Of a stretch of DNA of 64,000 nucleotides, positions 1 to 64,000 are shown in pieces. The stretch is taken from positions 44,764,001 to 44,828,000 of the forward strand of contig OZ024744.1 in the NCBI GenBank assembly GCA_964016885.1, read 5' to 3'. The notes beneath the pieces are model-generated. The model had not been told where the DNA came from and made no database searches. It worked only from the letters and a program-made list of their open reading frames with translations. The position numbers and the translations under genes were made by a program. How positions within the stretch are numbered: position 1 is the stretch's first letter; the number at the start of each line of letters is the position of its first letter. Source of the stretch: Eledone cirrhosa. Taxonomy: Eukaryota.

Positions 1-519
1 TCACTATTGATCAGCTCACCCAACTTTAAAATCCCCCCTTTACAAGTGCCCAGATTCTTTCACTCAACAACAAAGAATGAATAAAGAAAAACTATTTATT
101 AACACATTTAAACCAAATGAAATATGTAATCACTCCCATTAGATTCTCTCTCCCACAAAGAGACCTGTGCCAGACCGCACACACACACGTGTGTGTTATT
201 TTATATATACACTCTCCTACGTCCACACTCATACTCGCTAAAACCATATCCCCAAAATAGAATTTCTTTTACAAACCTACTGTTGCCAATCTCATAGAAT
301 TTATCTCTATCTTACAATTACCCCTCTTCGCCACCCCATCCGACCACTTGACCAGTCCATTAACACAATTGAGATACACACAGATATTAAAAAATTAAAT
401 ATATATCATGTAAGATGGATGAAACGTGCGTTAATTAAATTATGATATAATCAACAACATTTGGTCTTATTTACAATGTAGTATTTGTTCTACGTGTCTA
501 CATAAACATTTGTATTAAG

Positions 520-800
520 CAAGGGCCTTGTTTCAGGGGAGGTACCAGGGGACAAATCCCTCACCCCCACATTTTCAAATGTCTGTGTTTTATTTTTTGT
601 TTATTTGATATAATAAATTCTTTTTAAGCTTATTTTTTTGTTATATCTGAGCTTGATTTGAATATATAAAATTTAATTAGCGTAAAACTTTACTTATGTG
701 ATAGGGTCCGGGAAAGGCACTATAAGCAATTTATGCTCCTTTAAGAATCAACAAATGTTGGTTTGTCCCCCTCACATTTTTAAGGCAAACGAGGCCCCTA
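520..800. mobile_element. hAT-like MITE (281 bp, non-autonomous DNA transposon)
   Basis: Imperfect TIRs CAAGGGCCTTGTTT (520-533) and AAACGAGGCCCCTA (787-800). Perfect 8-bp TSD GTATTAAG at 512-519 and 801-808. Subterminal GGGGACAAA/TTTGTCCCC motifs. An 8-bp TSD with (C/T)AGGG-like ends is typical of hAT. Confidence 0.85.
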
Positions 801-884
801 GTATTAAGGAACTTACGTATTTGTATTAAGGACTTACTCCAGATTATATGTATATATATATGTGTGTGTTTTATTTCATTTCAG

Positions 885-1048
885 CAAGAAAAGATTCCTA
901 ATTTCTCATGAAAATGCATTATCCTGTAATGAATCAGTCGGCTGGTTAATGATTGACACCGATAGAGATACCTGTCCTTTCAATACACCTGGTAGGGACC
1001 CACATATATTTTACTCTAACTTGTCAACACGGACACACTGGATGAACG
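885..1048 (+). CDS. Candidate internal coding exon of a host gene
   Basis: Acceptor TTTTATTTCATTTCAG ends at 884 and donor G/GTAAGT lies at 1048/1049. The frame is open: KKRFLISHENALSCNESVGWLMIDTDRDTCPFNTPGRDPHIFYSNLSTRTHWMN. This non-repetitive Cys/Trp peptide resembles, from memory, an uncharacterised invertebrate extracellular domain (RRF.I...C...GWL...C...P.F.YS...W). Confidence 0.5.
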
Positions 1049-1310
1049 GTAAGTAGTCAACATTAAAGATCATTTGTAAAGATAGCAAATATTTCAACTG
1101 AATTTATTAGCAATATTAAACTTTGGAGTACCACATTGAAAACATAGCTCATGATATTAAAATAATTTTGAAAAAATCAATTTATAGGAGGGATGTAATA
1201 ATACAATTAACTATTTCATTATTAAGATGATGTTTGGAGCATAACTTAATAAAGGTTCTTGTATAAGAATATGGCGCAATGTTTATTGCATTAATTGCAA
1301 TCAGAGTAGC

Positions 1311-2229
1311 ATACAATACATTACATACATGAAGATAGTCTGCTACATAAAAAGTTTGATAATTTATTGCACTTTATATCTGTTTCTTCCTGGCATGAGA
1401 TCTCAAATGGCTTCTGATTCCTGAAAGCCTGTGAAATACCTGTCTTCAAATAATACAATATTTCATTTCGTTCTTGTTTCCACTTTGTGTTTACTTATTG
1501 TATATGTTCAGATGTCACTTCAATCCACCACTTGAGCTGCAAATTTTCTGACAAACATAACACTGGAACTGATTCTTTGCAATGGAATTTGAATAGTCAA
1601 CTTGGACTTTACCATCGTGTGCTCATTGGTGTGACTTCATGCCAGCATTCAAAAGACACACCTTAAGGTGCAGAGAGTATTTAACAACCAATAATGGATA
1701 AGATCTATGATTATTTCTGTTGATCTCATTCTTCCACACTTTCCTTTTCAGTTCTACATGTTTTGCCCTCTCCATTTCAAATGTTTTAACTCGACTCCAA
1801 ATGACATCTCTCCAGGCCTCTCTATCTACTACATATGATTCAAGATTTTTCTAGGATATGTTGAAGCGTTTTAAGTTCACTTTTAGAGAGTCTCTGTATC
1901 TCTTCCTTGGCTTACTATTTATCCTTTTGCCCAGTTTGAGTTCGCCATAAAATATTTTCTTGAGGATACGTCCATCACCCATACGAATCATGTGATCTGT
2001 CCATCTTAACTGATACGTAAAAGCATAGATTGAGTAGAAGTAACTTTTGTCCAAGCAAGAATCTCAGCGAATATGTTCCAGCTTATTCTGAATATATGCT
2101 GAAGGCATTTTTGGTGAAACTGCTCCAACATTTTAACATGCTGTGTGTACAACGTCTATGTCTTGGATGAATAAAATAGTACCGAGAATACAAGTGAGAC
2201 GTATACAGCAATATTCGTCCCCAATCCAA
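1311..2229 (-). mobile_element. Degenerate RTE-clade LINE 3' fragment (RTE-1)
   Basis: Minus-strand remnants HVKMLEQFHQKCLQHIFRISW and QLRWTDHMIRMGDGRILKKIFYGELKLGKR..KPRKRYRDSLK (typical RTE post-RT region). Decayed C2H2 fingers CYVCQKICSSSGGLK*HL and LSGIRSHLRSH. Short TACA tail near 1311-1330. Confidence 0.8.
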
Positions 2230-2318
2230 ATACATGCACACATATACACATACATACATGCATACATACATAATACATACATACATACATACATACATAC
2301 ATACATACATACATACAT
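2230..2318. repeat. (TACA)n microsatellite, the (TATG)n tail of the adjacent RTE
   Basis: Directly visible tandem TACA repeats abutting an RTE 3' terminus. Confidence 0.95.
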
Positions 2319-2929
2319 GGTGGCTGCCAACTCGTTTTCGAGTACGGCCATTACTTTATATCCATGTAGGAGAACCCCTACCGATGCGCTGAACGAGTGT
2401 GACTTTTTAGTCCAGCCAGCGACTTGAAAACTCTGGTACAAACACTACACTTGTGACAATTATTGACACATAGTGCTGGGCCCATGGTACCATGTGACGA
2501 CAAGTGCAGAGAGATCTCCAGATATAAAGCAATGCCTGTGCCGTGAAGCTTTTATAGTGAGCAAAGGCACTGCACAAAGCCAGTCCCACTCTCTTAACCA
2601 AGATAATATTTACCAAAAAGAAGAACAAGTCAACATCATTGGAAACCATCAGGGTTGCAGGTTTTATATCAGAGTTTTCCTTCTCCTAGAATTCTGCCTT
2701 GACAAAGGCTAAGGGGTCATTTCTCCCAGTGATTTTGGATGGCCATTGACTCTAAAGAGCTCCTTTGCCCTTTGACAGGTTTTGTTTTTAGTCCTGCAGG
2801 ATGTCCAAAGTCACCCTCCTCGCCAAGAAACCTTGGTGGGGTTGCCAGTTTAGTCGCCAACGACCCGACCATGGGACAGGTTGTACTGGGATACATGTTA
2901 CCAGTAGCACCAACTGGTGACCTGACACA
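2319..2929 (-). mobile_element. Short RTE-related element (RTE-2), probably internally deleted or non-autonomous
   Basis: Minus-strand C2H2 remnant CSVCTRVFKSLAGLKSH. The 3' terminus ATGGCCGTACTCGAAAACGAGTTGGCAGCCACC-(ATGT)n is homologous to 3918-3950. The GC-richer 2700-2929 part may be a 5' UTR. Confidence 0.6.
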
Positions 2930-3009
2930 ATATATACATATATATATATATACATACATACATACATATACATACATACATACATATATATATATATACA
3001 TACATACAT

Positions 3010-3042
<33 letters not shown>

Positions 3043-3080
3043 CATACATACATATATATATATATACATACATACATATA

Positions 3081-3144
<64 letters not shown>

Positions 3145-3312
3145 CATACATACATACATATATATATACATACATACATACATACATATATATATACATA
3201 CATACATACATATACATACATACATACATATATATATACATACATACATACATATATATATATATACATACATACATATATATATATATACATACATACA
3301 TACATATATATA

Positions 3313-3348
<36 letters not shown>

Positions 3349-3629
3349 CATACATACATACATACATATATATACATACATATACACATATATACATACA
3401 TATATATATATATACATACATATATATATATACATACATATATATATATATACATACATATATACATATATACATACATATATATACACATACATACATA
3501 CATATACATATACATACATATATATATATATACATACATACATATATATATACATACATACATATATATATATACATACATACATACATATACATACATA
3601 CATATATATACATACATACATACATATAC

Positions 3630-3663
<34 letters not shown>

Positions 3664-3917
3664 ACATACATATATATATATACATACATACATATATATA
3701 CATACATACATATATATACATACATACATATATATACATACATACATATATATATATACATACATACACATATACATACATATATATATACATACATACA
3801 TATATATACATACATACAAACATATACATATACATACATATATACATATACATACATATATATATACATACATATATATATACATACATACATACATACA
3901 TACATACATACATACAT
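2930..3917. repeat. ~1-kb compound (TACA)n/(TA)n microsatellite
   Basis: Directly visible. It begins as pure (TATG)n at the RTE 3' terminus at 3918. Confidence 0.97.
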
Positions 3918-3960
3918 GATGGCTGCCCCCTCATTATCGAGTATGGCCATTGCACGAGAA
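3918..3960 (-). mobile_element. Detached 3' terminus of an RTE element (probably RTE-3, body at 62803-64000)
   Basis: GATGGCTGCCCCCTCATTATCGAGTATGGCCATT matches GGTGGCTGCCAACTCGTTTTCGAGTACGGCCATT (2319-2352). Both run into (TACA)n. Confidence 0.7.
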
Positions 3961-3971
3961 AAAAAAAATAT

Positions 3972-4032
3972 TAATAACAATAATAATAATAATAATAATA
4001 ACAACAAAAATAATAACGACAACAACAACAAT
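3972..4032. repeat. Degenerate (AAT/AAC)n tract, left boundary of the array
   Basis: Directly visible. Confidence 0.9.
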
Positions 4033-7000
4033 GCTTTCTTTATTAACCACAAGGGTTTACATAAAGTAGACATTAAGGACAGTACAGGACAATACAGGAC
4101 GGTAAAAATGGGCATTTCTGCGTGTAAAAAATGCTGGGAAGAGAGCACTTCCCTCTCTACCCTGATTTTCCTTTTCAAATGAAATTTGAAAAAGTTAATC
4201 AGGGTATCACCGAAGAGGTAAGTGCTCGTCTTCAGCCCTTTCAAACGTGTCCACCATACTATCTCTTTCGTCATGGCCACTAGACAGATAAAAACTGCCT
4301 GCCCTTCCCGGCTAAAGGGAGAGGGCGGGGCATCCTCACGATGGACTCAGCTGATAGCTGGATCCGTTCTACACGTGACAGCAGGTGTTCGACATAAACC
4401 CACAAGTCAGCAATGCTCGGACACTGGACGAGTGCGTGCAGGACGGTTTCGTCACCCTGCGCGCATCTCGGACATGCCCGGCTGACGGCACCTCCATGCC
4501 TGTAGAGTTTATCCCGAACTGGCATGGCTCCCCGGTAGCACTGCCAGGCCAGGGATTTCTGGAAGTTGTCCATAGGCCCCGGCTAGAAAGTCCTTCCGAA
4601 GAGATTGGCTAGTTGATTTTCGTCGACGCCTAGAGTTTCTCCAAGTACGTCGTCGCTCTTCCTCCCCACTAATCCTCTATAGAACGCCAAGATGGAGTTT
4701 CCACCGATCGCATTGCCCGATTGGTCGAGGCCTGTGAGCGCCTGAAGACATTCCAGTCTCCAAGCGCTCCCTCTCGGTCTTCGCTTGACCCAGGACTGCA
4801 GCTCCGTCAAGGAGACGAGCTGGGGAAAGACGTGTCTAGCAAACGGCAACTACACCTGATACCCGTTGAGGAAGAGGTGGAGATGTCGTAGACTGAGCGC
4901 GTGTCTGCACATCATCAGCCACGGCATGCCCAGCCCTCCACGTAGCGGGTGTTGACAGCAGATGGACCGCCTGACCATCGGAGCACGTCCCTTCCACAAA
5001 AAGCGAAAGAGCAAACGCTCCAGCGCAGTCAGGCGGGGCTTAGGACAGGGTAAGACGGTCAGGCGGTAGTAGATGACGGATGCGATGTACGCGTTGGCCA
5101 CCTCCGCTCGACCTTTCAGGGATAGCTTCCTCTCCGCCCATTTCTGGGTGAGAGAAGCAATCCTGATCGCACCTCGTCCCAGTTTTTGTCCGTCTGGAGG
5201 TTCGGCCCGAAACAGACTCCTAGCAATTTAACCGGTCCGTCCGTCCAGCGCCCGACGACGCTGTTGGACGGCATGGACCTGCCTCTCCAGGTGCCGAGCT
5301 GCAGCCCCACTGACTTTTCCTGGTTGATCATTGCTCCTGCCACCGCTTCGTATTCTCTTAGTGTAGTGCCGATTGCCTCGATGTGTTTGGCGTTCGACAC
5401 CACTACGGTGACATCGTCCGCATATGCTGACACGGATCTTCCGCATCCTAGTTCGCGCGGGACCCCCCTCAACGTCTCCAGTTTGTGCAGTAATGGCCCG
5501 AGAGTCAATACGAACGAGAGGGACGAGAGGGGACATCCTTGGCGGACTGAGCACATCATGTTGAACGGTTCCGAAAGGTGACCGTTCACTCTCACCACAG
5601 AGCAGATGTCGCTGTGCATGGCAGCGATCCAGCCTCTGAAGACGGGCCCTAAGCCTGCCGCCCTCAGGACTGCCGCTAGGTAACGATGGTCGACCCAATC
5701 GAATGCTTTCGACTGATCTAAATTGATCAAGGACCCACCCGTACCAGGTTCCCTAGCTACCCTCTCTACGATGTATCGCATGAGGTGGAGGTTGTCGTGG
5801 GTGGATCTGTCTGGAATGGCGCATGTCTGCGAATCTCCCACCAGATCACCAACGACAAGTGCCAACCTCTTTGCTAGCACCTTGGCCAATATCTTGAACT
5901 CTGTGTTTAGCAGTGTTATGTCCTGAAATTATCTATGTTATCCCCCTTGTTCGAATCCTTTCTCAGCAGCGCCACAGCTCCTGGGCTCACAGAGCTGGGA
6001 ATTCTCCCGTTCTGTTGCCAGTTGCAGTAGACGTCCGCCAAGAGGCCTCCGAACAAGTCTGGCATCTGTACGTAAAGTTCATAGACCATCCAAACCATGC
6101 GATTTACCCCTTGTGCAGCCAGTCATTGCCTTCCGTACTTCAGCGGCTGTTATCGGCTTTTCGCAACCCTCCGCCTCAGTGGCCGAGAGCCGCGGCAGTA
6201 CGTCGAGGTAGACACTAAACTCCATCCCTCGATTCGGCCCGCCGCTGCCCCCGAACAGCTGTGCGAAGTGTCGCTGAAAAGCTTCACACATTTGCCCGGG
6301 ATCGAGTAGCATACGCCCGTCGTGGTCCACCAAAGACCGGATCGTGGCTTTGTTGCCACAACGCGCCTCCGCCACTCGGGCCCATTGAACGGCTTTCGTC
6401 CCCTCGTGTCTGAGAGCACGCACCCTAGCTCTGACAACAGAGCCTTCGTGCTTTGCATTGAAGAATTTATCAAGGGCCAATTTCGCCGCAAGTACGTCGG
6501 TCGCGATGCCTTTGCTAAGCGCCTCGTCTAATTTTCTAACTCGTTCTCCCTCTGCTCTATTTTTCTCTATTGCTAAAGCCTTGCTTAACCTAATGGACTC
6601 TATTCTAATTGCTCTTTTCAGAGCAAACCACCACTTGTTGTTGACGATGGCCCCCGTCAACGCCCGCTTAACTAGTTCGCTAATCCGGTCTCTGTAGGCC
6701 TTGCGCGCTGGTAAGGACGCGTTTAGCTTCCAGTAGCCGGGTCCTCTCTATGAAGCCTATCTAAGTCAAGCACACAGATCACGAATTTGTGGTCTGTGTA
6801 GCTGACTATCTTGAATTGTGGACAGCCTATGCTAGATCTATCTATTTCCCTACAAAATACTGTATCTAGATATGATCTGGATGACCCCATGCGATTGGCA
6901 CATTCGGGAAATCCAATCGCTACCTGTCAGACAGTTCAAAACGCCTGAGCAGGTTGGTGAAGCTTTTGCACCCTCCTCCCCTATGCGCTGATCCCACACC

Positions 7001-9306
7001 GTCCCAGCGTGCATCTAAGATCCCGTTCCATGTCGCCCACTAACACTAAAGAGCGGGACGTTCCAAGAAAAGTCTCCAGACACCGGAAGAAATCAGGCCG
7101 CCCTGCTCCTGTCGGGGCATAGACGGCCACTATCCTGAAAGCTTGCCCGTCTCCGCTGGTCACGTCCAGCACCACCAACTTACCTTCTGGGTCCAGGAAG
7201 ATGGCCCGTATGGCGAGATCCAAACCTCTCCGAAAAAGCACAGCAACTCCCCCCTCCGATCCCGGACGGCTGGGAGATGCGTACACATCGTAGCCGCCGA
7301 AGATCGCTGCGAAGGCCCGTGCTTCGGAGATTCTGGTCTCGCTGATGGCCACTACATCTATGTTTAGTGACCTGAGGTCGTTGAGCAGGTGGCCCTGCTT
7401 CCATGACGACCCCAAGCCACGCGCATTTATGCTGCCTATTCTGAGTGGGGTCATGTTGAAACGGAGCGGAAAAGATGGGAAAGACCACTTACTTTACTTC
7501 TCGTTGAGGAAGGATGATTTGTCCATCCTTTTCACTGCTTGTGGCCTCCTCCGGAAGGATGTCCTTATAAATCCTCCTGAAGAGTGTTTGTCGAAGTGTC
7601 CGATGTGTTTGGGGAATTTTTGTTTTAGTTTCGTGTACGTTTTCTGTGTGATACGAGTGATTTGTATGTGTGGAGGTGGTGTGAACTTTTGGGTTGTTGT
7701 GGGGTCTTTTTCTGTGATGCTGGTGTTATGTTGGATGTAGTGTAATAATTGGTTGTTCAAATTTAATGCTGTGTAGTGTGTAACGTTTTGGTTTTGTTTT
7801 GTTTGCGTTTGTTTCTGTTTAGTCTTTTGGTGACTTTTGTGGTGTTGGTGATGGTGGTGTTGGGGTTAATGATGGTGATGGTGTTGGTGTTTGTGGTGAT
7901 GGGGTTGGTGATGCTGGTGTGGATGGTGGCATATCTGTCCTAACTTTTTTCTTTGATATTTTATTTGTTTCCCTCTGTATTTTGTTTTTGGAGGGGGAGG
8001 GAAGTGAATTTTTTCCTTTTTGGTTTCTTATTTTCTTTTTTCCTGATACCGTTTCCCACTCCTCGTCGTCACCATCTGTCTCCAGTTGTGATAGGCCGGG
8101 AATGGAAAATCCTCCACAGGCGTTAGTTTTGGTTGTGGCGTGGTGGATGGTGTAGGCGCTGGTGCTAGTTCTGATGCGTTGGGTGGTGGTGGTGTTGGTT
8201 TTGCTACTGTTGCTGGGGTTGTTGCTGTTATAGTTGCTTCTGTTGTTGCTGCTACAGTTGTTGCTGCCATCTCTGCTCCTGGTGGTGTTGATGGTTGAGT
8301 CACTGGGGTGGGTAGGAGAGGTGGCCTCAACCTTTTAGCCTGAGGGCAGAAAGCCCTTAGGTGGGTTCCTTCACCACAAACGACACACCTAGGCCTTCTG
8401 CCCTCGACGATTACGGTGAGGTGGCTGCCGTCAGTGAGGTCTATTACCTCTGGGATCTCCTCAATGCTTTTTTGGTCCGCTTGGATCAGGAGCTCCATCC
8501 CAGATCTGGACCAGTTCTCCTGCTTTTCTTTCGCTATTTCGATTATCTTGGTGTTAGCTTCGAAGCCGGCGAGGACGGCATCTATTAGCTAGGGAATTTC
8601 GATGGCCGTTGGAACGTGGGTCAGCCTGATCTTCACGAGTCTCTGGCCACAATAGTTTGGGACGTGTGTGAAGTCGTCACTTCTTAATGGGGCCATGGAG
8701 TTTTCTCTAGCCTCCTGTGGGGTTTCAAAGAACACGTCCACGGTTCCATATTTCTGCCCACGTCTGATGTGGGTTTTTTTGCCCACACATGTCCCAAAGC
8801 TTTTTGGATTTGGGACTCGGATGCCCGTTCCACTCGGCGCGACTTTATGCTAATCGTCCGATAAGACACGGTGCATAGGCGCCGATGCTCCATTTTATTA
8901 GGTGGGGTGGGGTGAGGCTGGCCCTCTACCCATCTTTCTTTACCATTTTTGGGGGTTTCTTATAATTCCTCCTGAGTTACCTGGAATGCTTCGCACTGTG
9001 TTACTACTCTGGCAAACTCAGGGTGGTTTTCTTAATTTATTTGTTGCTGTTATCGTTATTTTTGTTATTGTTAATTTTTGTTTCAGTTGTGGTGGTGGTG
9101 GCGTCAGTGGTGTTCGGTGTGGAAGAGTTAATTTTGGTTGAATTCATTTCGATATCACGAGTTAATTTATCTTTTTCTTTTGTTTCTGTTGTCGCTGTGG
9201 TGGTGGTGGGGGTGGCGGCTTTAACACCTGCAGTCATTGGTAATGGCGGGAAATGAATGTCTGCCTGAGACAAATTTAAAATGTTGCTACTGCTTATATT
9301 TTTAGT
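4033..9306 (-). mobile_element. Tx1/L1-type LINE copy E1 (family A), decayed, 5' end lost
   Basis: Family A 3'UTR with AATAAA. Frameshifted ORF2 from ATG 7454 (SINARGL..ISETR; LDQSKAF; QGCPLS; YADD; CPRC..H...C). ORF1 remnants with CVVCGEGTHLRAFC. Fused to E2 at about 9303-9306. Confidence 0.93.
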
Positions 9307-12300
9307 AGTAGAATACGGACGCGATGTTCGCATTCGCCACCTCCGCGCGACCTTTCAGTGATAGCTTCCTCCCAGCCCATTTTTGGGTGAGACTGGCTAC
9401 TCTGCTCGTTACCTCGTCCCAATTCTTTTCCACCTGGAGGTCTGGTCCGAACCAAACCCCGAGCAACTTTACCGGTCCGTCCGTCCAGCGCCCCACGACG
9501 CTGTTGGACGGCATAGGCTTGCCTCTCCAGGTTTCGAGCTGCAAGCCCACCGACTTTTCCGGGTTAAATTTGGCTCCTGTCAACCTTTCATATTCCTTCA
9601 ATAAGGTGCCGACCACCTCGATTTCTGAGGTGTTCGACACCATCACGGTGATGTCCGCATAAGCCGACACCGCCTTTCCACGTCCCGGTTCGAGCGGGAT
9701 GCCCTGCAACACTTCCGCAGTAAAGGCTCGAGAGTCAATACGTACAGAAGAGAATAGAGAGGGAACCCTTGACGGACCGATCGGGAGTGCCGAAATGGTT
9801 CCGAGAGGTGGCCATTAACCTTGACCACCGAACGTGTTCCGCTGTGCATTGCAGCGATCCAGCTTCTGAAGACAGGGCCGAAGCCAGCTGCTCTGAGGAC
9901 AAACTCCAGATACCGATGGTCGACCGTATCGAATGCTTTCGATTGATCTAAATTGATCAGTGCCCCCACTGAAGCCAGGTTTACACCCTACCCTCTCTAT
10001 GATGTAGCGCATGAGGTGGAGATTGTCGTGTATGGACCTGGCTGGGATTGCGCAAGTTTGCGCCTCCCCAACCAAATCCTCGATGACAAGCGCCAATCTC
10101 TTTGCAAACACCTTGGCCAAAATCTTAAACTCTGTGGTGAGCAGAGTTATGGGCCTGAAGTTGTCTAATGTATCCCTCTTGTTCTCGTCTTTCCTTATAG
10201 CGTCACCACTCCCCTGCTCACAGAACTGAGAATACTCCCATTCTGCTGCCAGTTGCAGTAGAGTGCTTCGAGGAGATTGGAGAACAAGTCTGTCATATTT
10301 ACGTAAAGCTCGTAGGGCAGACCATCCAAACCGGGTGACTTGCGCCTCATGCAGCCGACAAGGGCGTCCTGAATTTCGGCTGAACTAATCAGCCTTTCGC
10401 AGCCCTCAGCGTCGACCGTCGAGATGCGCGGCAAGCCGTCAAGGTAGGGACTGAAATCCGCTACTCTCTCTGACTCACCGCTCTCCCCGAACAACCGAGC
10501 AAAGTGCTGGCAAAAGGCCTCACACATCCGCTTGGAATCGCTTATCTCGTGTCCGTCTCGGTTCGCCAAAGACCGAATTGTTGTTTTATTACCACGCTGC
10601 GCTTCCGCCACGCGGGCCCATCGAACAGCTTTGGTTCCCTCGTTTCTCAGCACACGCGCCTTAGCTCTGACAATGCAACCTTCGTGTTTTGCATTGAAGA
10701 GATGGTATAATGCCATTCTCGCCACTAGCACGTCAGTTGCAATGCCACTACAATTAGCCTCGTCTAACTTATCTATCAGCTCACCCTTCTTTCTATATTT
10801 CTCTAACGCTAGTTCTTTGCTGAACTCTATCGAAGTTACTCTAATCTCTCTTTTGAGAGCCCCCCCCACCACCACCACCACCATCTGTTGTTGATGATCC
10901 CCCCTGTCAACTTTTGCTTAACTAAATTGTTGACTCGGTCCCTGTAAGCCTTACGTGCCGGAAATGACATGTTCAGCTTCCAGTAACCAGGTCCTAACCT
11001 ACACGTTTTATCTAGGTCGACCGTACAGATCACAAATTTGTGATCTGAATAAACGACCGTTTTAAAAAGTGGGCAGCCCACACTATTTCTATCTATTTTC
11101 CTAATGAAGATCCTGTCTATATACGATCTAGATGACCCTATGCGGTTGGTTCATGTCCATAATGGCACATTGGGGAAATCTAGTCGATACCTGTCAGACA
11201 TTTGGAACTGGCTGAGTAGGTGCTTGAGGCTTTTGAACCCCCCGCTCCTATCGGCTACTCCCACACAATCACAGCGTGCGTCTAATATTCCATTCCAGTC
11301 CCCTGCTAACAGTAAAGGGCGAGACGTACCCAGAAAGGTCTTCAGGCGCCTAAAGAAGTCCGTCGTCCGGCCCCTGTAGGAGCGTAGACGACCAGCAGTC
11401 TAAAGGCACCACCTTCGCTACTGCTGACATCCAAGACCACCAACTTACTGTCCAGGTCCCGGAAGATCGACCTTACCTCGAGATCCAATCCTTTCCTAAA
11501 CAGAACTGCCCCCCCCCCCCCCCCATTCCCGGTCTGCTAACAGATGCGAAGATCTGATAGTCGTCGAAAATGTCGGCTAGTGCGCGCGTGTCGGAAATTC
11601 TGGTCTCGCTGACGACAATCACATCCATTTCAAGCGACCTGAGGTCTTTGAGCAGGCGACCCTGCTTCCAGGGTGACACCAGGCCGCGAACATTTAAGCT
11701 TCCTACTCTTAATATGGCCATGTTGGTAAGCTAAGAGAGAGAGGGAAGGTTTACTTACCTCCCGGAGTCTTGTGAAGGTCGGGTGATTCTACCTCCATGG
11801 TTGGTGGGGTTTCTTTTGGGAACCCATTTAAAAGTCTCGATGTGGGTTTCACATTCGGGGTTCCCACGTCTTAAGGAAAGCTCTCTCGAATTTCTTTGAA
11901 GGAATTGACTGACATTCCGACCAGAAGCAAATCTTCTGGCACGCAAAATGTGCTCATTTCAAAAATCTCCCCCTCTGTTTGAATGTCCTCGTTCGTGCTA
12001 AGAGGGCCATCAGTTTATTGTTGGCCCTTCTGACAAGCACGAAGTTTTTAACATTTCGTTGGTGTGGTTTTATTTGTTTTCGTTTTGGTGACTGGTGGTG
12101 ATGGTTTTGGTGGTGTTGTTTCAGGTATGTCTGTGTTTGTTGTAGGTGTGGTGTCTGCAATTTCAGGTATTTGTGTGTTTATTTGTACTTGTGTTTGTTT
12201 AGGTTGTTTGCGTTTCGGGGATTGTGGGGGTGGTGTCGATGTTGCTGTTGGTGCTGATGTTATTGGGGAAGTGTTTGCGTTAGTGGTGTCTGTATTTTTT

Positions 12301-13959
12301 GTTGTGTATGTTTTTGTTTTGTTGGGGTTTTTTTGTGAGTTTTCTCTGTTTTTTTTGCACTTTTGGGTTTTCCTTCATCTTCGCTGCTGGAAGACAAAGG
12401 GTCTGTGGCTGTGAATGTCTCTGTGTCTGTGTGTGCGTTTATTGTTTTGTCTATGTGTATAATTGGGGGGTTAGGGGGAGTGGGAGAGCTTTCCTCGTTT
12501 TCCCCTTGGATTGGTTTTGGTGTTGGTGGTGATCCAGCTGTTTTTGATGTTGGTGTCCGTGTCTTTGTTGGTGTTGTTTTTGGTGGTGGTGGTGGTGCAG
12601 CTTTCCGTGCTGACACTGGCGTTGGGAACAAAGGAGGTTTGCGAGCCCCTGCATTTTTGCACTGAGGGCAGAAGGCTTGCAGATGTGTTGCTTCCCATCA
12701 GACGAAGCAGCGTGGCCTTCTTCCATCAATGATTAGTTGGATTGTTGTCCCGTCCTGCAGGCGGGAAAAATCCGGGATGTTGTTCATGTCCTCCGGTTTC
12801 ATTTGGAGAAGAATCTCCAAATCCATTCCGGACCAGTCCTCTCTCTCTGTCCTTTTCATATCCAGGAGGGTAGTGTCTGTCCCCTCCTCGATTACGCATC
12901 CCGGCAGCCACCATATGTTCATTCCTGGTGGGATGCTGGGAATGCGGACCTTTACTGTCCTTTTACCCATGTAGGACGGATGCATGATAATGCGTTCCGT
13001 TCTGCAGGGGGTCACCGAGTGCTTAATAACGAGGGCCTCGGTTTTGAACAGTACCGAGATGGTACCGAACTGTTTGCCTCTTGCTTTATACTCTATGTCA
13101 CTTCCGATGTACTCCAAAGCAGCCTCGACCTCTGCTTGGCTGGCAAGTTCCACTTTTCGTATCTGCACCGAAATGCAGCGAAAGTACACCGTCCTCCTTT
13201 GCATGGCCGCTATTGCCCCGTCCGGGATGGTCAGGTTTGCCCAGGACTTCTCCCGTTTAATTAGCCTCCACGCTTGTGCCAACTGTTCGTCTTTATCGCT
13301 AATATCAACATCAATATTCAATAAGCGCTTTGTTTTTGCTGCTGCTGCAGCAAATGTGGTGCTTCTGATGCTCTTGTTGTTGGTGTTGTCATTCTTGCTG
13401 TTGTTATTGTTGTTGTTGTTGTTGTTTTGTTTGTTGATGCTGTTGCCACCGCCATCCGTGTTTACATTGAAGCTGTCGGTGTTATTGTCGTTATTGCTCT
13501 GAGTTGTTGTTGTTGTTGTGGTGGTGGTGGCGGCGGTGGTGGCGATGGCGTCGGTGGTGGTGGTGATGTCGTTCTCAGATGATACTGCTGCTATCACAGA
13601 AGGTTGAGTTTTGCCTTCACATTCAGTAGAGTGGATGACAGGCATTACTGTAGCCGTCGTAGTCGTGGTGAAATCTACAGTGGCTGCCTTTAAACTTTTG
13701 ACCTGAACGTTGTTTACCGTTTCAAGGTCGAAAAGCGTTTCAAGGTGGGGAAGCGATTTTTTTCGAAGTTTTTTAAAAATAAATCTGAATATTCGGGCTT
13801 AAAGCCCGAATATTGAGAGGTATCCCTCTCTTTAAATCAAGATGTGTACCTTAAGTTTCGGTAGCGACAAGAAAATAAAAAAAAATGGCACTTTAAAACA
13901 GCTTAAATTACGAACCTTTTCCCCCGCAGATTTGTACTGTCTTCACATATGTGCGTCCC

Positions 13960-13960
<1 letters not shown>
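9303..13960 (-). mobile_element. Tx1/L1-type LINE copy E2 (family C-like), 3' part deleted
   Basis: ORF2 fragments 9302-11721 (MAILRVGSLNVRGL; SDHKFV; LDQSKAF). ORF1 fragments about 11751-13750 (WANLTIP..RRTVYFRCIS..GRRPRCFV). The 5' end abuts (AAT)n at 13961. Confidence 0.92.

Positions 13961-14040
<80 letters not shown>
13961..14040. repeat. (AAT)n target tract between the E2 5' end and the Dong D1 5' end
   Basis: Nearly pure AAT at a head-to-head junction. Confidence 0.97.
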
Positions 14041-14042
<2 letters not shown>

Positions 14043-14755
14043 TACGTGACTGATAGTAAGGAGCCAATGCTCAGAACTGTACTGAAGGAGAGGACAATAG
14101 ACCAGGGGATGTCCAAGGAGGAAATAACAACAAGGAGAAGGAGCAGCCTTCAGGAAAAATCCCTTCATAGTACCTTCTTTGAGAAAACTGAATTCAGAGA
14201 TACACAGACATGGAACTGGTTGAAAAGAGGAGACCTTAAAACGGCTACAGAAGGAATGTTAATGACTGCGCAAGAGCAGGCCTTCAAAACGAAGTGGTTG
14301 AAACACCATATTTACAAGGAGGAGGCTAGCCCACTGTGCAGGATCTGTGGAGAGAGAGAGAGGAGACTGTGGCTCACATTGTATCCGAGTGAAAAAAGAT
14401 CGTGCCTGATTGTGGATGTGGCCTGCCCATTCGACACGAGAGTGCAAGAGAAGGAGAGGGAGAAAATTAACCGATACCAGGACTTAAAGTGGGAGGTAAA
14501 AAGGATTTGGAACTGCCATGAAGTCAAAGTGGTCTCGATTGTCATAGGCACACTAGGTACTATCTCAAAAAGTTTCCAGAGATGGATAAAGAAAATTGGC
14601 CCCGCCCCGCTTTTTGGAACACTTCAAAAGGCATGATTGCTGGGAACAGCAAGAACTCTCCGATACGTCCTGAATATCTGAGGCTGCAGGTAGTGGCTTG
14701 ATATCCATTTCAACAAACTTTCCAGTTAACTAACATCAATGAGTGAGACTCAAAG
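14041..14755 (+). mobile_element. Dong/R4-type element D1, 5'-truncated 3' fragment
   Basis: Matches the C-terminus of ORF 59132-62524 (SKEPMLR..TEGMLMTAQEQA..CRICGE..IVDVACPFD..EKINRY) and its 3'UTR. Internal deletion of about 230 bp at about 14391. Ends in AAT repeats. Confidence 0.93.
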
Positions 14756-14799
14756 AATAATAATAATTATTACTTTAAGAAAACGCACATGGTGGATAT

Positions 14800-17700
14800 A
14801 TATCGTTATGTAATCGCTCGCGTAAGTCTTGATTTTTACTTATTTAAAACAACTGTGATAGAATAATTCTTATTACAAATGAAATATAAGATTACAGTTT
14901 TGATCCTCAGCAGGCGACAACGCATCACATTACGGCATAGGGCCCCAATATTTAATATTAATTTGGGATCAGAAATGTTATAGTCAAAAAAGAGAAAAAT
15001 GACTAAGTGGACAGACAAGCAAATAATTTCACCACCAACACCACCACCAACACCACCACCGCCACCATCACCACTACCACGCCAAAAACACTAGTCAAGT
15101 TACCTCAACTTCTATTTCTACTTCAAATTCAACACCATCACTACAGTACTACGATCACATCACCACCACCACTGCCTCATTATCGCTACCGCCGCTATTC
15201 TCTCCCACTACCTCCTGCTTAGACAGGCATCATAGTACTCCCACTAAATGAGGAAGGCATCAAAAGATATAAATAGACTGATTTGGTGACCCGGTCAAAA
15301 AATCAAAAAATCAAAAATCAAAATCAAAACAGCACAGCAGCAACGAAAAACGTAAAGAAAAGAAAAAAGAAAAGAAAAACAAACAGACAGACAGACAAGC
15401 AAAAAACTAAGTCAGACATTCAAACATTACATTACAATGAAACTTATGCTTATTTGTGTTTTTTTTTTACCTATTTGTTTGTTTGTTTATTTATGTTCGT
15501 CTACAGCGTGATAGTGCCAGGCTAAAATCACCGAGGGTGATCAAATCGCCGGTGGTTATGTAACCATACATTCACCAATCCTCGATAAGAGTGTTTCAAA
15601 GTCGAACCTAAACAGTTCGAATAACGGTGAAGTGGAGACTGTAATGTCATGTGACTCTCACCCAGCAGGTGCTCCCTGGCTCAGCAGCAGGTACCTGGCT
15701 GTCAACCAAATACTGCTTATGTCGGAGGAAGAAGATGGAAAGGGACCAGTACCAACTGGACGAAAGAATTGAATAGAACTGTTATGCAATGTTACCTGAA
15801 GAGTAACTCTAGGGAAAAAGGCTAGAGGAAACGAATGCATAACATCTGGAACGAGATTGGTCTATTTAAATTAGATGAACAAAAATTGGCCGGGCAGGCT
15901 CGGGTAATAAGAACTAATGGGTGGATAAGTGAGCTGGAACTGGAGGAACTGAGCAGAGAGATTAGGTTGGAAATGGAGAGTGGAGTATGCCAGGCAAACG
16001 AGCCAGTGGGAAATGAAGGTGAAGAGGTCGAGAGAACGGAGGAACCATCCGAAGCAGATAATGATCTGAATGCTGAAATAAATAATACCTGGAACAAAGA
16101 TACGGCCATTGAGGAGATGAATGCCTACGGGCTAGGACAAGATTTGGTTGATATCCTAAACTTAATGGTAGATGAATTGAACAATGATAGTGGGGAACCT
16201 ATGAACCTAAGATTTATAGACAGGAAAAAGTTAAAAGAAACAACAGCTAAGGTAAACAAAGTCATCCCATACCTTGAGGCGAGGAGCCTTCACCAGTGCA
16301 ACAATATCCTCAAAGCAACAGCAAATGCGGTGAGGAAATTACTTGGCATAAAAACGAGAGGAAACAACAAGCATGAAAGATCAGAACCTTGGTGGAAGAA
16401 ACGACTGAATGGTCAAATCAGGAAAATGAGAAATGACATTGCAAAGCTTGAGTCCCTACTGAATGAGACACTAAAAAACATAGACACTAAAAATAGTCTG
16501 GAAATAAAGTACAAAACTAGGAGGAAAAGGCTACATATAATCATAGAGGAACTGAAGCAACGCATTGTAGCAAAGAGTGCAAAAATTAGGCGATACGAGA
16601 GCAGAGTCAGTCAGTATAGACAGAACCGCATGTTTGATAACAACCAGAAGATGTTGTTTGGACAGCTTGAAGGGAAAGAAAGAGGCAACGACTTGATCCC
16701 TGAGGCGGAACAAACTAAGACATTCTGGAGAGGAATATGGGAGCAGGATGTTAAACATAATGACCAGGCAGTGTGGATTGAGACAGTACAAAAGGAGATT
16801 AGTGAACAGGCACACCAACAAACTGATTTGAGTATCACAGTTGAAACTCTTAAGGGACAGGCCAAAAAACTAACCAACTGGAAAGCACCAGGCCCAGATG
16901 GTGTGCAGGGGTATTGGATTAAAAATGTAACATCCCTCCACCCAAGACTGACAACCATGTTCAATGACTGCTTGATGTCAGGTGAGTTACCAGAGTGGTT
17001 GACAAAGGGTACCACAGTTCTGGTAATGAAAGACCGAATCAAGGGTAATGATGTTACCAACTATAGACCTATCACATGTCTGTCCGTAATGTGGAAACTG
17101 TTGACAAGCATTGTGTCTGAGGAAATCTACCATCACCTCCACACAAACAACTTGTTACCGGACGAACAGAAAGGATGCCGAAAGAAGTCCCGTGCTACAA
17201 AGGACCAGTTACTTATTGAAAAGATGGTAATGAGGAATTGCAAGAGGCGACACACTGATCTTGCCATGGGATGGATAGACTACAGAAAGGCATTTGACAT
17301 GGTGCCTCATTCCTGGATCACCAAAAGCCTGGAGATCTTCAGGGTGGCGGATAACATCAGACAGTTGCTAGGCAGGAGTATGGGGCCCTGGGAGACAGAG
17401 TTGACATCAACTGGAGGATCCTTGGGAGGCGTGAAGATGAAGAAGGGTAAATTGAGCAGAAGCAACGGAATCCAGGTACCAACAGGTGAGATGATAAAGG
17501 AAATTGACACTGAAGAAGGATACAAGTATTTGGGTATTCTGGAGGCTGATGACATCAAGAACAAAAAAATGAAGGAATTGATAAGATCTGAATACATACG
17601 GAGAGTAAGGAGCGTATTAAAATCACATCTGAACAGTAGGAATGCCATAAGTGCAGTAAATTCCCGAGCTGTGTCTATTATTAGGTACAGTGCGGGAATT

Positions 17701-18819
17701 CTGAGATGGAATGTTGCTGAACAAAAAGAAATGGATAGGAAGACTAGGAAGCTATTGACTATCTACAACATGTTCCACAAGAGGAGTGATGTCGATAGAC
17801 TCTACTTAAGGAGATCTGAAGGTGGAAGAGGTCTTATCAGCATAGAGGACTGTGTTCAGATGGAGAAAAACAACCTACATGACCGATAGTAAGGGGCGAA
17901 AGCTCAGAATTGTACTGAAGGAGAGGACAATAGACCAGGGATGTCCAAGGAGGAAATAACAACAAGGAGGAAGGGCAACCTTCATGAAAATCCCTTCATA
18001 GTACCTGCTTTGAGAAAACGGAATTCAGAGATCCACAGACATGGAACTGGTTGAGAAGAGGAGACCTTAAAAAGGCTACAGAAGGAATGCTAATGGCTGC
18101 GCAAGAGCAGGCCCTCAAAACGAAGTGACTGAAACACCATATTTACAAGGAGGAGGCTAGCCCACTGTGCAGGATCTGTGGAGAGAGAGAGAGAGAGGAG
18201 ACTGTGGCTCACATTGTATCCGAGTGTAAACACCTAGCCCAGACCAACTATATAGGCTGGAGACATGATGTAATGGGCAGGGTGATCCAATGGCACCTAT
18301 GCAAAGTAAAAATTTACCACATTCTGAGAAGTGGTATGAGCATAAGCCAGAGTCGGTGATAGAAAACGATCAGGTGAAGGTGCTGTGGGATTTTAGGATA
18401 CAGACGGACAAGAAACTAGAACACAATATACCTGACATGGTGGTTTTGGACAAGGAAAAAAGATCGTGTCTGATTGCAGATGTAGCCTACCCACTCGACA
18501 CGAGAGTGCAAGAGAAGGAGAGGGAGAAAATTTACCGATACCAGGACTTAAAGTGGGAGGTAAAAAGTATTTGGAACTGCCCTGAAGTCAAAGTGGTCCC
18601 GATCGTCATAGGCGCACTAGTTACTATCTGAAAGAGTTTCCAAGGATGGTTAAATAAAATTAGTCCAGCCCCGCTTTTTGGAACACTTCAAAAGGCATGC
18701 TTGCTGGGAACAGCAAGAACCCTCCGATACGTCCTGAATATCTGAGGCTTCAGGTAGTGGCTTGATATTCATTCCAACAAACTTTCCAGTTAAATAACAT
18801 CAATGACTGAGACACAAAG
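14800..18819 (+). mobile_element. Dong/R4-type element D2, near full-length and defective
   Basis: 5'UTR homologous to 57430-59130 (AATCGCTC.CGTAAGT; CACCATCACTACAGTA; AAGTCAGACATTC). ORF remnants about 15632-18744 with stops and frameshifts. The 3'UTR ends in (AAT)n at 18820-18837. Confidence 0.93.
15835..17889 (+). pseudogene. Dong D2 ORF remnant (684 aa) lacking the RT catalytic core
   Basis: Colinear with the D3 ORF but missing 89 aa that include QGDSLSPLLF and FMDD. Frameshifted before the zinc finger and RLE. Confidence 0.9.
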
Positions 18820-18837
18820 AACAATAATAATAATAAT

Positions 18838-21597
18838 GATTTCTTTATTGGCCACAAGGCCTGACATCAAGAAAAACATCACAGACGGAACAGGACGGTA
18901 CGATGTGGGTTTTGTGCGTGTAAGTATTTTTATTATTTATATAAGAAAAGAAAAAAAAAAGGACATAGGAACATATATATATAAAAACAATAAAAATGAA
19001 AATTGAAACACTGAAAACTTCCCCAATAGGAGGGAAACTTCCGAGGGTTACTCGTGGCGAAAACCACACAAAAGACCACGGCCACCCTGACCACCAGGGC
19101 AAGCGCCCTCTCTCAATTTTTCCATCTCACAAACTAAAGACGTATATTCAGAGTGGACCCGTTCACTCGGACCCTTCTCGCTACATTCACCCACCTTTCA
19201 ACAAACTTGCTAGAAGGCAGCACTTGCCTCTCCACCCTGATTTTCCTCTTCAAGTGAAACTTGAAAAAGTTAATTAGGGATTCGCCGAAGAGGAAAGTGT
19301 CTGTCTTTAACCCTTTTAACCTTGTCCACCACACAATCTCTTTCGCCATGGCCACCAGGCAGATGAAAACCACCTGCCCTTCCTCCTCGAAAGAAGACGG
19401 CGAGACCATCTGCACAATGGACTCAGTCGACAACCAGATCAATCCCACACGTGACAGCACCTGTTCGACATAGCTCCACAAGTCAGCAATGCTCGGGCAC
19501 TGAATGAGTGCGTGCACAACGGTTTCTTCGCTATGCGCGCTTCTCGGACAGGCTCGGCGGACGGCAAATCCGGACTTGTAGAGCTTATCTCTAACCCTGC
19601 AGCGCTCCCCGGTAGCACTGCCAGGCCAGGGATTTTTGGAAGTTATCCATAGGCCCCGGGCTGAAAGTTCTCCGGAAGAGAGCAAACAGCTGATCTTCTT
19701 CCACGCCCAGGATCTCTCCGAGAATGTCGTCGCACTTCCCCTGCACTAGTGCTCTATAGAACGCCGAGGTGGATGTTCCACCGATACTGGTGCCCAGCTG
19801 GGAGAGGGCAGTGAGCGCCTGGAGACATTCCAGTTTCCAAGCGCTATCTCTCGGTCTTTTTCTGACCCAGGACTGCAGCTCCGTCAAGGAGACAAGCTGT
19901 GGGAAAACATGCCTGACGAACGGCGACCACACCTGTTCACCATCAAGGAATCACCAGAGATGTCGCAGCCTCAGCGCATGTTTGCGCATCGGATGGATCG
20001 TCTGAACATGGGAGCGCGTCCCTTCTACAAAAAGCGGAAGAGGAGGCGCTCCATTTTGGTGAGAGTTGGGCTGGAGCAAGGGACGACGGTGAGGCGGTAG
20101 CAGATGACGGATGCGATGTACGCATTCGCCACCTCCGCCCGGCCTTTCAGGGACAGCTTCCTCTCAGCCCATTATTGGGTGAGGGAGGCCACCCTGCTCG
20201 TCCCCTCGTTCCAGTCTTTCTCCACCTGGAGGTCCGGTCCGAACCAGACCCCGAGCAATTTAACCGGTCCGTCCGTCCAACGCCCCACGACACTGTCGGA
20301 CGGCATGTCCTTGCCTCTCCAGGTGCCGAGCTGCAAGCCCACCGACTTTTCCTGGTTTATCTTTGCTCCTGTCACCGCTTCGTATTCCTTGAGAGCGCTG
20401 GCAAGCATCTGGACGTGTCTGGTGCTCGACACCACCACAGTGACGTCGTCAGCGTAAGCCGACTCGGATTTCCCGCATCCTAGTTCTCGTGGGACGCCCC
20501 TCATCGCCCACAGTTTGTGCAGTAAGGGGTCGAGAGGCAATACGTACAAGAGGGACGAAGGGGGACAACCCTGGCGGACTGAGCGCATGATGCTGAACGG
20601 CTGCGATAGGTGACCGCTCACCCTCACAACTGAGCAGATGTCGCTGTACATAGCTACGATCCAACCCCTGAAAACGGGCCCGAAACCTGGCGATTTACCC
20701 CTTGTGCAGTTAGCCATCGCTTCCCGTATTTCACCGGCTGTTATTGGCTTTTCGCAACACTGTGCTGCGGTCGTCGACAGCCGAGGCAGTCCGTCGAGGT
20801 AAGTACTGAAGTCCATGCCCCGATCCGGGCCGCCGCCTCTCCCGGACAGTTCAGCAAAGTGCTGCTGAAAAGCTTCACAAATCCGCTCGGGTTCGAGCTA
20901 CACGCATCCGTTTTGGTCAGACAAAGATCGAATTGTGTCTTTGTTGTCACGTCGCGCCTCTGCCACCCGGGCCCATTGGACGGTTTTTGTCCCCTCTTGT
21001 TTCAGAGCACCCGCTCTAGCTCTGACAACGCAGCCTTCGTGTTTTGCGTTGAAGAATTGGTCGAGTGCCAATCTCGCCGCAAGCACGTCGGTTGCGATGC
21101 CAGTCCTAAACGCCTCTTCTAGCTTTCTTACTAGCTCTCCCTCTACTCTATTTTCCTCTATCACTACTCCTTTGCTAAACCTAATCGACTCTACTTTAAT
21201 TGCCCTTTTCAGGGCGAACCACCACCTGTTGTTGACGATCGCTCCCGTCAACGCCCGCTTAACTAATACGCTAATCTGTTCTCTGTAGGCTTTACGACCC
21301 GGAGGGACGCGTTCAGCTTCCAGTAACCAGGCCCTTGTCTATGAAGTCTGTCTCTGTCGATCTTACAAATCACAAATTTGTGGTCTGTGTAGTCGACTAT
21401 TTTAAATTGGGGACAACTTATACTAGCCTTATCTAGTTCTCTGCAGAATACCCTATCGAGATACGATCTGGATGACCCAATGCGGTTTGTCCATGTCCAC
21501 ATTGGCACATTCGGGTGATCCAGTCGATACCTGTCAGACAATTCAAAACGTCTGAGCTGTTTGGTGAGGCTCTTGCACCCTCCTCCCCTATCCACTA
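18838..21597 (-). mobile_element. Tx1-type copy E3 (family B), ORF2 3' portion with internal deletions
   Basis: Family B 3'UTR (TTTATTGGCCACAAGG..CATCAAGAAAAAC on +). YADD and zf-RVT remnants. About 450-bp RT deletion at about 20684. Fused to E4 at about 21597 with no AAT. Confidence 0.92.
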
Positions 21598-24500
21598 GCC
21601 CTCCACGTAGCGGGTGTTGACAGCAGATGGAACCCCTGACCATCGGAGTGCGTCCCTTCTACAAAAACCGAAAGAGCAAACGCTCCAGTGCAGTCAGGCG
21701 AGGCTTAGGACAAGGCACGACGCTCAGGCGGTAGTAGATGACGGACGCGATGTACGCATTCACCACCTCTGTTCGACCTTTCAGGGATAGCTTCATCTCT
21801 GCCTATTTCTGGGTGAGAGAAGCCACCCTGCTCGTCACCCCGTCCCAGTTTTTGTCTGTCTGGGTGTCCGGACAGAATCAGACTCCTAGCAATTTAACCG
21901 GTCCGTCCGTCTAACGCCCGACGACGCTGTTGGACGGATGGACCTGCCTCTCCAGGTGCCGAGCTGCAGGCCCACAGACTTTTCCTGGTTGATCATTGCT
22001 CCTGTCACCACTTCGTATTCTCTTAGTGTAGTGCCGATCGCCTCGATATGTTTGGCGTTCGACACCACTACAGTGACATCGTTCGCATATGCTGACACGG
22101 ATCTTCCGCATTCTAGTTCGCGCGGGATCCCCCTCAACTGTCTCCAGTTTGTGCAGTAATGGCTCGAGAGTCAATACGTACAAGAGGGACGAGAGGGGAT
22201 ATCCTTGGCGGACCGAGCGCATGATGTTGAACGGTTCCGAAAAGTGACCGTTCACTCTCACCACAGAGCAGATGTCGCTGTGCATGGCAGCGATCCAGCC
22301 TCTGAAGACGGGCCAGCCGCCCTCAGGACTGTCGATAAGTAACGATGGTCGACCCTATCGAAGGCTTTCGACTGATCTAAATTTATCAAGGACCCACCCG
22401 TGCCAGGTTCCCTAGCTACCCTCTCTACGATGTATCGCAAGAGGTAGAGATTGTTGTGGATTGATCTGTCGGGAATGGCGCATGTCTGCGCCTCTCCCAC
22501 CAGACCACCAACGACAACCGCCAACCTCTTTGCTGGCACCTTGGCCAATATCTTGAACTCTGTGTTTAGCAGAGTTATGGGCCTGGAATTATCTATGTTA
22601 TCCCCCTTGTCCGGATCCTTTCTCAGCAGCACCACCGCTCCACGGCTCACAGAGCTTGGAATTCTCCCGCACTGTTGCCAGTTGCACTAGACGTCCGCCA
22701 AGAGGCCTCCGGACAAATCTGGCATCTGTACGTAAAGTTCATAGGGCAGACCATCCAAACTAGGCGATTTACCCCTTGTGCAGCCTGTCATTGCCTCCCG
22801 TACTTCAACTGCTATTATCGGCCTTTCGCAACACTCCACCTCAGTGGCCGAGGGCCGCGGCAGTCCGTCGAGGTAGACACTAAAGTCCATCCCTCGATCC
22901 GGCCCGCCGCTGCCCTGAAGAGCTGAGCAAAATGTCGCTGAAAAGCTTCACTCATTTGCCCGGGATCGAGTAGCATGCGCCCGTCGTGGTCCACCAAAGA
23001 CCGGATCGTGGCTTTGTTGCCACGACGCGCCACCGCCACTCGGGCGCATTGAACGACTTTCGTCCCCTCGTGTCTGAGAGCACGCACCCTAGCTCTGACA
23101 ACGCAGGCTTCGTGCTTTGCATTGAAGAATTGGTCAAGGGCCAATTTCGCCGCAAGTACGTCGGTCGCGATGCCTTTGCAAAGCGCTTCGTCTAATTTTC
23201 AAACTAATTCTCCCTCGGCTCTATTTTTCTCTGTTACTAACGCTTTACTAAACCTAATGGACTCTATTCTAATCGCTCTTTTCAGGGCAAACCACCATTT
23301 GTTGTTGTCAAAGGCCCCTGAGAACACCCGCTTAACTAATTCGCTAATCCGGTCTCTGTAAGCTTTGTGCGTTGTTAACGACGCATTTAGTTTCCAGTAA
23401 CCAGGTCCCTGTCTATGAAGCCTATCTAAGTCAACAACATAGATCACGAATTCGTGGCCCGTGTAGTCGTCTATTTTGAATTGTGAACAGCCTATGCTAG
23501 ACCTATCTATTTCCCTACAAAATATCCTATCTAGATATGAACTGGATGATCCGATGATCCGATGATCCGATGATCCGATGGCACATTCGGGAAATCCACA
23601 TGGCACCTGTCAGACAGTTGAAACCGTCAGAGCAGGTTTGCGAGGCTTTTACACCCTCCTCCCCTATCTGCTAATGCCACACAGTTCCAGCGTGCATCTA
23701 AGATCCCGTTCCAGTCGCATACTAAACTAAAGAGCGGGACGTTCCAAGAAAGGTCTCCAGACGCCGGAAGAAATCAGGCCGCCCTGCTCCTGTCAGGGAA
23801 TAGACGGCCACTACCCTGAAAGCTTGGCCGTCTCCGTTGGTCACGTCCAGCACCACCAACTTACCTTCTGGGTCCAGGAAGATGGCCCGCATGGTGATAT
23901 CCAAGCCTCTCCGAAAAAGCACATCCCCCTCCCCGATCCCGGACGGCTGGGAGATGCCTATACATCGTAGCCGCCGAAGACGGTGCGAAGGCTCGTGCTT
24001 CGGAGATTCTGGTCTCGCTCATGGCCAACACTTCTATGTTTAGTGACCTGAGGTCGTTGAGCAGGTGGCCCTGCTTCCATGACGACCCCAGGCCACGTGT
24101 ATTTATACTGCCTATTCTGAGTAAGGTCATGTTGAAAAGGAGTGGAAAAAGATGGGAAAGACACTTACCTCACTTCTCGTTGAGGAAGGATGGTTTCTCC
24201 ATCCTTTTCACTGTTTGTGGCCTCCTCAGGAAGGATGTCCTTATAAATCCTCCTGGAGAGTGTTTGTCGGAAGACTCCGATGTCTTTGGGGAATTTTAAT
24301 TTTATTGTTGTGTACGTTTTCTGTGTGATGCGAGTGATTTATGTGTGTGGGTGGTGTGAATTTTTGGGGGTATTGTGTAGTTTTTCTGTGATGCTGGTGT
24401 TATGTTGGATGTAGTGTAATAATTGGTTGTTGTTCAAATTTAATGCTGTGTAGTGTGTATCGTTTTGGTTGCTTTGTTTTGTTTGCGTTTGTTGTGGGTT

Positions 24501-26030
24501 TGTTTCTGTTTCGCTTTTTTGGTGACTTTTGTGGTGTTGGTGATGGTGGTGTTCGGGTTAATGATGGTGATGGTGTTGGTGTTTGTGGTGATGGGGCTGG
24601 TGATACTGGTGTGGGTGGTGGCATAGCTGTCTTAACTTTATTTGTTTGTTTCCCCCCTGCATTTTGTTTTTAGAGGGCGTAGGAACGGGATTTTTGTTTT
24701 TTGGGTTCTATTCTTTCTTTTTTCGAGATACAGTTTCCTACTCCTCCTCGTCGTCACAGTCTGTCTCCAGTTGTGATAGGTCGGGGAGTGAAAACTCCTC
24801 CACAGGCGTTGGTTTTGGTTGTGGCGAGGTGGATGGTCTGGCGCGGTAGGTGGTGGTGGTGTTGGGTTTGCTACTGTTGCTGTTACAGTTGCTGGAGTTG
24901 TTGCTGCTACAGTTGCTTCTGTTGTTGTTATTACAGTTGTTGCTGCCATTTCTGCTGCTGGTTTTGATGGTTGAGTCACTGGGGTGGGTAGGAGAAATGG
25001 CCTCAACTGTTAGCCTGAGGGCAGAAAGCCTTTAGGTGGGTTCCTTCGCGCGAACGACACACCTAGGTCTTCTACCCTTAAAGATTACGGTGAGGTGGCT
25101 GCCGTCATTGAGGTCTATCACCTCTGGAATTTCCTCTTTGTATTTTTGTTCCGCTTGGATCAGGAGCTCCATCCCAGATCCCGACCAGTTCTCCCGCTTT
25201 TCTTTTGTTACCTCAATTATTTTAGTGTTGGCCACGAAGTCGGCGAGGACGGCAGCCTTAATCAGGGAATTTCGTTGGCCGGCGGAACGTGGGTCACCCT
25301 GATCTTCACCAGTCTCTGACCACAATAGCTTGGGACGAGTGTGAACTCGTCACTTCTTAATGGTGCCATGGCGTGCTCTCTGCCTTCCTGTGGGGTTCCA
25401 AACAACACGTCCACGGTTCTATATTTCTACCCACGTCTGATGTGGCGTTTTTTCGCCCACACATGTCCTAAAGCTTTTTGTATCTGGGACTCGGATGCCC
25501 GTTCCACTCGGCGTGATTTTGTGTTTATCGCGTCCGATATGACACGGTGCATAGGCGCCGATGCTAGAATTTATTAGATGGGGCGGGGGTGAGACTGACC
25601 CTGTACCCATCTTTTTTTACCATTCGCTTGGCTTCATTCAATTCATCCTGGCTTACCTCGATTGTGTCGCTTTTCTTGGCTGCTTTGGCAAAAGACACAT
25701 TTTGTTTTGAGCTGGTGTTGATGTTGTTGTTGTTATTCTCATTGTTGTTGCTGTTGCTGTTGTTATTGATATTTTTAGGATGTTAGTCTGTTGGAAACAG
25801 CAGATTTGTCGTCCATGTTTTTTTTTCAAAGAAATATTTTGTTTGATAAATAAAAAGTTTAAATTTGGGGCTCAAGGCCTCAATATTATTGAGTGTCTTT
25901 TCAGAAAGCAATATATGTGAACTTATAAATACATAACAACAAAAGGTTTCCATGACTGGCAATTTGAAACAACTGAAAACAACAAATCTTTGTGGAGCTC
26001 ACGATAATACAATTTCCTACGTAGGTCGCC
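21597..26030 (-). mobile_element. Tx1-type copy E4 (family A variant), 3' end deleted
   Basis: ORF2 fragments up to ATG 24130 and ORF1 fragments 24164-25817. The 5' end GGCGACCTACGTAG is shared with E9 and E10 and abuts (AAT)n at 26031-26051. Confidence 0.92.
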
Positions 26031-26051
26031 AATAATAATAATTATAATAAT

Positions 26052-26213
26052 TGTTTCTACTTTTGGCACAAGACCAGCAATTATCCAGTACATTACTGGT
26101 ACTTTATTTTATCGACCCCGTAAGGATGAAAGGCAAAGTTAACCTCGGCGGGATTTGAACTCAGATCGTAAAGCTGGAAAGCATGTCTGACCCTCTACCA
26201 ATGCTGCCAATTC
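26052..26213 (-). mobile_element. tRNA-derived SINE (octopus-type), degenerate
   Basis: Minus strand shows an A-box-like TGGCAGCATTGG (26198-26209), a B-box GTTCAAATCC (about 26151-26160) and a conserved core CTTTGCCTTTCATCCTTACGGGGTCGATAAAATAAAGTACCAG. The 3' end CTTGTGCCAAAAGTAGAAAC runs into (ATT)n. Confidence 0.8.
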
Positions 26214-29200
26214 TTCTTTATTGGCCACAAGGGCTAACATGAAGAAAAACATTACAGACGGCACAGAACGGTATAGGACGATAAAAAAATGGGTTATTGT
26301 CGTGTAAAAAAACGTTTATAATAAGAAGATAGAAATATCAAAAAAATTTAAGCAAGAAAAATTCCCCAATAGGGGGGAAACTTCCGAGGGTCACTCGTGG
26401 CGAAAACCACACAAAAGAGCACTGCCACCCTGACCACCAAGGCAAGCGCTGTCTTTCAGTTTTCCAATTCTCAGTCTGCAGGCGCATACTCAGAGCGGGC
26501 ACGTTCACTCGGACCAGACACGCCACTTTCACCCACCTTTCAACAAACTTACTAGAAGACAGACTTGTCTCTCCCCCCTGATTTTCCTCTTCAACTGAAT
26601 TTTGAAAAGGTTAATCAGGGATTGGCCAGAAGGGAAAGTGTCCGTCTTCAATCCTTTCAGCCTTGTCCACCACACATTCTCTTTCGCCATGGCCACCAGG
26701 CAGATGAAAGCTGTCTGCCCTTCCTCCTCTTTAAAGGAGGACGGCGGGGCTATCTGCACAATGCACTCAGTCGAAAACCAGATCCGTCCTACACGTGACA
26801 GCAAATGTTCGACATAGCTCCACAGGTCAGCAATGCTCGGACACTGAACGAGTGTGTGTACAATGGTTGTGTTGCTATGTGCGCATCTCGGACAGGTTCA
26901 GCTGATGGCACTTCCGTGTCTGTAGAGCTTATCTCGACCCGGCAACGCTCCCCGGTAGCACTGCCAGGCCAGGGATTTCTGGAAGTTGTTCATAGAAACC
27001 AGGCGGAAAGTTCTCTTGAAGAAAGCGAACAGCTGATCGTCTTCGACGACCAGGGTCTCACCGAGAACGTCGTCACTCTTCCCCTCCACTAGTCCTCTAC
27101 AGAACGCCGAGGTGGATGTTTCACCGATACTAGTGCCCAGCCGGTAGATGGCGGTGAGCGCTTAGAGACATTCCAGCTTCCAAGCACTAACCCTCGCTCT
27201 TTTCCTGATCTAAGAGTACAGCTCCGTTAATGAGACCAGCTGGGGAAAAACACATCTGGCAAACGGTGACCACACCTGTTCACCGTCAAGGAAGCACCAG
27301 AGATGTCGCAGCCTCAGCGCGTGTTTGCGCATCATCAGCCACGGCATGCCCTGTCCTCCACGCAACGGGTGTTGACAGCAGATGGATCGTCTGACCATGG
27401 GAGCAAGTCCCTTCCATAAAAAGAGGAAGCGCTCAATTTTTGTCAGAGTTGGACCGGGGCAAGTTACAACGGTTAGGCGGTAGCAGATGACGGATACGAT
27501 GAACGCATTCGCCACCTCTGCCCGATCTTTCAGGGACAACTTCCTCTCGGCCCATTTCTGGGTGAGAGATACCAACCTGTTCGTCACCTCGCTCCAGTTC
27601 TTCTCCATCTGGAGATCTAGACCGAACCAGACCCCGAGCAACGATCCAACCTCTGAAAATGGGCCCGAAACCAGTCGCCTCGAGGACCGCCGCCAGGTAC
27701 CGATGGTCGACCCTATCAAATGCCTTAGATTAATCTAAGTTGATGAAAGCCCCACCCGTGCCAGGTTCCTTAACCACCCTCTCTATGATGTGTCGCATGA
27801 GGTGTAGGTTTCGTGGATGGATCTGTCTGGAATGCGCATATCTGCGCCTCTCCTACCATATTACCGACGACAAGCGCCAATCTCGTTGCTAACACTTTGG
27901 ACAAAATCTTGAAATCTGTGTTTAACAAAGTTATGAGCCTGAAGTTAACTATAACGTCCCCTTTGTAAGGGTTTTTTCTCAACCGTTCCCCGGTTCACAA
28001 AAGTGGAAATGCTCCCGTTCTGCTGCCAGCTGCAGTAGACGTCTGCCAAGAGGTCGCCGAACAAGTCTGGCATGTACGCATAAAGCTCGTAGGTCAGACC
28101 ATCCAAACCTTTTCGTATTTCACCTGTTGTTATCGACTTTTCGCAATACTGCACTGCGGTCATCGAGAGCTGCGGCAATCCCTCCAATTATGCATTGAAG
28201 TTCATACTCCGATCTGGCCCGCCGCCGCTCCCAAACAGTTGAGCAAAGTTCTGCTGAAAAGCCTCACACATCTGCTCGGGTTCGAGTAACATGTGCCCGT
28301 TTTGGTCAGGCAAGGATTGAATTATGGACTTGTTGCCACGTCGCACTTCCACCACCCGACTACCCGACTACCCGGGCCCATTGCACAGCTGTTGTTCCCT
28401 CTCGTCTCAGAGCACACGCTCTAGATCTGACAACGCAGCCTTGATCGTTACATTGAAGAGTTGGTCGTGTGCCAATCTTACCGCAAGCACGTCGGTTGCG
28501 ATGCCTGTCCTAAACGCCGCTTCTAGCTTTCAAGCTAGCTCTCCTTCTACTCTGGTTTCCTCTATCTTTACTCCTTTAAACCTTATTGATTCTACTCTAA
28601 TTGCCCTTTTCAGGGTAAACCACCACTTGTTGTTGACGAGCGCACCCGTCAACGCACGCTTAACTAATTCGCATATCCTATCTATGTAAGCTTTAGGTGC
28701 CGGGAAAGACGCGTTCAGCTTCCAGTAACCGCGTCCTTGCCTATGAAGTTTATCTAAGTCGACTTCACAGATCACAAATTTGTGGTCCGAGTAGCCGACT
28801 ACTTTAAATTGTGGACAACCTACGCTAACCTTATCTGTTTCCCTACACAATAACCTATGTAGATACCACCTGGATGACCCGATGCTGATAATCCAGTCAA
28901 TACCTGTCAGACAGTTGAAAACGTCTGAGCAGGTTGGTGAAGCTTTTATATCCTCCTCCCTTATTTACAGCCCCACATAATCCCAGCGTGCATCTAAGAT
29001 ACCGTTCCAAGCACCCACTAACACTAAAGAGCGGGACGTTCCAAGAAAGGTCTCTAGACGTCTGAAGAAATCTGGCCGCCCTGCTCCTGTTGGGGCGTAG
29101 ACGGCTACTAGCCTGAAAACATTGCCTTCGCTGCCTGTAACGTCCAGTACTACCGACTTACTTTCTGCGTCCAGGAAGATGGCCCAGACGGCTGGCAGAT

Positions 29201-30455
29201 GCGTATACATCGTAGCCGCCGAGGATCAGTGTGAATCTCGTGCTTCGGAAATTCTGGTCTCGCTGATGGCCACCTCATCTATGTTTAGTGACCTGAGATC
29301 GTTAAGCAGGTGGCCCTGCTTCCAAGATGACCCCAGGCCACGTACATTTATACTGCCTATTCTAAGTAAGGCCATTTTGGGTAAGGAATGGAGTAAGTGA
29401 GAAAGGATCACCTACCCTGATCGTGTGGGAAAGGGTCAGTTGAACCGTCCCTTTGGCTGGTCATGGGTGTCTCCAAGATGATGTCGGTGTATATCCCTTT
29501 GGTAACAAGGCCTTTTGGATTTGAGACCCCGTGGCTCTCTCCACCTGATGTGAGATTCTGCTTACGGTGCGGTAAGTCACCGTCCGTAGCTGCTGGTCCT
29601 TGAAAATATCGGGTGGAGGTTTCAGGGAAACTCTATTGGCGCTTCTTGTCACCATGGCCCTTGCGACTGCCATCTCCTCCTCTGTGACTAACACTGTTTC
29701 GATATTTCGGGTGACACCTGCAAAAGAAGTGGTCCCTTTTTCAGCAGCACCACTATTGCTGCCGCTACTGCTGCTACTGGTCTTGCTGGTGGTGCTGAGA
29801 TCGTTGTTACTGGTATTGATGTCATTGTTGTTGTTTTCTTTGGTACTGTTGTTGCTGTTACTGTTGTTGTGGCTGTTGTTATTATTGATTTTGTTGATAC
29901 TGTTGCTGTTATTACAGTTATTGTGGCTGTTATTGTTTTTGTTGATACTGTTCCCACTATTATTGTTGTTGTGGCTGTTGTTATTGTAATTGTTATTGTC
30001 GTTCTCGACCTTACCGTTGTTGTTTTTGTTGTTGCTATTGTTATTGTTGGTGTTGTTTGTGTTAGTAATATTTGGTAATTTTAAATCTGTAACGATATCA
30101 TTAAAAATGATATTGTTCCTCTTTTCTTTCGTAATATTTTCTTTTATATTTACCTTCGCTAGAACGCTGTCTTGTTGATATGTTGACAAAGTCTCCCTCT
30201 CCCTGTGTTGTCTGACAGAGCTCTCTCTCTTTCTTGTGTTATCCATTTTGAAAGAAATTTTTTTCAAATAATTTTTTACATAATACGACACGCCATAAAG
30301 GGGTGCCGTATTATTTACGAGTGAACCCATGTATATGGTGGGTCACTTCTTCTAAACCTTTATCAAGTTTAAAACTTGAAAAGGTTAAGAACAGTTGAAA
30401 ACGAGGTATACTGTTGAAAAAAACTGGAGCCGATAAGAAGCGTGGCTTCACCTTC
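26214..30455 (-). mobile_element. Tx1-type copy E5 (family B), both ends present, several internal deletions
   Basis: Family B 3'UTR. ORF2 fragments up to ATG at about 29375 (MALLRIGSINVRGL). The ORF1 N-half 29461-30330 (Asn-rich; SFAGVTRNIETV..VERATGSQIQKAL) is joined to its C-terminus by a deletion. The 5' end abuts (AAT)n at 30456-30470. Confidence 0.9.
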
Positions 30456-30470
30456 AATAATAATAATAAT

Positions 30471-33400
30471 AGTTTCATTTATTGGCAAAAAGGGCCAACA
30501 TATAGGGGACAATACAAAAGACAGAGACAGTGGGTGTTTACATATACAACGTGTAAACAATATAAATAACAATAATAAAATAACAATAAAAATACAAGGA
30601 AAATTCCCCAATAGGTTGGATGACCAACCATGGTTAGCTCAGATCTCCCACCAATGCTGAATGACCCGACTTTCGAGAGCACCCAGGAAGGGCACCCCTC
30701 TCCTCCTCATATCACCCACCTACAGGCGCATGATCAGAGTAGGCCCACTCATATGGGCCATTCTCGCAGCTAATGTACTGCGGGGCAGCACTTCTATCTC
30801 CACCCTCAGCTTCCTTTCCAAGTGAAACTTGAAAAAGTTGATGAGGGATTGGCCGAAGAAAAAAGTGTCTGTCTTCAGTCCTTTCAACCTCATCCACCAT
30901 ACAACCTCTTTCGCTACTGCCACCAGACAGAGGGACATTGCCTGCCCTTCCTGGCCAAAAGAAGGCGGCGGGTCGATCTTCACTATGGACTCGGCCGATA
31001 ACTGGATCCGTCTACACGCGACAACAGCTGTTCCACATAACTCCACAAGTCAGTAATGCAAGGACACTGGACAAGTGCTTGCAGAACAGTTTCGTCGCTC
31101 TGTGCGCATCTCGGACAGGTCCGCCTGAAAGTACTTCCGTGCCTGTAGAGTTTACCCCGAACTAGCAGTGACCCACAGTCGCACTGCCAAGCGATGGATT
31201 TTTGGAAATTATCCATCGTCCCGAGCTCGAAAGTCCTCCGGAATAGACTGGTTTATTCGACTTCGTAGAGTGCCAGAGCCTCTCTGAGTGCGTCGTCGCA
31301 ATTGCCCACCACTAATCCTCTATAGAACTCGAGAGTGGAAGTTCCACTGACCGCATTACCGGCCTGGTAGAGGGCAGTGAGTGCCTGGCAACATTCCAGA
31401 TGTCAGTCACCCAGTCTAGGTCTATTCTTGACCCAGGACTGCAGCTCAGTCAAAGAGACGAGCTGCGGAAAGGCCCGTCTGAAAAAGGGCGACCACACCT
31501 GTTCACCGTTTAGGTAGAATATCTGGAGATGCCGCAGCCTCAGTGCATGTCTGCGCATCATTAGCCACAGCATGCCCAGCCCTCCACGTAGAGGGTGCTG
31601 GCAGCAGATGGACCGCCTCACATACGGACCCTGTTCCCTCCACAAGAATTTGAAGAGGAGCCATTCCAAGTTGGCGACGCGTGAATTGGGGCAACCGACG
31701 ACTTTCAGTGATAGCTTCCTCGCAGCCCATTTCTGGGTGAGACTGGCTGCCCTGCCCGTCACCTCGTCCCAATTCTCATCCACCTGGAGGTCTGGCCCGA
31801 ACCAAGCAACTTTGCCGGTCCGTCCGTCCACCGCCCAACGACGCTGATGGACGGCATGGATTTGGTACTCCAGGTGCCGAGTTGCAAGCCCACCGATTTT
31901 TCCGGGTTACGTTTTGCTCCCGTCAACCTTTCATATTCCTCCAATAAGTTGCCGACCACTTCGATTTCCGAGGTGTCCGACACCATCACGGTGATGTCCG
32001 CATAAACCGACACAGCCTTTTTGCGTCCTGGTTCGAGCGGGATGCCCTGCAACAGCTCCAGCTTCCGCAGTAAAGGCTCGAGAGTCACTACGTACAGAAG
32101 GGAGAGCGCATCCTTGACGGACCAATCGGGAGATCTGAAACGGTTCCGAGAGGTGGCCATTAATTTTGACCACCGAGCAGGTGCCGCTTTGCATTGCAAC
32201 GATCCTGCTTCTGAAGACGGGGCCGAAGCCAAATGCCTTGAGGACAGCCTCCAGGTACCGATGGTTGACCCTATCGAATCCTTTCGATTGATCTAAAATG
32301 ACCAGAGCCCCACCGAAGCCAGGTTTATACCCTACCCTCTCTATGATGTATCGGATCGGGTTGAGGTGTCGAGTATGGACCTGGTCGGAATTGCGCAAGT
32401 TTACGCCTCCCCAACCAAATCCTCGACGACAATTGCCAACCTCTTCGCTAACACCTTGTTGAGCAGAGTTATGGGCCTGAAATTGTCTAATGTGTCCCTC
32501 TTGTACTCGACTTTCCTTATCGGCACACATAACTTGGAATACTCCCGTTTTGCTGCCAGTTGCAGTAGAGCGCTTCGAGGAGATCGGAGAACAAGTCTGG
32601 GATATTTACGTCAAGCTCGTAGGGCATACCATCCAAACCGGGTGACTTTTGCCTCATGCAGCCGATAAGGGCGTCCTGAATCTCGGCTGAAGTAGTCGGC
32701 CTTTCGCAGGTAGGGACTGATGTCCCCCACAGTCTCTGACTCGCCACTTCCCCCGAACAACTGAAAAAAATGTTGGCGAAAGGTCTCACACATCTGCTTG
32801 GAATCGTTCATCCCGTGTCCGTCTCGGTCCGTCAAAGACTGAATCGTGGTTTCATTACCACGCTGCGCCTCTGCTAAGCGGGCTAATCGAACAGCTTTGG
32901 TTCCCTCGTTTCTCAGAGCACACACCTTAGCTCTGACAACGCAACCTTCGTGTTTCGCATTGAAGAAATGATTTAATGCCATTCTCACGCTAGCACGTCA
33001 GTTGCAATTCCACTACAAATACCCTCGTCTAACTTATCTACCAGCTCGCCCTCGTTTCAATTTTTCTCTAACGCTAGTTCTTTGCTGAAATCTATCGAAA
33101 TTACTCTAATCTCTTTTTTGAGAGCTCCCATCATCTATTGTTGACGACTCCCCCTGTCAACTTTTGCTTAACTAAATTGTTGACCCGGTACCTGTAAGCC
33201 TTACGTGCCGGAAACGACATATTCAGCTTCCATTAACCAGGTCCTAAACTACGCGTCTTATCTAGGTCGACTATACAGATCTCAAACTTGTGATCTGAAT
33301 AGGCGACCGTATGTAATTGTGGACACCCTATACTATCTTTATCCACTAATCTCATTAGAAACCTATCTAAGTACGATCTAGATGTCCCTAAACGATTTGT

Positions 33401-36048
33401 CCAGGTCCACACTGGCGCATTAGGGAAATCTAGTCGGTACCTGTCAGACAGTTGAAACTGGCTGATCAGGTACATGAGGCTTTTTCACCCCCCGCTCCTA
33501 TCGGAACATCCCACACAGTCCCAGCGTGCGTCTAAGATGCCGTTTCAGTACCCCGCTAACAGTAAAGGGCGAAACGTACCCAGAACGTTTCCAGGCATCT
33601 AAAGAAATCCGGCCGTCCTGCCCCGGTAGGGGCGTAGACGGCCAGCAGTCTAAAGGCACCACCTTTGCTATTGTTCACGTCCAGGACCACCAACTTACCG
33701 TCCGGGTCCCGGAAGATCTACCTTACCTCGAGATCTAGGCCTTTCCTAAACAGCACTGCCACCCCACATCCCATTCCCAAAGATATGATAGTCGTCGAAA
33801 ATAGGGGCTAGTGCACGCGTGTCAGAAATCCGGGTCTCGCTGACGGCAATTACACCCATTTCTAGAGACTTGAGGTCGTTGAGCAGGTGACCGTGCTTCC
33901 AGGACGATCCCAGGCCTCGAACATGTAAACATCCTACTCTTAATATGACCATGTTGGCAGGCTAAAAGAGAGATGAAAGGTTTACTTACCTCCCGGGCTC
34001 TTGTGAACGTCGGGTGGTTTGACCTCCATAGTTGGTGGCGTTTCTTTTGAGAACCCCTCTAAAAGCCTACTTGAGACGTTAACACTGGGTGTTCCCACAT
34101 CATTGGGGAAGCTCTCCCTAATTGTTTTACAATTGCTTAGTGCTATTCGCACCAGCAAGAGTGTTTGTGGCACCTTGAAGGTGCAGGTGTTAAACGCCTC
34201 CCTCTCTTTCTCTCTTTTCTTACTTCGTGTTATGAGGTTCAGTAGTTTTGTGTTCGATTTCCTCACTAACACAAAGTTAGGTGTTGTGGTTGTAAGATGT
34301 TGCTGTGTGTGTTTTCCTTTAGTTGTTTGTGTTAGTGGTAGTGTTGTTGGTGGAGATGGTGTTTGTGTTGACGGTTGTGTTGTTGCTGGGGTGGGTGTTG
34401 TAGTATGTGTGGCTGTGTTTGGTGCGAATGTGTCTTTTTGTGTGCTGTTTGTGTTGGTATGTGAGATTTCTTATTGTTTTGTTTTTTGTTTTTTTGGCTT
34501 TTGATGTTCCTCCTCCTCATCTTCGCTTAGTGATGAAGAGGTTTCTGTATTTGTGTCAGATGTAAGTGGCAGTGATTGTATGGGTGTGTGTGTGTGTTCG
34601 ATAGGGAGGGGGCGGGAGAGTTTCTTTGGAGTGGCCCTTGGGTGGTTTTGGTGGTCTTTGCAGTTGTTGGCTCTGCTGGTATTGCTGCTGTAGATTTTGT
34701 AGTTGGTGTTGTTGTTTCGCGATGAGGCCCCGGTGTCGGCGGCAGCGGTGACATTTGACCCCTTGCATTTTTCAACAGCTGAGAGCAGAAGGCTCGCAAG
34801 TGTGGTTTTTCGCCGCAACCGAAACAGTGCGGCCTTTTGCCCTCATCCATCACTTGTAGAGTCTTGGAGGCAGATCTCTCCGGTATTTTCTTTATTTCTT
34901 CATGTTTGATCAACCCCGGACCAGTCCTCTCCTCCTGTCCTGGTTACCTCTATTGGGACGGCAACTGACCCCTCCACAATCACGCATCCCAAGAGCCACC
35001 ACATATCTAGTCCAGGTGGAATCCTGGGAATGGGGACTCTAATCATTCTTTTTCCATGTACATAATAACCTTGCTGGTTTTGCAAAGGGTCGTCGAGTGC
35101 TTCAAAGTGAGGGCCTCCGACTTAAACAGCACAGAGATGGTGCCCTATTGTCGACCCCTCGCTACATACTCTCTATCTCCTCTGATGCACCTCAGCGCAG
35201 CCTCGACGTCTGCTTGGGAAGAGTTTGTGGCTCTTTTCGTCTCAGCTGAGATGCATCTGAGGACCAGACTTCTCTTCTCCACTGCTTCTATGGTCTCTGC
35301 TGTGACCGTTAAGTTGGCCCAGCTTTGCTCCTGTTTGATAAGCAAAACTTTGTCTCCTTGTCTGTCAAGTCCATGTTGAAGCATGGCCTTTTCTTGGCTG
35401 CTGCTGCAGCGCAAGTGTTCTTGTTGTCGTTGGCGTTGTTGTTGTGGTTGTTCTTATTGCTATTATCACTGTTGCAGTTGATTATATCTTTGGTGCTGCC
35501 GTTGTTGTTGTTGTTGTTCTCGGTGCAGTTGGTATTGGTGTTGGTGCTGTCACTGTTTATGTTATTGTTAGTGGTGTTAATTTCGTTGTTTTTGTTGTCA
35601 TCATTTCTCTCTTTTGGTTATCGCTGTTACTGCTGTGGTTGGTATTATCGTGGTTTGTTTTAAAGGTTATTGTTCTCACTATTGGTGTTGTTGCTGCAAC
35701 TATGCTGTTTGTGGTGATGTTGCTAAATGTAGTATAAATCAATGTGTCTGCCGCTTCCCTCCTCTCAACATTTAGGACGCTGTCACACGACAGCAGACTT
35801 ATATTTGGGGGCGTGGCTCAGCCATGATTTTTTTGTTTTGTTTTTTTTTCGAGAATTTTTTAAAATGCAAAAGAGTTCAAATATTTGGGCCAAAATTCCC
35901 AAATATTACACAGTCACCCCTTTAGAGGACAAAGACGGAAGTCTTACGAACCCTTTCAAAGAATACAACAATTATTATAAATGAAAATAAACAGAAAATT
36001 TCCTACTTTTGCAGAGCTCCAAAAATACGTCGTTACTGACTTACAGCC
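30471..36048 (-). mobile_element. Tx1-type copy E6 (family C), full-length and decayed
   Basis: Family C 3'UTR. ORF2 fragments 30720-33952 (MVILRVGCLHVRGL). ORF1 fragments 33982-35825 (CFGCGEKPHLRAFC). AAT tracts on both sides. Confidence 0.92.
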
Positions 36049-36069
36049 AATAATAATAATAATATTAAT

Positions 36070-36371
36070 GGTTTCTTTATTGGCCACAAGGGCTGACATC
36101 AAGAAAAACATTACAGACGGCACAGGACGGTACAGGACGGAACGATGTGGGTTTTGTACGTGTAACATTTTTATTATTTATATAAAAAACGAAAAAGCAA
36201 AAAAAGACATAGAAACATATAAACAATAAAAACATATAAACAATAAAAATGAAAATTGAAACACGGAAAAATTCACAATAGGGGGGGAAACCTCCGAGGG
36301 ATACACGTGGCGAAACCACACAAAAGACCACGGCCACCCTGACCACCAGGACAAGCGCCCTCTCTCAATTT

Positions 36372-36373
<2 letters not shown>
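36070..36373 (-). mobile_element. Tx1-type copy E7 (family B), 3'UTR-only 5'-truncated insertion
   Basis: Highly similar to 18838-19120. Flanked by (AAT)n at 36049-36069 and 36374-36427. Confidence 0.93.
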
Positions 36374-36429
<56 letters not shown>

Positions 36430-36676
36430 TTTCTTTATTAACCACAAGGGTTTACATAAAGTAGACATTAAGGACAGTGCAGGACAATGCAGGACGGTAC
36501 AAATGGGCATTTCTGCGTGTAAAAAACAAAAACAGAGGATGTAACAAAAATAACAATGAAAAATTCCCCAATAGGGGGGAGACTTCGGAGGGACATTTGT
36601 GGAGAAAGCCCAGTAAAAAGCCACAATGACCCTGACCACCAAGGCAAGTGCCCTCTCCCAGTTTTCCACCTTTAAT

Positions 36677-39600
36677 TTACAGATATATGCTCAGAGTAGG
36701 CCCATTCACTCGGGCCATTCTTGCTTCTCTCACCCATCTTTCAACAAAATGCTGGGAAGAGAGCACTTCCCTCTCTACTCTGATTTTCCTTTTCAAATGA
36801 AATTTGAAAAAGTCAATCAGAGCATCACCGAAGAGGTAAGTGCTCGTCTTCAGCCCTTTCAAACGTGTCCACCATACTATCTCTTTCGCCATGGCCACCA
36901 GGCAGATAAAAACTGCCTGCCCTTCCCGGCTAAAGGAGGAGGGCGGGGCAATCCTCACGATGGACTCAGATGATAGCCGGATCCGTCCTAAACGCGACAG
37001 CAGGTGTTCGACATAAACCCACAAGTCAGCAATTTTCGGACACTGGACGAGTGCGTGCAGGACGGTTTCGTCGCCCTGCGCGCATCTCGGACATGCCCGG
37101 CTGACGGCACCTCCATGCCTGTAGAGTTTATCCCGAACTGGCAAGGCTCCTCGGTAGCACTGCCAGGCCAGAGATTTCTGGAAGTTGTCCATAGGCCCTG
37201 GCCCGAAAGTTCTTCCGAAGAGATTGGCTAGTTGATTTTCGTCGACGCCTAGAGTTTCCCCAAGTACGTCGTCGCTCTTCCCCTCCACTAATCCTCTATA
37301 GAACGCCGAGGTGGAGTTTCCACCGATCACATTGCCCGATTGGTCGAGGGCTGTGAGCGCCTGAAGACATTCCAGTCTCCAGGCGCTCCCTCTCGGTCTT
37401 CGCTTGACCCAGGACTGCAGCTCCGTCAAGGAAACGAGCTGGGGAAAAACGCGTCTAGCAAACGGCGACCACACCTGATCACCGTCGAGGAAGAGGTGGA
37501 GATGTCGTAGCCTGAGCGCGTGCCTGCGCATCATCAGCCACGGCATGCCCAGCCCTCCACGTAGCGGGTGTTGACAACAGATGGACCGCCTGACCATCGG
37601 AGCACGTCCCTTCCACAAAAAGCGAAAGAGCAAACGCTCCAGCGCAGTCAGGCGAGGCTTAGGACAAGGTACGACGGTTAGGCGGTAGCAGATGACAGAC
37701 GCGATGTACGCGTTAGCCACCTCCGCTCGACCTTTCAGGGATAGCTTCCTCTCCGCCCATTTCTGGGTGAGAGAAGCCACCCTGCTCGTCACCTCGTCCC
37801 AGTTTTTGTCCGTCTGGAGGTCCGGACCGAACCAGACCCCTAGCAATTTAACCGGTCCGTCCGTCCAGCGCCCGACGACGCTGTTGGACGGCATGGACCT
37901 GCCTCTCCAGGTGCCGAGCTGCAGGCCCACTGACTTTTCCTGGTTGATCATTGCTCCTGTCACCGCTTCGTATTCTCTTAGTGTAGTGCCGATCGCCTCG
38001 ATGTGTTTGGCGTTCGACACCACTACGGTGACATCGTCCGCATATGCTGACACGGATCTTCCGCATCCTAGTTCGCGCGGGACTCCCCTCAACGTCTCCA
38101 GTTTGTGCAGTAATGGCTCGAGAGTCAATACGTACAAGAGGGACGAGAGGGGACATCCTTGGCGGACCGAGCGCATGATGTTGAACGGTTCCGACAGGTG
38201 ACCGTTCACTCTCACCACAGAGCAGATGTCGCTGTGCATGGCAGCGATCCAGCCTCTGAAGACGGGCCCAAAGCCAGCCGCCCTCAGGACTGCCGCTAGG
38301 TAACGATGGTCGACCCTATCGAAAGCTTTCGACTGATCTAAATTGATCAAGGACCCACCCGTGCCAGGTTCCCTAGCTACCCTCTCTACGATGTATCGCA
38401 TGAGGTGGAGGTTGTCGTGGATGGATCTGTCGGGAATGGCGCATGTCTGCGCCTCTCCCACCAGACCACCAACGACAAGCGCCAACCTCTTTGCTAGCAC
38501 CTTGGCCAAAATCTTAAACTCTGTGTTTAGCAGAGTTATGGGCCGGAAATTGTCTATGTTATCCCCCTTGTTCGGATCCTTTCTCAGCAGTGCCACCGCT
38601 CCTCGGCTCACAGAACTGGGAATTCTCCCGTTCTGTTGCCAGTTGCAGTAGACGTCCGCCAAGAGGCCTCCGAACAAGTCTGGCATCTGTACGTAAAGTT
38701 CATAGGGCAGACCATCCAAACCAGGCGATTTACCCCTTGTGCAGCCAGTCATTGCCTCCCGTACTTCAGCGGCTGTTATCGGCTTTTCGCAACACTTCGC
38801 CTCAGTGGCCGAGAGCCGCGGCAGTCCGTCGAGGTAGACACTAAAGTCCATCCCTCTACCCGGCCCCCCGCTGCCCCCGAACAGCTGAGCGAAGTGTCGC
38901 TGAAAAGCTTCACACATTTGCCCGGGATCGAGTAGCATGCGCCCGTCGTGGTCCACCAAAGACCGGATCGTGGCTTTGTTGCCACGACGCGCCTCCGCCA
39001 CTCGGGCCCATTGAACGGCTTTCGTCCCCTCGTGTCTGAGAGCACGCACCCTAGCTCTGACAACGCAGCCTTCGTGCTTTGCATTGAAGAATTGGTCAAG
39101 GGCCAATTTCGCCGCAAGCACGTCGGTCGCAATGCCTTTGCTAAGCGCCTCGTCTAATTTTCTAACTAGTTCTCCCTCTGCTCTATTTTTCTCTATTGCT
39201 AAAGCCTTACTAAATCTAATCGATTCTATTCTAATCGCTCTTTTCAGAGCAAACCACCACTTGTTGTTGACGATGGCCCCCGTCAACGCCCGCTTAACTA
39301 GTTCGCTAATCCGGTCTCTGTAGGCCTTGCGCGCTGGTAAGGACGCGTTTAGCTTCCAGTAGCCGGGTCCTCGTCTATGAAGCCTATCTAAGTCAAGCAC
39401 ACAGATCACGAATTTGTGGTCCGTGTAGCTGACTATCTTGAATTGTGGACAGCCTATGCTAGACCTATCTATTTCCCTACAAAATACTCTATCTAGATAT
39501 GATCTGGATGACCCTATGCGGTTTGTCCAAGTCCACATTGGCACATTCGGGAAATCCAATCGGTACCTGTCAGACAGTTCAAAACGCCTGAGCAGGTTGG

Positions 39601-40096
39601 TGAGGCTCTTGCACCCTCCACCCCTATCCGCTAATCCCACACAGTCCCAGCGTGCATCTAAGATCCCGTTCCAGTCGCCCACTAACACTAAAGAGCGGGA
39701 CGTTCCAAGAAAGGTCTCCAGACGCCGGAAGAAATCAGGCCGCCCTGCTCCTGTCGGGGCATAGACGGCCACTAGCCTGAAAGCTTGCCCGTCTCCGCTG
39801 GTCACGTCCAGCACCACCAGCTTACCCTCTGGGTCCAGGAAGATGGCCCGTATGGCGAGATCCAAACCTCTCCGAAAAAGCACAGCAACTCCTCCACCCG
39901 ATCCAGGACGGCTGGGAGATGCGTACACATCGTAGCCGCCGAAGATCGGTGCGAAGGCCCGTGCTTCGGAGATTCTGGTCTCGCTGATGGCCACTACATC
40001 TATGTTTAGTGACCTGAGGTCGTTGAGCAGGTGACCCTGCTTCCATGACGACCCCAAGCCACGCGCATTTATGCTGCCTATTCTGAGTGAGGTCAT
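36677..40096 (-). CDS. ORF2p: apurinic-like endonuclease + reverse transcriptase + C-terminal zinc finger (1139 aa)
   Basis: APE motifs SINARGL, ISETR, VYAP, GDWNG, YLDRVF and TDH. RT motifs KSPGLDG, FRPITLLNTEFKILAK, LDQSKAFDRVDH, RQGCPLS, YADD and GGLGMP. C-terminal CPRC-x8-H-x4-C. Typical Tx1/L1 architecture. Confidence 0.97.
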   Translation of the reverse strand: MTSLRIGSINARGLGSSWKQGHLLNDLRSLNIDVVAISETRISEARAFAPIFGGYDVYASPSRPGSGGGVAVLFRRGLDLAIRAIFLDPEGKLVVLDVTSGDGQAFRLVAVYAPTGAGRPDFFRRLETFLGTSRSLVLVGDWNGILDARWDCVGLADRGGGCKSLTNLLRRFELSDRYRLDFPNVPMWTWTNRIGSSRSYLDRVFCREIDRSSIGCPQFKIVSYTDHKFVICVLDLDRLHRRGPGYWKLNASLPARKAYRDRISELVKRALTGAIVNNKWWFALKRAIRIESIRFSKALAIEKNRAEGELVRKLDEALSKGIATDVLAAKLALDQFFNAKHEGCVVRARVRALRHEGTKAVQWARVAEARRGNKATIRSLVDHDGRMLLDPGQMCEAFQRHFAQLFGGSGGPGRGMDFSVYLDGLPRLSATEAKCCEKPITAAEVREAMTGCTRGKSPGLDGLPYELYVQMPDLFGGLLADVYCNWQQNGRIPSSVSRGAVALLRKDPNKGDNIDNFRPITLLNTEFKILAKVLAKRLALVVGGLVGEAQTCAIPDRSIHDNLHLMRYIVERVAREPGTGGSLINLDQSKAFDRVDHRYLAAVLRAAGFGPVFRGWIAAMHSDICSVVRVNGHLSEPFNIMRSVRQGCPLSSLLYVLTLEPLLHKLETLRGVPRELGCGRSVSAYADDVTVVVSNAKHIEAIGTTLREYEAVTGAMINQEKSVGLQLGTWRGRSMPSNSVVGRWTDGPVKLLGVWFGPDLQTDKNWDEVTSRVASLTQKWAERKLSLKGRAEVANAYIASVICYRLTVVPCPKPRLTALERLLFRFLWKGRAPMVRRSICCQHPLRGGLGMPWLMMRRHALRLRHLHLFLDGDQVWSPFARRVFPQLVSLTELQSWVKRRPRGSAWRLECLQALTALDQSGNVIGGNSTSAFYRGLVEGKSDDVLGETLGVDENQLANLFGRTFGPGPMDNFQKSLAWQCYRGALPVRDKLYRHGGAVSRACPRCAQGDETVLHALVQCPKIADLWVYVEHLLSRLGRIRLSSESIVRIAPPSSFSREGQAVFICLVAMAKEIVWWTRLKGLKTSTYLFGDALIDFFKFHLKRKIRVEREVLSSQHFVERWVREARMARVNGPTLSIYL

Positions 40097-40131
40097 GTTT
40101 AAAATAGAGTGGAAAAGATGGGAAAGACCAC

Positions 40132-42231
40132 TTACCGTATTTTTGGTAGAGGAGGGATGGTTTTTACATCCCTTTTCACTTGATCGTCTGGTGAAGGGAC
40201 CGTTGAATCGTCCCTTCGGCTGGTCGTCGGCTCTTCTAAGAGAATGTCTGAATATACTCTTCGATTAATGGTTCCTCCTAGGTCCCTGAAATCACCAACT
40301 GCGTTGGGGAATTTCGTTTTAATGTTTGTGTATTGTTTCTGTGCTATTTTTAGCAGTCTTATGTTAGTTGGCGTTTTGATTGGTGCTGGTATTATGTAGT
40401 CCTGTTGTGAAATGTCTGTGTGTTCAATTATGTAAGTCATTAGTTTCTTGTTGTGTGTGTTTATTGCCGTGCATTTGTTTTTCTGGGGGTGGGGTGTGGT
40501 TCTGCTATTTTCTTGTCGTTGTTGCTGGGTGTGTGTGTTTTGTTGTTGTGTTTGCGATGTTGGTGCTTGTGGTGGTGGTGTTGAAGGTGTTGTTGGCGGT
40601 GGGGTTGTCGCCGGTGGTGATGGTGGTGCTGGTGTGGGTGGTGATGGTGTTGGTGGTGTTGCTGCTGTGGGTCTCTTTGCAGTAGACTTTACCCTTTTCT
40701 CATTTCTTTCCTCCCTTTTCAAAGGCGACGATGCGCTGCTTCTGCGTTTGTGCCTTCTTGAGACCTTTTGCCATCCCTCTCCCACCTCACACTCCATGTC
40801 TGATTCTGTAAGGTCGGGGAGGGGTACCAGCTCCACTCTTTCACTTGTTGTTGTTGGTGATGTTTGCACTGGAGTCTCTGTTGCAGCTGCATTTGGTATT
40901 GCTGTTGTTGTTGTTAATATTTCCACTGCTGCTGCTGTCTTTGATTTCCGTGGAGTGGGTATGGGTGCCACGGACCTATCGTTCCTGGTTGCCGCTTGTC
41001 CTGTTGCTGGTAGCCGTGGAACCGGATTCGGGAGGAGGGGGGTTTTCTCCTTTCTCAGGGTCTTCTCGTTGCAGAAGGCCCTGAGGTGAGTCTTCGATCC
41101 ACAGCGAAAGCATTTCGGGCGTTTGCCCTCAACACTTATGGGCAGTTGAGTGCCGTTATCGAAGTCTATCACATCCGGGATAGCTTCGATGCACTCCTGG
41201 TTGGTTTGGATTAGCATCTCAATGGAGGAGCCGACCCAATCTTCTCTTACTTTTTTCTGTACTTGCAGTACAGTTGTTTTGTCCTCGATTCCGACGAGGA
41301 CAGACGCGGCCAGCCAAGAAGGGGTCATTCCGGGGGGGACGTGGGTCAGTTTGACCCTCACAATTTTTTGCCCGCAGTAGGAGGGCACCAACACCATTTC
41401 CTCGCTCCTTAGGGTCACTACTGATTGGGCCTTTGCCTCCTGGGGTGTGGCAAAAAGTACGTCTACGGTGGCGTATTTTTTGCCTCGGGTGATGTGCGTT
41501 TTCCTCTGCCACACAGACCCCAAGGCTTTTTGTATTTGGGCCTCTGTGGCTCTTTCCACCCTACGGGATTTTGTACTTACTGTACGGTACGTGACCGTAC
41601 AGTGCTCTTGGGTTTCGAAAAAATTTTTCGCTGCCTTGCAGATTGCTCGGTGTCCGTTCTTTGTCACCATCTTCTTCGCTTCCTCTAATTCCTCATTTGT
41701 TATGAGGATTGTTTCCAGGTTTTTCGCAATACCTGCAAATGAGATTGGTTTTTCTCTGCTGTTGTTGTTGTCGTCAGAGCTGCTGGTACTTTTGTTGTTG
41801 CTGCAGGTACTACGACTACTGCCTCCGCCGCTGTTGCTGTGGTTGTTGTTGGTGTTGCTGCTGCTAATGCTGTTGTTGTTTATGCTGCTGGTGATGCTGT
41901 TGCGGCTGCTACTGTTGTTTTCATTGTCACTGTTGCTGTTGTTATTACGGCTGCTACTGCTATTATTCCTGACGTCAGACGAATGAACTGGGTTTTCGTA
42001 TTTCCCGCACACCTGTTTCGTCGCTGTCGTCGTCGTCGTGGAGAAACCTTGCACGCTTTGCACGAGACTTTTCTTTTCTTTCGTCGCTTGCGAAAGAGAA
42101 GGTAGGGAGAGAGACACATTTAAAGAAGGGAGGGAGAGAGACAATCTTCTCTCTCCTGTAGTGATGATTGAGGAAGAAGAAGACGGAATGAGTGGGAGTG
42201 ACGTATGAAATTTTTTTTTTTTGGTAGCCAT
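40132..42231 (-). CDS. ORF1p: gag-like nucleic-acid-binding protein with CCHC zinc knuckle (699 aa from ATG 42231)
   Basis: Uninterrupted ORF upstream of ORF2. Ser/Asn-rich N-terminus, a globular (possibly RRM-like) region, CFRCGSKTHLRAFC (CX2CX4HX4C), GWQKVSRRHKRR and a Pro/Thr-rich tail. Confidence 0.93.
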   Translation of the reverse strand: MATKKKKFHTSLPLIPSSSSSIITTGERRLSLSLPSLNVSLSLPSLSQATKEKKSLVQSVQGFSTTTTTATKQVCGKYENPVHSSDVRNNSSSSRNNNSNSDNENNSSSRNSITSSINNNSISSSNTNNNHSNSGGGSSRSTCSNNKSTSSSDDNNNSREKPISFAGIAKNLETILITNEELEEAKKMVTKNGHRAICKAAKNFFETQEHCTVTYRTVSTKSRRVERATEAQIQKALGSVWQRKTHITRGKKYATVDVLFATPQEAKAQSVVTLRSEEMVLVPSYCGQKIVRVKLTHVPPGMTPSWLAASVLVGIEDKTTVLQVQKKVREDWVGSSIEMLIQTNQECIEAIPDVIDFDNGTQLPISVEGKRPKCFRCGSKTHLRAFCNEKTLRKEKTPLLPNPVPRLPATGQAATRNDRSVAPIPTPRKSKTAAAVEILTTTTAIPNAAATETPVQTSPTTTSERVELVPLPDLTESDMECEVGEGWQKVSRRHKRRSSASSPLKREERNEKRVKSTAKRPTAATPPTPSPPTPAPPSPPATTPPPTTPSTPPPQAPTSQTQQQNTHTQQQRQENSRTTPHPQKNKCTAINTHNKKLMTYIIEHTDISQQDYIIPAPIKTPTNIRLLKIAQKQYTNIKTKFPNAVGDFRDLGGTINRRVYSDILLEEPTTSRRDDSTVPSPDDQVKRDVKTIPPLPKIR

Positions 42232-42471
42232 GTTTTTTTGTTTAAAATGAAATTTTGGGTACAAAACCCCAATAACTGGTTATTTAACCCCGAAGGGCCA
42301 AATAACGGACAGAAAGACCCCTCTCACGAGGAGGAGGGTGTCTTTATCAACAATTTGGTTCAAGTTTTAAACAATTTACAATTGTTTTAACGGTTAAAAA
42401 TTACTATACCTTACAGAGCCGAGCCTCCGTCAACCATGGCATTCAATAATAATAATAATAATAATAATAAT

Positions 42472-45453
42472 GTTTTCTTTATTAACCACAAGGGTTTACA
42501 TGAAGTAGACATTAAGGACAGTACAGGACAATACAGGACGGTACAAATGGGCATTTCTGCGTGTAAAAAAACAGAGGATGTAATAAAATAACAAAGAAAA
42601 ATTACCCGATAGGGGGGGAGACTTCCGAGGGACATTTGTGGAGAAAGCCCATTAAAAGACCACAGTGACCCTGACCACCAGGGCAAGTGTCAGACAGTTC
42701 AAAACGCCTGAGCTGGTTGGTGAGACTCTTGCACCCTCCTCCCCTATCCACTAATCCCACACAATCCCAGCGTGCATCTAAGATCCCGTTCCAGTCGCCC
42801 ACTAACACTAAAGAGCGGGACGTTCCAAGAAAGGTCTCCAGACGCCGGAAGAATTCAGGCCGCCCTGCTCCTGTTGGGGCATAGACGGCCACTAACATGA
42901 AAGCTTGCCCGTCTCCGCTGGTCACGTCCAGCACCACCAACTTACCTTCTGGGTCCAGGAAGATGGCCTGTGTGGTAAGATCAAAACCTCTCCGGAAAAG
43001 CACAGCAACTCCTCCCCCCGATCCCGGTCGGCTGGGAGATCCGTACACATCGTAGCCGCCGAAGATCGGTGCGAAGGCCCGTGCTTCGGAGATTCTGGTC
43101 TCGCTGATGGCCATTACAGCTATGTTTAGTGACCTGAGGTCGTTGAGCAGGTGGCCTTGCTTCCATGACGACCCCAAGCCACGCGCATTTATGCTGCCTA
43201 TTCTGAGTGAGGTCAAGTTGAAAAGGAGTGGAAAAGATGGAAAAGACCACTTACCTTACTTCTCGTAGAGGAAGGACGGTTTTTCCATCCGTTTCACTGC
43301 TTGTGGCCTCCTCAGGAAGGATGTCCTTATAAATCCTCCTGGAGAGTGTTTGTCGGAAGTCTCTGATGTCTTTGGGGAATTTTTGTTTTAGTGTCGTCTA
43401 CGTTTTCTGTGTGATGGAGTGATTTGTATGTGTGGAGGTGGTGTGAATGTTTGGGTTGTTGTGTAGTCTTTTTCTGTGATGCTGGTGTTGTGTTGGATGT
43501 AGTGTAATAATTGGTTGTTGTTCAAATTTAATGCTGTGTAGTGTGTATCGTTTTGGTTATTTTGTTTTGTTTGCGTTTGTTGTTGGTTTGTTTCTGTTTC
43601 GCATTTTGGTAACTTTTATGGTGTAGGTGATCGTGGTGTTGGGGTTAATGATGGTGATGGTGTTGGTGTTTGGGGTGATGGGGTTGGTGATGCTGGTGTG
43701 GATGGTGGCCTATCTGTCCTAACGTTTTTGTTTTTTAATTTATTAGTTTCCCTCTGTATTTTGTTTTTGGAGGGGGAAGGAAGAGAATTTTTTCTTTTTT
43801 GGTTTCTTTTTTTTTTCCTGATACCGTTTCCCACTCCTCGTCGTCACAATTTGTCTCCAGTTGTGATAGGCCGGGGAGTGGAAAATCCTCCACAGGCGTT
43901 AGCTTTGGTTGTGGCGTGGTGGATGGTGTAGGCGCTGGTGCTAGTTCTGAAGCGCTGGGTGGTGGTGGTGTTGGTTTTGCTGGTGGTGGTGGTGGTGGTG
44001 TTGGTTTTGCTACTGTTGCTGGGGTTGTTGCTGTTATAGTTGCTTCTGTTGTTGCTGCTACAGTTGTTGCTGCCATCTCTGCTACTGGTGGTGTTGATGG
44101 TTGAGTCACTCTGGTGGGTAGGAAAGGTGGCCTCAACCTTTTAGCCTGAGGGCAGAAAGCCCTTAGGTGGGTTACTTCACCACAAACGACACACCTAGGC
44201 CTTCTGCCCTCGACAATTACGGTGAGGTGGCTGCCGTCAGTGAGGTCTATTACCTCTGGGATCTCCTCAATGCTTTTTTGGTCCGCTTGGATCAGGAGCT
44301 CCATCCCAGATCCGGACCAGTTCTCCTGCTTTTCTTTTGCTATTGCTATTATGTTTGTGTTGGCTTCGATGCCGGCGAGGACGGTCGCTATTAGCCAGGG
44401 AATTTCGATGGCTGGTGGAACGTGGGTCACCCTGATCTTTACGAGTCTCTGACCACAATAGCTTGGGACGAGTGTGAAGTCGTCACTTCTTAATGGGGCC
44501 ATGGAGTGTTCTCTAGCCTCCTCTGGTGTTTCAAAGAACACGTCCACGGTTCCATACTTCTGTCCACGTCTGATGTGGGTTTTTCTTGCCCACACATGTT
44601 CCAAAGCTTTTTGGATTTGGGACTCGGATGCTCGTTCCACTCGGCGCGATTCTACATTAATTGTTCGATACGACACGGTGCATAGGCGCCGATGCTCCAT
44701 TTTATTAGGTGGGGGATGATCCTGTACCCATCTTTCTTTACCATTTTTTTGGCATTTTCTAATTCCTCCTGTGTTACCGTAAATGCTTCGCACTGTTTTG
44801 CTACTCTGGCAAAACTCAGGGTGGTTTTTTTTAATGTCATTGTTGCTGTTGTTGTTATAGTTATTTTTGTTATTATTAACTTTAGTTTCAGTTGTGGTGG
44901 TGGTGAGGTCAGTGGTGTTCGGTGTGGAAGTGGAAGAGTCCATTTTGGTTGAAATTATTTCGACATCACGAGTTGATTTATTTTTTCCTTTTGTTTCTGT
45001 TGTCGCGGTGGTGGTGGGGGTGGGGGTTGTCGCGGTGGTGGTGGTGGTGGAGGCTTTAACACCTGCAGTCATTGGTAATGGCGGGAAATGAATGTCTGCT
45101 TGAGACAAATTTAAAATATTGCTACTGCTTATATTTTTTTTAGTGTTGGCAAACGCAGTAACATTTACAATGGTGGTGTCGGTGTGAGGTGTTAATTTGT
45201 GAGGAAGGCTTTCAGCTGCTTGGTGCAGAGGTGAATTAGTCATTTTTTTTTCAAAGAAATTTTTTGATAATCATAAAAGTTTAAATTTTGGGCACAAGGC
45301 CCCAATCTTTTTGGGTGTCCTTTTCGGAAAACAATGTATGTGCGCTTATATATAGTTAACAATAAAAATTTTCCATAAATGGCTATTTTTAACAAACGGA
45401 AATAACAAACCTTTGCGGAGCTCACGATGATACGATTTACTACGTAGGTCGCC
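42472..45453 (-). mobile_element. Tx1-type copy E9 (family A), internally deleted, both termini intact
   Basis: The 3'UTR is joined at 42688-42689 to the APE N-half, so about 2.9 kb including all of RT is missing. ORF1 43250-45243 has frameshifts. The 5' end GGCGACCTACGTAG abuts (AAT)n at 45454-45506. Confidence 0.94.
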
Positions 45454-45506
<53 letters not shown>

Positions 45507-45760
45507 GGTCTAATGATTACTTATCGCAATTCCCAGGAAACCCGCGTATAGGAGAAATACAAAAGATAGTACTAATGGGAACTGCCCATATACTAAGGAA
45601 GATTAGGTCAATATAAGTACATCACAAGTCTAAACACTAAATATGCATGTGTGAGTATGTATGTTCTTTCTTGAACATGGCGGACCTTGTTGTCTCTTGA
45701 GGTCACTAGTTGTGACTTGGTGATAACTCGTATGAACATAAGGCAAGATAAAAGCAACTG
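45507..45760 (+). mobile_element. 3' fragment of a second Dong/R4-type family (D4)
   Basis: Translates SNDYLSQFPGNPRIGEIQKIVLMGTAHILRKIRSI* (stop at 45614-45616), homologous to the D3 end LQKACLLGTARTLRYVLNI*. It has a different 3'UTR and (AAT)n on both sides. Confidence 0.82.
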
Positions 45761-45778
45761 TAATAATAATAATAATAA

Positions 45779-48700
45779 AATTTATTAACCACAAGGGTTT
45801 ACATAAAGTAGACATTAAGGACAGTACAGGACAATACAGGACGGTACAAATGGGCATTTCTGCGTGTAAAAAACAGAGGAGATAATAAAATAACAAAGAA
45901 AAATGCCCCAATAGGGGGGAGACTTCCGAGGGACATTTGTGGAGAAAGCCCATTAAAAGACCACAGTGACCCTGACCACCAGGGCAAGTGCCCTCTCCCA
46001 GTTTTCCACCTTTAATTTACAGACACATACTCAGAGAAGGCCCATTAATTCGGGCCATACTTGATTCTCTCACCCATCTTTCAACAAAATGCTGGGAAGA
46101 GAGCACTTCCTTCTCTACCCTGATTTTCCTTTTTAAATGAAATTTGAAAAAGTTAATCAGGGCATCACCGAAGAGGTAAGTGCTCGTCTTCAGCCCTTTC
46201 AAAAGTGTCCACCATACTCTCTCTTTCGCCATGGCCACCAGACAGATAAAAACTGCCTGCCCTTCCCAGGTAAAGGAAGAGGGCGGGGCAATCCTCACGA
46301 TGGACTCAGCTGATAGCTGGATCCGTCCTACACGTGACAGCAGGTGTTCGACATAAACCCACAAGTCAGCAATGCTCGGACACTGGACGAGTGCGTGCAG
46401 GACGGTTTCGTCGCCCAGCGCGCATCTCGGACATGCCCGGCTAACGGCACCTCCATGCCTGTAGAGTTTATCCCGAACTGGCAAAGCTCCTCGGTAGCAC
46501 TGCCAGGCCAGGGATTTCTGGAAGTTGTCCATAGGCCTCGGCCCGAAAGTCCTTCCGAAGAGATTGGCTAGTTGGTTTTTCATCGACGCCTAGAGTTTCT
46601 CCAAGTACGTCGTCGCTCTTCCCCTCCACTAATCCCTATAGAACGCCAAGGTGGAGTTTCCGCCGATCACATTGCCCGATTGGTCGAGGGCTGTGAGCGC
46701 CTGAAGACATTCCAGTCTGCGAAGCGCTCCCTCTCGGTCTTTGCTTGACACAGGACTGCAGCTCCGTCAAGGAGACGAGCTGGGGAAAGACGTGTCTAGC
46801 AAACGGCGACCACACCTGATACCCTTCGAGGAAGAGGTGGAGATGTCGTAGCCTGAGCGCGTGTCTGCTCAACATCAGCCACGGCATGCCCAGCCCTCCA
46901 CGTAGCGGGTGTTGACAGCAGATGGACCTCCTGATCATCGGAGCGCGTCCTTTCCACAAAAAAAGCGAAAGAGCAAACGCTCCAGCGCAGTCAGGCGGGG
47001 CTTAGGACAAGGCACGACGGTCAGGCGGTAGTAGATGACGGATGCGATGTACGCGTTAGCCACCTCCGCTCGACCTTTCAGGGATAGCTTCCTCTCCGCC
47101 CATTTCTGGGTGAGAGAAGTCATCCTGCTAGTCACCTCGTCCCAGTTTTTGTCCGTCTGGAGGTCCGGACCGAACCAGACCCCTAGCAATTTAACAGGTC
47201 CGTCCGTCCAGCGCCCGACGACGCTGTTGGACGGCATGGACCTGCCTCTCCAGGTGCCGAGCTGCTGGCCCACTGACTTTTCCTGGTTGATCATTGCTCC
47301 TGTCACCGCTTCTTATTCTCTAAGTGTAGTGCCGATCGCCTCGATGTGTTTGGCGTTCGACAACACTACGGTGACATCGTCCGCATATGCTGACACGGAT
47401 CTTCCGCACCCTAGTTCGCGCGGGATCCCCCTCAACGTCTCCAGTTTGTGCAGTAATGGCTCGAGAGTCAACACGTACAAGAGGGACGAGAGGGGACATC
47501 CTTGGCGGACCAAGCGCATGATGTTGAACAGTTCCGAAAGGTGACCGTTCACTCTAACCACAGAGCAGATGTCGCTGTGCATGGCAGCGATCCAGCCTCT
47601 GAAGACGGGCCCAAAGCCAGCCACCCTCAGGACTGCCGCCAGGTAACGATGGTCGACCCTATCGAATGCTTTCGACTGATCTAAATTGATCAAGGACCCA
47701 CCCGTGCCAGGTTCCCTAGCTACCCTCTCTACGATGTATCGCATGAGGTGGAGGTTGTCGTTTTGATCTGTCGGGAATGGCGCATGTCTGCGCCTCTCCC
47801 ACCAGACCACCAACGACAAGCGCCAACCTCTTTGCTAGCACCTTGGCCAAAATTTTGAAGTCTGTGTTTAGCAGAGTTATGGGCCTGAAATTATCTATAT
47901 TATCCCCCTTGTTCGGATCCTTTCTCAGCAGCGCCACAGATCCTCGGCTCACAGAGCTGGGAATTCTCCCGTTCTGTTGCCAGTTGCAGTAGTCGTCGCC
48001 AAGAGGCCTCCGAACAAGTCTGGCATTTTTACGTAAAGTTCATAGGGCAGACCACCCAAACCAGGCGGTTTACACCTTGTGCAGCCAGTCATTGCCTCCC
48101 GTAATTCAGCGGCTGTTATCGGCTTTTCGCAACACTCCACCTCAGTGGCCGAGAGCCGCGGCAGTCCGTCGAGGTAGACACTAAAGTCCATCCCTCGATC
48201 CGGCCCGCCGCTGCCCCCGAACAGCTGTGCGAACTGTCGCTGAAAAGCTTCACTCATTTTCCCGGGATCGAGTAGCATGCGTCCGTCGTGGTCCACCAAA
48301 GACCGGATCGTGGCTTTGTTGCCACGACGCGCCTCCGCCAGTCGGGCCCATTGAACGCCTTTCGTCCCCTCGTGTCTGAGAGCACGCATCCTAGCTCTGA
48401 CAACGCAGCCTTCGTGCTTTGCATTGAAGAATTGGTCAAGGGCCAATTTCGCCGCAAGTACGTCGGTCGCGATGCCTTTGCTAAGCGCCTCGTCTAATTT
48501 TCTAACTAATCTGCTCTATTTTTTTCTATTGCTAAAGCCTTACTAAACCTAATGGATTCTATTCTAATCGCTCTTTTAAGAGCAAACCACCACTTGTTGT
48601 TGACGATGGCCCCCGTCAACGCCCGCTTAACTAGTTCGCTAATCCGGTCTCTGTAGGCCTTGTGCGCTGGTAAGGACGCGTTTAGCTTCCAGTAGCCGGG

Positions 48701-51592
48701 TCCTCGTCTATGAAGCCTATCTAAGTCAAGCACACAGATCACGAATTTGTGTTCCGTGTAGCTGACTATCTTGAATTGTGGACAGCCTATGCTAGACCTA
48801 TCTATTTCCCTACAAATTACTCTATCTAGATATGATCTGGCTGACCCTATGCGATTTGTCCAAGTCCACATTGGCACATTTGGGAAATCCAATCGGTACC
48901 TGTTAGACAGTTCAAAACGCCTGGCAGGTTGGTGAGACTCTTGCACCCTCCTCCCCTATCCACTAATCCCACACAGTCCCAGCGTGCATCTAAGATCCCG
49001 TTTCAGTCGCCCATTAACACTAAAGAGCGGGACGTTCCAAGAAAGGTCTCCAGACGCCGTAAGAAATAAGGCCGCCCTGCTCCTGTCAGGGCATAAACGG
49101 CCACTCCCTGAAAGCTTGCCCGACTTCGCTGGTCACGTCCAGCACCACCAACTTACCTTCTGGGTCCAGGAAGATGGCCCGTATGGCAAGATCAAAACCT
49201 CTCCGAAAAAGCACATCAACTCCTCCCCCCTATCCCGGACGGCTGGGAGATCCGTACACATCGTAGCCGCCGAAGATCGGTGCGAAGGCCTGTGCTTCGG
49301 AGATTCTGGTCTCGCTGATGGCCACTACATCTATGTTTAGTGACCTGAGGTCGTTGAGCAGGTGGCCTTGCTTCCCTGACGATTCCAAGCCACTCGCATT
49401 TATGCTGCCTATTCTGAGTGAGGTCATGTTGAAATGGAGTGGAAAAGATGGAAAAGACCACTTACCTTACTTCTCGTAGAGGAAGTACGGTTTCTCCATC
49501 CTTTTCACTGCTTGTGGCCTCCTCAGGAAGGATGTCCTTATAAATCCTCATGGAGAGTGCTTGTCGGAAGTCTCCGATGTCTTTGGGGAATTTTTGTTTT
49601 AGTGTCGTGTACGTTTTCTGTGTGATGCGAGTGATTTGTATGTGTGGAGGTGGTGTGAATGTTTGGGTTGTTGTGTAGTCTTTTTCTGTGATGCTGGTGT
49701 TGTGTTGGATGTAGTGTAATAATTGGTTGGTCTTCAAATTTAATGCTGTGTAGTGTGTGTCGTTTTGGTTGTTTTGTTTTGTTTGCGTTTGTTGTGGGTT
49801 TGTTTCTGTTTCGCATTTTGGTGAATTCTGTGGTGCAGGTGATGGTGGTGATGGGGTTAATGATGGTGATGGTGTTGGTGTTTGGGGTGATGGGCTTGGT
49901 GATGCTGGTGTGGATGTGGTATGTCTGTCCTAACCTTTTTGTTTGATAGTTTATTTGTTTCCCTCTGTATTTTGTTTTTGGAGGGGGAAGGAAGAGAATT
50001 TTTTCTTATTTGGTCTCTTATTTTCTTTTTTCCTGATACCGTTTCCCACTCCTCGTCGTCACAATCTGTCTCCAGTTGTGATAGGCCGGGGAGTGGAAAA
50101 TCCTCCACAGGCGTTAGTTTTGGTTGTGGCGTGTTGGATGGTGTAGGCGCTGGTGCTAGTTCTGAAGCGTTGGGTGGTGGTGGTGGTGTTGGTTTTGCTA
50201 CTGTTGCTGGGGTTGTTGCTGTTATAGTTGCTTCTGTTGTTGCTGCTACAGTTGTTGCTGCCATCTCTGCTGCTGGTGGTGTTGATGGTTGAGTCACTGG
50301 CGTGGGTAGGAGAGGTGGCCTCAACCTTTTAGCCTGAGGGCAGAAAGCCCTTAGGTGGGTTCCTTCACCACAAACGACACACCTAGGCCTTCTGCCCTCG
50401 ACGAATACGGTGAGGTGGCTGCCGTCAGTGAGGTCTATTTCCTCTGGGATCACCTCAATGCTTTTTTGGTCCGTTTGGATCAGGAGCTCCATCCCAGGTC
50501 TAGACCAGTTCTCTTGCTTTTCTTTCGCTGTTGCTATAATCTTGGTGTTGGCTTCGATGCTGGCGAGGACGGCAGTTATTAGCCAGGGAATTTCGATAGC
50601 CGGTGGAACGTGGGTCACCCTGATCTTTACGATTCTCTGGCCACAATAGCTTGGGACGAGTGTGAATTCGTCACTTCTTAATGGGGCCATGGAGTGTTCT
50701 CTAGCCTCCTCTGGTGTTTCAAAGAACACGTCCACGGTTCCATATTTCTGCCCACGTCTGATGTGGGATTTTCTTGCCCACGCATGTCCCAAAGATTTTT
50801 GGCTTTGGGACTCGGATGCCCGTTCCACTCGGCGCGATTTTACATTAATTGTTCGATAAGACACGGTGCATAGGCGCCGATGGTCCATTTTATTAGGTGG
50901 GGGGTGAGGCTGACCCTGTACCAATCTTTCTTTACCATCTTTTTGGCATCTTCTAATTCCTCCTGAGTTACCTGAAATGCTTCGCACTGTTTTGCTACTC
51001 TGGCAAAACTCAGGGTGGTTTTCTTAATGTCATTGTTGCTGTTGTTGTTATCGTTATTTTTGTTATTATTAATTTTAGTTTCAGTTGTGGTGGTGGTGGT
51101 GGCGTCAGTGGTGTTCGGTGTGGAAGAGTTCATTTTGATTGAATTCATTTCGACATCACGAGTTTATTTTTATTTTGTTTCTGTTGTCGCGGTGGTGGTA
51201 ATAGTGGCGGCTTTTACACCTGCAGTCATTGGTAATGGCGGGGAATGAATGTCTGCCTGAGACAAATTTAAAATATTGCTACTGCTTAAATTTTTAGTGT
51301 TGGCAAACGTAGTAATATTTACAAGTGTGAGGTGTTAGTTTGTGAGGAAGGCTCTCAGCTGTTTGGTGCAGAGGTGAATCAGCCATGATTTTTTCAAAGA
51401 AATTTTTTGATAATCATAAAAGTTTAAATTTTGGGCAAAAGGCCCCAATCTTTTTGGGTGTCCTTTTCGGAAAACAATGTATGTGCACTTACATATAGTT
51501 AACAATAAAAAATTTCCATAAACGGCAATTTTTCAAACGGAAACAACAAACCTTGCGGAGCTCACGATGATACGATTTAGTACGTAGGTCGC

Positions 51593-51593
<1 letters not shown>
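45779..51593 (-). mobile_element. Tx1-type copy E10 (family A), full-length and frameshifted
   Basis: Family A 3'UTR. ORF2 fragments 46017-49427 are colinear with E8 ORF2. ORF1 fragments 49462-51386 include CVVCGEGTHLRAFC. The 5' end abuts (AAT)n at 51594-51656. Confidence 0.95.
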
Positions 51594-51656
<63 letters not shown>

Positions 51657-51658
<2 letters not shown>

Positions 51659-54600
51659 TATCATTTATTAGCCACATGGGCCGACATACAGGGAACAATA
51701 CAAAAGACTGGGACAGTGGGGTATTACAGAAAAATAGAGTAAACAATATTAATCACAATAACAAAGAAACAAGAAAATTACACCAAGAAAAAATTCCCCA
51801 ATAGGGGGGATGACCACCCAGGGTTCGCTCAGGTATCCCACCAATCCTGAACGACACAACGCTTCGGGAGCACCCTGGAAGGGCACCCCCTCTCCTCCTC
51901 AAATTTACCTACCTACAGCCGCATGACAAGAGTAGGCCCACTCACACGGGCCATTCTCGCCACATTCACCCACATTTCAGCAAATGTACTGGGGGCAGCA
52001 CTTCTCTCTCCACAGTCACCTTTCTTTCCAAGTGAAACTTGAAAAAGTTGATGGCCGAAGAGAAAAGTGTCTGTCTTCACATCTTTCAACCTCGTCCACC
52101 ATACAACCTCTTTCGCTACTGCCACCAGACAGAGGAAAGTTGCCTGCCCTTCCTGGCCAAAAGAAGGCGGCGGGTCGATCTTCACTATGGACTTGGCCGA
52201 TAGACGGGCAGGTCCGTCTGACAGCACTTGCGTGCATGTAGAGTTTATCTCGAACCGGCAGTGCCCCCCGGTAACACTGCCAATCGAGGGATTTTTGGAA
52301 ATTATCCATCGTCTTCAGCTCGAAAGTCCTCCGGTAAAGACTGGTTAGTTCGACTTCGTTGATTCCCAGAGCCTCTCCGAGTGCGTCGTCGCACTTGCCC
52401 ACCACTAATCCTCTATAGAACTCGAGAGTGGAAGTTCCACTGACCGCATTGCCCGCCTGGTAGAGGGCAGTGAGTGCCTGGCAACATTCCAGATGCCATT
52501 CACCCAGTCTCGGTCTCTTCTTGACCCAGGACTGCAACTCAGTCAAAGAAACGAGCTGCGGAAAGGCCCATCTGACAAAGGGCGACCACACCTGTTCACC
52601 GTTTAGGCAGAATATCTGGAGATGCCGCAGCCTCAGCAAGTGCCTGCGCATCATTAGCCACGGCATGCCCAGCCCTCCACGTAGAGGGTGCTGGCAGCAG
52701 ATGGACCGCCTCACCAGCGGAACCTGACGCCTCCACAAGAATTTGAAGAGGAGCCGCTCCAAGATGGCGAGGCGCGTACGGGGCAAGGGACGACGGTCAG
52801 ACGGTAGTAGTTCGCCACCTCAGCCCGACCTTTCAGTGATAGCTTCATCCCAGCCCATTTCTGGGTGAGACTGGCTACCCTGCTCGTCACCTCATCCCAA
52901 GTCTTATCCACCTGGAGGTCTGGCCCGAACCAAACCCCTAGAAACTTTACCGGTCCGTCCGTCCAGCGCCTAACGACGCTGTTGGACGGCATGGACTTGC
53001 CTCTCCAGGTCCCGAGTTGCAAGACTACTGACTTTTCCGGGTTAAGTTTTGCTCCCGTCAACCTTTCATATTCCTCCAATAAGTTGCCGACCACCTCGAT
53101 TTCTGAGGTGTCCGACACCATCACAGTAATATCGTCTGCATAAGCCGAGACAGCCTTTCCGCGTCCCGGTTCGAGCGGGATGCCCTGCAACAGCTCCAGC
53201 TTCCCCAGTAAAGGCTCGAGAGTACAGAAGGGAGGAGAGAGGGCACCCTTGACGGACCGATCGGGAGACCTGAAACGGTTCCGAGAGGAGGAAATTAATT
53301 TTGACCACCGAGCAGGTGCCGCTGTGCATTGCAGCGATCCAGCTTCTGAAGACGGGGCCGAAGCCAGCCGCCTTGAGGACAGCCTCCAGGTACCGATGGT
53401 CGACCCTATCGAATGCTTTCGATTGATCTAAATTGATCAGAGCCCAACCGAAGCCAGGTTTACACCCTACCTTCTCTATGATGTATCGCATCAGGTGGAG
53501 GTTGTCGTGTATTAACATGGTTGGGATTGCGCAAGTTTGCGCCTCCCCAACCAAATTCCCGACGACAAGCGCCAACCTCTTCGCTAACACCCTGGCCAAA
53601 ATCTTAAACTCTGTGTTAAGCAGAGTTATGGGCCTGAAATTGTCTAATGTGTCCCTCTTGTTCTCGTCTTTCCTTATCAGCGTCACTACGCCCCGGCTCA
53701 CAGAACTGGGAGTACTCCCGTTTTGTTGCCAATTGCAGTAGAGGGCTTCGAGGAGGTTGGAGAACAAGTCTGGCATATTTACGTAAAACTCGTAGGGCAG
53801 ACCATCCAAACCGGGTGACTTGCGCCTCATGCAGCCGACAAGGGCATTCTGAATCTCGGCTGAAGTGATTGGCCTTTCGCAGCGCCCAGCGACAGCCGTC
53901 GAGAGTAGCGGCAAGCCATCGAGGTAGGGACTGAAGTCCGCCACCATCTCTGACCCGCCACTTCCCCCGAACATGCGAGCAAAATGTTGGCGAAAGGCTT
54001 ATCACATCCGCTTGGAATCGCTCAGCTCGTGTCCGTCTCGGTCCGTCAAAGACCGAATCGTGGTTTTATTACCAAGCTGCGCCACTTCCATGCGGGCCCA
54101 TCGAACAGCTTTGGTTCCCTCGTTTCTCAGAGCACGCGCCTTAGCTCTGACAATGCAACCTTCGTGTTTCGCATTTAAGAAATGGTATAATGCCATTCTC
54201 GCCGCTAGCACGTCAGTTGCAATGCCACTACCAGTAGCCTCGTCTAACTTATATACCAACTGCCCCTCCTTTCTATTTTTCTCTAACGCTACTTCTTTGC
54301 TAAACTCTATCGACATTACTCTAATCTCTCTTTTGAGAGCCCCCTCACCCCCCACCATCTATTGTTGACGTCTCCCGCTGTCAACTTTTCCTTAACTAAA
54401 TTGTTGACCTGGTCCCTGTAAGCCTTACGTACCGGAAATGACATGTTTAGCTTCCAGTAACCAGGTCCTAACCTACGCGTCTTATATAGATCGACCATAC
54501 AGATCACCAACTTGTGACCTGAATAGGCGACCGTTTCAAAACGTGGACAGCTTACACTATTTCTGTCTATTTTCCTAATGAATATCCTGTCTATATACGA

Positions 54601-57366
54601 TCTAGATGACCCTATGCGGTTAGCCCAGGTCCACACTGGCGCATTAGGGAAATCTAGTCGGTACCTGTCAGGCAGTTGGAACTGGCTGATTAGGTTCTTG
54701 AGGGATTTGCACCCCACGCTCCTATGGATACTCCCACACAGTCTCTGCGTGCGTCTAAGATGCCGTTCCAGTCCCCGCTAACAGTAAAGGGCGAGACGTG
54801 CCCAGAAAGGCTTCCAGGCGTCTAAAGAGGTCCGGCCGTCCTGCCGCAGTAGGAGCATCGACGGCCACCAGTCTAAAGGCACCACCTTCGTTATTGTTCA
54901 CGGCCAGGACCACCAACTTCCCGTCCGGGTCCCAGAAGATCGAACTTACCTCGAGATCCAGGCCTTTCCTCAACACTGCCACCCCGCCTCCCATTCCCGG
55001 CCGGCTAACAGACGCAAAGATCTGATAGTCGTCGAAAATGGGGTGTAGTGCGCTCATGTCGGAAATCCTGGTCTCGCTGACGGCAATTACATCCATTTCT
55101 AGAGACCTGAGGTCATTGAGCAGGTGACCCTGCTTCCAGGACGATCCCAGGCCTCGAACATTTAAACATCCTACTCTTAATACGGCCATGTTGGCAGGTT
55201 AAAAAGAGAAAGAGGAAAGGTTTACTTACCTTCCGGGCTCTTGTGAAGGTCGGGTTGTTCGACCTCCCTAGTTCGTGGGGTTTCTTTTGGGAACCCCTTT
55301 AAAGGTCTTGAAGTTGGTTTTACGTTTGGGGTTCCCACGTCCCGAGGAAAGCTGTTTCGTATTTCTTTGTATAATTCGATCGACATTCGCACCAGAACCA
55401 AATCTTCCGGCACGCGAAATGTGCTCGATTTATAAATTTCCCCCTCTTTTTGTATATTTTCACTTCGTGCTACGAGGGCCATCAGTTCCTTGTTGGCCCT
55501 CCTGACGATCACGAAGTTTTGTATATTTTGTTGGTGTGATTTTATTTGTTTGCGTGGCTGTGGTGGTGATAGTTTTGGTGGTGTTGTTTCGGTTGTGTCT
55601 GTGTTTGTTGTGAGTGCGGTGTCTGTGGTTTCAGATGCTTGTCTGTATATTTGTTCTAGCGTCTGTTTAGAGGTTGTTTGTGTTTGGGGGATTCTGGTGA
55701 TGGTGATGGTGGTGATGATGTTGGTGTTATTGGAGAGATGTTTGCGTGGGTGGTATCTGCGTTTTTTATTGTGGGTGATTTTGTGCTTTGTTGAGTTATT
55801 TTTTTCTTTTTGTGTTTCCTTTTTTTGTATTTTGGGGGATTTGGGTTTTCCCTCATCTTCACTACTGGTAGATGAGGGGTCTGTGTCTGTAAGTGTGTCT
55901 GTATGTATGTTTATGGTTTTATTGGTGTGTGTATTTTGGGGGGGAGGGGGAATGTGACAGCTTTCCTCGTTTCCCTCTTGGGTGGTCAATGTTGGTGGTG
56001 GTCTTTCTATTGTTGTTGTTGTTGGTTGTGGTCCTCGCCCCGGCATCGGCTGCAGTGGAGCCTTTCGACCCCTTGCCTCTTTCAACAGTTGAGGGCAGAA
56101 GGCTCGCAAATGGGTTTTTTCCCCACAAACAAAACACTGCGGCCTTTTGCCTTCGGTCATAATGTGAATGGCCGTCCCATTCTGAAGGCGGATGTGGTCT
56201 GGGATTGTCTTCACATTCTCGGGCCTGATCTGGGGAAGTATATCCAGGTCAACCCCGGACCAGTCCTTTCTGGCCGTTCTTGTCACTTGTATAGGGACTG
56301 TATCCGTCCCCTCCACAATCACACATCCAAGAAGCCATCACATGTCAAGTCCTGGTGGGATTCTGGGAATGCGGAGACGGGCCGTTCTTTTTCCCATGTG
56401 GGAGGGGTACATTATGACCTTGCTGGTTTTGCAAGGAGTCATAGCGTGTTTCATAGCGAGGGCTTCTGACTTGAACAACACTGAAATGGTGCCGTACTGT
56501 CTGCCCCTCTCTATGTATTCGGTGTCTTCTCTGATGCACCTCAGCGCGACTTCGACATCTTCTTGTGGGATTAAAGCTGCCCTTTTGGTTTGTGCTGAGA
56601 TGCATCTATAATGCACCGTTCTGCGCCCCACTGCCTCAATAGCTTCTACCGGGACAGTTAAGTTTGCCCATGTTTGCTCTTGCTTGATGAGCTTCCATGC
56701 CTGGTCCAACTTTTCATCTTTGTTTGAGAGGTCCATGTTGAAGCATGGCCTCTTTTTTGCTGCTGCCGCAGCGAAAGTGTTCTTCTTGTTTTCGTTGGGG
56801 GGTGTGGTTGGTGTTGTTCTTGTTGGTGTTGTTGTTAGCACTGTCGCTGTTATCATTGTTGTCTTTGTTGCCACCGTTGTTCTCGGTGCAGTTGGTATTG
56901 TTGCTGTTGGTGTTGTCGCTATTTGTTTTCATGTTAGTGGTGTTGATATTGTTGTTACATTTGTTATCTTTTTTTTTTGTTATCTGTATTCTCGTTGTCG
57001 CTGTTACTGTCATTTTTTTCAAAATTAGAGTTCTTATTGGTATCATTGGTGTCTTTGTTTACCTTGTTTGAGGTGGTGTTTGTGCTATCAATGTGTGTTA
57101 ATTTCGCTGTAGCGCTCCTCTCAACTTCTACGTCGTTGTCGCACGACAGCCGACATATCGCTGGGGACGTGGCTCAGCCATGTTTTTTTTCTCCGTAAAT
57201 TTTTTAACATGTAAAAAAGTTCAAATATTTGGGCCAAAAGACCTTTCACAGGGCAAAGTCTAAGGGTTTATATCCCTTAAACAACAAGAAATATTTAACA
57301 ACAAATAATTTTAACAGGCAAATAAAGCGACTTACTGGGACTGAGAAAAATACGTCCGATTAGACC
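51657..57366 (-). mobile_element. Tx1-type copy E11 (family C), full-length and frameshifted
   Basis: Family C 3'UTR. ORF2 fragments 51913-55189 (MAVLRVGCLNVRGL; YADD). ORF1 fragments 55222-57181 (CFVCGEKTHLRAFC). The 5' end abuts (AAT)n at 57367-57426. Confidence 0.94.

Positions 57367-57426
<60 letters not shown>
57367..57426. repeat. (AAT)20 target tract between the E11 5' end and the Dong D3 5' end
   Basis: Pure AAT at a head-to-head junction. Confidence 0.97.
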
Positions 57427-57552
57427 CGGAGGTCATGAAATCGCTCCCGTAAGTTTTGAATTTTTAACATATTTAAACCATTTGTGAAATAACAACTCTT
57501 AGCACAAATGCTACGTAAAGCACCCGGCTTGAGCCCCAAAAAATTCGGACCC

Positions 57553-58829
57553 AAAATATATTGTTATAAGGCTCAAATATTCAAATATTCAACTTTGTAT
57601 TGTACACTGTATATCCCAAAAAAAAAAAAAAAAATGGCTATAAATGGAAGAAGAACCCCTCCCCTCCTCTCCTCTGGCTACACTATATAGGACAGCTAAA
57701 CTCACCAACACCAGAAACTAGATACACCACCCACCCCATCATATGTGTACACTAAACACAACAGCCAGATAACGACACATTTTCACCTTCACCGCCACCG
57801 CTCACTACGGCCATCATTACCACCACTATCCCATCACCGCCGCCACCACCCCTTGACTCCGCTACAGCACCATCACTACAGTAATACGGTCACATCACCG
57901 CCACCACTGCCTCGGTATCGACATCACCACCACCACTGTCTCAGTATCGCTAACGCCGCCAGTCTCCCACTTCCCTGCTGGCTGCTACTCCCACATTATA
58001 GAATTCCTACTACTAACAAAGAGGAAGGCATCAAAATATATAGATAGACCCAAAAGAAAAAAGAAAAAACAAACAACAAAACCAAAGCAGCACAGCAACA
58101 ACAGCAAAAAACGAGAAAAACAAACAGAGAAAAACAAAAACAAAAAAAAGAAACCCCAAAAACGTAAAGAAAATATATTGTTATAAGGCTCAAAACGTAA
58201 AGAAAATATATTGTTATAAGGCTCAAATATTCAAATATTCAACTTTGTATTGTACACTGTATATCCAAAAAAAAAAAAAAAAAAAAAATGGCTATAAATG
58301 GAAGAAGAACCCCTCCCCTCCTCTCCTCTGGCTACACTATATAGGACAGCTAAACTCACCAACACCAGAAACTAGATACACCACCCACCCCATCATCTGT
58401 GTACACTAAACACAACAGCCAGATAACGACACATTTTCACCTTCACCGCCACCGCTCACTACGGCCATCATTACCACCACTATCCCAGCACCGCCGCCAC
58501 CACCCCTTGACTCCGCTACAGCACCATCACTACAGTAATACGGTCACATCACCGCCACCACTGCCTCGGTATCGACATCACCACCACCACTGTCTCAGTA
58601 TCGCTAACGCCGCCAGTCTCCCACTTCCCTGCTGGCTGCTACTTCCACATTATAGAATTCCTACTACTAACAAAGAGGAAGGCATCAAAATATATAGATA
58701 GACTCAAAAGAAAAAAGAAAAAACAAACAACAAAACCAAAGCAGCACAGCAACAACAGCAAAAAACGAGAAAAACAAACAGAGAAAAACAAAAACAAAAA
58801 AAAGAAACCCCAAAAACGTAAAGAAAATA
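57553..58829 (+). repeat. Near-perfect ~625-bp tandem duplication in the D3 5'UTR
   Basis: 57553-58175 is repeated at 58203-58829 with few differences and a different poly(A) length. There is an extra ~33-bp duplication at the junction. Confidence 0.93.
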
Positions 58830-59131
58830 AGAATGAAGAGAGAAGCAGGCGGACGGACAGAGAAGAGGGGGGAAAAAGTAAAACTTAAAAAACTAAAACT
58901 AAGTCAGACATTCGAACACTACATTACAATGAAACTTATGCTTATTCATTTCTGGGGCCCTTTCTGCCTGTGTGTTTGTTTGTTTATGTGTGTTCGTATA
59001 CAGCGTGGTGATAATGCCACACAAGGGCCAAGTGGGATGGCGGACCCACAGATGGCTATGTAAACATACATTCGCCAATCCTCGATAAGAGTGTTTAAAT
59101 ATCGAACATAAACAGTTCGAATAACGGTGAA

Positions 59132-62100
59132 ATGGAGACTAGAACGTCATGTGACAGACTCTCACCCAACAGGTGCCCCCTGGCTCAGCAGCAGGAACCT
59201 GACTGTCAACCAAATACTGCTGATGTTGGAGGAAGGAGAAGAAGGAAAGGGGCCAGAACCAACTGGACGAAAGAATTGAATAGAACTGTTATGCAATGCT
59301 ACCTGAAAAGTAACCCCAAGGAGAGGGGCTACAGGAGACGGATGCATAACATCTGGAACGAGATTGGTTTATTTAAATTAGATGAACAAAAATTGGCCGG
59401 GCAGGCTCGGGTAATAAGAACTAATGGGTGGATAAGCGAGCTGGAACTGGAGGAACTGAGCAGAGAGAATGGCTTGGAGATGGCGGGTGTAGTATGCCAG
59501 ACAAGCGAGCCGGTGGGAAATGAAGGTGAGGAGGTCCTGAGAACGGAGGAACCACCCGAAGCAGACAATGATCTGAGTACTGAGATAAATAATACCTGGA
59601 ACAGAGATACGGCCACTGAGGAGATGAATGCTGACGGGCTAGGACAAGATTCGGTTGACATCCTAAATTTAGTGGTAGATGAATTGAACAATGATAGTGG
59701 GAGACCTATGAACCTAAGATTTGTAGACAGGAAAAAGTTAAAAGAAACAACAGCTAAGGTAAACAAAGTCATCCCATACCTTGAGGCGAGGAGCCTTCAC
59801 CAGTGCAACAATATCCTCAGAGCAACAGCAAATACGGTGAGGAAACTACTTGGTATAAAAGCGAGAGGAAACAACAGACAAGAAAGAGCAGAGCCGTGGT
59901 GGAAGAAGCGACTGAGTGGGCAAATCGGGGAAATGAGAAATGACATAGGAAAGCTTGAGTCACTACTGAATGGGACACTAAAAAACATAGGCACTAAAAA
60001 TAAACTGGAAATAAAATACAAAACTAGGAGTAAAAAGCTAAATATTATCATAGAGGAATTGAAGCAACGCATTGTAGCAAAGAGTGCAAAAACCAGGCGA
60101 TACGAGAACAGAGTCAGTCAGTATAAACAGAACCGCATGTTCGACAACAACCAGAAGATGCTGTTTGGACAGCTTGAGGGCAAAGAAAGAGGCAACGACT
60201 TGATCCCTGGGGCGGAGCAAACTAAAACATTCTGGAGAGGAATATGGGAGCAGGATGTTAGACACAATGCCCAGGCAGGGTGGATTGAGACAGTACAGAG
60301 GGAGATCGGTGAGCAGGCACAGCAACAGACTGATTTGAGTATCACAGTTGAAACTCTTAAGGGACAAGCCAAAAAACTAACCAACTGGAAATCGCCAGGC
60401 CCAGATGGTGTGCAGGGGTATTGGATTAAACATCTAACATCCCTCCACCCGAAGCTGACGGCCATGTTCAATGACTGCTTGGTGACGGGTGAGGTGCCAG
60501 AGTGGTTGACAAAAGGTACCACAGTTCTGATAATGAAAGACCGAATCAAGGGTAATGATGCTACCAACTATAGACCTATCACATGTCTGCCCGTAATGTG
60601 GAAACTGTTGACGAGCATTGTGTCTGAGGAAATCTACCATCACCTCCACACAAACAACTTGTTACCGGACGAACAGAAAGGATGCCGAAAGAAGTCACGT
60701 GGTACAAAGGACCAGTTGCTTATTGATAAGATGGTAATGGGGAATTGCAGGAGGAGACACACTGATCTTGCCATGGGATGGATAGACTACAGAAAGGCAT
60801 TTGACATGGTGCCTCATTCCTGGATCACCAAAAGCCTGGAGATCTTCAGGGTGGCGGATAACATCAGACAGTTGCTAGGCAGGAGTATGGGGTCCTGGGA
60901 GACAGAGTTGACATCAACTGGAGTATCCTTGGGAAGCGTGAAGATCAAGAGAGGTATCTTCCAGGGAGATAGCCTGTCCCCTCTGTTGTTTGTCCTTGCC
61001 CTGATGCCCTTGACCATTATGCTGCGAAAAGTGAGAGCAGGATACAAGTTGGGAAGGGGAGAGCTTACCATCAATCACCTCCTCTTCATGGACGATCTTA
61101 AGCTCTTCGGGAAAAGTGAGAAGGAGTTGGATGTGCTTGTTGACACTGTCCGTATTTTCAGCAGTGATATATGTATGCAGTTTGGTATTGGTAAATGTGG
61201 AGTCACTGTGATGAAGAGGGGTAGGTTGAGCAGAAGTAACGGGATCCAGATACCAACAGGTGAGATGATAAAGGAAATTGACTCTGAGGAAGGATACAAG
61301 TATTTGGGCGTTCTGGAGGCTGATGGCATAAAGAACAAAAAAATGAAGGAATTGTTAAGAACTGAATACATTCGGAGAGTAAGGAGCGTATTGAAGTCAC
61401 ATCTGAACAGCAGAAATGCCATAAGCGCAGTAAATTCCCGAGCTGTGTCTATTATTAGGTACAGTGCGGGAATTCTGAGATGGAATGTTGCTGAACAGAA
61501 AGAAATGGATAGGAAGACTAGGAAGCTATTGACTATCTACAACATGTTCCACAAGAGGAGTGATGTCGATAGACTCTACCTAAGGAGATCTGAGGGTGGA
61601 AGAGGTCTTATCAGCATAGAGGACTGTGTTCAGATGGAGAAAAACAACCTATACAAATACGTGACCTATAGTAAGGAGCCAATGCTCAGAGCTGTACTGA
61701 AGGAGGGGACAGTAGGCCAGGGGATGTCCAGGGAGGAAATAACATCAAGGAGGAAGAGCAGCCTTAAGGGAAAACCCCTTCATAGTACCTTCTTTGAGAA
61801 AACTGAATTTAGAGATCCACAGACATGGAACTGGTTGAGAAGAGGAGACCTCAAAAAGGCTACAGAAGGAATGCTAATGGCTGCGCAGGAGCAGGCCCTC
61901 AAAACGAAGTGGTTGAAGCACCATATCTACAAGGAGGAGGCCAGCCCACTGTGCAGGATCTGTGGAGAGAGAGAGGAGACTGTGGCTCACATTGTGTCCG
62001 AGTGTAAACACCTAGCCCAGACCCACTATAAGGGCTGGAGACACGATGTGATGGGCAGGGTGATCCACTGGCACCTGTGCAAAGTAAACAATCTACTACA

Positions 62101-62524
62101 TTCTGAGAAATGGTATGAGCATAGGCCAGAGGCGGTGATGGAGAACAATCAGGTGAAGGTGCTGTGGGATTTTAGGATACAGACGGACAAAAAACTGGAA
62201 CACAATAGACCTGACCTGGTGGTTGTGGACAAAGAAAAAAGATCGTGCCTGATTGTGGATGTGGCCTGCCCGTTCGACACGAGAGTGCAAGAGAAGGAGA
62301 GGGAGAAAATTAACCGATACCAGGACCTAGAGTGGGAGGTGAAAAGGATTTGGAACTGCCATGAAGTCAAAGTGATCCCGATTGTCATAGGCGCACTGGG
62401 GACTATCTCCAAAAGTTTCCAGGGATGGTTAAAGAAAATCGGCCCCTTCACGCTTTTTGGAACGCTTCAAAAGGCATGCTTGCTTGGAACAGCAAGAACC
62501 CTCCGATACGTCCTGAATATCTGA
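59132..62524 (+). CDS. R4/Dong-type polyprotein: RT + CCHC finger + restriction-like endonuclease (1130 aa)
   Basis: N-terminal EQKLAGQARVIRTNGWISELELE. RT motifs NWKSPGPDG, YRPITCL, IDYRKAFDMVPH, QGDSLSPLLF and FMDD. CRICGEREETVAHIVSEC and RHD. RLE motifs RPDLVVVD..IVDVACP..EKINRY. Confidence 0.96.
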   Translation: METRTSCDRLSPNRCPLAQQQEPDCQPNTADVGGRRRRKGARTNWTKELNRTVMQCYLKSNPKERGYRRRMHNIWNEIGLFKLDEQKLAGQARVIRTNGWISELELEELSRENGLEMAGVVCQTSEPVGNEGEEVLRTEEPPEADNDLSTEINNTWNRDTATEEMNADGLGQDSVDILNLVVDELNNDSGRPMNLRFVDRKKLKETTAKVNKVIPYLEARSLHQCNNILRATANTVRKLLGIKARGNNRQERAEPWWKKRLSGQIGEMRNDIGKLESLLNGTLKNIGTKNKLEIKYKTRSKKLNIIIEELKQRIVAKSAKTRRYENRVSQYKQNRMFDNNQKMLFGQLEGKERGNDLIPGAEQTKTFWRGIWEQDVRHNAQAGWIETVQREIGEQAQQQTDLSITVETLKGQAKKLTNWKSPGPDGVQGYWIKHLTSLHPKLTAMFNDCLVTGEVPEWLTKGTTVLIMKDRIKGNDATNYRPITCLPVMWKLLTSIVSEEIYHHLHTNNLLPDEQKGCRKKSRGTKDQLLIDKMVMGNCRRRHTDLAMGWIDYRKAFDMVPHSWITKSLEIFRVADNIRQLLGRSMGSWETELTSTGVSLGSVKIKRGIFQGDSLSPLLFVLALMPLTIMLRKVRAGYKLGRGELTINHLLFMDDLKLFGKSEKELDVLVDTVRIFSSDICMQFGIGKCGVTVMKRGRLSRSNGIQIPTGEMIKEIDSEEGYKYLGVLEADGIKNKKMKELLRTEYIRRVRSVLKSHLNSRNAISAVNSRAVSIIRYSAGILRWNVAEQKEMDRKTRKLLTIYNMFHKRSDVDRLYLRRSEGGRGLISIEDCVQMEKNNLYKYVTYSKEPMLRAVLKEGTVGQGMSREEITSRRKSSLKGKPLHSTFFEKTEFRDPQTWNWLRRGDLKKATEGMLMAAQEQALKTKWLKHHIYKEEASPLCRICGEREETVAHIVSECKHLAQTHYKGWRHDVMGRVIHWHLCKVNNLLHSEKWYEHRPEAVMENNQVKVLWDFRIQTDKKLEHNRPDLVVVDKEKRSCLIVDVACPFDTRVQEKEREKINRYQDLEWEVKRIWNCHEVKVIPIVIGALGTISKSFQGWLKKIGPFTLFGTLQKACLLGTARTLRYVLNI

Positions 62525-62645
62525 GGCTGCAGGTAGTGGCTTGATATTCAATCCAACGGACTTTCCAGTTAACCAACATCAATGACTGAGATTCAAGGAA
62601 TAACAATAACAATAATAATAATAATAATTTTAAAACAATTACAAA

Positions 62646-62715
62646 TATATATATACACACACACATATACATATCTATATATACATATACACATACACAT
62701 ACACACACACACACG

Positions 62716-62799
<84 letters not shown>
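62646..62799. repeat. (TA)n/(CA)n microsatellite
   Basis: Directly visible. Confidence 0.95.
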
Positions 62800-62802
<3 letters not shown>

Positions 62803-62803
<1 letters not shown>

Positions 62804-64000
62804 ATAACAATTAACGGTTCTGCGATCGATTGTAGCTTTTTAGCCCATCCAATGATCTAAAATGTCTTGCACAGTTGGTACCAAAACATTTACTGGGAAT
62901 AGCTGGCTGTGGTTGGAGTTCATGTACTTTTACATGTCGTTTGAGCCTCCTGTTGATCTACACTCTCTGCTACATGCTTGGCAGGCATGATGAGTAGCAT
63001 CTCCAACAGCAGCCTGGTAGTCAACCACTGGTCTTACTTTAAGACTGTGAAGATGACTTTCGAGTCCAGCTTTGCTGAGGCAGAGTCTCGCATAGACGCT
63101 GCATGTCAGCGCCATAGGAGGACCTTCGCTGCCTGGAAATGAAACGGCAATGCCCTTCCTCACACCCCGCTTTACTTTCTCATATGCAATTCGTAATGCC
63201 TCAAAGGCAACTTTTCCCTCATATACAGTCTTTCTCCATTTATTACGATCAGCAGCAATATTTTCCCAAGTATCAGCAGAGATGTTAACGTCTTTCAAAG
63301 AGGCTTTCAACGAATACTTATACATCTCTTTTGGTTTATGTGGAGGTCGTTTTCCTTTAACTAAATCTCCATAGAAGAGTTGTTTTGGTATTCTAGAATC
63401 CTTCATCCAGGCATGGTGACCACTCCAACGGAGTCGTTGCTTAAGCACAGGAGCTTCTATACTGTCACACAGAGAGCTTTCCAAAATCTCGACATCACTG
63501 ATGTGGTCCCTCCAGTGAACGCCATGGATCCGTCTGAGGCACATCTGATGGAAACGCTCCAATTGCTTAAGGTGGTGTCGATATGTGACCCAGGTCTCGC
63601 AGGCATAAAGAAGAGAAAAGAGCACACATGCCTTGTAGAGCTTTACCTTGTCCTCCTGCATATGTCTCGCCGACCCCAGAGTCGCCTTTCTAGCTTTCCG
63701 AAAGCATCATTTACTTTCCTAATCCTGAGTTGGATTTCATTATCAAGGTTGCTGTATCGATTGACAGTGATTCCCAGGCAGACAAACTGATCAACCACTC
63801 CATGTCGTTTACCATACACATAGATATTTGGTTCACTGTACTGCTTACCAGGGGCAGGTTGGTACATGACGATGGTTTTCTTGAGACTGACAGTCAATCC
63901 TAGGGCAGTGCAAGCATCAGAAAATGCATTTAAAATGTGCTGCATTTCACTCTCTGCGTGCACTACAAGATCGCAATCATCTGCATACAAGAGGTCTCTT
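62803..64000 (-). mobile_element. RTE-clade LINE (RTE-3), RT C-half and C2H2 tail, continues beyond the window
   Basis: YADDCDL..LGLTVSLKKT; LLYACETWVTYRHHLKQLERFHQMCLRRI; RLRWSGH..RIPKQLFYG. Three C2H2-like remnants. Frameshifts present. Confidence 0.93.

Follow-up and report, generated by a model that had tools for sequence, protein, structure and literature searches.

A single split retroelement very probably frames a pile of other retroelements in the window, i.e., the whole stretch of 64,000 nucleotides of Eledone cirrhosa DNA analysed here. Between the minus-strand 3′ terminus of an RTE-type element and a minus-strand RTE body lie 58,656 bases (3973 to 62628), in agreement with the size of about 59 kb given by an earlier sequence-only reading. 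This array is made up of 16 retroelement pieces, which account for 58,131 of its bases and are bounded mostly by runs of AAT. The history that we consider probable on balance is that one RTE was present first, that it received a low-complexity insert at its stop codon, and that repeated target-primed insertion into AAT then took place at that site. The order of apparent ages within the pile fits this history imperfectly.

Anatomy of the array

Self-comparison and translated searches resolve the stretch 3973-62628 into 11 L1/Tx1-like pieces, all on the minus strand, four R4/Dong-like pieces, all on the plus strand, and one SINE-like piece. The names Tx1 and Dong are provisional assignments that we make from domain layout. 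The Tx1-like copies belong to three families, 74-81% alike in ORF2. Percentages in what follows are private changes, as defined in the section on ages.

At the left, the Tx1-like copy A1 (4033-9305, minus; 1.8%) has lost its 5′ part at an AAT-free junction at 9305, beyond which lies B1 (9306-13960, minus; 2.7%), itself deprived of its 3′ part. Two Dong/R4-like copies come next on the plus strand: D1 (14042-14755), 5′-truncated and carrying an internal deletion, and D2 (14768-18819), near full length, with four stops and 30 private changes in 640 sites. They are followed by C1 (18838-21596, minus; 3.9%), which joins A2 (21597-26030, minus; 5.2%, eight stops) without AAT at 21597, and by the short piece at 26052-26210 (no strand assigned), which is putatively SINE-like and is without a match in Rfam. 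C2 (26214-30455, minus; 7.5%, seven stops), B2 (30471-36048, minus; 5.1%, nine stops) and the 5′-truncated 3′ fragment C3 (36064-36373, minus) complete the central portion.

Further to the right, A3 (36428-42444, minus; 0.6%) keeps both ORF1 and ORF2 (EN, RT and zf-RVT) open, and A4 (42472-45453, minus; 0.6%) shows a large internal deletion at 42688. The fragment at 45505-45761 (plus) appears to be the 3′ end of a second RLE-type, Dong-like family; it gave no tblastn match and was recognized by eye through the likeness of its translation to the C-terminus of D3. A5 (45777-51593, minus; 1.3%) and B3 (51657-57366, minus; 3.7%) are both full length, and the series closes with D3 (57427-62598, plus), whose open ORF of 1130 aa encodes RT, CCHC and a PD-D motif.

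Leaving aside a duplication of 627 bases within one 5′ UTR, the copies are at most about 95% alike in the self-comparison, and their private change spans 0.6% to 7.5%. They are, therefore, separate insertions and not tandem duplicates, and growth of the array by tandem duplication was rejected on account of this unlikeness.

The boundaries of the pieces point to the target. Fourteen of the 17 are AAT runs, 12-81 bases long, the others being one AAT vestige (26210-26214) and the two AAT-free junctions (9305 and 21597). The runs at 13961, 45454 and 57367 each sit between two 5′ ends and must therefore be targets, not tails. Orientation in AAT is fixed within the window (11 of 11 Tx1-like pieces minus, 4 of 4 Dong-like pieces plus), with both native ends in the repeat; the Tx1-like 3′ end reads AATAAA and then an ATT run, without poly(A).

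The outermost AAT/AAC runs, given on the plus strand, occupy 3973-4032 at the left and 62599-62628 at the right. Both start with AATAACAAT, which is held by just these two among the 14 AAT runs, and this confinement, a pattern spotted post hoc, fits an old seed. The sequence-only reading had pointed to AATAACAAT at 3973 and 62803 as a possible remnant of the seed site or a target-site duplication. It is indeed present at both places, but the window holds seven copies, so that two occurrences alone do not go beyond chance; a diagnostic duplication was accordingly rejected. In the one family continuation listed (see below), the motif seen at 62803 is absent.

The two halves of the host element

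Both ends of the host had been recognized from the letters alone, and both stand. The 3′ terminus without a body, comprising a short UTR, lies on the minus strand at 3918-3974 and closes at a TTAA (3971-3974); its portion 3918-3970 precedes an (ATGT)n tail, expanded and decayed (2930-3917, minus; 988 bases, TRF period 4, 257.5 copies). The same type of tail follows the two other RTE termini found in the first 4 kb, near 1330 and near 2320. A hairpin predicted at the host terminus (3914-3962) has a z of -0.33. The body without a terminus (62811-64000, minus) continues from the RT motif LLYADD through C-terminal C2H2-like fingers as far as its stop codon (62811-62813); it carries four frameshifting indels and no in-frame stop, and extends past 64000. 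The host thus has the succession of RT, short UTR and tandem-repeat tail that is a feature of the RTE clade, and it is from this layout that we provisionally take it to be an RTE. A TTAA is found at both breaks (3971-3974 and 62811-62814), a detail absent from the earlier reading. Insertion of a piggyBac-type element at TTAA was rejected, both borders being simple repeat and no terminal repeats being visible by eye.

Protein homologues of the body (15, with RVT_1 and C2H2 families where annotated) share 39-56% identity with it and are therefore too distant to reveal the UTR. A DNA motif near the end of the body gave three matches in metagenomes, all due to chance, as none extends past the motif, and none in genome and viral contigs. 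Scans with protein patterns yielded no loci that could be used.

Whether terminus and body belong together was examined with four of ten candidate sequencing runs, aligned to 62787-64000 at 80% likeness. The host family is very abundant in organism D, with a contig depth of about 1e5 (run X4), and at the bin that contains the stop codon and the break this depth drops from 124,558 to 2,019: family copies depart from the window sequence there. In a RAD run, 204 molecules end at 62809, an AATT, where the adjacent depth is 314, and molecules also start at a CATG (62986); the ends at 62809 would correspond to a restriction cut, indicating that paralogues have an AATT at that place.

The course of the family past the break is given by one continuation among the 22 loose ends listed (343 further ones exist), drawn from two contigs of run X2, from a related organism (organism B); it is a mixed consensus, with an agreement of 0.57 before 62811. 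Aligned ungapped, it shares 21 of 30 letters with 3938-3967, the single best of about 128,000 window places on both strands (seven places reach 20), and 14 of 100,000 shuffles reach 21 in the target region (P 1.4e-4). A control at 62947, where 15 of 16 departures from a 14-contig consensus go to the alphabetically earlier letter, suggests that ties in a mixed consensus are broken in that direction. In its first 23 columns the continuation departs from the terminus six times, each time toward the alphabetically earlier letter, the only three other departures being located in an A-run; none of 50,000 shuffles reaches the observed pattern. One of the two contigs is, then, probably nearly identical to the terminus at 3918.

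A coincidence, in which the terminus at 3918 would come from an unrelated, 5′-truncated RTE and the body would have lost its own end, could be invoked given how common RTE termini are here, three in the first 4 kb with a similar core in all. The same continuation, however, matches just 13 and 15 of 30 letters at the two other termini, the better fit at 3918 includes the family-specific part, and it ends no more than three letters from the common TTAA. We regard this reading as largely refuted and highly improbable.

The match to 3938-3967, together with the TTAA on both sides, leads instead to terminus and body of one family, contiguous in other copies and meeting within three letters of the common TTAA, as the two contigs support. 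Since the continuation both aligns to 3938-3967 and adjoins 62811, there is no long missing segment. Thus, the nesting of the array in an RTE, as the sequence-only reading had proposed it, is upheld with regard to the family and its contiguity elsewhere, whereas the place has to be shifted: the break falls at the boundary of stop codon and UTR, at the TTAA, and not inside a longer UTR. The spacings from GGCCATT to the last finger on which that proposal leaned, 48 nt in RTE-2 and 52 nt at the join, are arithmetically right, but the spacing in the family is about 39 nt by arithmetic, and 42 if the window is joined at the TTAA; moreover, RTE-2 is another RTE family, so that the comparison with it is not diagnostic.

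Contiguity of this kind proves identity of family, not of copy, and copies of this family are very numerous, to judge by the contig depth of about 1e5 given above. The flanks could then come from two copies of the same RTE family, each interrupted at one and the same TTAA hot spot, with recombination between their arrays or misassembly within the array joining them, which would also ease the conflict of ages discussed below. Such a course would require that the same site be seeded twice, though family copies have no real AAT run there and family reads do not enter the microsatellite; as for misassembly, the copies of the array, at most about 95% alike, would be diverged enough for long reads to order them. 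We consider it unlikely, and we infer an origin of both flanks from the same copy. Neither an empty allele nor a read across either array junction was seen among the reads aligned to 62787-64000. The topology of nesting, as such, we hold to be very probable.

Between the right outer run and the body there is an additional stretch, 62629-62810 (no strand assigned), a microsatellite insert of (TA)n(CA)n peculiar to this locus, with AACAATTA on either side (62634 and 62806). The sequence-only reading had conceded that sequence in this place was left unexplained by simple nesting, and rightly so: the stretch needs a separate event of its own. That it could be the UTR of the family was rejected on the basis of depth, the mean in the first bin being 151, which fits the 146 to be expected were every molecule to end at 62809, and not the 205 to be expected were the uncut ones to continue. 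AACAATTA has three copies in the window, and the pair flanking the TA/CA stretch is possibly a duplication left by an earlier small insertion.

Relative ages and a proposed history

Private change was measured at first and second codon positions where every other copy agrees, excluding CpG, with 10 copies compared. For the host body, at least 31 near-fixed differences were counted in 1190 bases (2.6%, CI 1.8-3.7) from the 40 rows listed of 380, a value that is a lower bound with a ceiling of 98 places, or 8.2%. A2 (5.2%), B2 (5.1%) and C2 (7.5%) exceed this 2.6% (Fisher p 0.003, 0.003 and <0.0001, respectively, in 10 comparisons), bearing in mind that the measures for host and Tx1-like copies differ in kind and that the latter may include source-lineage change and alignment noise. 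At the stop rates of A2, B2 and C2, the probability of finding no stop in the host would be 0.024, 0.036 and 0.056. The density of frameshifts, on the other hand, is similar (four in 1.19 kb in the host versus 3.2-3.7 per kb in the decayed copies).

By these measures, decay appears more advanced in the three central copies than in the host. As a host must predate its guests, this counts against pure growth in place, and the earlier suggestion that a few AAT units seeded 59 kb of growth is not established. Decay of CpG was rejected as the cause, since the gap stands at non-CpG rates; possible sources are a rate that is higher locally, host conversion, and import of a block.

In favour of the last of these, the most decayed copies (D2, C1, A2, C2 and B2) lie side by side in a single block, 14768-36373, whose runs are short (12-21 nt), and three of the five appear to predate the host. 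Nesting would be real, but the smaller array seeded in the RTE would have received this old core in one piece, copied from an older AAT array through non-allelic recombination, or through repair, with AAT runs or Tx1 copies as partners; the two junctions without AAT are in line with it. Nevertheless, the host age on which the argument turns is only a minimum (at least 31 differences in 40 of 380 rows), and loose ends show further host differences near indels, outside the 40 listed rows. A core that had aged in place would likewise be expected to have short runs, the pattern would be no different under gene conversion of a high-copy RTE or under a rate raised locally, and no donor locus was seen. 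Import of the core is, in our estimation, a rather improbable course.

The probable history, that of growth in place, would comprise several steps. A single RTE copy would have inserted first. AAT/AAC units and a TA/CA microsatellite would then have arisen at the A-rich TTAA holding its stop codon; this small low-complexity insert would probably have been accompanied by duplication of the site. The AAT part would have become the target of Tx1-like elements of at least three lineages, which have their sense on the ATT strand, and of two Dong-like families, which have theirs on the AAT strand. As each target-primed insertion would leave AAT on both sides, the target would be renewed; slippage would lengthen the runs again, and insertions of differing age would pile up in place. 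A few later deletions (at 9305, at 21597 and the internal ones) would have completed the present structure.

Known systems and the meaning of the pile

Nesting of elements is in itself ordinary. The array is a large nested insertion of a mechanistically familiar sort, and repeated insertion into a self-renewing microsatellite target is a known principle. Telomeric SART/TRAS arrays in (TTAGG)n bring together, within one simple repeat, elements of two types that face in opposite directions; in the window, unlike these, the flanks are ordinary repeat-rich DNA and not telomeric repeat. In the nested LTR-retrotransposon piles of plants, nesting allows host and guests to be dated mutually, whereas the apparent ages seen here do not follow nesting cleanly.

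As to the guests, the open copy A3 displays the layout of the Tx1 group, with ORF1 and an ORF2 that encodes APE endonuclease, RT and zf-RVT. The translation of D3 shows that of Dong/R4, with a single ORF for RT (RVT_1), CCHC and a restriction-like PD-D motif, and TAA as target; the best PDB matches of its 1130-aa ORF are R2 proteins. A search for sequences identical to either open ORF was negative, and Rfam, including the 5′ HDV-like ribozyme, gave no match at gathering score.

Target-specific LINEs have been described mostly in the RLE, Tx1 and R1 groups (PMC4640811). Dong elements of the R4 clade (Bombyx Dong, DongAg and DongBg) are described as targeting TAA (PMC3812793), and Dong has been placed in the R4 lineage and credited with a 5′ ribozyme (PMC3774820). 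The window elements resemble them in their single long ORF with RT, CCHC and PD-D and in a sense strand flanked by (TAA)n, and differ in that they share their target with Tx1-like elements in one 59-kb pile. Among microsatellite-specific Tx1 elements, published descriptions mention Kibi in (TC)n and Koshi in (TTC)n (PMC3812793; PMC4494074), as well as crocodilian elements in (TTCC)n/(TTTC)n (PMC4494074). With these the Tx1-like copies have in common two ORFs, APE, RT and zf-RVT, ends adjoining a microsatellite and one orientation. They depart from them in a target, (ATT)n/(AAT)n, that lies outside the targets described in the available text of those papers, in the presence of at least three lineages 74-81% alike in ORF2, and in AATAAA followed by an ATT run.

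Insertion that preserves its own target is reported to build tandems, such as the R1 array and the P-element and jockey dimers (McGurk and Barbash, 2018, PMC5932611). Compared with these, the window is alike in the target kept at the junctions and in distinct truncations that denote separate insertions; it is unlike in mixing two LINE clades, in opposite orientations, between the halves of one RTE, and in showing no expansion by unequal exchange, its copies being at most about 95% alike. RTE, Dong-R4 and L1-Tx1 elements, for their part, show recent activity in Octopus vulgaris according to PMC13282606, and an expansion in coleoids according to PMC8967140. An AAT-specific Tx1 sharing the target of Dong, or a mixed Tx1/Dong array, was not found in the literature listings and abstract openings searched, nor in the papers cited here; repeat libraries published as supplements to the octopus work may already include these families.

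The split RTE supplies the starting point of the pile, which went from a few dozen bases to about 59 kb. The growth of a microsatellite-targeted LINE array thereby becomes datable and testable in related genomes, through the empty allele, the order of arrival and the rate of growth. Furthermore, Tx1-like lineages with an AAT target common to Dong, and one open copy of each, lend themselves to a test of how two unrelated endonucleases reach one target. Should the core truly predate the host, such arrays would be mobile as blocks. As a conjecture that we hold doubtful, AAT runs may be self-renewing pads common to an undescribed AAT-specific Tx1 radiation and to Dong, on opposite strands, in piles that would also move or be exchanged in blocks measuring tens of kb, with the result that an older core comes to be enclosed by a young host.

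Tx1-like 3′ ends and the length of AAT runs

Within the array (3973-62628), seven 3′ ends of Tx1-like elements, located at 4033, 18838, 30471, 36428, 42472, 45777 and 51657, carry an AATAAA motif followed within a few bases by an ATT run, and a poly(A) tail is absent at all seven. The length of the AAT runs differs between more and less decayed copies. Around the most decayed copies, in 14768-36373, the runs are short (12-21 bases), whereas around younger copies they are mostly long (27-81 bases), apart from one run of 15 bases.

Apparent rearrangements within copies and at junctions

In ORF2, A3 (the Tx1-like copy with open reading frames) shares about 95% of its sequence with A1 and A5, two copies of the same family. 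Its ORF1 and 5′ end (40132-42444) differ from theirs, the core showing an amino-acid identity of about 53%, an apparent swap of the ORF1/5′ region inside one family. The 5′ UTR of the Dong-like copy D3 contains a 627-base tandem duplication (57553-58829) whose halves are 98.6% alike and whose seam carries a 33-base unit. At 9305 and 21597, unrelated parts of different Tx1-like families are joined without AAT, sharing at most 1-2 letters; these junctions correspond to deletions or template switches within the array.

RTE termini left of the array

The minus strand of 1310-3970 holds a head-to-tail series of three RTE termini, each different from the others and each followed by an (ATGT)n tail. 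One copy, RTE-2 (2320-2930), distinct from the host RTE, seems to be a 610-base element and a possible non-autonomous derivative, in which a 5′ part, presumably RTE-like, is joined to the last finger and the terminus. It is flanked on either side by an ATAC run, and RTEs may thus also stack in one another's tails.

Follow-up and report, generated by a model that had tools for sequence, protein, structure and literature searches.

The window analysed here is a stretch of 64,000 nucleotides of octopod DNA. Between positions 4033 and 62600, two types of retroelement make up 57,961 of 58,568 bases: 11 L1/Tx1-type LINE copies of three lineages, all on the minus strand, and four Dong/R4-like pieces on the opposite strand. 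One SINE lies in the same interval, and (ATT)n tracts form the joints.

4033..9305, minus strand: E1, lineage A LINE; a deletion fused it to E2 and removed its 5' end; internally deleted close to the 3' end
9306..13959, minus strand: E2, lineage B LINE; ATT at the 5' end, 3' portion deleted
13960..14041: (AAT)n tract bounded by the 5' ends of E2 and D1
14042..14755, plus strand: D1, 5'-truncated Dong/R4-like element
14771..18816, plus strand: D2, internally deleted Dong/R4-like element, facing E3 tail-to-tail over AAT at 18817-18837
18838..21597, minus strand: E3, lineage C LINE; fusion with E4 has removed its 5' end
21598..26030, minus strand: E4, lineage A LINE; 5' end on ATT
26052..26213, minus strand: tRNA-type SINE with ATT at its end; the final ~30 bases are similar to the LINE 3' end
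26214..30455, minus strand: E5, lineage C LINE; SINE directly at the 3' end, ATT at the 5' end
30471..36048, minus strand: E6, lineage B LINE; ATT at both ends
36064..36372, minus strand: E7, lineage C, 5'-truncated, 309 bp; ATT at both ends
36428..42444, minus strand: E8, young full-length lineage A LINE, missing from a duplicate locus
from 42231, minus strand: E8 ORF1, 699 aa; one CCHC knuckle
40096-36677, minus strand: E8 ORF2, 1,139 aa; APE, RT, zf-RVT
42472..45453, minus strand: E9, lineage A LINE with a large internal deletion; ATT at both ends
45454..45506: (AAT)n tract bounded by the 5' ends of E9 and Dx
45507..45760, plus strand: Dx, 254-bp 5'-truncated element of a second Dong/R4-like family
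45779..51592, minus strand: E10, lineage A LINE, full span, frameshifted
51656..57366, minus strand: E11, lineage B LINE, full span, frameshifted
57367..57426: (AAT)20 tract bounded by the 5' ends of E11 and D3; (AAT)18 without D3 in the duplicate locus
57427..62600, plus strand: D3, Dong/R4-like element with an open 1,141-codon frame (59099-62521) holding RT, CCHC and a PD..D-type nuclease motif

Copies are 87-95% alike within lineage A (E1, E4, E8, E9, E10), 83-85% within lineage B (E2, E6, E11) and 84-93% within lineage C (E3, E5, E7), with 71-85% likeness between lineages, which bears out the initial annotation of 11 same-strand Tx1-type copies from at least three families. Its description of the junctions also stands. 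All nine preserved 5' ends of the window LINEs lie on (ATT)n, as do eight of nine preserved 3' ends on ATT, the exception being E5, which adjoins the SINE; the tracts at 13960-14041, 45454-45506 and 57367-57426 each sit between two 5' ends of oppositely oriented elements. At the 3' end of E1 a single ATT is followed by GTT repeats, and a pure tract lies ~30 bases beyond.

By their architecture, the minus-strand LINEs likely belong to the Tx1 clade of the L1 group. E8 has two ORFs, and Pfam identifies Exo_endo_phos, RVT_1 and zf-RVT in ORF2, corresponding to an N-terminal APE, an RT and a C-terminal zinc motif. The best solved relative is human L1 ORF2 (E = 2e-52), with R2 at 1e-21. A CCHC zinc knuckle in ORF1 is a feature of the Tx1 clade; one CX2CX4HX4C knuckle is visible in E8 ORF1, and the only Pfam match, a weak one, is on E9 ORF1 (E = 0.24). 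In a FastTree phylogeny of 45 sequences whose references included no named Tx1 family, E8 grouped with an Argonauta protein (1.0) and with an unnamed clade (1.0), close to fish and sea-cucumber proteins bearing no clade name.

The oppositely oriented partners, left nameless in the initial annotation, are single-ORF elements of the R2 group (restriction-like endonuclease). By inspection, their ORF carries an RT, a CCHC motif and a restriction-like nuclease, and the best solved relatives are R2 proteins (E = 1e-30). TAA stands at the 3' end of all 30 copies examined, and from architecture and junctions together these elements look like Dong/R4. They share their TAA repeat with Dong, DongAg and DongBg of the R4 clade, which target TAA microsatellites (excerpts of PMC3812793 and PMC3774820). 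The minus-strand elements differ from Dong in having two ORFs and an APE nuclease and in occupying the opposite strand of the same repeat.

Genome-wide, 2,282 of 2,382 E8-type 5' ends (96%) are preceded by TTATTATT in one register; TTATTATT also precedes 2,026 E9/E10-type 5' ends in the same register (a count only, not a fraction). All 30 sampled loci have ATT before the 5' end. The background for the E8-type count, taken from 20 arbitrarily chosen 10-kb stretches of this genome, is 690 in 398,800 positions (0.17%) with a 9-nt pure ATT run before them. Dispersed copies, spread over many contigs, therefore do not carry ATT only at their 3' ends with random 5' flanks. Together, 5' flanks, truncated-copy junctions and empty sites (see below) agree with the earlier proposal that (ATT)n is the target and not just a tail. 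At the other end, (ATT)3 comes next at 4,408 of 5,344 lineage A 3' ends (82%). The 3' junction starts with ATT and after one unit may pass into CTT or other sequence, (CTT)n occurring in a minority of copies and only downstream of an ATT. Before a non-A base, 184 copies have two ATT units and 73 have a single one; these single units suggest that the elements have no fixed tail. Kojima's criterion for a target-specific Tx1 family is one sequence type in >20% of flanks (PMC4494074, excerpt), compared with the 96% of 5' ends and 82% of 3' ends found here.

Truncated copies carry the same mark. ATT or a distinctive duplication was found at the break in 17 of 29 independently truncated copies (lineage A, 10/11; lineages B and C, 7/18), compared with 0/19 internal-deletion junctions and 0/19 short RTE copies (Fisher p = 2e-5). 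In a positive control, the Dong-like Dx family, AAT and never ATT was at the break in 10 of 14 short copies, or at the 5' break in 8 of 12 once the window copy and its duplicate were left out. Where flanks are imperfect, target duplications of 9-19 bp occur on 11/16 truncated copies and 0/44 full-length copies (p = 1e-8), or 11/37 versus 0/44 (p = 7e-5) with the 21 truncated copies lacking ATT at the break included. Five of the 16, window copy E7 among them, have ATT at the break and no duplication. Full-length copies occasionally carry duplications of 24-54 bp; in 11 full-length copies located where ATT gives way to (CTT)n, the upstream sequence is pure ATT and no CTT has been copied. Duplicated targets always begin with ATT, and several (L349, L352, L354, L072) hold just two ATT units, so the recognition word may be short rather than a long microsatellite. 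ATT is missing from the 5' break in 12/29 truncated copies and in 21/37 of the imperfect-flank set; we read most of these, collectively and not copy by copy, as later deletions. Plainly internal deletions account for 19 of 51 short copies, a class set by hand.

Empty sites are provided by an inverted duplicate of the locus 1.2 Mb away, 97-98.6% alike, which lacks both E8 and D3. The empty E8 site holds 27 nt of AAT, compared to 27 plus about 55 nt around E8; tract lengths drift between the duplicate loci, so this gain of repeat is one noisy case. E8 is just 8-12 substitutions from unlinked copies and is therefore younger than the locus duplication.

We consider it probable that these L1/Tx1-type LINEs insert into ATT repeats in one orientation, full-length copies doing so via an RNA-borne ATT leader. 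The APE endonuclease likely nicks the AAT strand, and reverse transcription would be primed at an RNA end without a fixed tail of its own. Judging from the DNA junctions, full-length RNA would begin in upstream (AUU)n; its cDNA would therefore end in (AAT)k and could anneal to a run of pure ATT in the target. An annealing run upstream of the nick would leave no duplication and one downstream would leave the 24-54-bp duplications, while truncated cDNAs without the leader may depend on a staggered second nick and microhomology. With ATT left on both sides at each insertion, old insertions would stay targets and arrays would form. The opposite strand of this repeat would serve Dong/R4-like elements, and some arrays may later be amplified by unequal exchange. 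No ribozyme was detected at the 5' end with Rfam at gathering score or E ≤ 1, an HDV-like descriptor was uninformative (matches in 26/30 shuffles), and single-strand folds of six 5' ends revealed no shared structure, only E5 reaching z = -2.6.

The junctions resemble those of melanogaster-type R1, in which truncated copies likewise have target duplications and full-length copies have none of that kind. In R1, precise full-length junctions are ascribed to upstream target in the RNA, and the tandem arrays of Drosophila 28S rDNA form when new copies insert into target that has been regenerated (PMC2718515, excerpt); R2 is a further precedent for the junction mechanism (PMC3774820, excerpt). R1 is of the R1 clade and uses a single rDNA site with a fixed 14-bp duplication or 9-bp deletion, whereas the Tx1-type elements use a dispersed microsatellite, with duplications of variable length on truncated copies and the occasional longer ones on full-length copies.

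The data fit both endonuclease specificity and nick selection by RNA-primer pairing and cannot tell them apart. It is possible, if somewhat doubtful, that the elements are truly targeted but chiefly through RNA-DNA pairing: the endonuclease would be relaxed and nick many T/A steps, and a nick would be used only if its primer can pair with read-through AUU at the 3' end of the RNA. Standard polyadenylation spacing puts cleavage downstream of AATAAA. In all three LINE lineages this motif stands 6-7 bases from the 3' end, so that cleavage would fall within the downstream AUU, and the two-unit duplicated targets would also suit pairing. However, the 73 copies with a single ATT at the 3' junction offer little to pair with, and endonuclease specificity is the stated main target determinant in known families (PMC4494074, excerpt).

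Returning to insertion into ATT repeats as the source of arrays, the earlier suggestion that the array feeds itself holds insofar as insertions land in existing spacers and leave target on both sides, as at the empty E8 site, but unequal exchange has also left signs in some arrays. At two loci, tandem neighbors are nearer to unlinked copies than to one another. In a seven-copy array (G000:C1:441.10-441.14 Mb), both alleles also occur outside the array at 39 of 71 variable columns, and nine array-private alleles are common to copies in a patchwork, so recombination accounts in part for the identity of its spacers. An origin of this array by seven independent insertions was dropped in favor of at least two source haplotypes and local exchange.

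The window array is no special structure but an especially dense instance of something seen throughout the genome. We think it improbable that arrays are selected or hot-spot structures, whether telomere-like or built by elements seeking the ends of earlier ones, beyond the use of any ATT tract. The near-complete occupancy of 4033-62600 and the strict polarity of its elements would favor such a role, as would an upstream Tx1 neighbor at 21/67 Tx1 copies versus 1/16 arbitrary ATT tracts, but that difference, in which tandem copies are counted more than once, is not significant (p = 0.057). Nor is the downstream one (25/67 versus 4/16; p = 0.40), and clustering of the 67 copies shows no significant excess beyond tract availability as gauged from the 16 tracts. 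Moreover, 5/16 arbitrary tracts already touch a Tx1-type copy, a frequency on which targeting itself may bear, and the window is interstitial, at 44.8 Mb on a 136.5-Mb contig (C28).

TRAS and SART insert in (TTAGG)n as two element types of opposite polarity on one repeat, and HeT-A/TART form head-to-tail arrays at chromosome ends. Of the telomeric parallels drawn in the initial annotation, the one to TRAS/SART survives in the opposite polarity of Tx1-type and Dong-like elements on one repeat and in the head-to-tail arrays, whereas the one to HeT-A is unsupported at this interstitial locus. Unlike all of these, the partners here have unrelated nucleases and show no sign of a telomere role.

That targeting is absent, with ATT tails and 5' ATT borne by the element, random insertion, and arrays made by recombination or assembly error, is very hard to credit and largely refuted: the uniform register at full-length 5' ends would fit an element-borne leader and one array has recombined, but ATT flanks and exact duplications of imperfect flanking sequence occur on truncated copies that break off at different points, the tract was already present at the empty site, the RTE control gave 0/19, and the window copies, only 71-95% alike, are hence not duplicates of each other.

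Tx1 families with microsatellite targets include Kibi, (TC)n, Koshi, (TTC)n, and crocodilian families, (TTCC)n/(TTTC)n (excerpts of PMC4494074 and PMC3812793). The octopod LINEs are likewise APE-type LINEs of the L1/Tx1 group specific to a microsatellite, but their target is ATT rather than (TC)n or (TTC)n, their host is an octopod, and their clade was assigned from architecture. No ATT target for Tx1 was found in the literature searched, Repbase lying outside the comparison, and catalogues or recent papers may already list ATT/TAA-targeting Tx1 elements. A TAA target is already known for Dong; (ATT)n for Tx1 would be a new target of a known kind, joining the short list for APE-type site-specific retrotransposons, and the pairing with Dong shows convergence of unrelated nucleases on the two strands of a single repeat. 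Both Dong-R4 and L1-Tx1 are recently active in Octopus vulgaris, according to an excerpt of PMC13282606 that gives no target.

We can only speculate, and think it unlikely, that an undescribed, still active octopod LINE lineage reads its site from microsatellite sequence at the two ends of its RNA, regenerates and lengthens its target with every jump, drives an abundant SINE, acts with Dong as a main generator of ATT microsatellites in octopus genomes, and has relatives that switch repeat via changed RNA ends; if true, it would be a naturally reprogrammable APE retrotransposon. How LINE 5' junctions form is still debated, and to our knowledge the contrast between full-length and truncated junctions rested until now on R1 at one rDNA site. 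The thousands of young copies with imperfect flanks are a natural experiment on this process. The Tx1-type LINEs are recently mobile: 36 of 38 sampled young copies, a sample biased to the youngest, keep both long frames (at least 1,139 and 699 codons), and with such intact copies the choice between nuclease and RNA can be put directly to the test. The same element was seen in DNA of three organisms among the four contig sets examined.

Self-comparison and translated search resolved the window (bases 44,764,001-44,828,000 of contig C28, OZ024744.1, in a 3.0-Gb genome) into 11 minus-strand APE-RT LINE copies, E1 to E11, in agreement with the initial annotation, which had counted 11 same-strand copies of at least three families. 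They fall into three lineages (A: E1, E4, E8, E9, E10; B: E2, E6, E11; C: E3, E5, E7), and the window also holds one SINE and four plus-strand pieces (D1, D2, D3, Dx) of a single-ORF element unrelated to the LINEs. E8 is intact:

36428-42444, minus strand: E8, intact LINE copy with ORF1 of 699 aa and ORF2 of 1,139 aa

ORF2 of E8 carries Exo_endo_phos, RVT_1 and zf-RVT domains, and the nearest named proteins to the LINE are from Argonauta hians (74% across the RT region), with a short piece from Octopus sinensis. Judged by its architecture, the octopod LINE is probably Tx1 and not another L1-group lineage. The window copies are 71-95% alike and went in as separate events over time. R2-group proteins are the best match to the plus-strand elements, which terminate in CCHC and a PD..D-type motif and are Dong/R4-like; passages of PMC3812793 give TAA as the target of Dong. 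The claim that preserved LINE ends touch ATT held for 9/9 5' ends and 8/9 3' ends, its loose point being E1, whose 3' contact is a single ATT followed by GTT repeats.

We are highly confident that this LINE lineage targets ATT repeats. The 5' flanks of dispersed copies are not random: exact-pattern counts across the whole genome found TTATTATT, in the same register, ahead of 2,282 of 2,382 E8-type 5' ends, and three ATT units directly after 4,408 of 5,344 lineage-A 3' ends, against a background of 0.17% for a 9-nt pure run ahead of a position. ATT at full-length 5' ends might be brought in by the element itself, and the decisive evidence on the target must therefore come from truncated copies. 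Among 120 loci from four 3'-end queries, 51 ended within ~1.7 kb; three were left out (the window's own copy and two duplicates, one of them a duplicate of that copy) and 19 were hand-classed as internal deletions, leaving 29 for scoring. ATT or an exact flank duplication stood at the break in 17/29 (lineage A, 10/11; the older B and C, 7/18), or in 17/48 with the hand-classed deletions counted in, while the internal-deletion junctions themselves gave 0/19. As controls, short copies of an RTE family that occurs at the end of the window had ATT or AAT in 0/19 cases, and those of a Dong-like family had AAT at the break in 10/14 and ATT in 0/14.

The whole window region recurs in inverted orientation at C28:43.58-43.63 Mb as a segmental duplicate of ~65 kb, which is 97-98.6% alike, has deletions and insertions of its own, and lacks both E8 and D3. 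Where the window reads E9, 27 nt of repeat, E8, ~55 nt of repeat and E7, the duplicate reads E9, 27 nt and E7. The E11, 60 nt and D3 of the window correspond to E11 and 54 nt in the duplicate, with no D3. Loss of E8 from the duplicate would also produce the first contrast, but E8 is only 8-12 substitutions from unlinked copies and thus far younger than the duplication, from which we infer insertion into an existing spacer. The size of the repeat gain at E8 is uncertain, since other tracts also vary in length between both loci.

Such insertion was also part of the initial proposal that the array feeds itself, which stood in part. Independent insertion is shown by tandem-array neighbors at C2:72.81 Mb, together with one copy at C2:188.06 Mb, which resemble unlinked copies more closely than one another; the remaining three at C2:188.05-188.07 Mb are 0-2 bases apart and indistinguishable from duplication. 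Enrichment of Tx1-type neighbors was not significant between 67 full-length copies (upstream: Tx1-type 3' end 21, Dong-like 14, SINE 7, other 25; downstream: Tx1-type copy 25, Dong-like 18, SINE 4, other 20) and 16 arbitrary ATT tracts (Tx1-type neighbor upstream of 1, downstream of 4). Tx1-type neighbors were co-oriented with one exception, and Dong-like ones opposite in 32/32. Unequal exchange acts on arrays too, since in the 7-copy array at C1:441.1 Mb one interrupted spacer recurs and at least two haplotypes are mixed, with nine array-private shared alleles. This array (C1:441.10-441.14 Mb, L391-L397) holds at least seven tandem full-length copies, which have mosaic haplotypes and share the 36-51-nt interrupted spacer. 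A second mixed cluster on AAT tracts, with Dong-like pieces and a Tx1-type copy, lies directly upstream of the window (C28:44,754,001-44,764,000).

Junctions were scored in every one of 164 copies traced at both ends, a set enriched for 3' flanks deviating from pure ATT; the 83 with a pure flank are uninformative. An exact duplication of 9-19 bases from the start of the 3' flank is present in 11/16 truncated copies with an ATT-like break, or at worst in 11/37 if 21 further copies without ATT at the break, probably later deletions, are included. Among full-length copies, 9-20-bp duplications occurred in 0/44; 32 had no duplication and 12 (four loci) had duplications of 24-54 bp. In eleven full-length copies, located where ATT gives way to (CTT)n, pure ATT lies upstream, a single ATT downstream, and CTT was not copied. 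Within the set of copies with a one-ATT 3' end (L311-L340), 12 of the first 30 pass straight into long (CTT)n, so ATT/CTT compound tracts are often struck exactly at the boundary. The flank duplications and boundary junctions together indicate that the element's 3' "tail" is mostly target. A pure run of at least 15 nt, most frequently 18 nt, adjoins 100/107 full-length 5' ends.

Beside these observations of orientation, flanks, duplications and empty sites, the junction sequences make the following mechanism reasonably likely. The APE domain would nick the AAT strand, at a site picked either by the nuclease or by RNA pairing, and reverse transcription would begin at the element's last base or within a few read-through AUU (AATAAA lies 6-7 bases ahead of the end). 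Truncated cDNAs would be joined via a staggered top-strand nick, mostly with 0-4 bases of microhomology; full-length cDNAs would terminate in (AAT)k, copied from an (AUU)n leader of the RNA, and would anneal to a run of pure ATT lying either upstream of the nick or downstream. Neither Rfam nor folds of six 5' ends revealed a ribozyme able to make this leader. The same full-length/truncated split is described, in passages of PMC2718515, for melanogaster-type R1, with duplications at all truncated insertions and upstream target proposed in full-length transcripts, and, in passages of PMC3774820, for R2 elements whose RNA is cleaved upstream, in 28S.

Kibi, Koshi and crocodilian microsatellite families work alike, but on repeats other than ATT (parts of PMC4494074). 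ATT-repeat targeting by the octopod LINE is real, and in our judgement it is rather doubtful that such specificity in Tx1 has already been catalogued. The literature searched, with Repbase outside it, yielded no ATT- or TAA-specific Tx1, including the portions consulted of PMC4640811, PMC3747384, PMC13282606, PMC11203168, PMC9115989 and PMC13586686. The Octopus vulgaris annotation reports active L1-Tx1 and Dong-R4 families and, in those portions, gives no target (PMC13282606).

E8 shares ORF2 and 3' UTR with E9/E10 at ~95%, whereas the 5' UTRs differ and the ORF1 proteins are ~50% alike (40135-42444 versus 43300-45453 and 49500-51592), which suggests an exchanged 5' module; each 5' type has >2,000 ends genome-wide. 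Several Tx1-type 5' UTRs (E4, E6, E9, E10, E11) carry, ~40-60 bases ahead of the first ATG, a short GGCCC..AAAT(A)TT-like motif that may be a host promoter element; the Dong-like UTRs of D2 and D3 contain similar words. The D3 5' UTR holds a 627-bp tandem duplication (98.6%; window 57553-58829). The tRNA-type SINE (window 26052-26213, minus strand; L006, L010, L014, L016, L028, L020, L118) ends in ATT, is often preceded by an ATT tract, has the LINEs' orientation and resembles the LINE 3' end over its final ~30 bases; it was likely moved by the ATT-targeting lineage. An RTE-like LINE (window 62812-64000, minus strand) ends in (TG)n, and TA or TATG repeats stand at the 5' break of many truncated relatives, a separate microsatellite preference.

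Follow-up and report, generated by a model that had tools for sequence, protein, structure and literature searches.

The window, a stretch of 64,000 nucleotides from Eledone cirrhosa, contains an array of LINEs, a SINE and (AAT)n tracts that runs from 3979 to 62628, about 59 kb at this single locus, with ordinary flanks on either side (Table 1). Eleven pieces of APE-type LINEs and the one SINE lie on the minus strand and four pieces of Dong/R4-like LINEs of the RLE type on the plus strand, with the (AAT)n tracts between them. The initial annotation began the array at 13961, which left two of the eleven APE pieces outside it, and overlooked the SINE at 26053-26209. Fifteen pure runs of at least three AAT units are present on the plus strand, two of which belong to a single junction; the window has no run of ATT (at least three units) on that strand, and no pure (AAT)n tract outside 3979-62628.

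Table 1. Elements and repeat tracts of the array (positions in the window)
Feature	Positions	Strand
Left terminal tract: pure (AAT)7, then a degenerate AAC/AAT run	3979..4032	+
APE copy A; decayed; 5' end lost where joined to B without a tract	4033..9306	-
APE copy B (B/E/J subfamily); 5' end abuts tract, 3' part lost	9307..13959	-
(TAA)n tract, 83 bp; APE 5' / RLE 5' head-to-head (B, d1)	13960..14042	+
RLE copy d1; 5'-truncated, internal deletion	14043..14755	+
(AAT)4 tract, flanked by RLE copies d1 and d2	14756..14767	+
RLE copy d2; almost full length, with 5 stops and an internal deletion; its 5' end is homologous to that of d4	14768..18822	+
(AAT)5 tract; RLE 3' / APE 3' tail-to-tail (d2, C1)	18823..18837	+
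APE copy C1, 3' part; tract-less join to C2	18838..21597	-
APE copy C2, 5' part; 5' end abuts tract	21598..26030	-
(AAT)n tract, slightly degenerate; the SINE 3' tail	26031..26052	+
SINE-like insert, ~160 bp; 3' hairpin in common with APE LINEs, (ATT)n tail, 5' junction ATT/G	26053..26209	-
APE copy D; internal deletions	26213..30455	-
(AAT)5 tract; APE 5' / APE 3' (D, E)	30456..30471	+
APE copy E; heavily decayed, both ends present	30472..36048	-
(AAT)5 tract and a few additional AT-rich bases (E, F)	36049..36069	+
APE copy F; 5'-truncated, leaving roughly the 3' UTR; truncated end abuts tract	36070..36372	-
(TAA)18 tract (F, G)	36373..36427	+
APE copy G, intact	36428..42444	-
APE copy G ORF2, 1139 aa, APE-RT-CCHC	36677-40096	-
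APE copy G ORF1 (frame), CCHC knuckle	40132-42279	-
(AAT)9 tract (G, H)	42445..42471	+
APE copy H; most of ORF2 deleted, both ends present	42472..45453	-
(AAT)17 tract, 53 bp; APE 5' / RLE 5' head-to-head (H, d3)	45454..45506	+
RLE fragment d3, 254 bp; last 35 codons and 3' UTR, second RLE family	45507..45760	+
(TAA)6 tract; RLE 3' / APE 3' tail-to-tail (d3, I); 18-bp run 45761-45778	45761..45781	+
APE copy I; full length, decayed	45782..51592	-
(TAA)21 tract (I, J)	51593..51656	+
APE copy J; frameshifted, with 2 stops; retains both ends	51657..57366	-
(AAT)20 tract, 60 bp; APE 5' / RLE 5' head-to-head (J, d4)	57367..57426	+
RLE copy d4, intact; 627-bp tandem duplication in 5' region	57427..62599	+
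RLE copy d4 single ORF, 1131 aa, RT-CCHC-RHD-PD..D..K	59129-62524	+
Right terminal tract: AAC/AAT, then (AAT)6	62600..62628	+

The APE copies form about three subfamilies that are 68-95% alike. Their ORF2 has an N-terminal APE domain, an RT and a C-terminal CCHC finger (Pfam Exo_endo_phos, 3e-14; RVT_1, 1e-28; zf-RVT, 8e-8), and the catalytic motifs of the APE are present by a motif check. In phmmer comparisons ORF2 matches human L1 ORF2p over residues 5-854 (E 3e-52), whilst its match to R2 (E 1e-21) is confined to the RT. ORF1 in the Tx1 clade carries a gag-type CX2CX4HX4C knuckle, and the same knuckle is found in ORF1 of copies G, H, J, E, I and A (with a weak zf-CCHC_4 match in H, E 0.23); a motif search finds it absent from the decayed B and C2. 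In a quick RT tree of 57 rows that held no named Tx1 reference, two short rows having been dropped, copy G groups with P0001-P0011 at 100% SH-aLRT, and RT cluster look-ups returned clusters without clade names. Judged by sequence, the lineage belongs to the L1 group (L1/Tx1); within it, the narrower assignment to Tx1 made at first is a candidate one. From one subfamily to the next the hairpin-loop region of the APE endonuclease hardly changes, but it is different in relatives at 39-48%.

The RLE elements are of a different make. The RT, CCHC, RHD and PD..D..K nuclease motifs of the d4 protein lie at residues 653, 942, 971, 1027, 1043 and 1059, Pfam finds no APE domain in the ORF, and the best solved relative is R2 (E 1e-30). 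Each of the four copies is bordered on either side by (TAA)n, as read on its sense strand. They had been described as four Dong elements of one class; all are indeed RLE, but at 45507-45760 lies the 3' end of an element from a second family, as judged from peptide matches. Its 35-residue peptide gave 24 matches at E<0.01 among the 360 proteins compared, all 24 in the RLE set and all 24 C-terminal. Among 1581 RLE relatives found, none of the 120 listed bears a clade name, and one protein considered as a possible RLE-APE fusion (P0089) was rejected, being an internally duplicated RLE ORF. In the search for a 5' HDV-like ribozyme, Rfam gave no match at the gathering score in the window, and no ribozyme match at E<=5 around the 5' ends of d4 and d2 (a fitting model may be missing from Rfam).

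The polarity of the two classes is uniform. When the intact APE ORF2 and ORF1 and the intact RLE ORF are used in tblastn, all APE matches are on the minus strand and all RLE matches on the plus strand, the only matches across classes being weak ones between RTs, and 108/108 self-BLAST matches of at least 60 nt are same-strand. The original count of 11/11 APE pieces on minus and 4/4 RLE pieces on plus is therefore upheld, as are all the orientations of what were listed as 15 separate elements. However, A and B (at 9306) and C1 and C2 (at 21597) are fused at 1-2 nt of microhomology without a tract, so that the independent APE units number nine. A reading of these joins as off-target insertions was rejected, since neither missing half turns up beyond its join. 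With nine units the two-sided probability of the APE orientation is 0.004 (0.001 with 11 pieces), and that of the class-by-strand split, with 9+4 units, is 0.003; since copies share ancestry, these values test the consistency of families rather than independent origins.

Of the 28 termini of elements, 25 are no more than 12 nt from a tract, compared with 1.2% of the window that is within 10 nt of one. The other three are the 3' end of copy A, which has a degenerate AAC/AAT run, and the junction of the D 3' end with the SINE 5' end, which has a single ATT only. The surviving APE 5' ends are all within 3 nt of a tract (9/9), as are the RLE 5' ends (4/4, at this one locus), and these counts include the 5'-truncated copies F, d1 and d3. 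The eight untruncated APE 5' ends all begin with G, six right after ATT and two after ATTA. At the other end of the APE elements there is a small hairpin, then AATAAA and then (ATT)n, the ATT beginning 4-7 nt past AATAAA in 9/9 cases; the longest A run after AATAAA is 4 nt, and none of the nine ends has a poly(A) tail of the kind found in mammalian L1.

This arrangement could arise if the APE endonuclease were only a loose L1-like nickase of TpA or AT-rich DNA, with (ATT)n a tail made by the element, the pairing of which merely favours existing AAT tracts, most of them other tails. Specificity would then be partial across the genome and the array an extreme hotspot. In favour of this, each strand of the repeat offers TpA steps, the bond cut by the L1 endonuclease; the array is bounded on either side by an element 3' end with a tract, and the SINE combines an (ATT)n tail with its single 5' ATT. 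Such an origin is nevertheless unlikely, given that every APE 5' end, truncated or not, is at a tract and that no APE or RLE copy interrupts the body of another element in ~58 kb of element DNA. The tract lengths argue weakly in the same direction, the tail-to-tail tracts being the shortest (two junctions, 15 and 18 bp only) and the head-to-head tracts among the longest (three junctions, 83, 53 and 60 bp). Since head-to-head tracts of 53-83 bp are beyond any 3' tail, the repeat is a target and not merely a tail, and an origin of the tracts as tail-only products is ruled out. PMC4494074 infers target preference when one repeat is common to over 20% of flanks; the corresponding figure here is 9/9 APE 5' ends, at a single locus. 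The claim that both classes insert at the same repeat with fixed opposite polarity is thus borne out at this locus by the 5' junctions and the head-to-head tracts, and the two tail-to-tail pairs do share one tract each (18823-18837 and 45761-45778).

It had further been suggested that each class creates sites for the other. The five mixed-class junctions imply at least one direction of site creation, and the position of the intact d4 beside the decayed J suggests that Dong entered an APE-bordered tract, but mutual creation is supported in one direction at best. These five junctions are also beyond the reach of block copying, by which unequal crossing-over, read-through 3' transduction or template jumping would have built most of the array and the polarity would reflect few events. 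The tract-less chimeras A/B and C1/C2 are possibly template switches, and the order of an I-family copy followed by a J-family copy recurs (A-B, I-J); however, divergence within this recurring pair is unequal, A and I being 93% alike and their neighbours B and J 80%, and other neighbour pairs do not recur. We regard block copying as very unlikely. The same inequality is too great for segmental duplication, and that candidate was ruled out. Nor is it at all probable that co-location is partly an artefact of assembly, repeat contigs having been chained via the shared microsatellite so that the polarity of the classes is real and their interleaving is not. Although no contig listed spans the stretch, the window has no N, six junction tracts of 12-18 bp are too short for such a join, the copies have private decay and microhomology deletions, and the sequence on both sides is ordinary.

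The reading that we favour, at a probability of roughly 70%, is that one (AAT)n microsatellite underwent repeated target-primed reverse transcription by two independent lineages working on opposite strands. Repeated invasion of a single genomic (AAT)n microsatellite would split the tract at every insertion and so place the next target between earlier elements, allowing the array to grow free of gaps. Priming by the Dong/R4-like RLE element on the (ATT)n strand would put TAA on its sense strand, and priming by the L1/Tx1-group APE lineage on the (AAT)n strand would put ATT on its own. From the geometry of target-primed reverse transcription, we infer that the two classes make their first nick on opposite strands. 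Most likely, the APE RNA extends past AATAAA into an (AUU)n stretch downstream, and the pairing of this stretch with the nicked (AAT)n-3'OH would fix polarity as well as register, with no need of a poly(A) tail. The conserved 3' hairpin is likely to be the recognition signal of the APE RNA, and a SINE that carries the hairpin could reach the same sites by mobilisation in trans. The fusions of A with B and of C1 with C2 may be due to later deletions.

RNAalifold places a 7-pair hairpin before AATAAA in the nine LINE ends. When the SINE is added to the alignment, 91% of cells pair and four pairs have double changes, though the GC/AU swap seen among the LINEs may be a single event; the proportion paired is above that of 500/500 shuffles and all slid controls, the structure having been derived from the same sequences as those tested. 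The SINE retains 4/4 inner stem pairs and the loop of the LINE hairpin, and the minimum-energy fold of the SINE alone is a different hairpin. The match between SINE and LINE tails is modest, with p 0.001-0.05 for 4/9 LINE ends and no significance for the other five. C1, D, E and F have their best match at the very 3' terminus, which holds for none of A, G, H, I and J nor for any RLE end (0/4), and scores as high or higher also arise within other copies. The head of the SINE has pol III A/B-box-like motifs, seen by eye only, and gives no match to the Rfam tRNA model.

Each ingredient of this array has precedent. The TAA specificity of Dong, taken as established from the outset, is published (PMC3812793), and TAA lies upstream on the sense strand of Dong in B. 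mori (PMC3774820). Dong elements (R4 clade; B. mori, A. gambiae, B. glabrata) have, like those here, a single RT-CCHC-RLE ORF and a TAA target, a likeness of description and not of sequence, but here an APE lineage is interspersed with the RLE elements, which themselves come from two families within the array. In O. vulgaris Dong-R4 has been recently active, with five families and 1129 insertions (PMC13282606). The accessible portion of PMC4494074 describes Tx1 families with microsatellite targets, Kibi in (TC)n, Koshi in (TTC)n and crocodilian families in (TTCC)n/(TTTC)n. These too are of the APE type and microsatellite-specific; compared by description, the family here differs in its (ATT)n target, in sharing it with an RLE element and in its octopod host.

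Two further systems each resemble one aspect of the array. SART and TRAS insert in opposite orientations in the insect telomeric repeat and form mixed arrays (PMC10088271); both are R1-clade APE elements at telomeres, whereas here an internal microsatellite is the target of elements that differ in endonuclease class. Keno (APE, Tx1 clade) and Utopia (RLE, NeSL clade) are unlike endonuclease classes that use one site, in the U2 snRNA gene, but their target is a gene, their identical 3' flanks imply the same polarity, and the part of PMC4640811 available does not present them as one array. The parallel drawn with SART and TRAS across endonuclease classes therefore stands for the opposite polarity, but target sharing between classes was already known from Keno and Utopia. 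LINE-SINE pairs of the stringent type share a 3' stem-loop, as here, and in the L1 clade the portion of PMC3747384 available records them from one monocot lineage and a green alga. Where stated, those L1-clade pairs have poly(A) ends, whereas here both partners end in (ATT)n, with one SINE copy. The literature search turned up neither a Tx1 element specific for ATT nor an array in which Dong and Tx1 are mixed, either of which Repbase, Dfam, Kojima and Fujiwara 2004 or supplements may already hold; an AAT-seeking L1-like family and the mixed pile-up thus look undescribed.

The family would add (ATT)n to the list of targets of the L1/Tx1 group. At this locus the choice of priming strand by APE and RLE enzymes can be compared side by side, within a single genome and repeat, which makes it directly testable whether polarity is set by the strand choice of the endonuclease or by the pairing of RNA and primer. 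The array further supplies a possible mechanism for LINE-dense hotspots, of which O. vulgaris has 288 windows of 100 kb with no cause given, and the APE LINE becomes a candidate autonomous partner for octopus SINEs, which make up 11.6% of the O. vulgaris genome (PMC13282606). One may speculate that an octopod L1/Tx1-group lineage has abandoned poly(A) priming for 3'-hairpin recognition and (AUU)n read-through pairing, shares (AAT)n with Dong on the opposite strand and drives an abundant family of (ATT)n-tailed SINEs, the three together forming a self-renewing microsatellite sink, where any insertion supplies the others with a target, that builds octopus TE hotspots; as a whole this is possible but doubtful.

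A metagenome alignment scan found 71 distant relatives, with best segments 21-48% identical, and none of the 71 has a perfect AAT/ATT run of at least 12 nt, so that the preference is not demonstrably old or lineage-wide. The single-protein metagenome scan for relatives with flanks and the viral scans gave none. Matches to the 3'-end pattern in 24 prokaryotic sequences and one viral sequence are due to chance, the longest alignment being 35 nt. Among the 24 sequencing runs listed, 20 contain part of the stretch and eight contain half or more, with no RNA run listed as containing it. The APE family is present in high copy, with 60,093 and 80,892 contig records from two sequencing runs.

The use of one repeat by APE-type and RLE-type elements in opposite orientations is a real feature and is well supported at this single locus. 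The elements form an array of non-LTR retrotransposons without gaps, set in ordinary AT-rich flanks, which begins well before the start at 13961 given in the initial annotation. With the intact ORFs of copies G (APE) and d4 (RLE) as probes, every APE match in the window lies on the minus strand and every RLE match on the plus strand, bearing out the earlier count of 11 APE and four RLE pieces, each class on one strand; the third RLE piece, however, consists of 254 bp from the 3' end of another RLE family, identified via a 35-aa peptide whose 24 matches at E<0.01 among 360 proteins are all RLE C-termini. All 108 self-BLAST matches within the window are same-strand. The APE pieces A/B and C1/C2 meet at non-homologous positions with 1-2 nt of microhomology and no tract, and these fusions are products of deletion or template switching. 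Thus, there are nine independent APE units, for which uniform orientation has a two-sided p of 0.004; for the class-by-strand split, p = 0.003. The window scan found 15 AAT/ATT runs of at least three units, all within the array and with AAT on the plus strand, but since all derive from one repeat their common strand provides no additional evidence.

Coordinates of features in and around the array
Feature	Position	Strand	Remarks
Flank LINE fragment	1580-2210	minus	decayed, another kind; ~40% aa to fragment at 62930
(ATAC)n array	2230-2318		same ~35-nt motif follows both arrays on plus
610-bp unit	2319-2929		ATAC tracts on both sides
(ATAC)n array	2930-3917
Retrotransposon array	3979-62628
Head-to-head tract (APE 5'/RLE 5')	13960		83 bp
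Internal deletion, d1	14396		breakpoint microhomology
Internal deletion, d2	17450		imperfect breakpoint microhomology of up to ~15 nt
Tail-to-tail tract (RLE 3'/APE 3')	18823		15 bp; small sample
SINE-like insert	26053-26209	minus	absent from initial annotation
G, ORF1 and 5' UTR	40181-42444	minus	distant from A and I (about 42-53% aa, ORF1 core)
Internal deletion, H	42690		breakpoint microhomology
Head-to-head tract	45454		53 bp
Tail-to-tail tract	45761		18 bp; small sample
Head-to-head tract	57367		60 bp
d4 5' region	57553-58829	plus	627-bp tandem duplication, 98.6% identical
Flank LINE fragment	62930-64000	minus	decayed, another kind

Intact ORFs are found in two elements of the window, one per class. 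ORF2 of G (minus, 1139 aa) has the APE-RT-CCHC order in Pfam and is closest among solved proteins to human L1 ORF2p (E 3e-52), whilst motifs in the single ORF of d4 (plus, 1131 aa) give RT-CCHC-RLE and its nearest solved protein is R2 (E 1e-30). The clade names are supported by this domain anatomy rather than by a tree including named references. Copy G is a composite: its ORF2 side, up to 40180, is ~95% identical to copies A and I, and the remainder amounts to an ORF1/promoter swap. Contig depth drops about four-fold at 40100, within G, in the public runs X1 and X8.

A 3' tail copied with the element would account for tracts at 3' ends only. Tracts are also present at 5' ends, which argues for the repeat as target: 9/9 APE and 4/4 RLE 5' ends, three 5'-truncated copies included, lie no more than 3 nt from a tract, whereas positions up to 10 nt from a tract make up 1.2% of the window. 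The 5' ends of d2 and d4 are true termini because they are homologous, scoring above 1000/1000 shuffles. At head-to-head junctions neither neighbour is able to supply a tail, yet tracts of 53-83 bp are found there, so these are not tail-derived. Against the repeat as target, the junction between copy D and the SINE-like insert retains one ATT only, and the 3' end of A adjoins a degenerate run; in all, 3 of 28 element termini have no tract within 12 nt. Head-to-head tracts are long and tail-to-tail tracts short (three versus two junctions), as if both classes keep most of the repeat 5'. Segmental duplication was rejected: only one neighbour order recurs, and there the divergence is unequal (93% versus 80%), and the APE copies, in about three subfamilies, are 68-95% alike.

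With the repeat as target, each insertion would split one tract into two, and later insertions would therefore adjoin earlier ones. The five mixed APE/RLE junctions imply that at least one class inserted next to the other. Beside the intact d4, APE copy J is decayed, with two stops and frameshifts, a difference that suggests that Dong came second at this junction. The earlier proposal that each class makes sites for the other is borne out in one direction at best.

Orientation in target-primed reverse transcription is set by whichever strand is nicked first; priming would thus take place on the ATT strand for RLE elements and on the AAT strand for APE elements. All eight untruncated APE 5' ends begin with G, six of them immediately after ATT, placing the junctions in register. 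In 9/9 APE 3' ends a 7-pair hairpin lies upstream of AATAAA, and ATT starts 4-7 nt past this signal with no poly(A). In the simplest model, APE RNA would read through and its (AUU)n would pair with the nicked strand; such pairing would set APE polarity even if the enzyme were able to nick either strand. The endonuclease hairpin-loop region, which helps to shape APE specificity, is near-constant among the subfamilies.

The SINE-like insert shares its polarity and ATT|G 5' junction with the APE LINEs and ends in an (ATT)n tail; it retains the hairpin loop and all four inner pairs, the latter with double changes. Compared by sequence with LINE tails, it gives a significant or borderline match in only 4/9 copies, similar scores are also found inside other copies, and its own best fold differs from the common hairpin. 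It is thus a possible non-autonomous partner of the APE LINEs, a lead rather than a result.

Parts of this arrangement have precedents in the available portions of published work. Dong is given a TAA target, though placed among APE-type elements (PMC3812793), and another paper assigns it to the R4 lineage and places TAA upstream of it (PMC3774820); listed Tx1 targets are TC, TTC, TTCC and TTTC (PMC4494074). The use of one target by unrelated endonucleases, proposed earlier, stands at this locus but is not a new idea, since Keno and Utopia converge on a single U2 site (PMC4640811); likewise, opposite polarity in one repeat is seen here but was already known for SART/TRAS (PMC10088271). SINE-LINE tails are treated in PMC3747384. 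The available text of PMC9115989, PMC8967140, PMC4758252 and PMC5035012 has nothing on an ATT target, and that of PMC13282606, which describes L1-Tx1 and Dong-R4 as both recently active in O. vulgaris, has no target analysis in its main text. Literature searches turned up neither an ATT-specific Tx1 nor a mixed array, either of which could be present in Repbase, Dfam, Kojima and Fujiwara 2004, figure labels or supplements. Three things look new: cross-class target use combined with opposite polarity in a single repeat; an L1/Tx1-group lineage with an ATT target and a tail without poly(A); and the possible SINE partner.

The family is abundant in public sequencing runs: among the runs listed, 8/24 hold at least half of the stretch, and two runs yield 60,093 and 80,892 matching contig records, a measure of depth that does not span tract junctions. 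The host is probably an octopod, since a fragment within an Octopus sinensis gene model matches at 64% and an Argonauta hians protein at 58%. No AAT/ATT run of at least 12 nt occurs in 71 metagenome relatives, which are distant. Two short proteins labelled Escherichia coli (P0224 and P0236) show matches of 64% and 74% to the APE ORF2, and these records probably reflect contamination by animal DNA. The LINE fragments in the flanks, which we take to be RTE-like, have no bordering AAT tracts. The 610-bp unit is possibly a third microsatellite-associated element.
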